Source of the DNA: Mobula hypostoma
Lineage: Eukaryota
Reading direction: 5' to 3'
NCBI RefSeq assembly: GCF_963921235.1
Contig: NC_086097.1
Location: forward strand, 24,244,001 to 24,308,000
DNA: 64,000 nucleotides
Shown here: piece by piece, positions 1 to 64,000 of the stretch
Position numbering within the stretch: position 1 is the first letter of the stretch
How the letters are laid out: each line of letters opens with the position of its first letter
Notes under the pieces: generated by a model
What the model saw: the letters and a program-made list of their open reading frames with translations, nothing else
Database searches by the model: none
What the model was told of the DNA's origin: nothing
Translations under genes and position numbers: made by a program

Positions 1-211
1 TAATCAACAACTTATTAATGTCCGCCTTAAGTATATCCATGAGCTCGAAAACTCTTTCCCTAAATCTCTTTGCTGCCGTTTCCTACTTTAAGAAAATGTA
101 TGGAAATGGGTTGAGCTTAGAGAACCATCTTGATCGGCACTGATGAGTTGGGCTGAGGAGCCTGGTTCTGCGATGTATAACTCCATAACTCTGCGAAAAA
201 GATTAAAGATC

Positions 212-530
212 TTTTAAACATTATCTTTATTTGTCATGTGTACATCAAAGCATACCGTGAAATGTGTTGCTTGAATCAAATCAAATCAGTGAGGTATGTG
301 CTGGGCAGCCCACAAGTTTCACGACTCTTCTGGCACAAACGTTACATGCCCACAACTTATTAGCCCTGTTGCTAGCTGTGCATTATTAGGATGTGGAAGG
401 ACACCAGAGCGCCCAGAATAAACCCATGCAGACACGGGAAGAACACACGGACTCTTTAAAGACAGAGGAGGGATCTGAAACTCAATCGGTGACCACTGGT
501 GCTGTAAACCACCACACTACTGTGCTGTGC
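212..530 (-). mobile_element. tRNA-derived V-SINE/HE1-like SINE (tail type ...tgtacatgacaaataaag)
   Basis: Minus strand has the V-domain-like tctgcatgggtttattctgggcgctctggtgtccttccacat; homologous to copies at 2515, 4205, 7405, 28240, 48385 and 61965. Confidence 0.7.
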
Positions 531-1029
531 CTCATCTGGTTCAGTGTCAAGTGTTACTGGTAAAGCTCCAACCTTTCAAGTTGAATGAAAGTTGTTCATG
601 TCATCAGTGTCAGCCAAGATTATATACTTAGGATATTCTGAGTGGGGCTTGGAACCTGTAACATTCTGACATTCATGTAATTGTGGTAGAGATTGCTATC
701 TGTCGACATATGACTGACAATTGGCTAACAGTGTGGGATTACAGTATGAAAAAGTGGCTAAGCCTTTAATAGTCACCACAGAAAGCTCTAAATTTACCAA
801 CTTGGTTGGCAAGGGAGAAAGGAGTCTGTTGTTTCTGAGGGATTGGGGAGAAACCCTCTGAGGTGTTTTCCTCATGTTCATTGTCTCAGTAGCAACACCA
901 GAAAATCAGACTCTGGGGCCAGCAGGAGTTCAAATGGAAGACGCAGGAAAGTTTGCAGATTGACCTTGGAGCACAACATCATGGGCTGAAGGATCTGTAC
1001 TCTGCTGTACTGTTCTGTGTTCTAAGATT

Positions 1030-1310
1030 CTTGTGGAACTCAGCGAGCCATGCAGCAACTATGGAGGGAAATGGGCAGTCAACGTTTTAGGTCGGGACAC
1101 TTCATTAGAACTGGATAGGAAGAGGGCAGAAGCTGTAACAAAAGGGTAGAGGGATTGAGAGGAGCCACTCACTCTTCCCCTCCACCCACCTACCTACCTT
1201 CTGCCTTCTCACCTGGATTCACCTATCATCTACCAGCTGCTCCTTTTATACTGGCTTCTGCATTCTTCCTTTCCAGTCCTGATAAAGGGCTTCAATTGTC
1301 CATTTCCCTC
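1030..1310. mobile_element. Penelope-derived fold-back pseudo-LTR fragment with decayed hammerhead motifs
   Basis: Left arm ggaactcagc...cagtcaacgtttt and inverted arm ending ttccagtcctgataaaggg; same family as 19982-20150. Confidence 0.6.
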
Positions 1311-1389
1311 CATTGATGTCGATTGATTCTCTCCCTTTCTCCTGCAATCTGTCTGTTGATGTAGAAACTGTGGTTCCAGGGAGCACCAA

Positions 1390-1508
1390 CTATCTATCTA
1401 TCTGTCTATTGATCTATCTATCTATCTATCTAGCTGTCTATCTGTCTATCTATCTGTCTGTCTGTTGGTCCATCTGGCTATCTATCTATCTGCCTGTGTG
1501 TCTGCCTG
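1390..1508. repeat. (TATC/TGTC)n microsatellite
   Basis: Directly visible tetranucleotide array. Confidence 0.9.
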
Positions 1509-1975
1509 CAAGGTTCAGTACAGTAGTGTAAAAAGTGACACACTGGTGTAGGGACAACATGGTATCATAGTGGTTTGCACCAGTAATCACCAGTGGGGGT
1601 TTGATTCCCGCTACTGTCTGTAGAGTTTGAATTTTCTCCCTGTGACCTCATGCTATGAAGTTGGTGATTACTTGTTGCCAGTAAATGAAGATCACATCAC
1701 TAATGACGCCAAGTTTCAGTCTGTACATTTCCCCCTCCTGTAAGATAATGGTCAAAAAGCTGTACTGCATAGAAACAGGGCCTTTGGCCCATCAGATGAT
1801 TCCTATCTGAACTACTTGCAGCTGCATCAAGAAACTTAGCATCTTTGTTATATGTTACCCACTTTTTAACCTGTGTACCTGTGTGCTCTAGGAATTCATC
1901 TCCAATGCTGTTTCTGACCTCTTGGAATGTGTTGACCCACCTTTACTGAGTGCTGAAGCTTTGTAAGCTGTCCCT

Positions 1976-1978
<3 letters not shown>

Positions 1979-2007
<29 letters not shown>
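1979..2007. repeat. (GT)n microsatellite
   Basis: Directly visible; similar arrays at ~7917-7940 and (CA)n at ~8508-8535. Confidence 0.95.
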
Positions 2008-2009
<2 letters not shown>

Positions 2010-2514
2010 GGGGTGGGGTTGGGATGGTGGTGGGAAAGGGGTTTATTTTTCTGTTGTTGCTTGTTGTACGTTGGCTATCTGTTGTTCTGCTGAACATTGT
2101 GGGCATGCTATGTTCACACCAGAATGTGCGGCAACTCTTGCGGGCTACCCCCAACAAGTCTTCAAATTCTGTTCTTTGTCATGAGATTGCATTGAGTTTG
2201 CTGTCTGCAAAGCCCGAAATTCAAAAGGATGCTAGCAATAAGCTTCTCAGGTCCTGAAAAGTGAATATTCATCACAGTTAATGCAGAGGATATATTTCAC
2301 TGTATTTTTCAATGTACATGTGATTATTAAATAAATTAAATTATAATTATTGACCCAAACCTGAAGGCGACGTATGCATCATGATGATAGGCCTACTACC
2401 TCTCCTCTCCCAAATTATCTATCCAAAGTGCATTTGTACAGTCACTATCCCTTCATTGGAAGAGGACTAGGTCCATTGAGAAAGGTAGATAGATAATTAG
2501 ATATATAGATAGAT

Positions 2515-2845
2515 AAAGATATTTATTTATTTCATGGACATCAAAACATCAAAACATACATTAAAATGCATCATTTTGTGTGTCAATGACTAACGCAGTC
2601 TGAGGATTGTGCTTGGAGTAGCACGCAAGTGTTGGCACACTTCCACTGCCAACATAGCACGTCCACAATTCACTAACCCTAACCGTATGACTTTGGAATG
2701 TGGGAGGAAATCAAAGCGCCCGGAGGAGACCCACGCAGTCACTGGGAGAACATACAAACTCCTTACAGGCAGCAGTGGGAATCAAACTCTGATCAGTGAC
2801 CGCTGGCAACATAAAGCAATCGTACTAATGCTACGCTACCTTTTT
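2515..2845 (-). mobile_element. V-SINE/HE1-like SINE
   Basis: ggaatgtgggaggaaatcaaagcgcccggaggagacccacgcagtcac is the reverse complement of the V-domain core. Confidence 0.75.
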
Positions 2846-2892
2846 GCCCCTACACTAGTGTGCTGCCACTCACACCACCATACTGAGCCATG

Positions 2893-3225
2893 CAGACAGA
2901 TAGATTGGTAAACAGATGAATAGACAGATAGAGAGATAGATAGATAGGCAAATGGACTGACAGATAAATAGATAGATTGATAGGCAGATGGACTGATAGA
3001 TAGATAGATAGATAAATACATAAATTGATTGGAAAATTTACTGATAGATAAATAGATAGATTGATAAATAGTTTGATAGGCAGATGGACTGATAAATAAA
3101 TAGATAGATAGGCAGATAGACTGGCAGATAGATAGATAGGTAGCTATTTAGATAGATAGACAGACCAGTTGGCAGATGGAGAAAAAGGCAGACAGATAGA
3201 CAGAGGCAGAGAAGCAGACAGGCAG
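2893..3225. repeat. Degenerate (GATA/GACA)n microsatellite array
   Basis: Directly visible. Confidence 0.9.
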
Positions 3226-4204
3226 CCCATACAATTGCAGCTAGAAAGTAATGGATGGTTGTTATTGAAGTAATTTGTGAAAGGTTGAAACACTTGTGGA
3301 TAGTGCAGATAGTGCTGTTCCTTCACTTGGAGCTTTAGATTAAAAATGGAGAGAGAGAGAAGAGGGATTAAAATGGGAGATGACAGAGAAAGGATGATTT
3401 GTAGCTTCTGGCACTGAAGACAGTTGTTTAATGTACTGCACTGTTGAGCCTCTGCTCCTGAACTGCTAGCCTTCAGCACGCCAGGAGTGTTAGTGGTTGT
3501 GTTGCAGTGACAACAGGTAACAGATATCTTTTGACTGTTTTGTGTATCTGAAGACTCTGATTAATCAAATCCTGGGGTGTGCTCATGTCTGAGAGTCTCC
3601 CATTGGGACTTTGAGATAGCTTCAAAGAGTCCCAGGTCAAGAAGGACATGTTGGTTCTAGAGCACTGCCTCATTAAATTTGGGTGTGGTTTAATCACATG
3701 GGCACATGTCTGCTGGAGACTGGTTGGCGCCTGTCAAAACTCATCACGTTTCCAAGAACCATCAAAGGGAAAAAACCCTTTATCTCCCTCTGGCTGGGCA
3801 GATTTCAAGCTGCTGTGTCTGAAGTGACAGAATGGTACAACGAAGCAATGATCTAATGGGTTCTATCAAATCTCTTCATTTTGCATAGTCCTCTATAGTA
3901 TTCAAAAGCATGCATACCATCACATCCCTGTCATTTTAATGCACCGTGGCGAGCAAGCTGATCACCATTGATGCTGTCTGACAAAGGCAGGCAGTAAAAA
4001 GGCAGGAAAGTTGCATTGCAGCCCCTCCAGTTAATGTAGGTACTGTAAGTGCTTTCACTAATGGGGTAAGATGGGAGGGCAACGGGCTTCTTCGACAGTA
4101 CCTCCCTAAATCCACGACCCAGACCAATAGCGCAATCGGTTCATGGGGAATTCACCTCCTCAAGGTCCCACACCCATCAGAGTTTGGTCCTGCATCTGCC
4201 TTAA

Positions 4205-4600
4205 AGGTGAACTTTATTTGTCACATGTATATCGAAACATACAGTGAAATGCGTCATTTGTATCAACAACCGACAGAGTCAGAGGATGTGCCAGGAGCAG
4301 CCTGCAAGTGTCAGCATCAACATAACACGGAGGGTAATCGTCCTGGTGCAGATCGATGGAAATTTATAGTTGCAGCATGGACTACATGGGCCAAGGGGCC
4401 TGTTTCTGTGCTATACTTCTCTAAGACTGTGCTGCATGACAGCTTACTAGCCCATACTTCTTTGGAACATGGGGGGAAACCAGAGCACCCTGAGGAAACC
4501 CACGCAGTCACGGGGAGAAGGTGCAAACTTCCTACAGACAATAGAGGGAATTGCACCATGATGTTGCAGCTGCCACTGTAAAACCTAACGCAGCCGGTGC
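4205..4600 (-). mobile_element. V-SINE/HE1-like SINE interrupted by a short CR1-type 3' end (~4345-4425, +)
   Basis: V-domain gaaaccagagcaccctgaggaaacccacgcagtcacggggagaag; nested gggccaaggggcctgtttctgtgctatac. Confidence 0.7.
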
Positions 4601-5094
4601 CGTGAAGATACAACTATAAACATAAGATTATAGTTTCATCTGCAGTATCTCTTTGTTTATACCGCTGCCTTATTCTTCAAGATATAGGAAAGCCCCTCGT
4701 ATGCTCTATTCCCATGGATCTGGGAACACAATTCCATAATTCCTTGAAAGAAGCATTGCAAGTAGCTAGGGATGTAATTTTAAGTCTTTATAAGGTGCTG
4801 ATGGGCCAAATGCCCTAATTCTGCTCCTGTATCTTATGGTCTTATGCTCTCATCTAATGGGTCATAAAGATAGCTTTTGGCACATTGGCCTTCATAGATC
4901 ATAACACTGACTACAGTAGTTGGGGTGTTTAGTTGAGGTTGTATAAGATGTTGGTGAGGCCAAATTTAGAATATTGTGTGCAGTTCTGGTCACCTACCTG
5001 CAGGAAAGATATTAACAAAATTGAGTGAGTACAGAGAAAATTGACGAGGATTTTAGGACCTGGGTTAGAGGGAAAGGTGAATAGGTTAGCACTT

Positions 5095-5730
5095 TGCACA
5101 AAATGCTGGAGGAACTTAGCAGGTTGGGCAGCATCTATAGAGAGGAATAAACAGTCGATATTTTTGGCCAAGCCTCAACAGGACTGGAAAGGAAGGGGGA
5201 AGATGCTAGAATAAAAAGGTGGGGGGAAGAGAAGATAGCTACAAGGTGATAGGTGAAGACAGGTGAGTGGAGGAGGGGTGTGTGTGTGTGAGTGGAGAGA
5301 TGGAAAATGTAAAGGGCTGTAGAAGAAGGAATCTGATAAGAGAGGAGAGTGGACCACGGGAGAAAGGAAAGGAGGATGGGCACTGGGGGAGGTGGTTGGT
5401 AGGTGAAAAGCGAAGAGAAGAGGTAAGAGAGGGGCCAGAGTGAGGAATTAAAGAAGAGGGAAGGGGGAGGGAGAAATGTTTCCAGAAGTTAGAGAAATCG
5501 ATGTTCATACCATCAGGTTGGAGGCTACCCAGACAGAATATGAGGTGTTGCTCCTCAAACATGAGAATGTTGTCATTGAGGCAGTGAGGAGGCCATCTCC
5601 AACATGTCAGAATGGGAATGGAGAGTGGAATTAAACTGTTTGCCACCAGGATATCCTGCTTTTTGCGGATGGAGTGGAAGAGCTCAACAAAGTGGTCCCC
5701 CATCAATGCTGGGTCTCACCAATGTGTAGG
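5095..5730 (-). mobile_element. Penelope-like element family 1: GIY-YIG endonuclease C-terminus plus pseudo-LTR (decayed)
   Basis: Minus strand reads LHIGETQ (YIG motif), then after a frameshift MGDHFVEL...EEQHLIFCLGSLQPDGMNIDFSNF, followed by a pyrimidine-rich UTR, a decayed hammerhead (cagtcCTGTTGA...tcgactg) and the terminal arm. Confidence 0.8.
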
Positions 5731-6669
5731 TAAATGAGACTGGGCAGAAAGACAGTTCAGCATGGACTAGATGGGCCAAAGGGCCAGCTTCTGCGCTGTA
5801 GTGCTGTATGACTGCAAGACTCTGTTTGTACATGGACTTTAGCTACTTCAGGTTTATAGAGTGCATGGCCTTTCTATGTGCTTCTGCATGTTGTCACGTT
5901 CCTTCAGAAGAACAATTCATCTAATCTTTGAGGCACAGGAGACTATCTGCTCATGACTCAGCCCGAAGTGAATCAGATTTAAATGCTGTTTTACAAACCC
6001 TGCTGCCTGGGACTTCATGCACAAACCTGGATAAAAAGCTGGGATCAGCAAGTTTCTGTCAAAGAAGGGGAGATGAAGAGAATTTTTTTTTTGAAAAAAA
6101 ATAATTCAGTAGGTTGTTCTGATTTGAAATGAGCAGCTTGAATGGACACTGGAAACAGATTTAATAGTGGAGGAAATTGAATAAATACTGGAATAGCAAA
6201 CATTTTGCAGGCTATGGGGAAATTGTAGAGACTTTAAGCTAATGGAATGGCATCAAAATTCCAGCATAGGCATAATGGGCAGAATGGCCTCATTATGTGC
6301 AGGAGGAATAATCTATGGTACCTCAACCATTCCCAATTTCTACCTCCGAGTCAATCTGAAAAAGGTGAAATGAGTATGAATTGAGAGCCCTGAAAGAGAG
6401 CTCTGGAGTCCTTTAATTCAAAGTTAAAGTAAATCAAACTAAAATTTATTATCAAAGTATGTATATGTCATCATATACTACCCTGAGATTCATTTTCTTG
6501 CAGACATGTGAAGGAAAGTAAAGAAATACAATAGAAGTTACAAAATAAGGCTACATATAAACAAAGTCTAATGGATATCCATTGTGCAAAGGAAGAAAAA
6601 TGTGCAAATAAAAATTGCTGAGAGCCTGAGTTGTAAAAAGTTCTTGAAAGTGAGTCTGTAGTGAGTCAG

Positions 6670-7005
6670 CACTCACAAAATGCGAGAAGAACGCACACAG
6701 AACGCCAGTAGGTCAGTAGATGAGGCAGTATCTATGAAGATGATGTTTCAGGCCGAGGCTCTTCATCAGGACTGGAAAGGAAGGGAGGAAGAAATCAGAC
6801 TAAGAAGGTTGGGGGAAGGGGGGAAGGAGTGCAAGATGGAAGGTGATAGGGTGATAAGTGCAGCCAGTTGAGGGGGAGGTAGGTGAGTGAGGAGGGGGGA
6901 ATGAAGAGAGAAGCTGAGAGGTGATAGGCAGAAAAGGTAAAGATCTGAAGAAGAAGGAATCTGATAAAAGAGGAGAGTGGACCATGAGAGAGAGGAGAGA
7001 GAGGT
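6670..7005 (-). mobile_element. Penelope family 1 pseudo-LTR fragment
   Basis: Homologous to 5095-5370; minus strand cagtcCTGATGAagagcctcggcctGAAAcatc. Confidence 0.7.
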
Positions 7006-7404
7006 TCTGGAAGTAATTGCAATAATTTCTCTCTTTTTCCATTCCCATTCTGTCTCCCCTCTTACCCCTTTGCTTCTCCTCACCTCCCTCTGGTTCCCGT
7101 CCCCCAAGCGGGATGGTCCTAGCAGACTACAGGTGGTGCTGCTTCCTCACAGCTTCAGTGATCCGAGATCTCCTGGCACTTCTGTCAGAGTTGGAATATC
7201 CTCTGTGTAACCACACCAACGTCAAAGTAGAGTTTATTGACATTTGCACAAGTACACGTATGTACAGGTGCAATTGAAAACTTACTTGCAGCAAGCATTG
7301 AATTCCAAAGATATGTGGGTTGGCTGGTTAATTGACCTCTGTAATTGTCCCTTCTATGTTGGTGAGTGGTTACGTCAGGACAGAGGTGATGGCAATGTGG
7401 GAGG

Positions 7405-7710
7405 AAGGGAAGCACAGCAGTGTAGCGGCTAGCGTAAAGCTTGTGAGTGCGTGCTGGTGATCAGGGTTCATTCGCTGCCGCCGTCTGTCAGGAGCTTGTA
7501 TATTCTCCCTGTGACCGTGTGTGCTTCCCCTGGGTGCTCCAGTTTCTTTACACATTCTAAAGACATGTATGCTGCTTTGGCACCACAGGCATGGCAACTC
7601 TTGTGGGCTGCCCCCAGCACATCTTCAGACTGTGTTGAACGTTCAACATATTTCACTTGCAGTTTTGATGCTTCAAGGTACGTGTGACGAATAAAGCTAA
7701 TCTTACTTTA
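7405..7710 (+). mobile_element. V-SINE/HE1-like SINE
   Basis: tRNA-like head (cacagcagtgtagcgg...gggttcattc), V core, tail ...tacgtgtgacgaataaagctaatctt. Confidence 0.75.
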
Positions 7711-8287
7711 AAATATTATGAGGGAATTAGATTGCTCTGTGAGCCAGCATGGAATTGATGGATTGGAAAGGCTCCCTTCTGAAGGAACACGGAATATGAA
7801 GCAGTCTGTGCAGTGGGATCATCAGCTTATGAAAATGTAGCTTCACCTTGCAGTCACCACCCAGTGGAGCCTAACAGAGATGTGCTCGTGTTCAGCTGGG
7901 ACAGGTCCTGTGCACAGTGTGTGTGTGTGTGTGTGTGTGTAAGGGAGCCTCAGGGACAATGCAGCCACACCTGATGCTCCTCACTCTTTCAATGAAAAAA
8001 AAAGCTTCTTGCCTGTTGTTAAAACTGAGACCAGCTTACTTTATACATTGCTATTTCTGTTTCCCCACAAACCTTATTGAGTCTTTGCCAGCTCATGCAC
8101 CAATGCTGTCCCCAACTAATTCCTCAAGATTCAAGATTCAAGTTCGGTTATTGTCTTTCTTCAGTGCATGAGTGTAAAAGAGAACAAAATGATTGTTACT
8201 CCAGATCCTATGCAGCATAAAAGAGCACATTAAATATAAAGTACACAATAGAAAACAAAAACAAAACACAATAAATATGCATATAAA

Positions 8288-8505
8288 AGCAACACACACA
8301 AAATGCTGGAGGAACTCGGCAGGACAGGCAGCAGCTATGGGAAAGAGTAAGTAGTCAGCGTTTCGGGACAAGACCCTTCATCCTAGTCCTGATAAAGGGT
8401 CTCAGCCCAGAACATCCACTGTTTGTTCATTTCCATAGATGCTACCTGACTTGCTGAGTTCCTTCAGCATTTTGTATTTTGCTCTGGATTTTCAGCATCT
8501 GCAGA
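8288..8505. mobile_element. Head-to-head Penelope-derived fold-back unit with a decayed hammerhead on each strand
   Basis: Left arm ...gtcagcgtttcgggacaagacccttcatc is the reverse complement of right arm gataaagggtctcagcccagaacatccactg...; arms are about 95 bp. Confidence 0.75.
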
Positions 8506-10429
8506 AGACACACACACACACACACACACACACACGTATATATATGGTGGTGGTGTAAGTTCAAGTGTAGTCACACCCAGTCCTGAGACACCAGGCAAGG
8601 TCATTTGATATGTTGATCATTACAGAATGCGTTTTTGGTGCTTCCCACTTTCTCCCCTCTCCCTTCCGCTTTTCCCAACCATGATTCCCCTCTTCCTGTC
8701 TCCTTCCCACTCACAGTCCGCAAAAGGGACCTATATCAGAGTCAGGTTAATCAGCACTCACATATGTCATGAATTTTTTTTGTGTCAGCAGTACAATGCA
8801 ATACAAATGGCAGATAGACAGGTGCTGTAGATGCTTTGGGCAATTTTAACTACCCATCCTATCCGCCGCAGTGCAGTTTTCATACCACACAGTGATGCAG
8901 CATGTTAGGATGCTCCCATACCTGGACCACAAGACTGAACCTGTTAAAATGTGGGATGAAATCCTGGGTTTTACAGCTTCGAGCAACTGGGTACCACATC
9001 TTCAAGGTGTGAAGGTTCCAGCGTCTGATTTCACTGCTCAAAGGCAGCCTCGCTCACTCCAGCTTCCCAATCTTTGCCTCAGGCAATCAATCATGATGAA
9101 AAATTGTAAAGCTATGACAATGTTCCTTTTCGAAACAAATGTGATCTTGCCAGAGTTCCCATCACAAACTGGTGCCAGTTCACTCTCATTGGCACTTCTT
9201 TATCGTTTCTATTACTCTTGCTCTCCTTCATCATGACTATTCTGTCAAAGTGTTGTCTGAGCCATTTTAATTCTCAGCCTTCTCATGCAGAAAATTGTGA
9301 AATAATGATCTTTCGTGTAATGTAAACACTGCGTCTGAGGGCTGTAGATTAGCAAGATTTTATGGACTTTTTTTACAGCGCACTAATTTTTTTCTTTTCC
9401 TGTCAGCATGTGGTATGGTTGGCCATTGAGGGATTCACTCTGGGGGCCTGAACTGAAAAGAATAAATGAGCTTCTGGATGAACTCAGCGATTCAGTCAGC
9501 GTCTGTAGAGGCGAAAGGATGGTTGATGTCGCAGGTTGACACCCTTCTTCGGTGTAAAGGAGCAAAAGAGAGGACGAAGAGGCGGGAGTGAGGGGTGATG
9601 AGCTGGCAAGTGATAGGAGAAACCAGGTGAGAAAGGGGTTGATAGGCAGATGGAATCACATCGGGGGAGGGAAGGGTGGATATCCACCAGACAAGGGTTA
9701 ACAGGCCTGAAGAAACTTACATTATCACTGTCCAGCAGAGTCTTGAGATTGCAAGTGAAATGTCCTAGACAATCTCCCACAGTTATACTGTACCATCGAC
9801 GAAGCTTTCAAGTAGTGGGCAGCACAGTCTGCAGGCAGGTCAGTTCCTCTGAACTCAAAATGGCTTCCCCGACGGGTTCCTTTCCAGATATCATTACGGG
9901 CCCCTCTCACATCCTGATGGGCTCCCTTCCCAATATCCCCACTGTCTCCTTCAACACCTTGGCTGGCTCCTTCTCCAACATTACGGCCGGCCTCTTCGAC
10001 ACCTGGGTCGGCTCTGCCACCAACACCAGTCCTGCTACTCTAATCAACGAGCAGCTCACTGAGGGAGTAGCCCTCCAGTACCCGAAGTTCTTGGAGTAGA
10101 ATTGTCTTGCGATTGTAAAAAAAGCAAAATTTACAAGGAGAAAAATCACCTTTGGTTGGCCTCTGAGAGGCCGCTGCATTTGCTGCCATCTTACCAGAAG
10201 TGAACAATACCTTAATCGGTCACTGTGTTACCTATCACAACAATCCCGCACCTCACAAAATTAACGTGATCAAACTGGCCTCTCTTTCAGAATCTTTTGT
10301 TCAGCTGTTTCATTAACTAACTGACTTTAGTTCAGGAAGCATTTCTTCTTTGAATCGAATTAATGCTCCATTTCATTCAGTCTAACACGAGTAGCTATGA
10401 TCAGGGCAACTTTGAACACCCGAAGTATT

Positions 10430-10785
10430 AATGGGGTAGGATAGCATTGAGGTAATATTACTGGAATTGTAATCCAGAGCCACACACACTAAAGGGCCAG
10501 GAGATATGAGGTTGAATCCCAGGCGGAGGATTTAAATTCTGTTAATTGAATGGTCTGGGATGAATAAAGATCAAGCTCAGGTGAGTAGTAGTGACAATGA
10601 AATTAACAGACTGTCAAAAAACATTAATGTTTTCCAAAGAAGGTTAATCTGTGATTGCTACATGGCCTGGCTATATCTCATCCCAGCCCCATGACAACAT
10701 GGTTCAATCTGAACAACCTTGTAACACAGCGAAGTCACTTACTCCAAAGGAAATTTGGTAAATAAAAGCAGCACCTGTCATATGT
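10430..10785 (+). mobile_element. Old tRNA-derived SINE of a second family (minus-strand copy at ~55410-55770)
   Basis: Head ggtaatattactggaattgtaatccagag...ggttgaatccc; body homologous to the reverse complement of ~55545-55760. Confidence 0.55.
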
Positions 10786-11939
10786 GAACTGAAACACAAC
10801 ATAATTCCCTCAACCAGACACCTCCTTTCAAAACTGGAAGCTCAAATCTATAAATTGTGAGCTGAGTCTTTTATTTAGTTTCCCTTTCATCCTCGGCTGA
10901 TATTTTTGACTCTTTTCCATCTAATACACGCTTTCAGTAGCTCAGAATCCAAAGCTCCCCCCATTCTGGATCAAGCTCAGAATTAGAATCCGAATCAGAA
11001 TCAGGTTTATTATCACTGACATATGTTGTGAAGTTTTCTGTTTTGTGGCAGCAGTAGTGCAATACTTAAAAAATTACTTTAAGTTACAATAAGAAATATA
11101 AAAAAAGGAGCACAAAAAGAGGTCAAAATTGTGAGGTAGCTCAGGGGTTCGTGGACTGTACAGTAACTTGATCGTGGAGAGGAAGAAGCTATTTTTGATT
11201 AGGCAGGGCATGAAGGGATTAAGGGATTAGGGCTGAGAGGGAAAATGGTGAAATGGTGGAACAGACTCAATGGACCAAATGGCCTAACCCTGCTCCTATA
11301 TCTTGTGGTCTTATGGTCTTAAATGTTGAATGCGGGTCTTCAGGCTCCTGTACCTTCTCCCTAACAGTAGTAATCAAAGAAGGGCATGTCCTGGGTGATG
11401 AGGGTCCGTCGTAATTGATGCTTGCTGCCTTCTTGAGGTGTCTCCTTTTGAAGGTGTCATCCTGGTGGGGTGCTAGAGAGTTGTTACTGATCTATAACCT
11501 GACCCAAAACAATTCTGCTTTATCTTTAAAGTTGGCTTGATGTTTTCAGCTATTGAGATGTCAGGAGCTCTTTGCCAGAAATCTGAAATGCAATCAGCAA
11601 GTTAGTACATGGAGGAATAGAGAAAGAAACAAGAAAGGCCAAGAGGACTCAACAGGCAAAATGGCCTAATTCTGTTTTTATGACTTATGGTCTAAAATTG
11701 AGCTCCAGGTCAATAACCTTTGTTGGCCTAGAAAGAAGGGTCTCGGCCCGAAACGTTGACTCTTCATTTCCACGGATGCTGCCCGACCTGCTGAGTTGTG
11801 GGTGTTGCTTTGACCCCAGCATCTGCAGAGTATTTTGTGTTTAAATCCAATTTCTTATCTCTATAGAACCTCCCTGTTATTCCTCTTTATCTTATTGGCC
11901 TCCCTTTATTCTGCCTCGTCCCAAGTCCACCGAATTGCA

Positions 11940-12190
11940 TTAATCCTTGTGGAAGTCCTCTGGCCCTACATACCTGTTTACCTGGGAGGCAGATGCACTG
12001 CTCGCTGCCTGTTCTCATTCTGCAAAAGCAGAATTTCCCGCTGGCCAAGCATTTTAATTCCAATCCCTATTCCTGTTCCTACATTTAAGTTAAGGGCCTC
12101 CTCTACTGCACGATAAGATCACTCTCAGGTTGAAGGAGAAATTCTCGTATTCCATCTGGGTAGCCTTCAACCTGATGACAAGAACATCTA
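11940..12190 (+). mobile_element. Penelope family 1 GIY-YIG C-terminal fragment
   Basis: ctggccaagcattttaattcc (LAKHFNS) and ttccatctgggtagccttcaacctgat (FHLGSLQPD); homologous to the reverse complement of ~5500-5690. Confidence 0.7.
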
Positions 12191-12919
12191 TAGTACCATA
12201 CAAAAGTATTTAATGTGTGTTTCTCATTCAGACTTCTGCTGTGTCCTAACTTATGTCTTGCCCTGTTCACATGAAGTTACCATGCATACTTACCTTAATT
12301 TTAACATACTTATTCTTGATGTAAGGTTGAGTGAGCTAGCGTGTTTCTCTTTGGAGTGAAGGTGGATGAGAGATGGCTTGATATAGCTGTATAAGATTAA
12401 GAGAGGCATAGGTAGGTGGACAACCACAGCCAGGTTACCATGATTGCGGTGACCAATACCAGAGGACATCGTTATAAAGAGAGTGGAGGAAACTTTAGGG
12501 AAGGTGTCAGAGGCATTTTTTTTACACAATGAGTGATGGGTGCTAGAAGGACTGGCAGGTTGGTTATAAAGGCTTGATCAGACTTCTGTTATGATTAGAT
12601 GGACTCTTGGCCTCACAATCTACCTTGTTATGATCTTGGACTTTATCTTTTTCCTGCACTGCACTCTTTCAGTAGCCTTCACACTTACTCTGCATTTCAG
12701 TGTTTCCCAGCCTGGGGTCCATCGACTCCTTCCAAAATGCTATTGCTCCATGGCATAAACAAGGTTGGGATCCCCTGCTCGAGCTCAATGCACTGTGCAA
12801 TGATTTGATCAGTCGGAACAGTATGCAAGCCAAGCGTCTCACTCGATCTTGGCACATGTGACAATACTAAACCCAATACCAATACAACGGGGACAGTTAA
12901 GAGAGTCTTAGATAGACAG

Positions 12920-13300
12920 TGGGTGGTGGGATGGAGATATATCTCTATCAAAGGAGGTGTAAGATTCTCCTTCCCTCTACAGGTCACCCCTAGGCGAAGT
13001 GTAGCACCTGCTTACACCTTCCCCCACCTCGGTTCAGGGTCATGTGAAGCCATGGGAGCAAGTGGTGGGTGGTCGTATGCGTAGCCGGGGTATATCACAA
13101 GTTCCAGTCATATGACCACTGACACTAGGCAGACAATCTCTGAAGAGTATTGATATTGGCAGGGGTCACCTGTCTTGTAAAGATAATGCCCAGAAGAGGG
13201 CAATGGAAATCCACTTCTGTAGAAAAGTTCGCCAAGAACAATCATGGTCATGGAAAGACCATGATCGCCCACGTCATATGACACAGCACATAACGAACAA
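12920..13300 (+). mobile_element. Non-autonomous RTE-related element (second copy 57300-57672, -)
   Basis: Contains the BovB/Sauria-like RTE motif gaagagggcaatggaaatccact and ends ...cacagcacataacgaac; collinear with the reverse complement of 57300-57672. Confidence 0.65.
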
Positions 13301-14179
13301 GATAGATACGTGGATGTAACAAAACAAAAGGTTATGGGCTGAGCAGGAAGAAAGGGTTAGATTGTTCATGAATACAAGAGATTCGGCAGATGCTGGAAAT
13401 CCAGAACAACATAGTCAAAATGCTGGAGGAACTCAGCAGGTCAGGCAACAGCTGTGGAGAGGAATAAACAGTCAATGTTTCAAGCTGAGACTTTTCATCA
13501 GGATGTAAGACCACAGTGAGCGCATTTCACCTTTAAGACTGTGAACGTTGCCAGTGTTTAGGGTGTAGTGTAAAGAAAGCAGCCATTATTTACATCACGT
13601 AGCAGTGAGTTGTCTAATTAATCAACACATACCGAGCATTTGCCAGCCGCAGTTTACAGCTAACTTTTCTCATATATTTCTTTATGTGTCCTGGTGTCAG
13701 ATGTTCTGATTATACTCCTGTGATATTACATTAAAGGTGTTAAAAGAAATAATGGTTGTTACTGAAGCTTTCGCCTGTTCTGTACGCTGTTTGTTTCACT
13801 TCCTTCTTGGGTGTCAAATTTGTTAATCGGCACCTGGAGTAATTTTCACTTCCTTATCTTTCAGTAAAGTTCAAGGCTATTTGAGACTAAAAGTTCAATA
13901 GAGATGAGTAGCTCCCCTGTTCAGGACACCTTGGCGCATTCTTACTCGACATGCAAGATGCTGGAGGAATGCATTGATCCAGGCAGCATTTGTGGAGGGA
14001 AATGGACACACGGTGTTTTGAGTTAAGGGCTAGATGAAGGGTCTTGGACCAAAACTCCAAATTTCCATTTCCCTCCACAGAAGCTGCCTGACCTGCAAAG
14101 CTCCTCCAGCTTCACTTTTATTGCTCCAGATTCAAGAGTTCAAACATTCAAAGTACATTTATTATCAGAGTATATAAAT

Positions 14180-14359
14180 ATCTATCCGCAGACGTCAAAG
14201 CGAATGGTCCCAAGTTCAAGTCCGGCTAGCTCCTTGCACGCCTTCCATCCGTGCTGGGTTGAGTGTCGAGCTAGCAACTTGGCCCATAAAAAACAGTCAA
14301 ATGCTACGGAAATGGCAAAAACGCTGCCCAATGGGCCACATGGTGTGAAAAAGAACAAC
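14180..14359 (+). mobile_element. 5'-truncated tRNA-headed SINE with RTE-like body and (AAC)n tail, inserted in a Rex1-type 3' UTR
   Basis: B-box-like agttcaagtcc; body catccgtgctgggttgag shared with 37137-37418; flanking ATAAAT at 14174-14179 and 14360-14365. Confidence 0.6.
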
Positions 14360-14574
14360 ATAAATGTCACCACATACTACACTGAGGTCCATTTTCTTGC
14401 AGGCATTCACAGTAGAACAAAGAAATACCATAGAACTATACACAAGGACTGACACACTACAACTGGCAAAAATAGAATCATTGAGTTATGCAGCATGGGA
14501 ACTGGCCATTTGGCTCAATTGGTCCATGCTGACCAAGATTATATATGTTGTGAGCTACTCTAAATTCAACAGGG

Positions 14575-15025
14575 GACAGAAAAGATTTATGAAGAAATTA
14601 CCAGGACTAGAGGGCCTGAGTTATTAGGAGAGATTGAGCAGGCTAGGTCTTTCTTCATTGGAACCTAGGAGAATGAGGGACAACCTCATAGAAGTGTTCA
14701 AAATTATGAGAACCATAGGTAAGGAGGATAGTAACAATCCTTTCCTCTGGGTAGGGGAATCCAAAACTAGGGGGCATAAGTTTAGGGTCAGAGGGGAAAG
14801 ATTTAAAAGTGATCTGAGCAGCAACTTTTTCACACAGAGGGTGGTGAGTATACGGTTGAGGCTGGTAGAATGTTGCCACTTCAGAAGCACTTGGAGAGGT
14901 ATATGGAGAGATAGAGCTTAGAGGGATATTGGTCAAACACAGGAAATTGGGACTAGCTAACTGGCGGACAGCGTGGACTCGTTGGGCTGAAGGTCTTCCT
15001 TCTGTGCCGTACTGCTCTATGACTC
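14575..15025 (+). mobile_element. CR1 LINE 3' fragment
   Basis: LPGLEGLSY / LGLSSLEPRRMRDNLIEVFKIM...KTRGHKF...FFTQRVV is the CR1 ORF2 C-terminus; tail ctgtgccgtactgctctatgactctat. Confidence 0.85.
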
Positions 15026-15489
15026 TATTACTCAGTTAGGTCCGTCCTTCGCCAATAGAAGCACATTCTCCATTGGCAAAAGGTCGTGTCAGAGGCCAAA
15101 GCTGGAGGAGAGCAGAGATCATGGTAGAGTTGTGGGACTGGACTAGGTAACAAAGGGAGAGAGCTGGATATATGCAATTTTAAAGAGGCAGTGTAGCTTA
15201 GAGAGCTGATGTAACACAGCAGGAGTGAAATCACTTGTATTGAGTTTGATGTTCTCCTAAGGGGTTGTCTATTGGTGGGTCCTAAGGTGGCTGTAGAGGT
15301 TGATCTGGGACCCATATATTCTGGTGTAGTGTGGGCTTCCAGACCTCACAATCTTGTCCCTTTTGCCGTGTGCTGATCACTATGGGACTTAATCCAGGAT
15401 GTTAGGTTGGATACCCTTAATGGAGAATACCTGAGCATGAATTTGCTTTGGGAGGCTGGTACATGGGTGGCCACCATACAATCCTTGAC

Positions 15490-15770
15490 AGATCAGGTCC
15501 AGGGTCCAGGACACAGAGTGCAAGACGAGTGGGGACCCCTCACTGCTGCAGCCCTCCTCTGCCTTCACTGCCATTGTGAGGTGTCATCATTTTCTGCCAA
15601 CTCCACTGATGAGGCCTTGTTTAGAGCACTATTTGTTTGGAACCTCCCCTTTGACCTTACCGCCGTGGGTGATCCTACTAGGAGCTACGTGCCAGATGAC
15701 TAAGTTTCAGACAGCATTGCTCTTGGGATCTTAGGAACTCCCAAGCGTCCCCACCAGCAGGTGACGTGGA
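15490..15770 (-). mobile_element. RTE (Expander/Rex3/BovB-like) 5'-UTR-derived element
   Basis: Minus strand ...gtaggatcacccacggcggtaaggtcaaggggaggttcc; homologous to 31665-31955 (-), 43410-43630 (+) and 30232-30645 (+). Confidence 0.6.
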
Positions 15771-16589
15771 TGGAACATAGTGCAATTTAAGACGCCTATT
15801 TTGGCCCAGTCACAGCATGCAGGGAGTGGAAGTGCTCATCAGTGCCCGTAAAAGAGAATTTCATTCAGTCAGCTTTTTTTTTTCTGCTGACATCCAGATT
15901 AAAACTGAAGAATTGACAGTTGCACAACCAATTTCAGCCTTTGACATAAAGAGCAAATGTTGCAATGTGGCCAGATTTCCACAAGAAAACTGCAATTTAC
16001 TTTATATGTATAAAGTACTGAACAGGTTCAGAAGTGAATATGGTTTGAGATTGGGAATAGTGCCAGACAAGCAATTGAAATGGAATGTCGACATTTAATC
16101 ACATTTAGGAGATCTGCAACTCCAAATATAATGTTAAATTATCTTACTGATGTTAAATTAAATTTATATTTCCCTCAGGTTACTGCAGCTGTAATTTAAG
16201 ACAAGGGCAACTGTCAATTTTGTCTGCAGCATTTCGAAAGCACTTCGTTAATGTATTAACAAGTATCCAAGATCAAGGTTTTCACTCCTCCCCCCCACCC
16301 CTTAAACTTTCCCCTCCAACCTCATCATGGATCTGATGTCAATTTTTTTGCTGTCACACTCATTTCAAGTGACATTTTGTCATTACAAGGTCCGAAGGGA
16401 CTCTGTCTAAAATTGAGAAGGAAACCTATTCAAAGATCTCGGCTTTTCTCCTGCCACAACAGAGCAAAGCGAGGCCGTTCGGTCTCTTGAGGCTCGTCTG
16501 CCTTCGAAATAGATTACAGCTCCTCTGAGTTTTTAATCTGACTGCCTGCCATTCGCGGGCACGTAGATGGTTGCACTTAGCCAAAAGGA

Positions 16590-17185
16590 GATAGAAGAGA
16601 ATCCGAATTATAATTGTCCACTTAGATGGCATGAAATTTGTTATGCGGCAGCATTACAGTCCAAAGACATAAAAGTACTATAAATGACCCAACTAAATGA
16701 CTAGTACTGAAAATAAGGAACAACAGTTCATGGATTATTCAGGACCCTGATAGCAAAGGGGAAGAAGCTGTTTCTGAATACTTGAGTCTTCAGGACCCCG
16801 TACCTGATCCCTGATGGTAGTAACGAGAAGAGGGTATGTCCTGTATGCTGAGGGTCCTTATTAATGGATGTCTCTTTCTCGAGCCACCACCCCTTGAAGC
16901 TGTCTGTGATGCTGGAGAGGGCTGTGCCCATGATTAAGCCAAGTCTGCAGCCCTCTGCGTCCTTTCGCGATCCTGGTGCATTTGAGGCTCCATACCAGTC
17001 TGTGATGCAACCGATCAAAATGGTCTCCTTCATACATTTGTAGAAAATTGTAAGAGTCTTTGATGACATACCAAATGTATTCAAGCTCCTGACAAAGCAG
17101 AGCCGCTGGCATGCCTTCTTTGTGAATGCATCAATCTATCGGGCCCAGGATAGATCCTCTGAGATACTCAAGTCCAGAAACATGA
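16590..17185 (-). mobile_element. Rex1/Babar-like LINE 3' fragment (decayed)
   Basis: FGMSSKTLTIFYKCMKETILIGCITDWYG...FSLLPSG...FRNSFFPFAIRVLN is a typical Rex1 C-terminus. Confidence 0.8.
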
Positions 17186-17699
17186 AATGCAAAGTTCAGA
17201 TAAAATTAATATCAAAGTTACCACATACTACATTCATATTCATTTTCTCGTAGGTATTTACAGGGAAAAAATGAAATACAATGGAATTTCATGAAAAATT
17301 GAACATGAACAAGCAAAGACTGATAAAAAACACAATATTCAAAAGAAGACAAGCTTTGCAGATTAAAATAATATTGAAAATGAGTTGTAAAGAGTCTTTG
17401 AAAATGATTTTGTAGGTTGCAGAATCAGTTCAGAGTTGAGGTGATTGAGGTAATCTATGCCAGTTCAAGTGTCTGGTGGTTGTAGGGTAATAACTGTACC
17501 TGAATCTGCTGTTGTGGGACCTGAGGCTTCTGTACCTGCTGCCTGATGCCAGTAGCAAGAAGAGGGCATGGTCTGGGTGATGGGGGCACTTGATGGCCAT
17601 CAGTGAGGACTGGCACGCGTTCTCCTGACCTCCCCTTTCTGAAGTTCAGAATGAAGTCCTTAGTCTTGCTGATGTTCAGTACGAGGAAGACTGTAGGTA

Positions 17700-17902
17700 C
17701 TGGAACCTGCAGCAACACACATGATGCTGGATGAACGCTGCAGGTCAGGCGGCGTCCCGTCTACCTTTCAGCCCAGATGAAGGGTCTTGACCCGAAATGT
17801 TGACTGTCCATTCGCCTCCTTAGCTGTTGCCTGACCTGCTGAGTTCTTCCAGCAATATTGTGTGTGCGTGTTGCTCTGGATTTCCAGCATCTGCAGAATC
17901 CC
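17700..17902 (+). mobile_element. Penelope-derived fold-back unit with hammerhead motif (U4A variant)
   Basis: Inverted arms around cagccCAGATGAa-GGGT-cttg-ACCC-GAAAtgtt-gactg (17769-17806). Confidence 0.75.
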
Positions 17903-18034
17903 TTGCATAACTGCTTTTGAACCACCTGCTGGGGTGGAGCTTTAGGTTTCTGTACCTCCTGCCCTGCAGTAGCTGTGAGATTCAGTGTCTAATCTTCAAA
18001 GTTAAAAGTCCTATGAACTATTTAATATAATTTT

Positions 18035-18690
18035 TATTTTAGCGATACAGCACAGTAACAGGCACTTCCACCCCAACTAGCATGTGCTGCCCAATTACAC
18101 CCATGTGTAGTCAACCTACTAATCTGTACAACATCGGAATGTGGGAGGAAGCCCATGCAGTCAAGGGAGAATGTACAAACTCCTTATAGACTGCAGCGGA
18201 ACTGGGTTGCTGATGCTGTTAATTAGTTTACAATAACCACTACGTGACCAATGCTACCCATAGAAAATCTTGGGTTATTTTACTATGCTACAAGAATTGA
18301 GGAGGTGCAAGTTATTGTCATTAACTATAATATTCCCTTTCCATTTTTCATTTATTTTTGCACATTTGGGACTTTCTTCTTCTTTTTTTACCTGCCTAAT
18401 CTCTAGTAAATAGGGATCCTTAACTCTGCCTATATTTTTACCTAGAGATACAGTACAGTAACATACACTTCTGGTCCAGTGAGCCCACGGCGCCCAATTA
18501 CACCCATGTGACCGATTAACCTATTGACCTGTACATCTTTAGAATGTGGGAGGAAACCAGAGCACTGAAGGAAACCCCAACAGTCACAGGGAGAACATGC
18601 CAACTCCTTAAAGACAGTAGCGGAATTGAACCCGGATCGCTGGCGCTGTAACAGTTGTTATTCTAACCACTACATTAAGTGCCACCCATG
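18035..18690 (-). mobile_element. Two tandem V-SINEs (~18035-18260 and ~18435-18690) with an alternative tail ...ctgtgctgtatcgctaaaataaaa
   Basis: V core gaatgtgggaggaa in both copies; tail differs from the ...gacaaataaagctaatc copies. Confidence 0.7.
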
Positions 18691-18715
18691 AAGTATCTTG
18701 GATTATTTTAATATG

Positions 18716-19308
18716 ATTATGATTATGAGGAGGACACGCAGTCCTCTTTTATTGTCATTTAGTAATGCATGCATTAAGAAATGATACAATGTTTTTCCAG
18801 AATGATATCACGGAAACACATGACAGATCGACTTAAAAACTAACAAAAACCACTTAATTATAACATATAGTTACAACAGTGCAAAGCAATACCGTATTTT
18901 GATAAGAACAGACCACGGCACAGTAAAAGTCTCAAAGTCTCTCGAAAGTCCCATCATCTCACGCAGACAGTAAACCTCCAGCACCGCCAACTTGCTGATG
19001 CAGCATACTGGAAGCATCCGACCACAGTCCGACTCCGAGTCGGTCCGAAAACTCCAAGCCTCCGACCAGCTCTCCAACACCGAGCACCGAGCACCATCTC
19101 TGCCAAGCGCTTCGACCCCGGCCCCGGCAACAAGCAATAGGCAAAGCCGAGGATTTGGGGCCTTCGTCTCCGGAGATTCTCGATCACACAGTAGCAGCAG
19201 CAGTGAATCTGGCATTTCAGAAGTTACTCCAGGTGTTCCTCCGTGCTTCTCACGGCTGTCTCCATCAAATCTAGATTGTACACGGCCCCTAGTTACACAT
19301 ATAACACA
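18716..19308 (-). mobile_element. Non-coding 'family A' retroelement, copy 1 (5'-truncated)
   Basis: Collinear with copies at 39887, 51969 and 58168/60026; TSD TAATATG at 18709-18715 and 19309-19315. Confidence 0.85.
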
Positions 19309-19981
19309 TAATATGTGAAAAGGATTGAGGAGGTGAATCAAGGTCAGAATCGGAATCAGGCTTAATATCACTATCTGCGTGTGGCGGTCTCTCGCTCACT
19401 GCTCCCGAGGAAAGGTCCTTGTGTTCGAGTGATCTCTCTCTTCCTTGATGCTGTTTGCAGACGGTGCTGGAGCAAGGCTTAATCGATGTGGATTATAGAT
19501 TTCAACTCTAATTCAGAATTATAATATGTTTCGAATTTCTAGTTCGAGTTCTGGTCACTCTCTTTCGTTAGTGCTTTTGGGGTGTTTTTTGAATTGTGGC
19601 GGCCTGCGAATAATGAACATTGAGCTGAACTGTACTGAAATATGCCTTTTGATTTTGTATTCTATATTCCATGTTTTCACTCTTTTTTTTTGTTGCCACT
19701 TGCATGATTTATTTTGAGCGTAGGGTGAAGGGAGAGTTTGATGTTTGATGCTTTTTTTGAAAGAGTTGGTTCCATGGTGCTTCCTTGTTTTGTGACTGTC
19801 TGTGTGAAAGATGAAACTCAGGGGTGAATGCTGCATATACACATGGATAATAAATGCACTGAGTCTTAAATATGTTGTGAAATTTGTTGTTTTGCAGCAG
19901 CCATACAGTTGAATACATAAACACAATTTAAACTACAATGATGTATAGAAGAATTGCAAAAATAGTGAGGTAGTGTTTATT

Positions 19982-20150
19982 GCAACACACATAAAAGTTG
20001 CTGGTGAATGCAGCAGGTCAGGCAGCATCTTACTAGCTCTTCTTTCAGTTAGTCCTGACGAAGGGTCTCGGCCTGAAACATTGACTGTACCTCTTCCTGG
20101 AGATGCTGCCTGACCTGCTGCGTTCACCAGCAACTTTGATGTGTGTTGCT
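19982..20150 (+). mobile_element. 169-bp fold-back Penelope-derived element enclosing a hammerhead motif, with 16-bp TSD
   Basis: 49-bp inverted arms 19982-20030 and 20101-20149 (47/49 match); flanking TGAGGT(A/G)GTGTTTATT at 19966-19981 and 20151-20166. Confidence 0.9.
20051..20086 (+). ncRNA. Minimal type I hammerhead ribozyme motif
   Basis: AGTC-CTGACGA-A-GGGT(ctcg)GCCT-GAAA-CA-TT-GACT: helix I AGTC/GACT, intact CUGANGA and GAAA boxes, helix II, vestigial helix III. Activity untested. Confidence 0.75.
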
Positions 20151-21789
20151 TGAGGTGGTGTTTATTGGTTAGTTCATTGTCTGTTCAGAAATTCAATGGT
20201 GGAGGGTGAAAGCTGTTCCTAAAATGTTGAGTGTGTGTTTTCAGGCTCCTGCTGCATCTCCTTCCTGATGGTAGTATTAAACAAAGAGCATATCCTGGGT
20301 GATGAGGATCCTTACGGAAGGATAATGCAAGTTTTTGTCATTAACTATACAGAAATATTCTCGTCTTCATTTTTTCCTTTATTTTTGCACATTTGGGACT
20401 TCATTCTATTGTTATTTTCTTGCCTGCTTAATCTCCAGTAAATAGCAATTCTTTACTCTGCCTACTGGGTAGCTGGTTCCAAGTGGTATCATTGCAAACA
20501 CTTGAAGAAGATGGTCTTAGCATAAGCTCTGTTAGAATTCCGATAGCAACAGATTCGACAGCTATATTTGAAAAATGATATCATCTAACGCCTGGAAGCA
20601 GACATCAGTGGGAGGGAATCTTTCAACCCATCTGTCTGGGCTGAGTTCCAACTTTCAATGGTGAAGGGACACTGTGTTCCTCATTATTCCACCCAGTGCC
20701 TTTTCTGTTGGTTTTTAAATAGATACTTGCTCGAGGTATCCTGTCATTTCACAATACTATGGATGGTCTATCCTATTCAATTCACCACCAGCCCCCATCT
20801 GACCCTCCACTCCAAAGGCATCCTTCACATCCTGGAGGTCACTGCTTGAAAGGGGGTTCCAAGCAGATTAATTAATAAAAATTGGATAAGTACTCAAAGG
20901 GAGGGAAAATTAGCAGTAGGGCAAAAGAGCAGGAATTAGACCAACTCTCTCAAAGAGCTGTGACTGTACTGTTCATTCCAGTGATCCTATGATCAGGATC
21001 TGGCCCTGACACCCTGTCCCTTTAGGACAGGGATGATGAGGAATTTCTTCAGCTAGAGGGCAGTGAATATGTCAGATTCATTGCCACAGATGGCTGTGGA
21101 GGCCAACTCATTTGAGGCAGAGATTTAATAATTCTTGATTGGTAAGGGGATCAAGACATTTTCCAAGGTATGAAAATTGGGTTGAAAAAATATCAGCCAC
21201 GACCAAATGGCAGAGCAGATTCGATAGGCAGAATTTCCTAATTCTACTCTTATATCTTTTGGCCTTATGATCTAAATACGCACCCTGTATCCCTTCTGTC
21301 AAATATTTACTATGTACTTTATTGCCAACTTTATCCTGAGTAATAGCCAAGCTTATTTATACACAAAGAGTGGTGGATGCATGGAATGTGCTGTCAGGGG
21401 TGGTGGTAGGGGCAGATACTTTAGGGACTTTTTAAAGACTCTTAGATAGGCACAGAGATGAAAGAAAAGTGGAAGACTATGTGGCAGGGAAGGGGTCAAT
21501 TGATCATAGAGTGGGTTAAGAGGGTGGGTAATATCATAGGTGAAGGGCCTGTACTGTGCTAGGGTCCATGTTAACCATGTCTATGTACTTTGTTACTTTG
21601 TTATGCCGACGTAGTGGAGATTAATGCAGAGTAACAGAGATGCTTGCTTCACTGCAGCCCAGAACATCCCAAAATCTTCCTGAAAAATCTGAGGAATTAT
21701 GTAACTCAGAAAGTGATTGAAATCTGGAACATAGTTAAGAAATATGTATTTCTTATGACTGAGTCACCGAGAGATAAAGAGTATGAGTT

Positions 21790-22442
21790 GGGGGTGAGGA
21801 AGGCAAATGCGAAGATAGCATTCATTTTGAGAGAACTAGAATACAAAAGCAGGGTGTAATGCTGAAGCTTTATAAAGCACTGGTGAGGCCTCACTTGGAG
21901 TATTGTGAGCAGTTTTGGGCACCTTATCGAAGAAAGGATGTGTTGACATTGGAGAGGGTTCAAAAGAGGTTCACAAAAATGATTCTGGGATTCAAAGGCT
22001 TGTCAGATGCGGAGCGTTTGATGGCTCTACTCACTGGAATTCAGAAGAACGAGAGATGACCTCGTTGAAACTTATCGAATGTTGAAAGGCCTCGACAGAT
22101 TGGATGTGGAGAGGATGTTTCCTATGGTGGTAGAGTCTAAGACCAGAGGATGCGGTCTCAGGATAGAGGGACATTCTTTTAGAACACTGATGAGGAGGAG
22201 TGTTTTTAACAATCGAGTAATGAAAATGTGGAATTTGTTCCACAGGTGACTGTGGAGGCCAAATGATTGGATATGTTTAAGGGAAGCTTGATAGATTCTT
22301 GATTATTCATGGCATGAAGAGATACGAGGAGAAGGCAGGAGATTGGAGCCGAAAGGGAAAAAGGATCAGCCATGATGAAATGGCAGAATAGACTTGATGG
22401 GCCAAATGGTCTAATTCTGCTCCTATATCTTATGGTCTTATG
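21790..22442 (+). mobile_element. CR1 LINE 3' fragment
   Basis: MLKLYKALVRPHLEYCEQFWAPYRRKDVLTLERVQKRFTKMI; tail tcttatggtcttatg. Confidence 0.9.
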
Positions 22443-23231
22443 ATGTGCCGGTAAATGGGATTAGTATAGATGGATACTTGATGGTCAGTAGGGCATAGTG
22501 CGCTGAATGGCCTGTTTTTGCCCATTTAATACATTTTAGTGAGATTGGTTGAATGGGTAATTGGTGGCCATACACTTACTTGGTATTGACCTAATATCTC
22601 CTTGGAACAGAGTTAATGGTGACTCAAGAGACTGCAGATGCTAGTATCTGGAGCAAAAAATGAATTCCTGAAGATACTCAGCAGGTCTGGCTGCAGCTGC
22701 AGAAGGAAATGGATAGTCAACATTTCGGTTTGAGTGCTTTCACCGGGGTTGGTGGTGAAGACAAGAATCAGGGAAGGACCCGCGTCTATGATGGCAAGTC
22801 TGGGTGAGAACATGGTCGAAGAGCAGAAGAGATCACAGAGATGGAGCAGCGAGAGATGTTCACGCAGAACTCCTATCTTCAAACTGGGCATGCCTTAAAG
22901 AGGAGGCTGCAGACACTGAGATCTGGAGTCCAGATGAAAGGTCTTAAACTGAAATGCTAACTGTCCATTTTCCTCCACAGCAGCTGCCTGATACACTGAT
23001 TTCCTCCAGCAGTTCGTCATTTCGCCTCAGGGTTATATCTGGGAAGCAGCTTGGAACAGCTCGTGTGCTAAAGTCCCTTCATGAAGGCAACATATTTCCT
23101 CTACAGAACGCTAGACCAGGCTGTGATGTGTTGGAACAGTCAGACCTCGGTCCACAAAGGGTCCAATGAGAATGATGTAAAACCATGCAGATTAAACAGT
23201 AAGAAGCCATTTTGTTAATTGGCAGTCATCT

Positions 23232-23700
23232 TTCCCCCTCTCTCGCCATGTCTCTCCCTCTCTCACTCTCCCTCTTCATGTCTCACTTCCTCTCTCTCTC
23301 CTCATGTCTCTTGATTAGTCAGGGCATGCAGGGATACGGGGAGAAGGCGGGAGATTGGGGCTAAGATGAAAAATGGATCAGCCATGAAGAAATGGTGGAG
23401 TAGACTCTGTGGGCCAAATAGCCTAATTCAGCTCCTGTATCTTATGGTCCAATAATCTCTATCTCCCCTCTCTTAAACCAGGTCTGTCTGTCCCTCTCCC
23501 CCTCTCTCTATCTCCATGTCTCTCTCTCTCCCCCCATCTCTCCTCATGTCTCTGTCTTCCTCTTTCCCTCCCTATCTCTCTCTCCCGCTCCATATCGCTC
23601 TTTCTCCGTGTCCCTGTCTCTCATGCCATATCTCCCCATCTGTCTCTCTCTCTCTCCATTTGTTTCTCCTCTCTCGCTCCATGTCTCTCTCTTTCTCTTA
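23232..23700. repeat. CT-rich low-complexity array interrupted by a CR1 3' end (~23308-23450)
   Basis: Degenerate (CT)n/catgtctctc units directly visible. Confidence 0.8.
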
Positions 23701-24244
23701 TTCATAACATTGTTTGCAAAATGGAGGAAAATTAGACATGGAGGCATGCTGCAAAGATACAATGAATCTTGCCTGTGTTCCACTGTCCACCCAGTGGGAA
23801 CAATCTCAATGTTCTGGCTGCCTGAAAGATAATTGAATTTGAGGTCTTTAACCTGAGCCAAGGGGTAACCGCCCATCCACACCTCAGCAATGAGAAATAT
23901 CGAGAGGCTTTTACGCAAAGCTAGAAACTGGCAGAAGGACAGGGGCTATGTCTTTACTGATCCACACTGTGGGAGGTTTATCCAGACAAAAAAAAAATGC
24001 CTTCACGTCTGGTGTAAGAAGCACGGGTTTGTTTGCAATCTTGTCAACAGAGCCATCAGTCCAGGAGCTGCTTCACTGAGACTAATAGGATCCCGTGGGA
24101 TTCGATGACTTGTTCCAAAAGGCAGCGAGCAGTATGATTTTCAAGGAGGTGTATTAAAGGGCATATTCTTTTAGGGTTAGTGGGAGTCAGTGCTGTACAA
24201 AAGGTACACTTCGCTCCTTCTCTCACTCATGCACTTAAGACACA

Positions 24245-24351
24245 AGTGATGATTTGCTGATGAAGGGTTTTGGCCCGAAACGTTGACTGTTTACTCATTT
24301 CCATAGATGCTCCCTGGCCTGCTGAGTTCCTGCAGCATTTTGTGTGTGTTG
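24245..24351 (+). mobile_element. 107-bp Penelope-derived hammerhead plus arm unit
   Basis: Flanked by the direct repeat CTTAAGACACA at 24234-24244 and 24352-24362. Confidence 0.75.
24257..24289 (+). ncRNA. Minimal hammerhead core with palindromic ACGT helix III (5' strand of helix I missing)
   Basis: CTGATGA-A-GGGT(tttg)GCCC-GAAA-CG-TT-GACTG. Confidence 0.65.
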
Positions 24352-25579
24352 CTTAAGACACAGCCATTTACATTCAGACTGGTGAAGGCGTCTATATTGA
24401 TCGCAGGTATCGACAGGCTTCTGTCAAGCAGAGTTCTGAGAGCTCAAAGCACAGCATGTTTTGTGGCTGGGTGCACTGCTAACCGGCGTCACCCTGCAGG
24501 TCTCCCCTCCCTGCCATTGTTACTGCTTCCGCTGCTAGACCAAGCAGCTTCGCCTCATAGCCTCGCCTGGTCTTATTACCCAGATCCACAGGGCTTTGCT
24601 GTCACTGATGTCTTGTTTGCCTGGGAGACAACTTAAATATTAATTTAATCTCTTGGTTTGGAAAGCACAGAAAGTAATCAAGGGCTCGACTTATTAAAGG
24701 CTTCAAACATAATGTGAGTGGGTAGGTAACCTTTAACAAATGTTCTAAATATATTTTTGATCATTTAAAAAACCTTGGGGAAGCCCCACGGCCATTGTTA
24801 GCGTAATACCAAGGTGCAGAACTGCGAAATTAAGAAGCAGTAAGTAGATCATAAGTTCCCAAGGCTCTTCATCGCTGAGATTTTTCACGTGTCAAGCCTG
24901 GGTCTGCTGGAGATTAATTGATCAAGACTGATTAGTCAACAACTCCATTACCGCTGCGTCTGCCTGCAATGTGGCATACTTTGGTCTTCTGCTGATTAGT
25001 AATTTCCATGTGCTGAGATTTCAAAGTCTGTGAAATGGACGAGAGAAAGAAGGGAATTATAGGAGAGATGTCAGGGGTAGTTTTATTTTACAGAGTGTGG
25101 GTCCGTGGAGTGCACTGGCAAGGGTGGTGCTGGAGTCAGGTAAACTTGTGACATTTACCATGCTCTTAGATAGACACATGGATGACAAAAAAAAATGGAG
25201 GGCTATGTAGCCGGGAACGTTTGATTGACCTTAAATTAGGCTAAGAGGCTGGCACAACATCGTGGGCTGAAGTGTGCTGTACTGTTGTATGTTCTAAGTT
25301 CACTAAAGCAGTCCAGGTATAGGAATGAACCATTCTCACACAGACTGGCTTGGATATGACCCAGATACATAGCAAAGTGGTTGCTGTTCAAATTTCTTCT
25401 GAAGGGCCATGCTCCAGATGCGAGGTCAATGGAACGAAGCAGCATAACAGTTCAGCATGGACTAGATGGGCTGAAGGGCCTGTTTCTGTCCTATAGTGCT
25501 GTGACTCTATAACACTAGCAGTTGAATTATTTAAAGGGCAATTAGGGGTGCGTAATGTGTGCTGTCTCTATCAGTGATC

Positions 25580-26510
25580 CATAAGGATCATAAGAGGTAG
25601 GAGAAGAGTTAAGCCATTTGGCCCATCAAGTCTGCTCCACCATTCCATCATGGCTCCCAACCCCATTCTTCTGCCTTCTCCCCGTAACTTTAACACCCTT
25701 ACTAATCAACAGCCAATTAAGCTCTGTTTTAAATATATCCAATGACCTGGCCTCCACAGCCATCTGTGGCAACGAATTCCACAGATTCACCACCCTCTGG
25801 CTAAAGAAAATCTTCCCCATTTCTGTTCTAAAGGGACATCCTTCCTATTCTGCAGCTGTGCTCTCTGGTCCTGGACTGCCCCACTATTGGAAGCATCCTC
25901 TCCACATCTACTCTTTCTAGGCCTTTCAAATTTTGATAGGTTTCAATAAGATAACCCCACATACTCCTAAACTCCAGTGAGTACAGGCTCAGAGCCATCA
26001 AATGCTGCACATATGTTAACCCTTTCATTCCTGGGATCATTCTCCTGGACCTCCTCTATATCCTCTCTAATGCCAGCACATCCTTTCTTAGAGAAGCAGC
26101 CCAAAACTGTTCACAATACTCCAAGTGTGGTCTGCCCGATGCCTTAGAAAGCCTTTGCAATACATCCTAGCTTTAATATTCTAGTCCTCTTGAAATGAAT
26201 GCTAACATTTCAATTGCCTTCCTTACTACGGATTCAACCTGCAAATTAACCTTTAGGGATTCCTGCATGAGGACCCCTCTATCCCTTTGCACCTCTGATT
26301 TTTGAATTTGCTCCCCATTTAGAAAATATGACACCCTTATTCCTCCTACCAAAGTTCATGACGATACACTTCCCGACACTATATTTCATCTGCCACATCT
26401 TTAACCATTCTGCTATTCTTCCAAGTCCTTCTGCAGACTCCCTGTTTCCTCAACACTACCTGCCCCTGCACCTATCTCTGGCTACAATGTCGTCAATTTC
26501 AGCATCCAAA
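25580..26510 (-). mobile_element. CR1 LINE 3' fragment (~0.9 kb)
   Basis: MIPGMKGLTY...LYSLEFR and FFSQRVVNLWNSLPQ. Confidence 0.9.
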
Positions 26511-27139
26511 TCATGAAAAAATTCAACACTGAAAATCATTTGGGATGCAACAATATCTAAACAGCACCCCCCCCCCAGTATGAATCTCTACCACACTGAG
26601 ATACAGTATTAAAGGTTAGAAGTGCAGAATAGGACAGTCACCCATCACTCAGACGTCACTGACCAAAGTGTTCTATGCCACTGTTTGTTTTCCACAGAAG
26701 TCTTCTTGCAGTTGTCTACACAACATTTCCTTTCAGTCCTTCTTCCTTCATGTACATCCTTAAATGCAGTTCTTTTGAGAAGAAACTATTATAAACTGGT
26801 AAAGGTCAGAATATTCATATGGAGATGAGAATGTCTATGACAGGGAGAGTAATTGTGGTTAACGGCACTCTCACAAAATTGTCCTAACATGCTGGTTAAT
26901 ATGTTGTACTTTAATATAAAATCTTATGAAATCGTATACTCCTATAGGAAGAACAGAATATTGAATTGGACAGCAGGAGTTTATTTGTAGTGAAACATGC
27001 CTACCCTGATTTGTTTTGAAATCACATTTTCAAACAGCAAAAAAATGTTGGATATTTAAACTAATAAAGAGGCCTTAAGAGATGCTTGGGCCCATTGACA
27101 TCAACAAGAATAACCAGCTGTACTGATTATCCCAAGGTA

Positions 27140-27540
27140 AGGAAAGATTGAATAGTTTAGGACTAAATTCCCTGGAGTGCAGGAGAATGAGGGGCGATCT
27201 TACAGGGGTATACGAAATTATAAGGGATTTTGATAAGCTGAATGCATCAAGGCTTTTTTCCCTCAGGCTGTGTGAGACTAGAACTAGAAGTCACAGATTA
27301 TGGGTGAAAGGTGAAATATTTAAGGAGAATCTGCGGGGAAACCCCTTCACTCAGGGGTGGTGTGAGTGTGGAATGAACTGCCAGTGGAAGTGGTAGATAC
27401 AACTTCAATTGTAGCATTTAAGAGAAGTTTGGATAGGTGCATGATGGTTGAGCAATGTTGAGGGTGCAGATGGATGCGATGAGTCAGTAGAGACTAAATG
27501 GACCAAGAGGCCTGATTGTATGCTGTAGTACTCTGTCACT
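27140..27540 (+). mobile_element. CR1 LINE 3' fragment
   Basis: LGLNSLECRRMRGDLTGVYEII...TRTRSHRL. Confidence 0.8.
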
Positions 27541-28239
27541 CCATTGTCCATAGGAAGTTAACAAACTGAAATGGAAACAAAGCCAATTATGCAGGTGCTA
27601 GATTATATTGGAATAGATAGATTTTAAAGAAGGTTAAGGGGCAAATAAATTCAGAGAGAAAATTCAGGGGCCCATGATCTTGACAGCTAAAATCATTGTT
27701 AGAATGACCGAATTCAGAAATGTTTAAGAGTCCAGAATTAGAGGAACATTGATATCTCAAGTTGGTCAGGGAGCAGGAGATTACAAAGGTAGAGGAGGAT
27801 GGGATCATGAAGGGATTTAAAGGCAGTGGTGGAGTCCTTGGAATTATGCAGCATAAAAACTTGTTTATGCTGATATCTGTATTTGGCCCATATCGCTCTA
27901 AACCTTTGCTATCCACTTACCCGTCCAAATGCCAATTTAATGGATACCCTACTGCAGCTCAGTTGCACTCTGGGTGGGTCATCCCTGATGGGGAATCAGA
28001 TTCCTCCTGGCCTCTGCCAATGGAACCGATTAGAAAGGGGTTTCAGCTCTCCATGCCTATCCACAGGTATGATAATGGGGTGTGATCAGCCACCCAACGT
28101 CCTGGCTTGGTATTGATTAGTAGTTGTGACGTGTGCTGAGATGCAGTGAAAAGCTTTGTTTTCTGTGCCGTCCACCCATATTATTTCATACAGTCGTACA
28201 TCAAGGTAGTGAAAAAACTGAATGTAAAATACAATGTTA

Positions 28240-28480
28240 CGGGGTAACAAGGTAGTGTAGCGGTTAACATAATGCTTTACAGCAGCTGCTGTGAGGTCGG
28301 GATTCTATTCCCATTGTTGTCTGTAAGGAGTTTATACATCTTCCCTGTGACCATGTGGGTTTCCTCCTGCATTCCAAAGACACAAGGATTGCAGCCCCCA
28401 GCACATCCTTGACACAAACAACACGTTTCACTGTATGTTTTGGTGTTTCAATATACACGTCAGAAATAAAGCTAAGCTTT
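28240..28480 (+). mobile_element. V-SINE/HE1-like SINE (internally deleted)
   Basis: Head ggtagtgtagcggttaac, core ctgtaaggagttt...gggtttcctcc, tail aaataaagctaa. Confidence 0.7.
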
Positions 28481-29922
28481 AATCAGTTAGCAAGAGAACA
28501 GGTACAGATGCGCAAGGGCCAGGATAAGGTAGATTGAGAAATCAGGAGCTCTTCTTTATTGTACAGGAGGTCTGTTCAAGAGTTTGATGACCGTGAGATA
28601 GAGTTAGGTGATAATTATTCTCAAGCTTTTGCATCACAGTTTGTGGATTGGTCTCCGTAATTCACGCTGTGATGTGTTTCTGGGGTCTGGTCTCTCTTTT
28701 TCGTGCGACTTTGATCTGGCTCGACAGGCTCCGCAGCCAAGAAGTTAATGTACAACATGGCACTAGACTGAACTGAACTGTGCAAAACTGAATATGCCTC
28801 GTCTCTTTTAATGACTTTGTGGGTTGGTGATTTACATTCTGTGCTTTTTGCACTTTTTCTTGCAGCTCGCGTACTTTATGTATTTTTTTTGCGCATTGGG
28901 GGTTTGATGTTTTTCTTTAAATAGGTTCCATGGTTTTCTTTGTTTCTTGGGAAGACAAATCTCAGGGTTGCATATTGCATACATACTTTGAATCTGCAGA
29001 ATGTTTCTGTCCAACAGAGGAGGGGAAAAGAGAAGGTGACTCGGCTGGGAGGGGCCCTTGATATGTTGACTGCTTTCCTGAAGCAGTGGGGGGGGGAATG
29101 ATTTATGTGATGGATCTGATTATTAGCAGAATAACTTTAGAAGTTACATTCACATTAATCCAGAATTTAAATAAAAACAATCAGACATTTATAACTTATA
29201 GTAATGTTATGTCTTTGTATTGCACTGCTGCTGCAAAACAACAAATTTTACATCATATAAATATGGCAATGATAATGATAGTGATTCTGACATCAATATA
29301 GTGACCACAAGAGCGGAGGACTGAAATAAGAACCCATCCTCATTCATGTTCTATAGAGAAACAGATCTGCCGTCTTTATCCAGTTGGTCTGTCCATGACT
29401 CTCGACCTATCAGAAACAGAGTAGATGTGGAAAGGATGTTTCCCATGGTGGAAGAGTCTCAAGATAGAGGGGCACCCTTTCAAAACAGAGATGCAAAGAA
29501 ATTTCTGTAGCCAAAGGCTGGTGAATTTATGGAATTTGTTGCCACATGCAGCTGTGGAGGCCAGGTTGTTGGGTGTATTTAAGGCAGAATTTGATTGGTT
29601 CTTGATTGGACATGGCATCAAAGGTTATGGGGAGAAAGCCGGGAACTGGGGTTGAGGAGGAGATAAAAAAGGATCAACCATGATTGAAAGGCAGAACAGA
29701 CTCGATAGGCTAGGTGGCCTAATTCTGCTCGTATGTCTTATGGTCTATCAATACCTTGATCTCCATGCATTTTGTCACCACTTCTCACTGCCTTGGTAAA
29801 GCATCCAGTCTAATCAAAGACCCACCCACACTGGATTTGCCCTTCTTCCCCTTCCATTGGGCATAGATACAGAAGCCTGAAAGCACAAATCACCACACTC
29901 AAGGAAGGCTTCTATCCCACTG

Positions 29923-30066
29923 GGAAGGGAAGGCCCTTCACTTGGACAACATCGGTGGCGTGGAGAGGGAAGACTTGCTGTATGGGCAACTGCCGGTCTT
30001 CCATACAACCTTGCCCAGGCCTCAGTCAACATCGAAATCGATAGACAGCCGAAGAAGAAGAAGAAG
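29923..30066 (+). mobile_element. Short non-autonomous RTE derivative with (GAA)n tail, inserted in a Rex1 fragment
   Basis: 3' end tcaacatcgaaatcgatagacagccgaagaagaag resembles the 3' end of the RTE at 34742-35350; host resumes ...cccactg|ttataaaactattg. Confidence 0.65.
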
Positions 30067-30231
30067 TTATAAAACTATTGAATGGTTCCCTAGTATGATG
30101 TGGAATCTACCTTGTTATGATCTTGCACTTTATTGTTTAACTGGACTGCACTTTCTCTGTAGCTGTTGCACTTTTTTTCTGCATTCTGGTATTGTTTTAC
30201 CTTGTATTACCTCAATGCACTCCCCCAAGAG

Positions 30232-30645
30232 GACCACAACCTCATCAAGGTTTGGAGGCTTGAGTGCCGCAATGACCTGGAGAGCTATATTGGCTGGAGT
30301 CAGGGCTTTATGCTTTGGCTCTTGGTAGGGTTACCCATGCCAAACAGGTCAAAGGGTAGAGGACAGACCAAAAGTGGTCCACCGATCCTCCAGGTCCAGG
30401 GGTTCAGCTCAAGGCTAATAACCCTGGCTGGTAAAACAAAATTGTTACAAAAACAGCAATGAAGAATCCTTCTACATCTGAGTGCAACAGTATTCCTGAG
30501 TCTCCAGCTGGAACTTGCATGACTGACAGTAGTGAAAACAGAGAATAAGCTATTGACACGATAAAGGAAGCACTCAACACCGCCAGAGATGGAGGACCTT
30601 TATTGCTGCCCTAAACACTAGTGGTGTAACAGGGAGTAAGTAAGT
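30232..30645 (+). mobile_element. Non-autonomous RTE-derived element (5'-UTR module joined to LINE 3' end with TAAG-type tail)
   Basis: ggtagggttacccatgccaaacaggtca module; ends ...gctgccctaaacactagtggtgtaacagggagtaagtaagta. Confidence 0.65.
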
Positions 30646-31959
30646 ACCTCAATGTACTGTTTAAGGATTTAATCTGTATGAGTGGTATGCAAGGCAAACT
30701 TTTCACTCTATCACAGCATATGTGACAATAATAAAACAGTTCCATTTCTAGTCCTCATATGTTTGACCCTTAAATGCCCCAGTCCATGGGCACCTGGGAT
30801 AGGCAGTAAACCATGACCTTGCCAACAATTCCAAGAGTTTGAAGGAAATATTGCCCACGCTCTATGGGTCAGCAGTACTGCAGGATGTAATTTTCCTCTC
30901 CCTTGCCTGTCCATCACTGCAGAAGATAGATCTGGAGTACCATCCAATTATTGACTCTTGAAAGACTTTGTTTAAAAAGAGTTGCCTTAAATCACAGCCG
31001 TTGTCTGGGACAGCCTCGGGGAATGCCTGCAGCATGTTGGCAGCATGACGCAAACCACAAACCCAGCTTTCTCTCTCCATTCATTACTGGGATCTCACAA
31101 ACCCAAGTGCGCCAGAGGTCACTTTTAATTAATTTGAAAGCACTTTCCAAGCTTATCACGAGTTGTCGTCAGTGAAATACCTGTAAGACTGAGTTATCAT
31201 GCCTGGCTGCTTTGTGAGAAATTGGAGGGAGCCGAGGATTGTACTACTGCCAAAAATGCTTGAGCATTTCATCCAGGCAGGTATAAATAAACTAATAGAC
31301 CCATCAGGGAATTCAGGAGCCTCAAAGAATGTGTTCAGAATATGCAAGGAACAGCTGAGTCGAATTACAGTGACAGGAAGCTGGAGAATGAAGAAGAGTA
31401 TTGTGATAGGGCAGAAATGAAAGTATTGAGTCCTGATGAAAGGTCTCTGCCCAAAATGTTAACTCTTTAATCTTCTCTATAGATGCTACCTGACCTGTTG
31501 AGTTCTCTAGCAGTATGCTTGTGCTACTCTGGATTTGCAGCATCTGCAAATCTCTTATGTTACTGGTATTGGTTTATGATTGTACTGGTATTGTCACTCA
31601 AGTAGAGTATGATGTTCTCCTAAGGGGTTATTCACCTAATGGAGAAGTACGGGCAGTCACCACTCGATCCTTGACAGATTGGGGTCAGGGTCCAGCGGCA
31701 TGAAATGTAAGATGTCTGGGGACCCCTCACTGCTGCAGGTTTCCTCCACCTTCATTGTCATTTTGAGGTGATATCATCTTCCGCCAGCTCCACCACTGAG
31801 GTCTTGGTTAGATTTCTCCTTGCCTGGAACCTCTCCCTTGATCTTACCACCATGGACAACTCTAGAAGGAGCTAGGCTCCAGACGGCATTGTTCTCGGGA
31901 TCTCAGAAACTCAGAAGCTTTCTACCATGGCAAGGTAACAATAACTGGAGAAGATCGTG

Positions 31960-32830
31960 ATTGCAGCATGTACCAAGATACAGTGAAAAGTTTGTCTTGT
32001 ATTCTGTTCATATAGATCAATTCATCACACGGTGCATTCAACTACAATAAGCTAAACCAATAATGCAGAATGAAGTGTAAAAACTACTGAAAAAGTGCAA
32101 TGCAGATAAACGATTAAGTGCAAGATCATAACAAGGTAGATTGTGAGGCCAAGAAACCATTTTATCATACAAGAGTCTGATAACAGTGGAGTAGAAGCTG
32201 TTCTTGACCCCGTGTGTTTTCAAGCTTTTGTATCTTCTACCCAATGGAAGAAGGAAGAAGAGACAATGTCCAGGATGGGTGGGGTCTTTGATTATGTTGG
32301 CTCTTCTACTGAAGCAGCGAGACAGACAGAGTCCATAGAGGGGAGACAGATTCCTGTGATGTGCTGAGCTGTGTCCACCACTCTCTGCAGTTTCTTGTGG
32401 TCACAGGCTGAGCCGTTGCCAAACCAAGCCACTATGCATCCAGACAGAATGCTTTCTCTGATGCATCAATAAAAATTGGTGAGGGTTGATGGGGACATGC
32501 TAAATTTCTTCAGCCTCCTGCGGAAATAGAGCTGTTGGTGAGCTTTCTTGGCTGTGACATCAACGTGGTTGGACCAGGACAGGCCATTGTTCATGGTCAC
32601 ACCTAGGAACTTGAAACTTTCAACCTTCTCAACCTCAGCAGTGTTGATGTAGACAGAAACATGGGTACCGACCCCTTCCTGACATCATTGACCAGCATGT
32701 TTGTTGACATTGATGGAAACACTGTTGTCACGTCAGCACATCACTAGGCTCTCTATCACCTTCCCGAACTCTGACTTGTTGTCATATGAGAAGTGGCCCA
32801 CTACAGTAGTTTCATCTGAAAACTTGTGGA
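31960..32830 (-). mobile_element. Rex1/Babar-like LINE 3' fragment (old)
   Basis: KFSDETTVVGH and GRRYKSLKT...NSFYSTVIRLL. Confidence 0.75.
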
Positions 32831-34741
32831 AGTGGCCAAAAAATGGCATAGCACAGATGGTCTGAGTAGCAGAACTTCTCAGAGTCCATAGTAGTCCCTT
32901 TTCTTTCATTTGCACTCACTAGAAGCAACTTGAAGTGTTTTGTTACATTTATCATTCCAAAACTAGAGAGCGTGGCTTTAAGAGGAATAGAGGAAAGTTC
33001 GAAGGAGATGTGTAGAGCAAAATTTTATACAGAAATTGCAGGATGCCTGGAATACAATGTCATGGGAGTGGGTCGAAGCATGTATGACAGAGATGTTTAA
33101 GGGAATGTAGTGATGTGGACTGTGTGCAAGCAGGAGGGATGAGCTGTGATTATCTTAAATAGTAGGGACATCATCATGGGCCGAAGTGCTATACAGTTCT
33201 GTGTTCTAAAGAAACTCCGTCTAAGTACAGGTTGTTGTGGCTGGCAAAGGACACTTCATGAGGACTAGAAAGGAAGGAAGCAGAAGCCAGAATAAGAAGG
33301 GGGATGGGAGGAGGTACTTGGTAGCAAGTGATCAGTGAGTTCAGGTGGGTGGGTGGGGAGGGGGTTTGAAGTAAAAAGCTGGGGGTAATATGTGGAAGAG
33401 GTAGAGGGCTGAGGAAGAAGGAAGCTGACAGGCGAGGAGAATGGACCATGGAATAAAGGGAAGGAGAAGGGGAACCAGATTGAGGTGATGGAGGTAATGA
33501 GGGTGCGAGAGGAAAAGAGAAAGTGACTAGAATGGCCCTCTTGCCCTTTCCTCCTGTCTCTAACCCTCCTCCTTCTCTTGGGAATACATACCCCCTCTGG
33601 CCTGTTGCCCTCTCTCGGGCCTTTTATTTCCAACTACTGACTCCCTTCACCCCTCTGAACGAACATGCCTCCCCTCACCCCACACCAAACTCAAGCCTCA
33701 ATGTCAAACCTGCACTCTCCTAAAGAAATTGGTCACGCTTTCTCCGGAGGGGATAAAGCTAAAGGCATCCTCGTGGTGCACCTAACAATCACACTTCAAC
33801 AGAGTCATTAGTCTAAAAGAGGAAGAACCAATGCCAGTCGTGGATCTGCAGACTGAGATTCGAACCTGTGATTGACCCGTGAAGACTCCCGGCAGCTGCC
33901 ATCGGCCTCAGCTGCTTGCCTTTGCTTCTTCAGAGCAGTGGCTCCTCATCGGTTTGGGTCGTCCAGGCAGCTGAGACTGTGCACGTGCCCCGGGTCGCTA
34001 GCTCCCTGGTGATGATGTCGAGAGGTAGGGGGTTTAAGGCCTGAGAGCACGTGCAGCATCAGCTGCCCATGGTGAGGGTCCTCATATTTATGTTCCTGTC
34101 GCCAGACCTGTCAATTAAACATGGACAGAGAGCTTTACTTTTGCCAAGGGTGCAGCGTGAATAATAAATACATGTGGCCCAGTTGCTTATCACTCTGACT
34201 CCTCTCCGAGATGACATGTTCACCATTATTAAAGAGAATTCGGATCAATAAGATTGATTTTTTTTAACTTAAGAGCAGCTTCACCAGTTCTAACATAGAG
34301 AGTGTTTGGGCTTGTCTTGTGTCCAGCCGTCAACAGCTGTTCTCTAATCTCTGTTCACTTATTTACCCTCTGAGTTACCCCAGATTACTGTTGGCCTCCT
34401 GAGACTCTGACAGTCCCTCTGCAACTTCCCTATCTCTCTTTCCACCTTTCGGTCACTCCTTAAATCCCTGGCTGAACTTTTATTCATCTGTCCTGAAAGC
34501 AGATTGTTATCAGAATCGGATTTATTGACACTGACATATGTTATGAAATTTGTTGTTCTGTGGCAGCAGTGCAGTTAATACGTAAGTCATTACTGTAAGT
34601 TATAATAAGAATTTTTTTTAAGTGCAAAGCTAGAGCAAATTCTGAGGTAGTGTTCGTGGATTCATTGACCATTCAGAAGGGGAGAGAGAAGCTGTTCCTA
34701 AAACATTAGATATGTGTCTTCATGCTCTTGTACCTCCTCCC

Positions 34742-35350
34742 CAAGGACTTGATGTGATGTCACATCAAATCCTTGGAGCGCTTCCACATAAGCTGCCTCC
34801 AGCGCATCCTGGGAATTACCTGGCGTGAGCGGGTGCCTCACACTGAAATACTTGTAAAGGCCAACTGCAGAAGCATTGAGGTCATGATCACCCAGCATCA
34901 GCTGCAGTGGCTGGGGCATGTGATAAGGATGCCCCCATGTCGGTTACCCCAAAGAGTGTTATAGGGCCAGCTACATCATGGTCAATGCTCAGCTGGAGGG
35001 CCGGAGAAGCGCTATAAGGATCAGATGAAGAATGCTTTAAGGAAGTGCAAGATCAGACCCGAGGACCTGCAGGATGTTGCTGCTGACTGTAACACTTGGC
35101 AACAGCTGTGTAGGGACGGGGTTCGTATTCTGGAGATGGAAAGAACAACTAGAAGACATCAGAAGAGAGCCAGGAGAAATGTAGCCATGGTTGCCACCAC
35201 TACCACCACCACTACTACATATACATGTCCCAACTGCAATAGAGCTTGTGGGTCCAGGATAGGACTGTATAGTCATCAAAGATATCACCGTTAAAGGAGT
35301 GGACATCATCATCGGATTTTGATGGACAATCGAAGAAGAAGAAGAAGAAG
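34742..35350 (+). mobile_element. 5'-truncated RTE-clade LINE: ORF C-terminus with C2H2 zinc finger and (GAA)n tail
   Basis: One frame 34761-35294 with a single stop at 34962: LERFHISCLQRILGITW...LQWLGHVIRMP...KRYKDQMK...CPNCNRACGSRIGLYSHQRYH. TSD CTCCTCCC at 34734-34741 and 35353-35360. Confidence 0.9.
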
Positions 35351-35360
35351 ATCTCCTCCC

Positions 35361-36115
35361 TCCTGGTAGTAATAAGAAGAGGGCACGTTCTGGATGGTGA
35401 GGGCCCTTAATGATGGATGCCACCTTGGTGGAGCTGGGTGAGTCTACAACCAACCAGCTACAGCTTTTTCCAATCCTGTGCAGTGGCCCCTCCATACCAG
35501 ACAAAGCACTGTACGAAGGCAGTCCAATATCTGCACTAGGTGTCACCGTTAGCTGCACAGTTAACTGCACAAGTTAGAATAGTTTCCACAGTACATCTGT
35601 AGAAACTTGTTATAATCTTTGATCGCATACCAAATCTCCTCAAACTCCGAATAACATGTAGTCGCTGGCATGCCTTCATCATGATTGCACCAAGGTGTTA
35701 GGCCGAGGATAGCCCTTCAGGATGTTAACATCCAGGAACTTGAAACTCTTCACCCTTCTCACTGCTGATTCCTAGATGAGGACTGGTGTATGATCCCTTG
35801 ACTTCCCCTTCCTGAAGTCCACAATGTACTCCTTCAACTTACTGATGTTGAGTGCACGGTCGTTGTGGCGACTCCATTCAACCAGCTGACGTATCTCCCT
35901 CCTGTGCATCCTGTCACCATCTGAGATCCAAATGACAACAGTCGTGTCATCGGTAAATCTATAGATGGCACTTGAACTGTGCCTAGCCACGCAGTCATGA
36001 GTGTAGAGAGAGTCGAGCAGTGCACTCACACACATCCTGGGGTGTTATTTTCAATCTGCAAAGATTGTGGTCTCCTGATGAGGAAGTCAAGGAACCAGTT
36101 GCAGAAGGAGGTAGG
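35361..36115 (-). mobile_element. Rex1/Babar-like LINE fragment (host of the RTE insertion; its 3' end lies at ~34500-34740)
   Basis: SLYTHDCVARHSSSAIYRFTDDTTVV...LNISKLKEYIVDFRK. Confidence 0.8.
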
Positions 36116-36838
36116 AAGGCTATTATATAGCTCTCTAGTATGATGAGGTGGACTCCCGACCTCGCAATCTACCTTGTCATCACTGCTTACCTGCAATGCA
36201 ATTTCTCTGCAGCTTTGACACCTAATTCTGCATTGTTATTGTTTTACCTCAATGCATTGTGTAATGATTTGATCTGTCTGAACAGTCTGCAAGACAAACT
36301 TTTACCTATATATTAACATACAGTGGATTCCAGTTAATGGGGACACATAATGAGGATACATTTTGGCTCCATTAAGCATCTGCCCACTTAGCCAAAGTTT
36401 CGTGGAAATACTTAAACAGATATAAAACTACCTTTTAAATGAGTAATAAATTATGTATTTAAGAAATACAGAATAAATTAGATCTCTACCAACACTACTA
36501 CTGTTCTATAAAATTGTGTATTAGTTCCTAGTAATTATTGACAAAAGAATTCATACAGTATACACTGACTTGTTCTTTTGATTGACTGTACATGAACAAC
36601 ATCATGCAGACACCTAGTTCAGAAAATGAACTGCCTTCAAATATTGTTCTTGAATTTGCATCCTCCAAATCTTTATTTTAATTGTAACATTTGAGATGAT
36701 TGCTGATACCTTCAAGTTCATCCTAGTTCCTAACTTGTTGAAGTAGAGAAATAGCTTCATTTATATTCCCGTTGTTTCTGGCATCTTGAAGCCTGAATGT
36801 TTGAAACCGCAGTGAGCAAAACAGTTCTGAATTGTCTT

Positions 36839-36930
36839 CAGTCCTCATGAAGGGTCTCGCCCAAAACATTAACACTTTTCCATAGATGCTGCCTGGCCTG
36901 CTGAGTTCCTCCAGCATTTTGTTGTGTTAC
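36839..36930 (+). mobile_element. 92-bp Penelope-derived unit (decayed hammerhead plus arm) with 13-bp TSD
   Basis: Begins at helix I strand CAGTC; flanked by TCTGAATT(G/A)TCTT at 36826-36838 and 36931-36943. Confidence 0.8.
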
Positions 36931-37136
36931 TCTGAATTATCTTACTGTTCATTCAGTGACAAAAATCACTGCCTTTATGAAGACAAACACATGCAACTGA
37001 TGCTATTTAAAATTTGTTCGCTCTAAGCATGGTGTAATGTCTAATGACCACATGACTGACGCTAGTTAGAAAGTATTGGACAACATCCTCCTGTTCCATT
37101 TAATCTGCATAGTGGCAGGAATCTCAGCTATTTTCT

Positions 37137-37418
37137 CTTTTTTTGGCGTGTGCGTGTGTGCGTGTACGATGTTGGCTGGACGATGTCTTTTTCATGCCTT
37201 TACAAGGCGCGGAGCGAGAGAGAGACTGTGTGGTGCGCCACTCCTCACACAGATATTTCACAGTATTTTTCCCTTTATTTTTACGAGGTCGAGTTGCGAT
37301 CTTGAAACTCAACCCGGCGCGGATGAAAAGCATACTCAGGAGCGGCCCTGACAGGACTCGAACCCGGGAACCCTCATTCCGGAGTCCGGCGCTGATGTTA
37401 TTGTGTCACCAGCCGGCC
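37137..37418 (-). mobile_element. Full-length, CpG-rich tRNA-derived SINE with A-rich tail and 14-bp TSD
   Basis: Minus strand GGCCGGCTGGTGACACAAT...GGTTCGAGTCC (B box); perfect TSD CTCAGCTATTTTCT at 37123-37136 and 37419-37432. Confidence 0.9.
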
Positions 37419-38811
37419 CTCAGCTATTTTCTTGATTTGCTTTTGTTCTTTAAGTGTTGTCCCATGTAAGTAGCTCTCCTTCATCCCACTTGTTCATCCC
37501 ACTTGCTCACAGTTGGTCCATATCCTTCTAAACTTCCCCTATCCGTTTACCTGTCCAAGTACCTTTGTAGTGTTTGGGAATAGAGGAGATGCAAGGGACT
37601 GCAGGTGCTGGAATCTAGAGCAACATTTGTTAATGGATGAATGAAAAATGGGGTGTTACTGTATATACAAAGGAATGGTTAGATTGATAGTGGAATAGGC
37701 ACAACATCATGGGCCAAAAGGCCTTTACCGTCCTGTACTGTTCTGTGTTCAAACTGCTGGAGGAACTCAGTGGGATTGAACAATATTTGTAGGAGGAAAG
37801 GAATTGTTGATGTTTTGGGTCAGGACCCTGCTCATTCACCCACATAGACTCAATAGAGTCATAGCACACTACAGCATGGAAACAAGCCCTTCAGCCCATC
37901 TAATCCACCCTCTGAGTGAAAAATTTCCACCTCAGGTTCCCCTTAAGAATTCCACCTTTCACCCTTAACCTATGAGCCCTGGTTCAAATCTCACCAAACC
38001 TCAGGGGGAAAAAAGGATATAGCCTTTCTCCATCACATTTCCAGACCCTGTCGTCCTCTCCTTTTCCTCTCTAGAGGACAGGTGGACTCCTTTCATCAGC
38101 CTGACATTGTTCTGTGGCCCTGAACTGGTGCCTCTCTGAAGCTTTGAAAAATGAAGAAAGACACTTCGGAGGCTGTAAAGGAACAGCTCCTGTACTTGCC
38201 CCGAGGAGATCAGCAAGACTTGACAAACACGTCAGCAGGATCAAGCATCTAAATCCCCATCAAGTTCATCACTTTCACCCATAAGACTGCTTCATGTTTT
38301 CTTTAAGAGTACTACAGTAAGTAACCATGGCAACGACTGAGCCACTGGAAGCCGGACTCCTCTTTGTCATCGACACCAGGACCAACTGCGAGGGACTGAT
38401 GGTAGGATTGCTCAGCAAGTGGTGGAGAAAGCAGCAGTAACCAGAAGTGTGGAACAGCAAGCCATTTCATCGGAATTCCAACGTAACCAGCTTGAGGAAG
38501 GGCCTCTTTCCTGAACTGTGAGCTTAATGTTGATGCATTAAAGGGATCCTTTTTCTTAAAGCTGTACTCTTCGTGAAAGAATGGCTGTGTGAATCAAGCA
38601 AAAAGACTTGGATTTGTCCAGAAATTAAAACACTACAGCTCAGTACAGGCCCATCAGCCTATGATGTTGTGCCGACCTTTTAACCTTTTATCAGAACTTG
38701 TTAATTGTTCGAGTGCCAGCTCAGAAACCGGAGAGTGAAAGCGGAAGTGAATTTTATTTTCCAAGTTTTCTTGAAATACAGTCACAGCAGTAACACCGGG
38801 GTTGTGGCACA

Positions 38812-38915
38812 GAGAGAGTGCTGCATTGTTTGAGGTGACTTCTTATGGAACAATATTTAACTGAGACCCAGTCTCTTCTCTCGCTTCTGAAAGATCATGA
38901 GAAAAAGAGGGTGGG
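38812..38915 (+). mobile_element. Deu-domain SINE fragment (AmnSINE1/SacSINE1-like)
   Basis: gagtgctgcattgtttgaggtg...tttaactgagacccagtct...aaagatc resembles the recalled Deu-domain consensus. Confidence 0.5.
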
Positions 38916-39333
38916 AATCGTCATAGAGTCAAAGAGCACTGCAGGGCAGATATAGGCCCTTTGGCCTTCCCAGTCCATGATGACCTGATCTTCTGCCAAC
39001 TCCCATCTGCCCTCACTGGGCTTATATCCTTCCAAACCCCCCATTATCCATGTACCTAAGCAAACTTCTCCTAAATGTAAACCCACATCTACCACTTCTG
39101 CTGGCAGATCATTCCACTCTCATGATTCAAGATTCAGATTTATTTATCCCATAGATATCAAAACATATGGTAAATGTGTGATTTGTGTTAATAACCAACA
39201 TCCCCAAGGATGTGCAGGGGGCAGCCTGCAAGTGTTGCCAGACATGCTGGCACCAACATCGCATGCCCACAATACTTACCAGTACAACACAGAACACAAG
39301 AAGATAGAACACGACGAACGACAAAACAAAAAC

Positions 39334-39779
39334 TGTTGCACGGAATGGGCAAACCCAAGCGCAGGACACTGGCACGGAGATAGAGTTAGGATGCAGACGA
39401 GGGTGTGAGCGTGGCTGGAGCTGAACAGCAAACAGGAGACAGGCGGCAGGCAATTCATATCTTGACACAGAGCGTTGCTGGAGCTTACCGGCTAACAGGA
39501 AAGGCAAGCGGCAGGCAATACTTATCTTGACACAGGGAGACAGAGTTGCACAGGTAAATCTCGGTACTGAAGTAAAAGTTAGTATACACAATCCTAAGCG
39601 GCCAGGAACGCGAATTACCACACTGGCTGAAACAACGATCTGGCGACAAGTGGATGCAAAGCCGGGGTTTTTATGCTGCAGGTTTAGGTGAGAATCAGGT
39701 GTCGCAATCAAGGAGCCCAGGAGAACACGGGGAAAGGAAATTAGGAGAATATTAGGAATTAACAGTCAAGACCGTGACA
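39334..39779 (-). mobile_element. Solo LTR (446 bp) of an LTR retrotransposon
   Basis: TGT...ACA termini (tgttgcacgg / ccgtgaca), 5-bp TSD AAAAC at 39329-39333 and 39780-39784, TATA-like cataaaaa on the minus strand, internal 28-bp direct repeat. Confidence 0.75.
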
Positions 39780-39886
39780 AAAACAGCTAAACAAGCCCAT
39801 TCCTCCTGCCCACCCACTCACCCACACACATACAAAGTCCTCCAACCCCAGGACATGCCATCTTCAACCTTCAGCGGACTTTTTTT

Positions 39887-40505
39887 TTAGATTACGCAGT
39901 TCTCCTTTATTGTCATTTAGTAATGCATGCATTATGAAATGATACATTATTCCTCCGGTGTGATATCACAGAAACACAGGACAGACCAAGACTGAAAAAC
40001 TAACAAAAACCACATAATTATAACATACAGTTACAACAGTGCAACAATACCATAACTTGATGAAGAACAGGCCACGGCACAGTAAAAAAGTTCAAAGTCT
40101 CTCGAAAGTCCCACATCTCACGCAGACGGGAGAAGGAAGAAAACTCTCCCTGCCATGCCCGACCACAGTCCGACTCTGAGTCGTCGGAAAACTTCAAGCC
40201 TCCGATCAGCCCTCCGACACCGAGTACCGAGCACCGAGCACCATCTCTATCCAAACGCTTCGACCTCAGCCTCGGTCGCCAGCAGCAGGCAAAGCCGGGG
40301 ATTTTGGGGCCTTCCCTCTGGAAGATTCTCAATTGCACAGTAACAGCTGCAGCGAACCGGGCATTTCAGAAATTTCTCCAGATGTTCCTCTGTGCTTTCA
40401 CGTCTGTCTCCATCAAATCAGAATTGTCCACGGCCCCTATTTAACAGATATGATATCATTTCACCAGGGAGCTGCGCGCGCTGCGTCGCGCTGCCATCTT
40501 TTCCC
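39887..40505 (-). mobile_element. Family A retroelement, copy 2
   Basis: Minus-strand head GGGAAAAGATGGCAGCGCGACGCAGCGCGCGC; possible TSD GACTT at 39877-39881 and 40506-40510. Confidence 0.85.
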
Positions 40506-41605
40506 GACTTGCAGACATTGGACCTTTGACTGACTTCCCAACAGCTGGCTTCATGTCTGTGGACTCACTTTCATAAACTTCAGTTCTGAATGTTGTTTGT
40601 TTGCTATTATTGTTTTTTCTCTCTGCACATTGGGTGTTTGATGGTCTTGTTTTAATGGATTCTAATGGGTTGTTTTTTTTTGTGGCTGACTGTAAGGAGA
40701 CAAGTTTCAAGATTGTATAAAGTATACATACTTCGATAATAAATATACTTTGAACTTTGAGATTTGCCTGCTTGGGGCTCCGGTCATCCATACTCTGAAT
40801 GAAGAATTTCCTATGCAATTATTTATTCTTTGGTTGAAATGTCTACAAAAGCATGTCTGGATTGTTATCACATTGCTTTTTGTGAGAGATTCATGTGCAT
40901 GGCTTGGTTGCTGCATTCTCTACATTTACTATATCATTACATTTTCCAAAAGTACTTTATCATCTGCAAAGTACTTTCAGATTGTGAACAATACCAAGGT
41001 GTCAATGTGACTCCCACACAATCTGACCTTGGAGATTCAGAAGCACAGCTGTATGTTTCTGACCACATCAAATGCACCGTCAGGAAAATATCTACTCCAT
41101 TTAATATTTTTCAAATATAATCTAATAGTCAGGAGCATCATTGTAAGTGTTCAGCTCAATGAGTAATAATGCGGTGTATTTTTAATGCCTGTTTATGTGT
41201 GCAAGGGACCAAGGACATGACATCGATTAATGTTCTGCGATTCCTCAGATCTTTTCCAAATGGCCGAAAATGTCATGCCTCAGTTCTCTCCCTCAGTGCT
41301 GGAATGGATGTTTGCTTAATTGAATGTGAATGGCAAAAAGTTGTCTAAGGGCACAGCACACAATACTCTGAAAAAGAAACTCCGGTGTGCTGACCACAGC
41401 GGGAAAGTGATTTCTTGGAAGTCTTGGTCCAGTTAGTTTGATTTTATGTCATTTTTCTTACTATTTTTATCAAAAATAGGAAAAAGAAAATTCTTGAACA
41501 GTCTCAACAGGTCAGGCAGCATCAATAGAAAGAGAAATAGCGAGTGTTTCAAAGTCTGAAACTTAGTAAGAACATTTATCTTTGACTTGTCGACTGCTTC
41601 TCCAT

Positions 41606-42178
41606 ACAGAACTTCACCAGAAGGATCCTGGGAATGAAGGAGTTAATGTAGGAGGAGTATTTGATGGCACTGGGTCTGCATTCACTGGAGTTGAGAAGGC
41701 AGAAGATTGGAGCTGAGAAGGAAAAATAGATCAGCCATGGAGCAGGGTAATGGTCCAAATTACCTAATTCTGCTGCTCTATCTAAAGGTCTAATGATGGG
41801 AGGGAGGAAGATCTCATTGTAACTTATTGAATATTGAAAGGCCTAGATAGAGTGGATCTGGAGACTATGCTTCTAGGACCCGAGGGCACAGCCTAAGAAC
41901 AGAATGATGTCCCTTTAGAACAGAGATAAGGAGGAATTTCATTAGCCAGATCGTATGGTGGTAAATCTGTGAAATCCATTGCCTCAGTGGCCATGGAGGC
42001 CAAATCATTAAGTATATTTAAAGCGGAATTTGATAGGTTCTTTACTAGTAAGGGTATCAAAGATTATGGGGAGAAGGCAGGAGAATGGAGTTGAGAGGGA
42101 CAATAAACAATCATCATTGAATGGTGGTGCAAACCCAATGGGCCAAATGGCCTAATTCTGCTCCTATGTCTTATGGTC
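41606..42178 (+). mobile_element. CR1 3' fragment with a second short CR1 3' end nested at ~41695-41795
   Basis: Homologous to 21960-22442; the terminal cctaattctgct motif occurs twice. Confidence 0.75.
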
Positions 42179-42769
42179 TAGGGTCACAGTGGCTGCCTGA
42201 CCTATCGAGTTTTCAATACTTATTTCTGAATTCCAGCATCTGCAGTCCCTTTGGTTGAATGGCACCTTAGTCTGAAGTTTCAGATCAGCTTCTGTGGTAT
42301 CAGGGACAGAGAATAAGAATAAGACAGGATGCGGAGAAAGAGACAACAGTTGTTCCTTTCATGACAATGTCTTTAGAAGGGAGTAAAGGTCCACTGAGCA
42401 AATGCCCTCATTGTGCTCTCCAGTGCTTGGTACATTTTTAACTATCCATCTGCTAGATACCGATAGACTCCCTGTGGATTTATTTAACAATTTCAATTAC
42501 CTGCCTGTATTTAACTATATGCTAATTCAAGGACAGAAAAGAAATAAATCATTAAAGATAATTTGGTGATGGGCCAATGGGGATAGCTGAGTGTTCTTGG
42601 GCAGCCAAGCGGAACTCCTATTGACAGGTGCAGTTAAGACCTTCCTGTACAGAGAACCAGAAAACTGAGTTAAACTGAAATCAGAGTAATTGAACTTTAA
42701 ATTGATTAACTTGGCAAATCTTAAAGACTGAGAAGGTAGATCCTGTCCAAGTAATTTAGCACTGTGGCT

Positions 42770-43266
42770 TTATAAAGTATTGTTCAGACTGCACTAAGAA
42801 AGAATATGCTGGCAATGGAGAGGGTCCATGATCTCCGGAATTATTTAATGGTTTGAGCCTGTACTTGTTAGAGTTTAGAAAAATGATTGGGGAATATCAC
42901 TGAAACCTATCAAATATTGAAAGGCCTAGATAGAGTAGATGTGGAGGAGGTGTTTCCTGTAGTGGGGAAGTCTAGGATCAAAGGCCACAGCCTCGGAATA
43001 CAAGAATGTAGAAATGAGGAGGAATTTTTTTAGCTGGGGGTAGTGAATCTGTGGAATTCATTGCCACAGACGGCTGTGAGTGGCAAATCATTGGGTATAT
43101 TTAAGTGGAGGTTGATATGTTCTTGATTAGTAAGGGCATCAAAGGTTATGGGGAGAAACAGGAGAATGGGGTTGACGGGGATAATAAATTGCTCATGATG
43201 GAATACTGGAGCAGACTTGATAGGCTGAATGGCTGAATTCTGCTTCTATGTATGTATGGTCTTATG
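42770..43266 (+). mobile_element. CR1 LINE 3' fragment
   Basis: gtgaatctgtggaattcattgccacag...aattctgcttctatg...tatggtcttatg. Confidence 0.8.
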
Positions 43267-43409
43267 ACCTGTTCATTGTGGTTGTATATAGCTTAGTGTG
43301 TGATTGTGCATACAGTACATGAATATGCAAATCAAAGAATGCACATGCAGTTGCTTATTGGGCATACGTACACTTATTGGTATTGGTCCTGATGCTTCTC
43401 TGAGGATTG

Positions 43410-43630
43410 TTACCTTGTTGTGGTGGAGAGGCTTTTTAATTCCTGTAATCCTGAGAGTGAGGCTGTCTGGAGTTTAGCCATCTAGTGCTTGGCTCCTGGT
43501 AAAGTCACTCATGACAGTAAGGTCAAGGGGGAGGTTCCGAACAAAGAGCAATCCAACCAAGTCCTCAATGGCGGAGCTGGCCGAAGATGATAATGCATCA
43601 CAATGGCAGTGAAAGCATCAGGGACAGCTG
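43410..43630 (+). mobile_element. RTE 5'-UTR-derived module
   Basis: taccttgttgtggtggagaggc...ggtaaagtcactcatgacagtaaggtcaagggggaggttcc. Confidence 0.6.
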
Positions 43631-43635
43631 AGTCA

Positions 43636-44600
43636 TTGAGACTCAAGACCCCTTTCTGCAACTGGATCTTAAACTTCGAAGCAGAAAAAAAACCAGTCAG
43701 TCTGAGTTGGCAGCAATGTCTCAAGTTCCATCACATTGAGGACTGGGACTCCGTAGGGCTGTGTGTTCAGCTCTCTGCAGTTCCTGCTACTAACTCACAA
43801 CCTGCACCACCAGATTCAGCTCAAATCGCATCATCCAGTTCGCTGATGATCCAACAGTGGTTGGCCTCGTCAGCAACAATAATCAGTCGGCATACAGAAA
43901 GAGGTAGAGATGCTTGCAAATAGTGCAAGAACAATCTGAGACTCAACATGGACAAGACAAAAGAGATGATTGTGGATTTCAGGAAGGTACAGGTCAGCCA
44001 TTCTCCATTGAACATCAATGATTGAGCTGTGGAGAGAGTGAAGAACAGAATGTTCCTTGGTGTTGCATGTAACAGATGATGTAACCTGGACCCACAATAC
44101 TTCCTTGCTAGTCAACAGGGCACAGCAGCATCTACACTTTCTGAGGAAACCGAGACGTGCGTGTCCCTGACCCCATTCTGAAAACTTTCTACAGGAGCAC
44201 CACTGAGAATGCCGCTGTATCATTGTGTAGCATATAGGATGCGAGGTGTCAGACTTCAGACCCTACAGAGGATAGTTAAAACCACCTACAGAATCACCAG
44301 GGTCTCCATTCCTCCCCCCTCCATTTGTGACATTTACTGGAAGCGTTGCAGACGAAGGGCCCAAAGCATTGTTGAGGATTCCCACCACCCATCCCACAAT
44401 CTCTTTGACCCACTGCCCTCAAGAAAGAGGTACAGAAGCATCAGGTCAAAGACTTCATCAACTTGCCTATGGTAATATTTTGATTTATGTGCTGTGTGTA
44501 TTATATGTTTTGTGGGTGCACCGTTGTCCACCAGAGCAACATTGTTTCATTCGACTGTATATATGTACAGTCAGATGACAATAAACTTGAACTTGAATTT
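43636..44600 (+). mobile_element. Rex1/Babar-like LINE RT and 3' fragment (decayed)
   Basis: CNWILNF; ttcgctgatgat (FADD); LNMDKTKEMIVDFRK; SHHPSHNLFDPLPSRKRYRSI; tail caataaacttgaacttgaa. Confidence 0.8.
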
Positions 44601-47049
44601 GAAGGCAGAGGAACTGTGTTAAACAAAGTCATGCATAGGCGTCGTCTGTTAAGGGATTCTGGATCTGCCTCTACAACCACCTAATGGCCCACCAATAGAA
44701 AACCCCTTAGGAGAACATCAAACTTGACTTGAGTATTCACACTAGTACTATTAATAGTTCTCATGAAAGTTCTTGGCCTGTCACATCGTCTGGTTTTTTC
44801 TCTCTATAGATGCTGCCTGACCTGCTTTGTTCCTCCAGCATATTGTATGTGTTCCTCACAATTTGCAGCATCTGCAAAACCTCTTGTGTTTATTGGGATT
44901 GGTTTAATATTGTCACATGTACCAAGATACAGAGAAGAGCTTATCTCACATACTGTTCATGCAGATCAATTCATTGCACAATGCATTGATCTAGAATAAG
45001 GCAAAACAAAAACAGTGCAGAATAAAGTACAAAATCTACCAGAAAAAATGCAGTGCAGGCAATGATAAAGTGCAAGATCTCGCCGAAGTAGATTCTGAGG
45101 TCAAGAGTCCACCTTATTGTACAGAAAGTCCATTCAAGAACCTGATAATAGTGAGTCAGAAACTGTCCTTGAGCGTTCAGGTTTTTGTTTTTTCTGCCTG
45201 TATATGTTTGTGTATGTGTTTGCATATTCATACATCTGGAATGTGTATGGACATATCCATGAGTTTGCGTATATCTGCATCATATCAGTGAACGTGTGAA
45301 TATCTATATGTGTTTCCCTGTATATAAGTTTATATACAATGTACACAAATAATGTCGTCACAGTTCTGGAGTCTGCCCGTCCAGGCTCCCTTGTGGTGAT
45401 ATTATGTGTGCATGTGAAATTTTCAAGATAAACTCTAATACAAAAATGTGGGAACATTTTAACAATCATTTTCTATTATAGTCTGTAACCAAATGGCCAC
45501 CTACAATCATCGATTGCCCTAAGTAGATATAAGAACTGGGAGCAGGAACAAACCACCTCAGGAGACAGAAGAAATTAGGCAAGTCTTCATCGATGCCCAC
45601 CAATTTTTATCGATGCACCAAAGAAAGCATCCTATCTCAATGCATAACGGGTTGGTTTGGCAACTACTCTGCATGGATCACAAGGAACTGCAGTGAATTG
45701 TAGACGCAGCTCAGCACATCACATAAACCACCCGTTCCTTCTATGGACTCTATCCATACTTCTTGCTGCATGAGTAAGCCTGCCAGCATAGTCATAGATA
45801 CCTCCTCCTTGTCACCTCTTCCATCGGATAGGAGATACAAAGGCCTGAAAGCATGTGTCTCCAGGCTCAAGGACAGCTTTTATCTCACTGTTATTATAAT
45901 ATTAACCAGTTCCCTGGTGTGATAATTTGGTGTGACATTTTAAACACCTTATTGTTCACCTGCACTGCATTTTTGCTGTGATTGTCTCCAAAGAACACAT
46001 AAGGTGGAGGTTGATAGGCTCTTGATTAGTAGGGGCATCAACAGTTATGGAGGGAAGGCAGTAGAATGGGGTTGATAATAAATCAGACATGATGGAAAGG
46101 CAGATTAGACTTAATGGGATGAATGGCCTAATTCTACTCCTGTGTCTCTGTTTTACACCATCTGAGTTGGGATCAAATATTTTGCTCCATAATAATGAAA
46201 GGCTTACAGGATAGTGTTTAAAAGCAGAGTTGTAAACCTGAAGAGGTGAAAAAGCATGTTATAATTCAAGTCATCTCCCACCATCTTTGCCTTATATATC
46301 ACCCCAATCTTGTATTTCTCCTTCAAGGTAATACGTACTCACTTGTCAAACCTGCCAACAAGTATCAGTTAAAACTCAAGTAGAACTGTTCGCAGAGACA
46401 GTGAAATACAAGTGAGCTCCCAAAATACAAGACAGAGTATATTTGCTACACAGTTCAATAACCTGCAAGACTTTTGGGTGATAGGCTTTCATCGGCTTCC
46501 CAATACAATGTCATACATGACAAGTTCAACTTCATCAGAATACTGAACAAATTAAATTGAGAACATTCTCCAGTGCACAGTGCAAGCCACATGCTCCAGG
46601 GAACTGAGATGTCCATCAACTAAAAGCCAACGCACAGCAGAGATTGATAGACGCTGACTGGCTGACAAACAGTGGTCTGTTCGTGGCCCGTTTATAAAGA
46701 TAGTTATTATTCTTCTAGCCAAATGCAACTTTACCAGGAGCCAGAAAGCAAGGCAGAGTGATACAGGTCCTTTCTCTTTGTCCAGATCCAAAGCAATCTG
46801 CTCATATGTCGGCTCTGTTTCTCTCCCTGCAGATGTGGAGTGTTTCTGTTTGTATTTTACATTTCTGTTTTAGTTCGGCACCACCTGGAGTTTTGTTTTA
46901 TTTTCACTTGACCACACTCGAAAGAGGTCACTGTTGGTATCCATTTTCCAGAGCAAGATCTGAAGAACTCTGAAGGATTAGTTTCTTGGTTTTAGCAACA
47001 TTGACCAGAGCACCCCATTTCAAATTAATGGAATGGGAGGGGCTGTACT

Positions 47050-48332
47050 ATAGTCATAGTCATACTTTATTGATCCCGGGGGAAATTGGTTTTCGTTACA
47101 GTTACAGTTAAATAATAAATAGTAATAGAAATAGTAATAGTAATATTACTATTAGTAAATAGTAAATAGTAATAGTCATAGAAATAATAAATAGTAATAG
47201 AATAGTAATAGAAAATAGTAATAAATAGTTAAATAATAATATGTAAATTATGCCAGTAAATTATGGAATAAGTCCAGGACCAGCCTATCGGCTCAGGGTG
47301 TCTGACCCAAGGGAGGAGTTGAAAAGTTTGATGGCCACAGGCAGGAATGGCTTCCTATGACGCTCTGTGTTGCATCTCGGTGGAATGAGTCTCTGGCTGA
47401 ATGTACTCCTGTGCCCACCCAGTACATTATGTAGTGGATGAGAGACATGAACCAAGATGGCATGCAACTTAGACAGCATCCTCTTTTCAGACACCACCAT
47501 GAGAGAGTCCAGTTCCATCTCCACAACATCACTGGCCTTACGAATGAGTTTGTTGATCCTGTTGGTGTCTGCTACCCTCAGCCTGCAGCCCCAGCACACA
47601 ACGGCATACATGATAGCACTGGCCACCACAGACTCGTAGAACATCCTCAGCATTGTCCGGCAAATGTTAAAGGACCTCAGTCTCCTCAGGAAATAGAGAC
47701 GGCTCTGACCCTTCTTGTAGACACCCTCAGTGTTCTTAGACCAGTCCAGTTTATTGTCAATTCATATCCCCAGGTATTTGTAATCCTCCACCGTGTCCAC
47801 ACTGACCCCCTGGATGGAAACAGGGGTCACCGGTACCTTAGCTCTCCTCAGGTCTGCCACCAGCTCCTTAGTCTTTTTCACATTAAGCTGCAGATAATTC
47901 TGCTCACACCATGTGACAAAGTTTCCTACCATAGCCCTGTACTCAGCCTCATCTCCCTTGCTGATGCATCCAACTATGGCAGAGTTATCGGAAAACTTCT
48001 GAAGATGACAAGACTCCGTGCAGTAGTTGAAGTCCGAGGTGTAAATGATGAAGAGAAAGGGAGACAAGACAGTCCCTTGTGGAGCCCCAGTGCTGCTGAT
48101 CACTCTGTCAGACACACAGTGTTGCAAGCACACGTACTGTGGTCTGCCAGTCAGGTAGTCAAGAATCCATGATACCAGGGAAGTATCCACCTGCATCGCT
48201 GTCAGCTTCTCCCCCAGCAGAGCAGGGCAGATGGTGTTGAACGCACTGGAGGTCAAAAAATATGACCCTCACAGTGCTCGCTGGCTTGTCCAGGTGGGCG
48301 TAGACATGGTTCAGCAGGTAGACGATGGCATT
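47050..48332 (-). mobile_element. Well-preserved 5'-truncated Rex1/Babar LINE (RT domain to 3' end)
   Basis: VRVIFFD/SSAFNTI...TGAPQGTVLSPFLFIIYTSD...QKFSDNS...LNVKKTKELVADLRR...YKYLGI, then in the same frame after one stop MLRMFYESVVASAI...FLPVAIKLFN; 3' end cccccgggatcaataaagtatgactatgactat. Confidence 0.92.
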
Positions 48333-48384
48333 ATTATAGAGAGCAATTAACAGAATTGCTTTACTATACCAACAATCACTCATT

Positions 48385-48655
48385 AGGGTTTGATTCCCGC
48401 CACTGTCTGTAAGGAATTTTTACCTTTTCCTCACAACTCTATGGGTTTCCTCTGGGCACTCGGGTTTCCTCCCACATTCCAAAGAGGTATGAGTTAGACT
48501 CCGTGAGTTATGGGCATTCTATGTTGGTGGTGGAAGCATGGTGACACTTGTGGGCTGCTTTAAGCACAATCCTCAGTGCCCTAATTTGACATAAACAATA
48601 TATTTCGCTGTTATGTTTCAATGCATGTGTGACAAATGAAGCTAATCCTTAAAAC
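48385..48655 (+). mobile_element. V-SINE/HE1-like SINE
   Basis: gggtttgattcccgccactgtctgtaaggaa...gggtttcctcccacattccaaag...gtgacaaatgaagctaatc. Confidence 0.75.
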
Positions 48656-49181
48656 TGATCTTTCTCTTTTCTACATCCCTCTGAGAGGTCCAGTCCAGTG
48701 TGTCCTCTGGCAGCACACACTCCATTGGAGTATTAACCAACCTTTTTGTGTGAACTTTCTGCAGTAGAATTTGCACCTGCAAAACTTATGTTTCTTCAAC
48801 GGCAATCCACGTATTATGGGGCCGTGATATAAAGGCCTCATTACCAACCATTCGTAACCCTGGCAACTAAATCTGGATCAGGTGCACAAACTCACCCTGT
48901 GTGTAGTATTTGCCACTTTTTATACAGCTGGTAGTACAGCGCATGGGAATCACCTCACAGAGAGGTGGAGCATATCAATAATAAATTCCGGCCAGCCCCC
49001 CTCCCACATGGTGCATTTTAGTTTATAGTTGCACTTTTTAACGCCATGACCTCTACCACCAAGAAAGACAAGAGCAAGAGGCACAAGGAAGCACCCCAGC
49101 CCCAGTCTGTACGTCATCTTGACTTGAAAACGTACTGTTGGTCCTTCTTTATCAATGGGTCCAAATCCTTGAACTCCCGAC

Positions 49182-49468
49182 CAACACATACAAAATGCTG
49201 GAAGAACTCAGCAGTTAAGGCAGCATCTATGGAAAGGAAGAAACAGTCAATGAATTGAGCTAAAACCCTTCATTAGAACCGGAAAGGAAGGGAGATGAGG
49301 CCAGGATAAGAAGGTGGGGTGGCGGGGGGGAGGAGAGGAGTACAAGCTGGCAGGTGATGAGATTAGGTGAGGGGGAAGGTGGGTGGGTGGGGAAAGGAGA
49401 ATGAAGCATAAAGCAGGGAGGGTATGGGTGGAAGAGGTAAAGGCTGAAGAAGAAAGAATCAAAGGAAA
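49182..49468 (-). mobile_element. Penelope family 1 pseudo-LTR fragment nested in an old CR1-type 3' end (~48930-49595)
   Basis: Homologous to 5095-5340; imperfect flanking repeat gaactcccgac / gagctcctgac. Confidence 0.65.
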
Positions 49469-50889
49469 GGAGCTCCTGACATAATAGGTGCACCATCACT
49501 AAACACTACAGCAGTTCAGGATAAAGGCTCTCCACTATTTTGTTAAGGACAATCAAAAATGTGCATTAACTTCTGGTCTTGCTGGTTATATCCAAGTATG
49601 AAAGAAATTATTCTTCTGTTCCTTGGTGCTTTCAAGTGACATTGTCTAATCTACCTTAGTGTGAACTCGTATTTTCAATTGAAAAGTGACAGAGCATTGT
49701 ATGAAGAAGTAAAAGTCAGAGGCTTCAATGGGTGAAGGAAATATTAGTTTCAGTGAATTTTGCCTTGTTCAAAGTTCAAAGTAAATTTATAATCAAAGTA
49801 TGTATCACCATATACTACCCTGAGATTCATTTTCTTGTGGGCATTCACGGTGGATACAAAGAAACACAATAGAGTCAGTGAAAAACTGCACACAAAGACA
49901 GAGAAACAACCAATGTGCAAAAGAAGACAAAATGTGCAAATACAAAAATATAAATAATAGATGGTATTGAGAACATGAGTCATTGAAAGTGTTTCCTTGG
50001 GTTATGGAATCAGTTTAGCGCTGAGGTGAATGAAGCTTATTTTGCCATTGTTTCTGACACAAAATGCTGGAGGAACTCAGGCAGCATCTATGGAAAGGAA
50101 TAAAGAGTTGATTTTTCGAGCTGAGACAAGGTCCTGATCCAATATTGTTTGTGCAGTTTTCTAAAATCAAAGACTCACTGGAGAAATTCTGGATGTAAAG
50201 TCAAATAAAGTCAAATTTATGCTCCACAGTTCCAGTTACATCACCCACATTTCTTTCCATCCCTTATCCATCTGCTTCTCAAAGGGTTTATTGTCTCTGC
50301 TCCCCATATGAGGCATTCTGTCAAAGGTCATGAGGTTCCTTATGAATCACTATCATATATTTACGCATGTTCCCGTGTTGTGGAATCAAGCCTAACCCTT
50401 TGGTGGGCTTGTACTGTTCCTTTCACACATTCTGCTGTGTGAACTTGCCAAACACACTTGTAAAGCAGTGATCTTCATAGGCAATTTGATTTTTTCTGCT
50501 GACAATTGCAAATGAAGTCAATCACTAGAAGTCTACAAAACAGTCTGTGAGATGCCAGACAGGTGACAGAGGCTTTTACATATGGTACCAAAGCAGCAGA
50601 TGAATGAAAAGTAGGTCAGGGAGTTTTGCAATATGTTTGCTAGCTCTTGTGTTACTTCAGTGAGATCTCAGACACACACACACTCACAACGAGAGCACAG
50701 ATGCATTAAGCTGCGTACCTTTCTTACCTGCTTGCTTCTTTTATCTATGGTGATTCTCAGCAGACTGTCTGCTGCTCCAGTTTCCAGCATCTTCAGTCTT
50801 GCGTGAATATTCATCTTGTGTCCAGGCTAACCCGGTTTAAAAGATCACAGTTACCTGCAGGCTGACCAATTGACATTTATCATAAGAGA

Positions 50890-51332
50890 ATCTGGTTGGG
50901 TTGAGTTGTTCTCTGATCTTGGCGATTTATTTGCAAAGTTTCATCACCATGCAAGGAGACATCATCAGTGCGCTGTTGATTATGGTGTGTTCTCCAAATG
51001 CTTGGTCTTTGTATACTTTTCAATCAGCTGACTAGATATCATTTTGGGAACTCAGTTGTGATGTAAGGAGGAAATCTTGTCGCTGATTGGCTGCGTGGCG
51101 AACTTTGTACATTGTGGTCTGGAATTTTGCGCACATCGGCTCATAAGTAGGATCAAGATCTACATGTTTGTTTTCAGAACAGTTTTGTGGAAAACCACAC
51201 TTCTAGGAATTCTCTTGAATGCTGCTTGCTCGCTTACGCCGTGATTTTCACTGATGCCCAGTTGAATTTGTCTCCCTGTCAATCTTCATGGGTAGAGACT
51301 AGGGAGAGTTGGTCATGTCGCTTCACAGCCAG
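50890..51332 (-). mobile_element. Penelope-like element family 2: GIY-YIG C-terminus plus 3' UTR with hammerhead
   Basis: Minus strand from 51332 reads LAVKRHDQLSLVSTHED*QGDKFNWASVKITA*ASKQHSREFLEVWFS, then frameshifted NKHVDLDPTYEP. Absent from the ORF track because of stops. Confidence 0.8.
50933..50971 (-). ncRNA. Minimal hammerhead motif of Penelope family 2 (decayed)
   Basis: GCA-CTGATGA-T-GTCTCC(ttgcat)GGTGAT-GAAA-C-TT-TGC. Confidence 0.65.
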
Positions 51333-51968
51333 AGAATCTTTTATGTTAACTTTGCTTTGCTGTGGTGAGTCTGGAAAGAGTGAGGTTATAGAGTCATAGA
51401 GTACTACAGCACAGAATCATCTCAACCGAGTCAACCTGGTCTTCTGCCTAGTCCTATTTAGCTGCATCTGGAATACAACCCTCCATACCCCATCTTCCAT
51501 CCACCTATTCAAATTTTTCATAAATGTTGCAATTAAACTTTCATCTACCATTTCCACTGGTTCCACACTCCCACCACCCTCTGAGTGAAGAGGTCCCTCC
51601 TCTGATTCCCCTTAAATATTTCACCTTTCACCCAAAACCTATGAACACTAATTCTAGTCTCACCCCAACTTCAGTGGAAAAGGCCTGCTTGCATTCACCC
51701 TACCTCTTCCCCTCATAATTTTGTATACCTCTATAAAATCTCCCGTCTTTCTCTTACATTCCAGGGGGAAGAAAAGGACCTTACCTGTTCAAACATGAAA
51801 TGCTGGAGGAACTCAGCAGGTAAAGCAGCATCTATCTAGAGGAATAAAGAGTCGACATTTTTGCCCAAGACCCTTCATCAGGAGGTCTCAGCCTGAAAGG
51901 TCAACACTTTATTCCTTTTCATAGACACTGCATGACCTGCTAAGTTCCTCCAGCATTTTGTGTGTGCT

Positions 51969-52588
51969 ATGATTATGAAGACAGGTAGTCCTCTTTTATT
52001 GTCATTTAGTAATGCATGCATTAAGAAATGATACATTATTTCCTCCAGTGTGATATCACAAAAACACAGGACAAACCAAGACTGAAAAAACTGACAAAAC
52101 CACATAATTACAACATATCGTTACAAACAGTGTAACAATACCATAACTTGATGAAGAAGTCCGTGAACACAGTAAAGTTCAAAGTTTCTCAAATGTCCCA
52201 CATCTCACGCAGATGGGAGAAGGAAGAAAAACTCTCCCCGCCATGCCGACCACGGTCCGGCTCTCAGTCATCCAAAAACTTCAAGCTCTGATCAGCTCTC
52301 CGACACCGAGTACTAAGTGCCATCTCTGTCCAAACGATTCGACCTCCTTCTCGGTTGCCAAAAGCAGGCAAGGCCGGGGATTTTGAGGCCTACCCTCCGA
52401 AAGATTCCCGACCACACAGTAACGACAGCAGTGGACGGGTGTTTCAGAAATTTCTCCAGATGTTCCTCTGTGCTTTCACGTCCATTCTCCATCAAATCAG
52501 AATTGTCCACGGCCCCTATTTAACAGATACAATATCAATTTTCACCAGAGGGCTGCGCACGCGCGGCGCGCTGCCATCTTCTCCTCCC
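51969..52588 (-). mobile_element. Family A retroelement, copy 3, inserted in the arm of a Penelope fold-back unit (~51795-51968 plus ~52590-52628)
   Basis: Head GGGAGGAGAAGATGGCAGCGCGCC; host reads ...cagcattttgtgtgtgct | ctggatttccagcatctgcaga. Confidence 0.85.
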
Positions 52589-53065
52589 GCCTGGATCTGG
52601 ATTTCCAGCATCTGCAGAATCTCTTGTGCCGACCTGTTCAACCTTGCCCAATAACTTGGGTCTTCAAGTCCCAGCAACACTGTACATTTTCTAAATGTTA
52701 ACATTCAAAAATATTTGGAATCTTAGTCATGAGTAATGGATTTTCAAGGGTTGTGAGCTTTCAGGAAAGGTTCATAGAAAGCTCAGGGGTCATGACCATT
52801 CTAATACTATGGTCTATCAACATTTGGTAATTGAGCGTGACTGATGCTAGAAGCAGGCAGGGACTTGATGGAATAAAAAGCCTGTAACAATTCTCTATTT
52901 CCATGATCTAATGCTTCTGGAATCAGAGTGTCAAAACACACCGGTTTATTAACCTGCCAATATTCGTTGACTAGTCACATTCACTGGGAAATGTTACATC
53001 CATAAAATCTCAGCCAGTGGCCACCACCGGTGCTCCTGCAGCTGAGGCATTACTGACGCACTGAT

Positions 53066-53663
53066 CATACCTCACTTGGAGCATTGTGAGTAGTTTGCTC
53101 ACAATACACCCTTATCTAAAAAGGCTGTGCTGGCATTGCAGCGGGTCCAGCGGAGAATGGAAGGGTAATGTACAAGGAGCATTTGATGGCTCTGGGCCTG
53201 GAGCTTAGAAGAATGAGTGAGGATCTCATTGAAAGCTACTGAATATTGAAAGGCCTAGATCGGGGGTTTATGCCATGAACCTCTATCATTAACCAAGGAT
53301 TCCATGGATCCCAGGTTGGGAAACCTTGGCCTGGATGGAGTGGACGTGGAGTGGATGTTTCCTATAGTGGCAGAGTCTAAGTCCAGAGGATGCAGCCTCA
53401 GAATAGAAGGATGTCCCTTTAGAATAGAGTGAGGAGGAATTTCTTTAGCCAGAAGACGGTGAATCTGTGGAATTCATTGCCATGGATGGTTCTGGAGGCC
53501 AGGTCATTCAGTATAGTTAAAGAGGAAGCTTGATAGGTTCTTGATTTGGAAGGGTGTCAAAGAGGAGGAGAATGGGGTTGAGAGGGATGATACATCAACA
53601 GTGTGGAATGGTGGAACAGACCTGATGGGCTGAATGGCCTAATTCTGCTCCAATGTCTTATGG
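53066..53663 (+). mobile_element. CR1 LINE 3' fragment
   Basis: Homologous to 21880-22442. Confidence 0.8.
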
Positions 53664-55979
53664 TTTTCTGACCCTGTCAAATCTTTGAAAGCTGTTATAT
53701 TCGATGAAGAGGAAGAAGAAAATTGCATATTATTTTTAGCTGACGTTTTACAAATGGCAGAAAGGGAATCAGGTTTATTATTTGTTGTTCCATAAAACAA
53801 TACTATAAGTTATATATAAATAAGTAAGTAAATAGTGCAAAAAGAGCAAAAACTGAGATCATGTTCATGGGATAATGGACTGTTTAGAATTCTGACAGTG
53901 GAGGGGAAGAAGCTGTTCCTAAAATGTTGCCTATTTCTATCTGCTTATGATTAACGAACAGGGGATAGGAAATAAAAGAAAATTTTCTGCAGGACCTCGA
54001 TGGGTGAGCAGGGGTTAAATGAAAAGGCAAAATAAATGTCTTCAATGCAGATACAGTTGATTTGTCCCCTTGGAATAACTCAAGCCTAGTATGAATGTGC
54101 TGTACGGGTCTGTGGAACAAATTCGGCTGCAGAATGCCCCCAGCAAGTTGTGTATGCACTCAGAGCTAACTGTGTGTAATCATTAGTAAAAATGAGCACT
54201 GTTCTTCAGCTCCAGTGGCCACCCTCTTCCTTACCAGAGCAGAGAATTGAGCACTGTGTACTCGGTTTGCATTCGCAACCTTAGTTCCATTAACGGCAGC
54301 GGCGACTCTGAATCAGATTCATTTATTTATCACATGTACATCAAAGCAGACAGAGAAATGTGTCATTTGCATTCACAACCAACACAGCCAAGGGTGTACT
54401 GGGGGTGGCCTGCAAGTGTCACCACACATACCGGAGGAATAGAGGGAAAGAGGTGAGGTGGGTAACGAGTGAGGTATATGAATAGTGGGAGAATTTTGGA
54501 TCACTCTCAGAGTAGAAGGATGTCCATTTAGAACAGTATTGAGGAATTCCTTTAGCCAGAGGGTGGTGAATCTTTAGAAGCCATTGCCGCAGACAGCTGT
54601 GGGGGCCAAATCATTGGGTCTATCTTGATATGTTCTTGATTAATAAGGGCATCAACGGTTACAGGGAGAAGCGGGTGAATGGGGTTGAGGGGGGAAATAA
54701 ATCAGCCATGGTTCAATAGTGGAACAGACTTGATGGGCCAAATTGCCTAATTCTGCTCCTGTGTTTTATAATCTTGTAGTGTGAGTAATGGGCAGATGGA
54801 GAGTGCAGAGAGGGGAAGCAGCAGGGTGATGGTGACAGAGCTTTTTGTGTGTTGCTCTGGATTTCCAGCCCCAGAATCAGCTTTAATATCACTGGGATAT
54901 GTCGAGAAATTTGTTGTCTTTGCATCAGCAGTACATTGCAATACATGATAATAGAGAAAAAAAACTGAATTACTGTAAACAAATAATAAATATATATAGA
55001 TAGATACATATAAATAGTTTAATAATAGTTTAATTAAATAAATAGTGCAAAAATAAAAATTTTTTAAAGTAGCGAGTAGTGTTCATGAATTCAATGCCCA
55101 TTCAGAGGGAAAGAGGCTGTTCCTGAATTGTTGAGTGTGTGCCTCCAGGCTTCTGTATCTCCTTCGTACCCACAGATCTGCAGTCTGTTGTGTCTATGCC
55201 CTCATCTGCTTTTCAGCTACAGCTTCAACTTCCTCCTGGTCAATCTCAGGATTTCTGAATGGACAATTAACTCGTGTCCACTACTCAGATCAGATCGGTA
55301 TGTATATGTATATGTTCTGAACTGATTCTAACAGAAATCTCAATGGCAAAACTGACAAGTTACCAAAGCAGGTCCAAGCTATTTGTGAATATTGCTGACA
55401 CAGAATTTCTTTATTTTTTTTCCTTCTCATTGGCGGGAGAATTATTGTCTTGCCGCATTTATTGCCCATCCCGAACTATGGGATTAGCTAATGAGTTGTT
55501 CACATTGGTAGGATGGAAATCACTGATGGAACAGACTGGATAAGGACCGCAGATTTTCTCCCTGAAGGACATTAATGTACCAGATGGGATTTTAGCAACA
55601 AAACCCTATAGCTTTATGGTTACCATTACCGAGCTTAGCTGTTTCTTTTAAACTCCAGATTTATTTAATTACTTGAAATTTAATTCCTCAGTTTCCACAG
55701 TTGGAATTGAATTGATGTCTTTAGATCAATAGACTCTGGCCCGGTAATTTAACTGCCGTGTTGTTGTAACCCCAAGCTTATATAATGGCTGTTCGGAAGT
55801 GATTCATTGATGTGAGGTGCTTTGGGCTGTTAGAAATGTATGCAATAGAGCATTAGGAGCTTTTAAATTCAGGAGTTAATATCCTGCTGTCTTTGTATGG
55901 TGAGCAGGATAGCTGACATTCAATTATCTCACCATCAGCCAGATTTTAAAATTCACATTATTCTGTTCAGATCTGTACA

Positions 55980-56785
55980 TGGTCTCACCCCTCTGCAACA
56001 TTCTTCAACTCCCCAACTCCGGTATTACCCTCCCAAAGCTTCTCCAACTCCCCAACTCTGGTCTCACCCTCCTAAACCTTCTTCAACTCCCCACCTCAGG
56101 CTTCACCCCTCTCTGACCTTCTCCAACTCCCCAACGCTGGTCTCTCCACTTCCCAAACTTCCAACTCCCCAACTCTGGTCTTCCCAGTCCCCAAACCTCC
56201 AACTCCTCAACTCTGCTATCACCCCTCCCAAACCTTTTCCAACTCCCCATCTCTGGTCTCGCTGTTCTCCAAACTTTTTCAACTCCCCAGCTCTGGTCTC
56301 CTCGCTTCCCAAATTTCTCCACTTCCCCAACTCTGCTATCACCCCTCCCAAACCTTACCCAACTCCCCAACTCTGACCTCACCCCTCTCTGACCTTCTCC
56401 AATCTCCAAACTCTGGAATCCTTACCCCAAAATTCTCCAACTCCCCAACTATGACATTACCCCCAACTCCATTCTTCCACTTCCCTACCTTTACTAACCT
56501 CCCAACTCTTGTTTTACCCATTCTGAACCTTTCCCAAGCTCCCAAATGTGGTCTTGCTCCTCTCCAACCTTCTTCAAGCCCCCAACTCTTGATTTCTTCC
56601 CTTCCTGCTCTGTCCAATACCCACCTGTGCTCTCAGTCTCCCTCAAACATCTCCACCCCCAACTCTGATCTCACCCCTCCCCAATCTTCTCCAAAACCCA
56701 AATGCGATCTGTTCCCTCCCTTCTCCAGCCTCCCAACTCTGATCTGACTTCCAAACCACCATTCTCCTCAGCTCTGGCCTCTTTC
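55980..56785. repeat. C-rich minisatellite, ~39-40 bp unit, roughly 20 degenerate copies
   Basis: Unit approximately CCCCAACTCTGGTCTCACCCCTCCCAAACCTTCTCCAACT; unit starts at 56011, 56050, 56089, 56129. Confidence 0.9.
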
Positions 56786-57299
56786 ACTCCATAACTGGCA
56801 GTCCTGAATGTTGCCCCCTGGACTCTAAGCTCTAGTCCTCACCATTTCTTTCACCACATTTAAATCTGGACAAACCTTAAACCTTCAGTCATCTCCTCAT
56901 ATCATCTTCATTGGTTCATTATCAGATTCTCGGTGCACTAAACACCTTGGACTGACTTACTTGAGGACATCCGACGAGATGCTGCAGCAAGCTTTGTTTT
57001 CACCAAGTCCTAGCTCCCATTTCGTCCTTCCAGCAGAATTTCCGTGGCTTCTGATTCTCACCTGATCCCACTTATCCTGTTCTGGTAAATGGGATTGGTA
57101 TCAATATGCTTCATGAGAATGTGCACCTACTGGAATGTGAAGCAAAGAAGTTCAAATTCAAGTTTAATTGTCATTAAAGCATACATGAATACAGCCAAAT
57201 GGAACAGAGTTACTCCAGGGCCAATGTGCAAAACATAATGCCAATTGTCACACACAGCACAAAGTTCATATAAGTGCATATAAGGTATCCGTAAAATAT

Positions 57300-57672
57300 G
57301 TTCATTCATTATGCACCATGTTGTATGCCATGGGCGATCATGGTCTTTCCATGACCATGATTGTTCTTGATGAATTTTTCTACAGAAGTGGTTTGCCATT
57401 GCCTTCTTCTGGGCAGTGTCTTTACAAGATGGATGACCCCAGCCTTTACCACTATTCCGAGATTGTGTGCCTGGTATCTCTGATTTCATAAGTGAGGCTT
57501 GTGATATGCACCAGCTGCTCACACAACCTTCCACCACCTGCTCTCATGGCTTCACGTGACCCTGATCAAGAGGACTAAACAAGTGCTGCGCCTTGCCCAA
57601 GGTGACCTGCAGGCTATCAGAGGGAAGGAGCGACTTACACCTTCTTTGATAGAGATGTATCTCCACCCTGCC
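57300..57672 (-). mobile_element. Non-autonomous RTE-related element (same family as 12920-13300)
   Basis: Minus strand gaaggcaatggcaaaccacttctgtag and tail cataatgaatgaac. Confidence 0.7.
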
Positions 57673-58235
57673 ATCCTAAGTAATACACAGTCACACAAAA
57701 AAATGCAGTCCATAACCCTGAGTCCACAAGTGTTACAGCAGTCTGCAGTCAAACACAATACGGCTTGTCTTCTGCCAAGCAGACTCTGGGGGGCAGCACT
57801 GAATCCACCTTGGACAGCTCCCCCCACCACCCCAGAACTCCAGTGGAGTGTGCTGACCCCAAGGCCCCTCTCCTGGGCAGCTGTAAGCAGGCGATACCGT
57901 GGCTTGAGGCCTAGTCCACACTACGACTGAGGCCATGCTGCTCCTGCACCATCCACCAATAAATCAGTGAATCCGACTTGCAGCATTCCACATTAACAAT
58001 GCCCAACAGCATCTTGCAATCACAAGAAAAGCGACTAAGATGATAAGACATAACTGTTGGATGAAGTCAGCATGTCAGGCAGTATCTGTGGAGGCCTAGC
58101 CAGCATTTCAGGTCGAGACTGCTGCAGGGTCTAGGCTTGAAATGTTCTCCATCCCTCTGCCTCCACAGATTAGATTAGATTATGAGGACACACAGTCCTC
58201 TTTTATTGTCATTTAGTAATGCATGCGTTAAGAAA

Positions 58236-60004
58236 CATAGAAACATAGAAAATAGGTGCAGGAGTAGGCTATTCGGCCATTCAAGCCTGCACCGCCATTC
58301 AGTATGATCATGGCTCATCATCCAACTCAGAACCCTGTACCTGCCTTCTCTCCATACCCCCTGATCCCTTTAGCCACAAGGGCCATATCTAACTCCCTGA
58401 AATATAGCCAATGAACTGGCCTCAACTGTTTCCTGTGGCAGAGAATTCCACAGATTCACCACTCTCTGTGTGAAGAAGTTTTTCCTCATCTTGGTCCTAA
58501 AAGGCTTCCCCTTTATCCTCAAACTGTGACCCCTTGTTCTGGACTTACCCCACATCGGGAACAATCTCCCTACATCTACCCTGTCCAATCCCTTTAGAAT
58601 TTTATACGTTTCAATAAGATCCCCCCTCAATCTTCTAAATTCCAGAGAGTATAAGCCTAGTTGATCCAGTCTTTCATCATATGAAAGTCCTGCCATCCCA
58701 GGAATCAATCTGGTGAACCTTCTTTGTACTCCCTCTATGGCAAGAATGTCTTTCCTCAGATTAGGGGACCAAAACTGCATACATTACTTCAGGTGTGGTC
58801 TCACCAAGGCCTTGTACAACTGCAGTAGTACCTCCCTGCTCCTGTACTTGAATCCTGTTGCTGTGAATGCCAACATACCATTCGCCTTTTTCACCGCCTG
58901 CTGTACCTGCATGCCCACTTTCAATGACTGGTGTACAATGACATCCAGGTCTCTTTGCATCTCCCCTTTTCCTAATCGGCCACCATTCAGATAATAATCT
59001 GTTTTCCTGTTCTTGCCACCAAAGTGGATAACCTCACATTTATCCGCATTAAACTGCATCTGCCATGAATTGTCCCACTCACCTAACCTATCCAAGTCAC
59101 CCTGCATCCTCTTAGCATTCTCCTCACAGCTAACACTGCTGCCCAGCTTTGTGTCATCCACAAATTTGGAGATGCTGCATTTAATTCCCTCGTCTAAGTC
59201 ATTAATATATATTGTAAACAATGGGGTCCCAGCACTGAGTCTTGCAGTACCCCACTAGTCACTGCCTGCCACTCTTTGCTTCCTGTCTGCCAACCAATTC
59301 TCTATCCACATCAATACCATACCCCGAATACTGTGTGCTTTAAGTTTGCACACTAATCCCCTGTGTGGGACCTTGTCAAAAGCCTTTTGAAAATCCAAAT
59401 ATACCACATCCACTGGTTCTCCCCTATCCACTCTACTAGTTACATCCTCAAAAAATTCTATGAGATTCGTCAGATATGATTTTCCTTTCACAAATCCATG
59501 CTGACTTTGTCTGATGATTTCACCACTTTCCAAATGTGCTGTTATCACATCTTTGATAACTGACTCTAGCATTTTCCCCACCACCGATGTCAGTCTTACC
59601 AGTCTATAATTCCCCGGTTTCTCTCTCTCTCCTTTTTTAAAAAGTGGGGTTACATTAGCCACCCTCCAATCCTCAGGAACTAATCCAGAATCTAGAGTTT
59701 TGAGAAATTATCACTAATGCATCCACTATTTCTTGGGCTACTTCCTTAAGCACTCTGGGATGCAGACCATCTGGCCCTGGGGATTTATCTGCCTTTAATC
59801 CCTTCAATTTACCTAACGCCACTTCCCTACTAACATGTATTTCCCTCAGTTCTCCATCTCACTAGACCCTCGGTCCCCTACTATTTCCAGAAGAATATTT
59901 ATGTCCTCCTTAGTGAAGACAGAACCAAAGTAGTTATTCAATTGGTCTGCCATGTCCTTGTCCCCATGATCAATTCACCTGTTTCTGACTGCAAGGGACC
60001 TACA
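58236..60004 (-). mobile_element. Young 5'-truncated CR1 LINE (~1.77 kb, RT domain and C-terminus, pseudogenised)
   Basis: ANVTPLFKKG..PGNYR..LTSVVGK..QHGF..YLDFQKAFDKVPH / FTIYINDLD..KFVDDTKL..LYKALVRPHL / RRLRGDLIETYKI..TRGH..FFTQRVVNLWNSLP; 8-bp (TTTCTATG)n tail; TSD AAGAAA at 58230-58235 and 60026-60031. Confidence 0.95.
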
Positions 60005-60025
60005 ATGTTCCCTACAGTCTCTACA

Positions 60026-60645
60026 AAGAAATGATACAATGTTCCTCCAGTGTGATATCACAGAAACACAAGACAGACCAAGACTGAAAAACTGACAAAA
60101 ACCACTTAATTATAACATATAGTTACAACAGTTCAAGCAATACCGTAATCTGATAGAAGAACAGACCATGGGCACGGTAAAAAAAAATCTGAAAGTCTCT
60201 CGAAAGTCCCAACATCTCACGCAGATGGTAGAAGGAAGAAAACTCTCCCTGCCATGAGCTTCCAGCGCTGCAAACTTGCCGATGCAGCATCCTGGAAGCA
60301 CTCGATCACAGTCCGACTCTCAGTCCGTCCGAAAACTTCGAGTCTCCGACCAGCCCTCCAACACTGAGCACCGAGCACCACCTCTGCCGAGCGCTTCGAC
60401 CCCAGCCCTGGCCACCAGCAACAGGCAAAGCCAAGGATTTGGGGCCTTCCCCTCTGGAGATTCTCGATCACACAGTAGCAGTGGCAGCGAACCCGGCATT
60501 TCAGAATTTTCTCCAGATGTTCCTCCGTGCTTCTCACGTCTGTCTCTATCAAATCAAAATTGTGCATGGCATCCTACTTACAAATACGATATCATTTCAC
60601 CGGAGAGGCTGCGTGCGCTGCGTTGCGCTGCCATCTTCTCCTCCC
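60026..60645 (-). mobile_element. Family A retroelement, copy 4 (its 3' end lies at 58168-58235, split off by the CR1)
   Basis: 58168-58235 joined to 60032 onward reconstitutes the sequence contiguous in copy 1 (gcattaagaaatgatacaatg); head GGGAGGAGAAGATGGCAGCGC. Confidence 0.9.
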
Positions 60646-61964
60646 TCCTCACACTGCTGAGATGCTCCTGAAACTGCTGAGTTCCTCCAACAAACTGTTG
60701 TTTGCTGCAGTACATCTAGGGACCTGATAGACAATGACACATCACCATGGAGTCCTGGAGTTATGGAGCCCTTTGGTCCAACTTGTCCATGTCAATCACG
60801 ATTCCCACCTAAGCTAGTTCCATTGGCACACATCCCTCCTACCCAAAGTACCTGTCCTAGTACCTTTTAAATGTTGTTAATGTACCTGCCCAAACCATTT
60901 CCTCTGGGGCCCGTTCCATTTACTGACCACCCACTGGGTGAAAAGATTGCCCCTCAGGTTCCTATTAGTAAATCTGACCCTCCTCACCTTAGCCACTCTC
61001 ATGAAGGACTGAAGGGTCTGTTCTTATGCTGCATGACTATTCCCTCTAGCCCTCACCAAACCCTGTTGCTGTAATTTTCACTTCTAAAAGCCCGTGAGAT
61101 TTTCTACCAATTCTGACATTGCTTATTGTCATATTGAACTGAATGATCACCAACATCATTTAGCAACCATGGCCTCTCTGGCACTCCCTTGTTAATGTTC
61201 TCTGCCTCCCTAAAGCTCTCACCTCCTTTAAGCTTCCTCTCTGAGATGGGTATTAGAATTGGCTTATTATTGTTGCATATACTGAGATACATTGAGAAAC
61301 TTGTCTTGTGTACTGTTCATACAGATTAGATCATTATTCTGTGCATTGAAGTAATGCAAAGTTAAAAAAACAGAATATAGAATAAAGTGTAAAATTTTCG
61401 GAGGAAGTCAAAGTCAGAGTAAAATTTACTACGAAAGTGCATATATGTTACCAAGTGCTACCCTGACATTCATTTTCTTACAGACATTTACGGAAAGTAA
61501 AGAAATAAATAGAACTTATGAAAAACTGTACATAAACCAAGAGTGACAAAGAGCCAATGTATGAAAGTGCAGGTCAAGCACACAATAAGGTGCAAGGCAA
61601 ATTATAAGGTCAAGGGTCCATTTTATTGCACTGGGAAACCGTTCGATAGTCTGATGACAGATGCTGTCCTTGATCCTGGTGGTACATGTTTTTAGGCTTT
61701 TGTATCTTCTGCCCAGTGGGAGAGGGGAGAAGAGAGAGTGTTCAGGGTGAGTGTGGTCTTTAATTATGCTGGCTGCTTTACCAAAGTAAAGCCAGAGTCT
61801 ACCCAACATTCCTTCAAAAGGTTCCATGTCGACTTTCCATTTGTGAAGTACCTTTCAAGGTAGCACATGGTAACACATATGCACTTTAGTAGTAAATTTT
61901 ACTCTGACTTTGACTTTCTCTGCAGATGTTACGCTTTATTCTATATCCACAATGACTTTCTAGT

Positions 61965-62230
61965 GCCAGCAATCACCGATTCTGTTTCCCTCAGCTGTCT
62001 GTAAGGAGTTTGCACGTTCTCCCCATGACTGCGTGGGTTTCCTCCGTGTGCTCCTGGTTCCTCCCACAGTCCAAAGTTGTATGGTTAGGGCTAAGGTTAG
62101 TTGTGGCCTTTGTGGGCTGCTCCCCACCCCCAGCACAATCCTCGGATTGTGTTAGGCATTGACGCAAAATGATGCATTTCACTGTATGTTTTGATCTTTC
62201 GCTGTACATGTGACAAATCAAGCTAATAGA
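61965..62230 (+). mobile_element. V-SINE/HE1-like SINE
   Basis: ctgtctgtaaggagtttgcacgttctccccatgactgcgtgggtttcctccgtgtgctcctggttcctcccacagtccaaag. Confidence 0.85.
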
Positions 62231-63034
62231 ATCTATTATTAATGCAAGCTGTTACAGGTGTTGTCAGTGCTTCTCCCGACCCAGGTAAAATTAAGGTAAT
62301 GTTTTCCAGAGCACAAAAGAATCACCATAACGCTGGAGGCTAAAGGTCCCATGTTTATTTTCTGTTGCCTTCTGTTAAACCAGAGTGTAGCTAGGACAGC
62401 TGGCCCCATTTCCCCGGTGAAAGGCAGCATCTGTCCTTCAGTCTGTCTGCTCTGACTTAATGTAAATTGCCATATTGTGGATGTGTTTGCAATGAGATGG
62501 GGTGCTGGCTGTGAGCGTGCAGAGAGAGCGCAGTGTTCTTGTGTCAGTGTTAGGTTCACGGAGAGAGAACAAAGTCGATGTGAGGCGTTCAGTTTTATAA
62601 TTGCTCCATCTACCTGTGCAGAACAGTCCTGCAGTTATGTACTCAGTGAAAGATGGCCTTAAGATTTTATCTCATTGTAGAAATCCAATAAATGACTTAA
62701 CTAATTAATCCCCATGTAAATAATAGCAGGGTAGTTTGTGGTTTTGTAAGCCCAGAGGCAGAGCTGGTGGATGCCTCCCCACAGTACAAGTCATGGGAGG
62801 AACCTTAGCAGGTCAAGCCGCATCAGTGGCGTTACAGGCTTTACTGCATCCAAAACGTCAGTTGTCCCCTTCCCTCCAGAAATGCTGCTGAGTACCTCTA
62901 GTATTTTGTGTGTGGCTCTAGATTCCAGCTTCTATGGTTTCTTGAGTAACCTGGGGATATTTCCACTGATTGAGCCCTGAGCTGTGGGTGGCCCCAAAGC
63001 ATGGGATAATCTTTGAGACAGAGATCATAGCATG

Positions 63035-63650
63035 TCAAAGTCAAAGTAAGTCTACTATCAAAGCATTTATAAGTTACCATATACTACCTTGAGATTCTTT
63101 TGTTTCTTGTACACATTTATAGGAAAATAAAGAAATATAATGGAATTCATGAAAATCTATACATAAACAATGACTAACAAATAACCCAATGTGTAAAAGA
63201 AGACAAATTGTGAAAATAAAAAAATAATAATGCTGAGAACATGAGTTGTAGAGTCCTTGAAAGTGAGTCTGTAGGTTGTGCAATCATTTCAGAGTTATGG
63301 TGAGTGAAGTAATCCACACCAGTTCGGGAGCCTGATGGTTGAGGTATAATAACTATTCCTGAACCTGGTAGTGTAGGACCCACCTCTCCTCTACCTCCTG
63401 CCTATTGTTAGTAGAGAGAGGAGAGCACGCCCTGGATGATGGATGCTGCTTTCTTGTGGCAGTGTTCTATGCACGTGTGCTCAATAGTAGGGAGGGCTTT
63501 GCCTGTGAAGAACTGGGCCTCTTTTTCTGTTGACTTCTTTCTGTCCACCTCTTTCTGTAGACTTTTCTTTTCCAGCGTATTGGTGTTTTCATACCATTCT
63601 GCAATGCAGCCAGTTAGAATAGTCTCTGCTGTGCATACATAGACATTAGT
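63035..63650 (-). mobile_element. Rex1-type LINE 3' fragment ending ~140 bp upstream of the exon
   Basis: Tail tcaaagtcaaagtaa...ccatatactacc shared with copies at ~6418, ~14141, ~17190, ~49765 and ~61405. Confidence 0.7.
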
Positions 63651-63760
63651 CTACAGAAAACCAATATAGTTAGGGTGAGAAAGTGGCCCTGGCTGTGGAA
63701 GGATTGAGATGGATCATTTCACCTCTGTAAAATGTTTACCAATCTCTCAGTGAGACATCA

Positions 63761-63789
63761 CGCTGACGGTGTTCAATTTTTCTTTGCAG
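63761..63789 (+). promoter_or_regulatory. 3' splice site: branch point, polypyrimidine tract and AG
   Basis: cgCTGAC with putative branch A at 63766, then gttcaatttttctttgCAG. Confidence 0.85.
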
Positions 63790-63971
63790 CTGGTACAACG
63801 TACATATTCGGACGTGGAGGAGGGCTCATAACCTACACTTGGCCAGCTAACGACAGGCCCAGCACAAGGACAGACCGCTTGGCTGTTGGATTCAGCACGT
63901 CAGTGAAGGATGCCATCTTGGTGCGAGTGGACAGTGCTCCTGGTCTGGGCGACTTTCTTCAGCTTCACATA
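63790..63971 (+). CDS. NRXN3: Internal coding exon of a neurexin (start of LNS6/laminin-G domain, first exon common to alpha- and beta-neurexin), best match neurexin-3
   Basis: Translates as (x)[65 protein letters not shown], STxVKD and [14 protein letters not shown] are NRXN3-type in my recall of the paralogues. Bounded by ttctttgcAG (63788-63789) and GTGAGT (63972); 182 nt, phase 1 in, phase 0 out. Confidence 0.93.
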
Positions 63972-63977
63972 GTGAGT
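63972..63977 (+). promoter_or_regulatory. 5' splice donor
   Basis: GTGAGT directly after the codon completing ...LQLHI. Confidence 0.9.
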
Positions 63978-64000
63978 ACCTCCCACCTAACGTAACATAC

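Follow-up and report, generated by a model that had tools for sequence, protein, structure and literature searches.

The repeated unit in our 64-kb window (the whole stretch of Mobula hypostoma DNA analyzed here) is a short end-piece of a Penelope-like element (PLE), and the minimal self-cleaving RNA motif that it carries has been described before. Its copies are very probably dead-on-arrival, 5'-truncated insertions of a high-copy, endonuclease-positive PLE of cartilaginous fish that subsequently decayed neutrally. The unit consists of a minimal type I hammerhead, a ~65 nt arm and an optional tail of 30–40 nt. An nhmmer profile found 31 matches to it in the window and none in the reversed window; a longer model found 35, again with none in the reversed control. 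The unit's density is about one piece per 2 kb, and it is present at all 16 positions listed in a previous sequence-only reading, on the strands implied there.

Searches beyond the profile returned little. Rfam hammerhead families gave no match in the window at the gathering score, the only threshold applied, and a scan for the exact motif gave none in the metagenome, the viral or the prokaryote collections. P0002 is a devil-ray protein whose zinc linker is of Neptune type; at 29 metagenome loci that encode its relatives, nhmmer detected no match to the unit and a covariance model gave three weak matches (E 0.03–0.55); these loci are no test of linkage between hammerhead and ORF. The accessible parts of the literature searched, including 10.1101/2025.06.08.657570, hold no account of this hammerhead-arm family in sharks or rays, and Repbase, Dfam or the supplements of the 2026 retrozyme preprint may list it.

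The link to an endonuclease is seen directly in the longest copy (5096–5745, minus strand). Here the 3' half of a GIY-YIG PLE endonuclease (5479..5745), frameshifted and covering the ORF from about the YIG motif to its end, precedes a pyrimidine-rich 3' UTR (5187..5478) and a terminal hammerhead and arm (5096..5186), so that the hammerhead lies ~290 nt downstream of the remnant. The remnant was recognized by tblastn of P0002 residues 294–370 on 5703–5479 (46%, E 5e-12) and a three-frame reading, and its start at ~5745 by DNA alignment to a second remnant. The UTR is 66–71% similar to what precedes the hammerhead in the copies at 1279, 6769, 9552, 33262, and 49276. The hammerhead itself (C3 at 5181) has mutated A6 and G12 and a 3-nt deletion in helix II. 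Within the window, the endonuclease-UTR-hammerhead link rests on this one copy. The second GIY-YIG 3' remnant (11940..12191, plus strand; tblastn E 3e-8 and DNA alignment to 5479–5745) has no UTR behind it and sits ~90 nt past the tail of a 5'-truncated hammerhead, arm, and tail (11732..11848, plus); it is either a partial tandem or a deletion derivative.

Paralogous contigs extend this order. Overlapping contig pieces and their joints link the endonuclease end to the UTR, hammerhead, and arm, and loose ends give the tail; among the contig pieces listed, no single one spans endonuclease to hammerhead. Run X1 contributed 754 loose ends at 5179, whose consensus keeps both helices complete along with the GUC triplet and G12, while the loose-end consensus of runs X5 and X9 already carries CpG-type changes, G12 included. 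Run X24 may be RNA and provides no evidence of expression. Between 75,826 and 83,571 contigs per DNA run match 5000–5900, numbers that include flanking LINE bits and are not copy numbers. The sequence-only reading had placed the motif downstream of the GIY-YIG remnant, posited a Penelope-like parent, and named linkage to a PLE ORF as a test; the remnant's position on the same strand, its collinearity with the motif, and the contig chain from endonuclease end to tail bear out the first two points, and linkage of the motif to the remnant was found.

The parent is probably of Neptune type, a label that rests on the linker of its relatives, itself outside the window. The nearest proteins, from Mobula, Hypanus, Leucoraja, and Rhincodon, have CX3-4CxxC and two cysteines inside GIY-YIG, and a CX2-5CxxC linker precedes GIY-YIG in 9/9 relatives inspected; the linker region is absent from the window copies. 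Pfam GIY-YIG matched P0002 at E 5e-4, under the curated cut-off, and the window remnant alone matched no Pfam family. Full-length relatives hold RVT_1 and GIY-YIG, with reverse transcriptase present in P0002, P0003, and P0016. No PLE reverse transcriptase occurs within the 64-kb window, so no full-length copy was seen there. Two reverse transcriptase frames of LINE type (47762 and 59255) were rejected as parts of the element: among some 230 related proteins they had no match to its reverse transcriptase region, bar one chimeric protein. Endonuclease-positive PLEs of the Neptune clade, as far as the accessible text of Craig et al. (2021, PMC8557442) describes them, resemble our element in their C-terminal GIY-YIG, a hammerhead near the 3' end, 5' truncation, inverted 5'-truncated partners, a 30–40 bp tail at one end, and the CX2-5CxxC linker of our nearest proteins. 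They differ in that linker and reverse transcriptase here lie outside the window; Nematis, too, has a linker.

The hammerhead core (CUGANGA ... GAAA ... UH, closing helices I and II) is present in the majority sequence of 20 copies and in the X1 loose-end consensus. An extra A sits after A9 (between 9 and 10.1). It was previously said always to follow CUGANGA, and does so in 19/20 and 21/22 copies, the one exception being a G beside the 3-nt deletion of the 5186 copy. G10.1-C11.1 is the commonest pair at its site (9/21). In the X1 consensus, helix III is a palindromic ACGU (15.2–16.2) that forms no stable helix, and the palindrome reads ACGT, ACAT, or ATGT in the copies, a CpG-decay series. 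The minimal hammerheads (min-HHR) of metazoan PLE pseudo-LTRs (Cervera and De la Peña 2014, PMC4209133, seen in part) share the extra base, G10.1-C11.1, the palindrome, and a 5-bp helix I, and likewise occur as dispersed single copies from truncated elements with opposite-strand neighbors; they were reported in the fish elements Xena, Poseidon, and Neptune. Our units differ in their density and in helix II, which has 4 bp and a 4-nt loop versus 7–8 bp in Schistosoma motifs. One of that paper's two supplement files, the one searched, has no entry for shark, skate, or Callorhinchus.

Decay is widespread, in agreement with the earlier view that most copies have decayed: none of the 20 is fully intact. 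Changes affect 98/213 cells at the four CpGs, compared with 16/150 catalytic non-CpG cells, 43/297 other non-CpG cells, and 164/996 arm cells. Variation is concentrated at CpGs, and the apparent paired changes in the stem are mostly ordinary mutation. It is most improbable that the host has co-opted copies as working ribozymes or regulatory RNA. All core letters are kept in 4/20 single copies, and catalytic non-CpG cells are changed slightly less often than other non-CpG cells (a difference in raw counts), but none of the four core-intact copies keeps both palindrome and helix I, and catalytic G12 is lost in 9/20 copies (11/27 in a wider count). A stable, conserved fold of the arm was also not supported, as folds were no more stable than shuffles in 6/6 cases (z −1.66 to +1.88). 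Judged from their letters, the present copies are not working ribozymes.

Whether helix II had nevertheless co-varied was examined in the 20 of 31 matches retaining most of the core, using 500 column shuffles. Helix II was previously thought to vary while staying paired, a pattern the copies do not support: 83.1% of its cells are paired versus 80.5% in shuffles (75/500 as high), two-sided changes number 4 versus 2.3 (70/500), and the covariation score was equaled in 58/500. For the whole fold, the three equivalent measures gave 250/500, 451/500, and 256/500. Covariation of helices I, II, and III was therefore rejected, as no measure passes the shuffle control; a lack of significant covariation, which the sequence-only reading had named as grounds for refutation, is what this window shows. 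Its quoted helix II letters are correct (11738, 24265, 17782, 20063, and 13482–13493), but the 13 of 77 helix II cells that break pairing were absent from its list.

Most quoted variants have simple explanations. GGGT/GCCC simply restates the consensus, a C-to-T change at a CpG accounts for GGGT/GCCT, and AAGT/GCTT is a single copy, with A10.1 and U11.1 unassociated across copies (Fisher p = 0.33). Only GGGT/ACCC marks a subfamily (6/8 vs. 1/13, p = 0.003). Whole-arm clustering did not split the copies, but two diagnostic arm positions, picked after inspection, did separate subfamilies, among them a "CC-arm" subfamily and a third that includes the 19982..20150 unit. In the CC-arm subfamily the loop is closed by U-A, in the others by U.G, a change that keeps pairing but is one-sided. 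That subfamilies kept the fold under selection while active is plausible. That helix II differences record compensatory evolution among active subfamilies is unlikely. The loop-closing split, helix II measures slightly over their shuffles, and one copy with two G-C to A-U changes point in that direction, against the failed shuffle control and the missing A10.1/U11.1 association, C11.1 being a CpG cytosine; the helix II test has low power (20 old copies, four pairs). Since G10.1-C11.1 is highly conserved in the working hammerheads described in PMC4209133, its loss reads as decay. CpG decay in a G-C rich stem can mimic covariation, because C-to-T changes keep G.U pairs.

Truncations, inverted partners, and tails at one side only are directly visible in the insertions. 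The window has seven abutting head-to-head pairs. At 1023..1320, a minus copy (C3 1108, ~55 nt of UTR) faces a plus copy (C3 1279, ~113 nt of UTR) whose core is partly deleted. The pair at 8286..8507 is joined at the 5' edge of the hammerhead and only its plus copy has a tail, ending at a (CA)n run. Those at 13949..14135 and 51790..51968 (3-nt overlap) are joined inside the hammerhead, and both halves of the old pair at 58052..58172 start from helix II. At 17676..17905, an arm-only minus piece adjoins a plus copy with GGGT/ACCC helix II and a tail. The best-kept unit (19982..20150) combines an arm-only minus piece with a plus copy whose C3 is at 20055 and whose predicted cut follows 20082. Two old CC-arm copies at 22616..23017 (C3 22746 minus, 22931 plus) also lie head to head, ~175 nt apart.

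Other copies retain variable lengths of UTR, all on the minus strand: ~235 nt at 6675..7088 (C3 6769, with an inverted UTR piece at 7027–7088), ~195 nt at 49184..49470 (C3 49276), a weakly matching stretch in an old CC-arm copy (9427..9650), and ~270 nt followed by the first half of a hammerhead, without arm, at 33256..33534. The remainder are stubs. On the plus strand, these begin at C3 (24257..24354; core and ACGU intact, 5' strand of helix I missing), at helix I (31429..31560, with G12 mutated, and 44756..44892, both with tail), or exactly at the 5' strand of helix I (36839..36928). Minus-strand stubs include 13363..13503 (core letters intact, with arm, tail and an AAGT/GCTT helix II), 37750..37829 (old, starting in the core), 41485..41550 (weak, starting at G12), and 50057..50127 (starting in helix II). 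Also on the plus strand are a weak arm-and-tail piece (42185..42253, E 2e-4) and two pieces beyond the range read earlier, one arm-only (60659..60705) and one from the end of helix II with a tail (62850..62947).

Target duplications of 11–16 bp flank 3/20 units, with scores of 14, 11, and 10 (the null reached at least 10 in 2/1000); 17/20 units have no clear duplication. They comprise 16-bp direct repeats with one mismatch around the 19982..20150 unit (19966–19981 and 20151–20166), 13-bp repeats with one mismatch around the 36839 stub, and an 11-bp repeat in the flanks of the 24257 stub, its left member 12 nt upstream of C3. Head-to-head pairs and target duplications fit known PLE insertions. 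The arrangement bears on whether the units could be non-LTR retrozymes, replicating as tandem repeats via circular RNA. In animals, retrozymes have arisen from PLE pseudo-LTRs, and they were recorded in one sampled chondrichthyan (Li, Clavereau and Pollet 2026, 10.64898/2026.07.22.740005, in its accessible part), and they share with our units a type I hammerhead and many monomers. They are defined by tandem units with whole hammerheads, of which this window has none: neighbors lie head to head or >1 kb apart, never in a head-to-tail array, and no copy starts at the cut site. We consider a retrozyme origin very unlikely.

The 5' ends of the insertions are unevenly distributed, with 19/33 inside the −10 to +27 interval around C3, 10 of these at −6 to +2, and 0/33 within 3 nt of the cut site. 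Stops per base reached 0.023 across the hammerhead, as against 0.006 for the UTR and 0.004 for the arm (p 0.0007), and among solo copies 11/19 ends lie across the hammerhead (p 0.0009); offsets were set by hand and the interval was chosen after seeing the data, so these p values are optimistic. Simple random truncation leaves this excess unexplained, which counts against our main explanation. A tentative and rather doubtful refinement of that explanation, not a replacement for it, is that the 90–140 nt stubs are a defined intermediate, in which reverse transcription from the arm or tail of the upstream pseudo-LTR would run off uncut RNA starting at helix I; such stubs might, with similar reserve, be likened to strong-stop DNA inserted directly. 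Besides the excess itself, the 36839 stub supports this reading by starting exactly at helix I, against its own target duplication. In the majority sequence, an AG and then an ATG 22 nt past the cut site open a 28-codon stop-free frame through the tail, while the other two frames stop early, recalling the pseudo-LTRs that hold the ORF start in Adineta Pen2a (PMC3846280) and anole PAc (PMC11167929), as the accessible text of both describes. Against it, arm-only stubs can escape detection more easily, UTRs of other subfamilies may have gone unnoticed (that at 22746 was assigned on pyrimidine content alone), the candidate ATG reads CTG in 5/32 copies, and a weak protein search using the frame that crosses hammerhead, arm, and tail gave no match among 11 candidates. 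If true, with copies this numerous, a histogram of 5' ends would locate, to the base, where the RNA of a vertebrate Neptune-type element starts and where it is primed, and would show that the template is not set by the hammerhead cut.

Under the preferred explanation of truncated PLE insertions, the parent would comprise reverse transcriptase, zinc linker, GIY-YIG, pyrimidine-rich UTR, minimal type I hammerhead, ~65-nt arm, and optional 30–40 nt tail. By analogy with published PLE work, the element's protein may bind its own RNA and nick the target, with reverse transcription beginning at either of two sites around the arm and tail, which would account for tails being present in some copies and absent in others. 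Synthesis would usually stop early, and fold-back or second priming could produce head-to-head pairs. Because helix III amounts to no more than the palindrome ACGU, cleavage after GUC by the active parent's hammerhead would need either a dimer or assistance from protein, and copies would be made from uncut RNA before decaying neutrally. In the green anole, the Poseidon element PAc (Frangieh et al. 2024, PMC11167929, in the part available) is similar in that two 3' end positions lie in the region behind its hammerhead and define a tail, that it inserts from uncut RNA, and that no ends fall at the cut site; it differs in belonging to the Penelope/Poseidon clade and in starting its ORF from stem II, whereas the candidate start here lies 22 nt past the cut site.

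These data add rays to the vertebrates with minimal hammerheads in Penelope-like elements. At about one piece per 2 kb, the copies provide a large sample of insertion ends for studying PLE mechanism, including the role of the hammerhead, the RNA start, and the formation of head-to-head pairs.

The hammerhead-plus-arm unit was present at all 16 positions listed in the sequence-only reading, and the helix II letters quoted there were correct. Within the 64-kb window, a profile of the nhmmer type built from 10 copies gave 31 matches at E up to 1 and a longer profile from 19 copies gave 35, while neither matched the reversed window; the family is thus about twice the size of the earlier list and extends to 62947. 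Rfam at gathering scores found no match in the window, which is repeat-rich animal DNA (G+C 41–49%). On the element strand, the majority unit comprises the helix I 5' strand CAGUC, the core CUGAUGA, an extra A, helix II (GGGU, loop CUCG, GCCC), GAA, a palindrome ACGU replacing helix III, the cut-site base, and the helix I 3' strand GACUG; positions and their catalytic roles follow hammerhead numbering. The extra A, said always to follow CUGANGA, did so in 19/20 and 21/22 copies, so "always" is not strictly true. Next come a pyrimidine tract and AG, then a block of ~45 conserved nt and an end rich in TG; only some copies go on into a tail of 30–40 nt. The hammerhead matches the minimal motif described for metazoan Penelope-like elements (Cervera and De la Pena, PMC4209133), which has an extra base between 9 and 10.1, G10.1-C11.1 and a palindromic 15.2–16.2, and which is expected to act only as a dimer, with low activity in vitro. 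This kind of element and hammerhead is already published, and retrozymes are reported in one chondrichthyan (2026 preprint, 10.64898/2026.07.22.740005); the literature searched, including one of the two supplement files of PMC4209133, held no description of this unit family in rays. A metagenome contig (L013) carries, near 1615 (-), another kind of minimal hammerhead whose helix II has 7 bp, on the strand opposite to the related reverse transcriptase that the contig encodes.

The proposed link to a GIY-YIG parent was borne out at 5479–5703 (-), upstream of the hammerhead at 5186, by a frameshifted match (46%, E 5e-12) to the C-terminal end of P0002, a Mobula protein with a reverse transcriptase end, a CX4CxxC linker, and a GIY-YIG domain. 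The proteins closest to this remnant come from Mobula hypostoma, Hypanus sabinus, Leucoraja erinacea, and Rhincodon typus. Between remnant and hammerhead lies a pyrimidine-rich spacer of ~290 nt, which also precedes the hammerhead in copies 1279, 6769, 33262, and 49276 and, more weakly, at 1108 and 9552. A second GIY-YIG 3' remnant (~11940–12191, +) follows a tail by 90 nt without a UTR behind it. Here (11732–12191, +) the order is hammerhead, arm, tail, ~90 unassigned bases, then the remnant. It ends before the UTR and starts close to the YIG codons at which the 5745 remnant also starts; the arrangement reflects either an incomplete tandem or a deletion inside the element. No Penelope-like reverse transcriptase was found in the 64-kb window, and the broken reverse transcriptase frames at 47285–48268 (-) and 58370–59707 (-), with RVT_1 matches, are of LINE type (presumably L2/CR1 and HER1 kinds) and have no relation to the Penelope element. 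Both domains occur together in full-length relatives (72 proteins of at least 740 aa at E 1e-10, ~50% identical at best); Pfam identified them in two of these proteins. A CX2-5CxxC-type linker, present in 9/9 relatives inspected, favours Neptune or Nematis over Penelope/Poseidon as the probable affiliation (see PMC8557442).

Contigs from four public runs were matched to 5000–5900 at 80% likeness, placing 83,571, 77,203, 75,826, and 5,261 contigs per run, numbers that include flanking LINE pieces and are not copy numbers. Among the pieces listed, overlapping ones chain through 5099–5227, 5190–5342, 5314–5470, 5322–5548, and 5412–5566, and no single piece covers the whole element. Two runs have joints between 5223 and 5492, and three have joints between 5376 and 5485. 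At 5097 each DNA run has more than 1,000 loose ends, whose sequence leads into the tail. At 5179, the consensus of 754 loose ends from run X1 has an intact G12, GUC, and both helices; in runs X5 and X9 the loose-end consensus already carries CpG-type changes.

Covariation, which had been claimed for helix II, did not emerge. In an alignment of the 20 of 31 matches holding most of the core, the paired cells, two-sided changes, and score observed for helix II alone were matched by 75, 70, and 58 of 500 column shuffles, and those for helices I–III were reached by 250, 451, and 256 of 500. The variable columns were four CpG dinucleotides (the loop, C11.1-G12, C15.2-G16.2, and C17-G1.1). Across 34 aligned pieces, 98/213 CpG cells no longer had the letter assumed to be ancestral (88 of these changes were transitions), compared with 16/150 catalytic non-CpG, 43/297 other non-CpG, and 164/996 arm cells. 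A C-to-T change at 11.1 leaves a G.U pair and so mimics conservation; its sister change, G12-to-A, occurs in 9/20 copies and inactivates the core. A10.1 and U11.1 were not associated (counts 3, 2, 5, 11; p = 0.33). A U-A closing pair of helix II was found in 6/8 copies with CC at two diagnostic arm positions versus 1/13 others (p = 0.003; 21 copies with letters at all three places, arm positions picked after inspection) and is a true subfamily mark, retaining pairing with only one side altered. That subfamilies kept the fold under selection while active is plausible, but the copies here do not demonstrate it: the pairing-retaining subfamily change is one-sided and no covariation exceeded shuffles. 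Given the low power of 20 old copies and four pairs, the shuffle result is still compatible with selection in active lineages. Most copies are indeed decayed: all core letters survive in 4/20, none with both palindrome and helix I. Of the family, only copy 20055 fitted a strict descriptor, which also picked up one unrelated sequence by chance, and the folds of six copies were no more stable than shuffles.

Abutting head-to-head pairs occur at seven loci (1023, 8286, 13949, 17676, 19982, 51790, and 58052), with the tail mostly on one side, and in an eighth pair (22616–23017) the copies face each other across 175 nt. Direct repeats of 16, 11, and 13 bp (scores 14, 11, and 10) flank 3/20 units, random flanks reaching a score of 10 in 2/1000. 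Truncated partners in inverted orientation, tails on one side only, and duplications that vary have been described for these elements (see PMC8557442, PMC3846280), and in an anole element the tail is attributed to two internal reverse transcription start sites (PMC11167929). Other repeats share the window. The same unrelated repeat end, at 51969–52010 and 58173–58230, adjoins two head-to-head pairs. LINE-like 3' ends form a second abundant family, with 12 copies of a 48-nt block (4799, 11268, 11650, 21222, 22395, 23407, 29703, 41748, 42136, 46112, 53623, and 54731), which we take to be the HER1/HE1 tail of sharks and rays. Four copies of a further repeat, several hundred bases long, are 64–93% alike (18776–19395, 39936–40533, 52026–52654, and 60028–60671), and 55995–56747 is a degenerate 39–40 nt C-rich tandem array with strong negative GC skew.

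Counting offsets by hand from C3, the core cytosine, and choosing the interval afterwards, we found 19/33 5' ends between -10 and +27 (10 of them between -6 and +2) in a set that left out three weak tail-only matches and added the armless 33262 copy. The stop rate per base was 0.023 in this interval against 0.006 for the UTR and 0.004 for the arm (p 0.0007), and solo copies alone gave 11/19 (p 0.0009). An RNA that begins near helix I accounts for this excess more simply than stalling on the fold, which would be expected to leave ends at the 3' side of the fold. An AG followed by an ATG, 22 nt beyond the cut site, opens a frame of 28 codons that runs through the tail without a stop, which suggests that the ORF of the next unit may begin with the arm. 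In Adineta Pen2a (PMC3846280) and anole PAc (PMC11167929) the pseudo-LTR likewise contains the ORF start; a protein search with the frame through hammerhead, arm, and tail neither supported nor excluded this reading. Offsets +33 to +52 (e.g., 44793–44812, +) hold a pyrimidine tract, YAG, and ATG, resembling a splice acceptor before a start codon; the AG is kept in 28/31 and 29/32 copies, and the four arm-only pieces all begin at +45 to +49. Leader introns occur in Penelope-like elements (PMC2377424).

The copies themselves show how the parts are ordered and bear the marks of truncation, inversion and decay, together with tails and three duplications; beyond that, cited work allows a mechanism to be proposed. 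GIY-YIG would nick the target, reverse transcription would be primed internally in the arm or tail, and synthesis would stop early, with fold-back now and then. Uncut RNA is reported as the main template of PAc (PMC11167929), and the window copies agree, 0/33 hand-placed 5' ends falling within 3 nt of the cut site. Hammerheads of a head-to-head pair lie on opposite strands, so a dimer within one transcript would be impossible; the parent hammerhead may have needed either a dimer or the help of a protein to be active.

What the first reader, a model, noticed from the sequence alone, without database searches (positions are those of the whole stretch)
19966..20166. 169-bp non-coding mobile hairpin carrying a hammerhead ribozyme motif
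Seen: 49-bp inverted arms (47/49) enclose AGTC-CTGACGA-A-GGGT(ctcg)GCCT-GAAA-CATT-GACT. The unit is flanked by a 16-bp direct repeat (one mismatch) and interrupts a Rex1-type 3' UTR, so it arrived as one insertion. Established: Penelope-like elements (PLEs) carry minimal type I hammerheads in their pseudo-LTRs and often show inverted terminal segments. Inference: this looks like a MITE but is a PLE-mobilised, retrozyme-like element. I cannot tell whether it propagates as its own family or each copy is an independent truncation/inversion of a long PLE.
Basis: partly seen in the sequence, partly recalled or inferred. Interest (0 to 1): 0.85.

Follow-up and report, generated by a model that had tools for sequence, protein, structure and literature searches.

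The report
Truncated, inverted Penelope retrotransposon insertion
The 169-bp hairpin is an ordinary dead-on-arrival insertion of a very abundant Penelope-like retrotransposon, two short copies of its tail laid head to head, and its hammerhead ribozyme motif has decayed.

Summary
Arms of 49 nt (47/49 complementary) enclose a hammerhead-like motif, and a 17-nt direct repeat with one mismatch flanks the unit. Two paralogous copies of the interrupted host repeat carry that 17-mer once, so the unit arrived as one insertion.

It is not a mobile hairpin family. Positions 20027-20150 are the last 124 nt of the 3' UTR of a Penelope-like element (PLE). Longer copies carry RT and GIY-YIG ORF fragments upstream, variable 5' truncation and an optional 36-nt tail. 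The left arm is an inverted second copy of the last 49 nt.

Head-to-head composites are routine in this family: 12 of 29 evaluable insertions, with differing junctions and their own TSDs. This architecture is already published for PLEs (PMC8557442). Only 4 copies genome-wide share this junction, against 50,928 exact hammerhead motifs. Those 4 share no derived substitutions.

The family motif fits the published minimal PLE hammerhead. The window copy fails it: 16.2 is A, which breaks the helix III palindrome, and 11.1 is U. No Rfam hammerhead model matches. One head-to-tail joint of the short form was found. Verdict: ordinary, known kind, low interest.

The parts
19966..19982 (.). Left copy of the target-site duplication (TGAGGTAGTGTTTATTG)
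   Evidence: 17 nt, 1 mismatch to 20151-20167. Paralogous empty sites L042 and L053 hold one copy. Found again by the TSD script.
19982..20030 (-). Short arm: an inverted copy of the last 49 nt of the PLE 3' UTR (tail-less end ...GTGTGTTGC), so a PLE fragment on the minus strand
   Evidence: element positions 1-49 match the reverse complement of 121-169 in every canonical copy. Two mismatches to the other arm, one of them a CpG transition.
20027..20030 (.). ATCT microhomology at the internal junction, shared by the end of the inverted arm and the start of the sense fragment
   Evidence: In canonical copies ...TTTCAAAT-ATCT-TACTAGC precedes this point, and the arm ends ...GGCAGC-ATCT. Loose ends before 20028 show the canonical upstream sequence in most family members.
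20027..20150 (+). Sense fragment: the last 124 nt of the PLE 3' UTR, 5'-truncated and without the 36-nt tail; 95-97% identical to ordinary copies
   Evidence: mean 95.5% to 19 canonical copies. The match to the family may run to 20153 (TGA shared by tail and TSD).
20051..20086 (+). Decayed minimal (PLE-type) hammerhead motif: helix I AGTC/GACT, CTGACGA box, bulged A, helix II GGGT(CTCG)GCCT, GAAA, then CATT where siblings have CGTC or CGTT. The predicted cleavage site is after 20082
   Evidence: Sequence. The descriptor fails here and passes in 30 sibling motifs. Family majority is G at 20080 and C at 20082 (table 3). No Rfam hammerhead hit.
20101..20149 (+). Right arm of the hairpin: the 3'-terminal 49 nt of the sense fragment
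20151..20167 (.). Right copy of the target-site duplication (TGAGGTGGTGTTTATTG)
19872..20251 (.). Host dispersed repeat interrupted by the insertion (19872-19965 and 20168-20251 are its two halves); family not identified
   Evidence: about 80% identity to L042 and L053 across the empty site.

Best explanation
The hairpin is a single dead-on-arrival insertion of a very abundant Penelope-like retrotransposon (PLE). It consists of two severely 5'-truncated copies of the element's 3' end laid head to head: 124 nt in sense on the + strand and 49 nt inverted.

Shown:
- The parent is an RT + GIY-YIG element.
- Its copies are variably 5'-truncated.
- Its 3' end comes with or without a 36-nt tail.
- The composite sits between a 17-nt target-site duplication that is single-copy at paralogous empty sites.
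- Such head-to-head composites, each with its own junction and its own TSD, make up about 40% of sampled insertions of this family.

Inferred mechanism:
- The PLE endonuclease nicked both target strands 17 nt apart.
- Each 3'-OH primed reverse transcription at the element's internal start site (the ...GTGTGTTGC end).
- The two short antisense cDNAs were joined at their 3' ends through a 4-nt ATCT/AGAT microhomology and filled in.
- This is a PLE version of twin priming.

The unit has no function of its own. Its hammerhead motif is the passenger copy from the PLE 3' UTR and has since lost the helix III palindrome, probably through CpG deamination. The hairpin shape is a by-product of insertion, not a transposition signal.
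For: Parent identity:
- Canonical copies continue upstream of position 20027's equivalent with conserved sequence, and their 5' ends vary from about 100 nt to more than 1.4 kb.
- In long copies the same strand carries an RT fragment: the letters YIDD stand in the translation of L019:2738-3124:- (that they mark the RT motif is my recollection), and RVT_1 scores E 2.2e-6, 28 bits.
- This is followed by GIY-YIG (E 2.1e-4, 21.9-22 bits).
- Named relatives of the EN part also score GIY-YIG.
- An optional 36-nt extension follows ...GTTGCT in many copies. It matches the 30-40-bp PLE 'tail' (PMC8557442 passages; PMC11167929 main text).

Single insertion:
- 17-nt TSD.
- Empty-site paralogs L042 and L053.

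Composites are routine:
- Thirty loci were picked only by the terminal 101 nt. Of the 29 whose 5' end lies inside the locus, 12 have an abutting inverted copy (gap of 11 nt or less). The count is 14-15 if one complex case and two short arms seen by eye are added.
- A TSD of 12-18 nt flanks the whole composite in 10 of 13 examined. That set of 13 is the 12 composites above less L071, whose left end runs off the locus, plus the complex case L078 and a second hairpin in L063. L057 was not evaluable. L081 and L085 gave only weak 7-8-nt matches. The L074 repeat overlaps the element's own end and is doubtful.
- A TSD of 9-19 nt flanks 9 of the 10 hairpins found with the window's unit.
- Junction positions differ among them.
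- In the first 100 of 50,928 genome-wide hammerhead-motif matches, 8 pairs lie within 1 kb. All 8 are head-to-head (-,+) and none is (+,-).
- The window itself holds three more such composites.

Not its own family:
- The junction 24-mer with up to 2 mismatches occurs 4 times in 3.48 Gb, control 0.
- The four are 91.4% alike among themselves but 92-95.5% alike to ordinary copies.
- No column has 3 or more of the four sharing a state that 3 or fewer of the 19 canonical copies hold.

Literature:
- A purified PLE protein cleaves and extends both target strands and starts reverse transcription at two internal sites that delimit the tail (PMC11167929).
Against: - The Pfam scores for RT (28 vs cut-off 29.6) and GIY-YIG (about 22 vs 22.6) lie just below the curated thresholds, because the ORFs examined are broken fragments. 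No intact full-length copy was examined.
- The two-strand priming and the microhomology joining are inferred from end points only.
- The window copy lacks the tail on both ends. In the other composites one arm normally has it, so this copy is not the typical product.
- Four copies do share exactly this junction, and a fifth (L007) has the same end points without the overlap. This could mean common descent rather than recurrence.
- A star-like pattern of divergence does not exclude a master whose sequence equalled the family's central sequence.
- The loci sampled are the top-scoring 30-40 of 752-815 first-look candidates, not a random draw. The first set is biased towards copies that resemble the query.
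Confidence: 0.8

Rival explanations
1. Same origin (a PLE by-product), but the inversion arose by snap-back. A single first-strand cDNA folded back on itself, or the RT switched template onto the nascent cDNA, rather than two cDNAs being primed independently from the two target strands.
For: Two other composites in the window are nearly symmetrical palindromes with 8-11-nt loops: arms of 85 nt at 8298-8475 and 83 nt at 51790-51966. Self-priming would give exactly that. L064 has both inner ends at the same reference position.
Against: The arms are unequal here (49 vs 124 nt) and in most composites. Copying a cDNA back to its 5' end should reproduce that end. Instead one arm carries the 36-nt tail while the partner ends at the tail-less site (ref 2579-2595) in 9 of 13 composites. 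That pattern fits two independent initiations at the two known start sites (PMC11167929).
Confidence: 0.12
2. The hairpin is a small non-autonomous family (a 'retro-MITE' or retrozyme-like element). On this view a master with this exact junction is transcribed and copied in trans by PLE proteins.
For: Four copies with different flanks and different TSDs share the junction. Either strand's transcript of the hairpin would end in a PLE 3' end, so in principle it could be recognised by the PLE RT (inference). Non-LTR retrozymes are reported to be PLE-derived (bioRxiv 10.64898/2026.07.22.740005; abstract and first part of Results read).
Against: There are only 4 such copies against 50,928 exact family hammerhead motifs. 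The four share no derived substitution and are less alike to each other than to ordinary copies. They differ at sites that are polymorphic among ordinary copies. L007 has the same end points without the overlap, which suggests recurrent break points. The unit is not in tandem, and only one head-to-tail tail-to-hammerhead joint exists genome-wide under an exact pattern. Three of the four have the tail and the window copy has none.
Confidence: 0.06
3. It is a true MITE moved by a DNA transposase, or a hairpin RNA gene (miRNA-like precursor).
For: Terminal inverted repeats and a flanking direct repeat are present. There is a weak hairpin-only match to mir-1791: 29.2 bits against a gathering score of 75.
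Against: The 'TIRs' are the 3' end of a retrotransposon. TSD length varies from 9 to 19 nt among sibling hairpins, unlike the fixed short TSD of a DNA transposon superfamily (established knowledge). Internal junctions vary. The Rfam match is far below threshold and involves only the stem.
Confidence: 0.02

Closest known systems
Complex tandem/inverted insertions of Penelope-like elements (Craig et al. 2021, PMC8557442, passages read; earlier reviews by Evgen'ev & Arkhipova 2005 and Arkhipova 2006 are cited there and were not read)
   Same: High 5' truncation. An inverted 5'-truncated copy abuts the 5' end and forms inverted repeats. A 30-40-bp tail often sits at one end only. A hammerhead motif lies in the pLTR/3' region. 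The coding capacity is RT + GIY-YIG. All of these are seen in this family.
   Different: This copy is an extreme miniature, 124 + 49 nt, with no coding part, so the whole insertion collapses to a MITE-like hairpin. It lacks the tail at both ends.
Minimal hammerhead ribozymes of metazoan PLEs (Cervera & de la Pena 2014, PMC4209133, parts 1-2 of the text read)
   Same: [quoted passage not shown] All are met by sibling copies.
   Different: In the window copy 16.2 is A, so 15.2-16.2 is no longer complementary. Position 11.1 is U. The family's commonest variant also has U at 11.1. No cleavage data exist for this family.
L1 5' inversions by twin priming (Ostertag & Kazazian 2001, recalled; described in PMC12016303, passages read)
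   Same: Two cDNAs of opposite orientation are primed from the two target strands and joined inside one TSD-flanked insertion. The two cDNAs can share sequence.
   Different: In L1 the inverted cDNA is primed at an arbitrary internal site. Here both outer ends coincide with the element's own specific RT start sites, which is why the product has terminal inverted repeats.
Non-LTR retrozymes (Cervera & de la Pena 2020, PMC7229834, search listing only; Li et al. 2026 preprint, abstract and first part of Results)
   Same: Short, non-coding, carry a type I hammerhead, and are related to PLE terminal regions.
   Different: Retrozymes are head-to-tail tandem repeats thought to give circular RNAs. This unit is a single head-to-head inverted pair with one decayed hammerhead. 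The family shows 1 short head-to-tail joint genome-wide under an exact pattern.
MITEs
   Same: About 170 bp, non-coding, terminal inverted repeats, flanking direct repeat.
   Different: The arms are retrotransposon 3' ends. TSD length and internal junction vary between siblings, and there is no family of uniform copies.

Membership tests
Penelope-like element (derived fragment) | Parent element encodes RT followed by a C-terminal GIY-YIG endonuclease on one strand | tested here: met
   L036:1363-1983:- scores RVT_1 at E 2.2e-6, 28 bits (cut-off 29.6). L019:1883-2335:- and L020:1886-2203:- score GIY-YIG at E 2.1e-4, about 22 bits (cut-off 22.6). The letters YIDD stand in the translation of L019:2738-3124:-. 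All are collinear and lie upstream of the hammerhead-bearing tail. The scores fall just under Pfam's cut-offs because the ORFs are fragments.
Penelope-like element (derived fragment) | Variable 5' truncation of copies that share a common 3' end | tested here: met
   5' ends are spread from reference position <=1039 to 2523 among 30 loci.
Penelope-like element (derived fragment) | Optional 30-40-bp tail at the 3' end, often at one end only of a composite | tested here: met
   A 36-nt extension is present or absent after ...GTTGCT. It sits on one arm only in the composites. The window copy itself has none.
Penelope-like element (derived fragment) | Inverted 5'-truncated copy abutting the 5' end | tested here: met
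   True of the window unit itself. Seen in 12 of 29 evaluable family insertions. In one search, 8 of 8 close motif pairs are head-to-head.
Penelope-like element (derived fragment) | Target-site duplication of variable length from staggered nicks | tested here: met
   17 nt here, single-copy at the empty sites. Sibling composites show 9-19 nt.
Hammerhead ribozyme (minimal PLE type) | Core boxes CUGANGA and GAA(A), with H at position 17 | tested here: met
   CTGACGA at 20055-61, GAAA at 20075-78, T at 20082.
Hammerhead ribozyme (minimal PLE type) | Helix II closed by G10.1-C11.1, with an unpaired nucleotide between 9 and 10.1 | tested here: not met
   The bulged A is present (20062). Position 11.1 is T (20074), which gives G.U. 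The strict descriptor fails. T is also the commoner state in the family: C accounts for about 27% of depth at 20074, and 10 of 30 sibling motifs pass the strict test.
Hammerhead ribozyme (minimal PLE type) | Self-complementary 15.1-16.1 tetramer (A-C-G-U), allowing helix III to form in a dimer | tested here: not met
   The window has ACAT (20078-20081), so even the relaxed descriptor fails. Siblings have ACGT (30 motifs pass). G is the family majority at 20080.
Hammerhead ribozyme (minimal PLE type) | Match to a curated hammerhead covariance model | tested here: not met
   No Rfam hammerhead family matches at gathering score in the window, at E<=10 in 19850-20300, or in 8 loci with intact sibling motifs. 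Rfam models expect a helix III hairpin, which minimal PLE motifs lack (my reading).
Hammerhead ribozyme (minimal PLE type) | Self-cleavage | not testable with these tools
   MFE folds of monomer and homodimer did not return the active fold for the window copy or for an intact sibling. This is uninformative.
Non-LTR retrozyme | Head-to-tail tandem repeats of a short hammerhead-bearing unit | tested here: not met
   The unit is a single inverted pair. One tail-to-hammerhead joint exists in 3.48 Gb under an exact pattern.
Non-LTR retrozyme | Circular RNA product | not testable with these tools
   No run on record as RNA holds the stretch. Only contigs were available.
MITE | Uniform family with constant ends and constant TSD length set by a DNA transposase | tested here: not met
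   Four copies share the junction. Junctions and TSD lengths vary among the hairpins.

The most novel reading that the evidence does not exclude
The four junction-sharing hairpins (window, L002, L003, L004) descend from one hairpin master. Either strand of such a by-product is transcribed into an RNA that ends in a PLE reverse-transcription start site. PLE proteins could therefore re-mobilise their own inverted mini-insertions, which would make them nascent 'retro-MITEs'. Their 49-bp stems could also feed small-RNA silencing of the parent family.
Probability: 0.06. Interest if true: 0.55.

Novelty: already known. Interest (0 to 1): 0.15.

Why it matters
For this locus it matters little. It is one decayed copy among tens of thousands, in a repeat-rich stretch.

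It has some value as an annotation lesson. In PLE-rich vertebrate genomes, very short head-to-head PLE tails mimic MITEs or miRNA-like hairpins, as the sub-threshold Rfam mir-1791 match shows. They should be masked as PLE fragments.

The family-level side observations are genomic footprints that agree with the in vitro finding that a PLE protein primes on both target strands from two internal start sites. These are that one arm carries the tail, that this arm is usually the shorter one, and that the partner ends at the tail-less start site. A proper census would be needed to make them more than a hint.

Tried and rejected
- Rfam at gathering score on the window, and at E<=10 on 19850-20300 and on 8 sibling loci: no hammerhead family. 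The only hit on the unit is a stem-only match to mir-1791, 29.2 bits against a gathering score of 75, rejected as a hairpin artefact.
- My own min-hammerhead descriptor on the window, both strands: 0 hits strict or relaxed, and 0 in 100 first-order Markov shuffles. The focal copy and the roughly 14 older PLE-tail fragments in the window are therefore all degenerate by that test.
- MFE and cofold of the hammerhead region for the window copy and an intact sibling: neither returns the active fold. Uninformative.
- PDB sequence search with a 343-aa upstream ORF fragment: nothing. Pfam on several other ORF fragments: nothing.
- Host repeat identity ('Rex1-type'): the shared unit is only about 280 bp. 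An APE-like ORF lies about 1 kb away in L042 (the APE reading is from memory and was not run against Pfam) but is not shown to belong to the same element. The name was left undecided.
- Sequencing runs: no RNA holder listed.
- Contigs of 4 coded runs laid on 19700-20450 were swamped by the repeat family. No record spans the insertion. One contig of a second organism label runs 20127-20449, but only 24 nt of it lie on the insertion side, so it does not count as bridging. I therefore have no orthologous empty or filled site.
- Earlier findings of the scan: none for this genome.
- The supplementary figures of PMC4209133 (descriptor, consensus families) were not opened. They might show a closer match to this family's motif.
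- MITE and miRNA-precursor readings were considered and rejected (see the rival explanations).
Full report
**1. Observation**

- One search finds inverted arms 19982-20030 and 20101-20149 (49 nt, 96% complementary, 70 nt apart).
- It also finds a direct repeat 19966-19982 / 20151-20167, which is 17 nt with one mismatch.
- The quoted motif lies at 20051-20086.
- As RNA the 169 nt fold to -108.1 kcal/mol, against -48.7 +/- 4 for 200 shuffles (z = -14.9).
- The window has 43.6% G+C and a CpG observed/expected ratio of 0.31. CpG decay must therefore be allowed for when reading any motif here.

**2. The direct repeat is a real target-site duplication**

The left flank is itself repetitive (1108 first-look candidates). 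Two paralogs, L042 and L053, align to the window's left flank up to 19980. They then continue, through one copy of the 17-mer, straight into the window's right flank. I could not verify that the host repeat is 'Rex1-type': the shared unit is only about 280 bp.

**3. What the unit is made of**

The window's genome (3.48 Gb, 200 contigs) was searched with the 169 nt. This gave 752 first-look candidates, of which 40 were scored.
- Most hits cover only positions 46-169, at 94-97% identity. About ten cover the whole hairpin.
- Position 46 is not an element boundary. In ordinary copies conserved sequence continues upstream. In many copies a conserved 36-nt extension follows ...GTTGCT downstream.
- Upstream conservation ends at different points in different copies, from about 100 nt to more than 1.4 kb.

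In the longest copies the same strand carries:
- an RT fragment: the letters YIDD stand in the translation of L019:2738-3124:- (that they mark the RT motif is my recollection), and RVT_1 scores E 2.2e-6, 28 bits;
- then a GIY-YIG domain (E 2.1e-4).

Both scores lie just under Pfam's cut-offs because the ORFs are broken fragments. The closest named proteins come from batoid fishes, and two of the three that were scanned also score GIY-YIG (20.1-20.9 bits, under the 22.6 cut-off).

RT followed by GIY-YIG, 5' truncation and an optional 30-40-bp tail are the published signature of Penelope-like elements (PMC8557442, passages; PMC11167929, main text). So 20027-20150 is the last 124 nt of a PLE 3' UTR in sense, without the tail. 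And 19982-20030 is an inverted copy of its last 49 nt. The two meet at an ATCT that both share (20027-20030).

**4. Is the hairpin a family?**

A genome-wide pattern search with the 24-mer across the junction, allowing 2 mismatches, finds 4 places: the window, L002, L003 and L004. The reversed control finds 0. A 33-nt degenerate pattern of the family's hammerhead finds 50,928 exact matches, control 0.
- The four have different flanks and their own TSDs.
- Over the 124 nt they are 91.4% alike among themselves, but 92-95.5% alike to 19 ordinary copies.
- In no column do 3 or more of the four share a state that 3 or fewer of the 19 ordinary copies hold.
- They differ at sites that are polymorphic among ordinary copies.

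The other hairpins recovered with the query (L005, L006, L008, L012, L024, L025) have other junctions. L007 has the same end points but no overlap.

To remove query bias I searched with only the terminal 101 nt of an ordinary copy and examined the 30 best loci.
- Of the 29 whose 5' end lies inside the locus, 12 have an inverted copy abutting the 5' end. The count is 14-15 with one complex case and two short arms seen by eye.
- The junctions lie all over the last 1.9 kb.
- A TSD of 12-18 nt flanks the whole composite in 10 of 13 examined. That set is the 12 composites less L071, whose left end runs off the locus, plus the complex case L078 and a second hairpin in L063. L057 was not evaluable. 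L081 and L085 gave only weak matches. The L074 repeat overlaps the element's own end and is doubtful.
- A TSD of 9-19 nt flanks 9 of the 10 hairpins in the first set.
- Among the first 100 hammerhead-motif matches listed, 8 pairs lie within 1 kb. All 8 are in head-to-head order.
- The window itself contains three more composites from older relatives, near 17700-17905, 8288-8500 and 51790-51966.

These are independent truncation/inversion products, not a propagating hairpin.

**5. Mechanism**

Craig et al. state that PLE insertions often carry an inverted 5'-truncated copy at the 5' end, and a tail at one end only. Frangieh et al. show that a purified PLE protein cleaves and extends both target strands. 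They also show that it starts reverse transcription at two internal sites that delimit the tail. The footprints here fit that.
- Both outer ends of the composites coincide with one of the two 3' ends.
- In the unbiased set the partner of a tailed copy ends at the tail-less site (ref 2579-2595) in 9 of 13.
- The arms are usually unequal, which argues against simple snap-back of one cDNA.

I therefore favour a PLE form of twin priming. Twin priming itself is described for L1 in PMC12016303 (passages). Nicks 17 nt apart each primed a short cDNA, and the two 3' ends were joined at the ATCT/AGAT microhomology. These steps are inferred, not shown. The window copy is atypical in lacking the tail on both arms.

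**6. The hammerhead**

The family motif is AGTC-CTGACGA-A-GGGT(CTCG)GCC[C/T]-GAAA-CGT[C/T]-GACT. It has the features Cervera & de la Pena list for metazoan PLE minimal hammerheads:
- an unpaired base after position 9;
- no helix III hairpin, but a self-complementary ACGU;
- a short helix I;
- a location in the PLE terminal region.

My descriptor finds 30 such motifs in 184 kb of sibling loci, 10 of them with G10.1-C11.1. It finds none in the window and none in shuffles.

The window copy has A at 20080 and T at 20082, where the family majority is G and C (table 3). It has T at 20074, which is the commoner state in the family. The G-to-A change destroys the ACGU palindrome. It sits in a CpG and is the kind of change expected from deamination. 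No Rfam hammerhead model matches this copy or intact siblings. The published minimal motifs cleave poorly in vitro, and only as dimers or with protein. Cleavage after 20082 is therefore unlikely for this copy, and I could not test it.

**7. Retrozyme-likeness**

Non-LTR retrozymes are head-to-tail tandem arrays. This unit is a single head-to-head pair. An exact pattern for a short tail-to-hammerhead joint occurs once in the genome. No run on record as RNA held the stretch, and the contigs laid were swamped by the family.

**8. Verdict**

The PLE and hammerhead inference is right in origin. The element is an ordinary, already described kind of PLE insertion by-product with a decayed ribozyme motif. 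Interest is low.

Noticed in passing
G000 genome-wide; window 20055-20086 is the local, decayed example: A 33-nt degenerate pattern of this PLE family's minimal hammerhead has 50,928 exact matches in 3.48 Gb (control 0). The dominant variant has T at position 11.1, giving G.U instead of the conserved G10.1-C11.1. Many tails are 100% identical over 92-95 nt, which suggests very recent activity.
   Followed up: partly
Loci L057-L086 and L002-L025: In head-to-head composites only one arm carries the 36-nt tail. That arm is the shorter one in 11 of 13 composites in the unbiased set, and in 8 of 10 in the set found with the window hairpin. The partner's outer end sits at the tail-less start site in 9 of 13. 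This may be an in vivo footprint of ordered two-strand priming.
   Followed up: partly
Loci L062, L063, L064, L066, L072, L076, L081, L086; equivalent to window 20051-20062: The 5' ends of short tailed copies pile up within 12 nt at the 5' edge of the hammerhead (8 of 30 loci). They do not pile up at the predicted cleavage site, which lies 20-30 nt further on. This could mark an RNA 5' end or an RT stop. The ends were taken from BLAST, so they are approximate.
   Followed up: partly
window 17700-17905, 8288-8500, 51790-51966: Three further head-to-head PLE-tail composites from older, 70-77%-diverged relatives. The last two are near-symmetrical, with 85-nt and 83-nt arms and 8-11-nt loops. About ten more single PLE-tail fragments lie elsewhere in the window (for example 11735, 13421, 24257, 31429, 36840, 44755, 49184).
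   Followed up: partly
window 16728-17135 (-) and 21787-22059 (+): ORF fragments that look like C-terminal parts of LINE reverse transcriptases. The resemblance is from memory and they were not run against Pfam. The neighbourhood of the finding is a patchwork of retrotransposon debris.
   Followed up: no
window 20127-20449; coded run X5, record 23: A contig from a second organism label covers the end of the right arm, the TSD and the unique right flank, with 7 differences in 323 nt. This hints that the insertion is shared, but only 24 nt lie on the insertion side, which is below the 31-nt rule for a bridging record.
   Followed up: partly
L062 about 1458-1470 and L086 about 1454-1476: Very short inverted pieces (about 12 and 23 nt) sit at the 5' ends of otherwise simple truncated copies, and BLAST missed them. 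The true share of insertions with some inverted 5' piece is therefore higher than the 12 of 29 counted.
   Followed up: no
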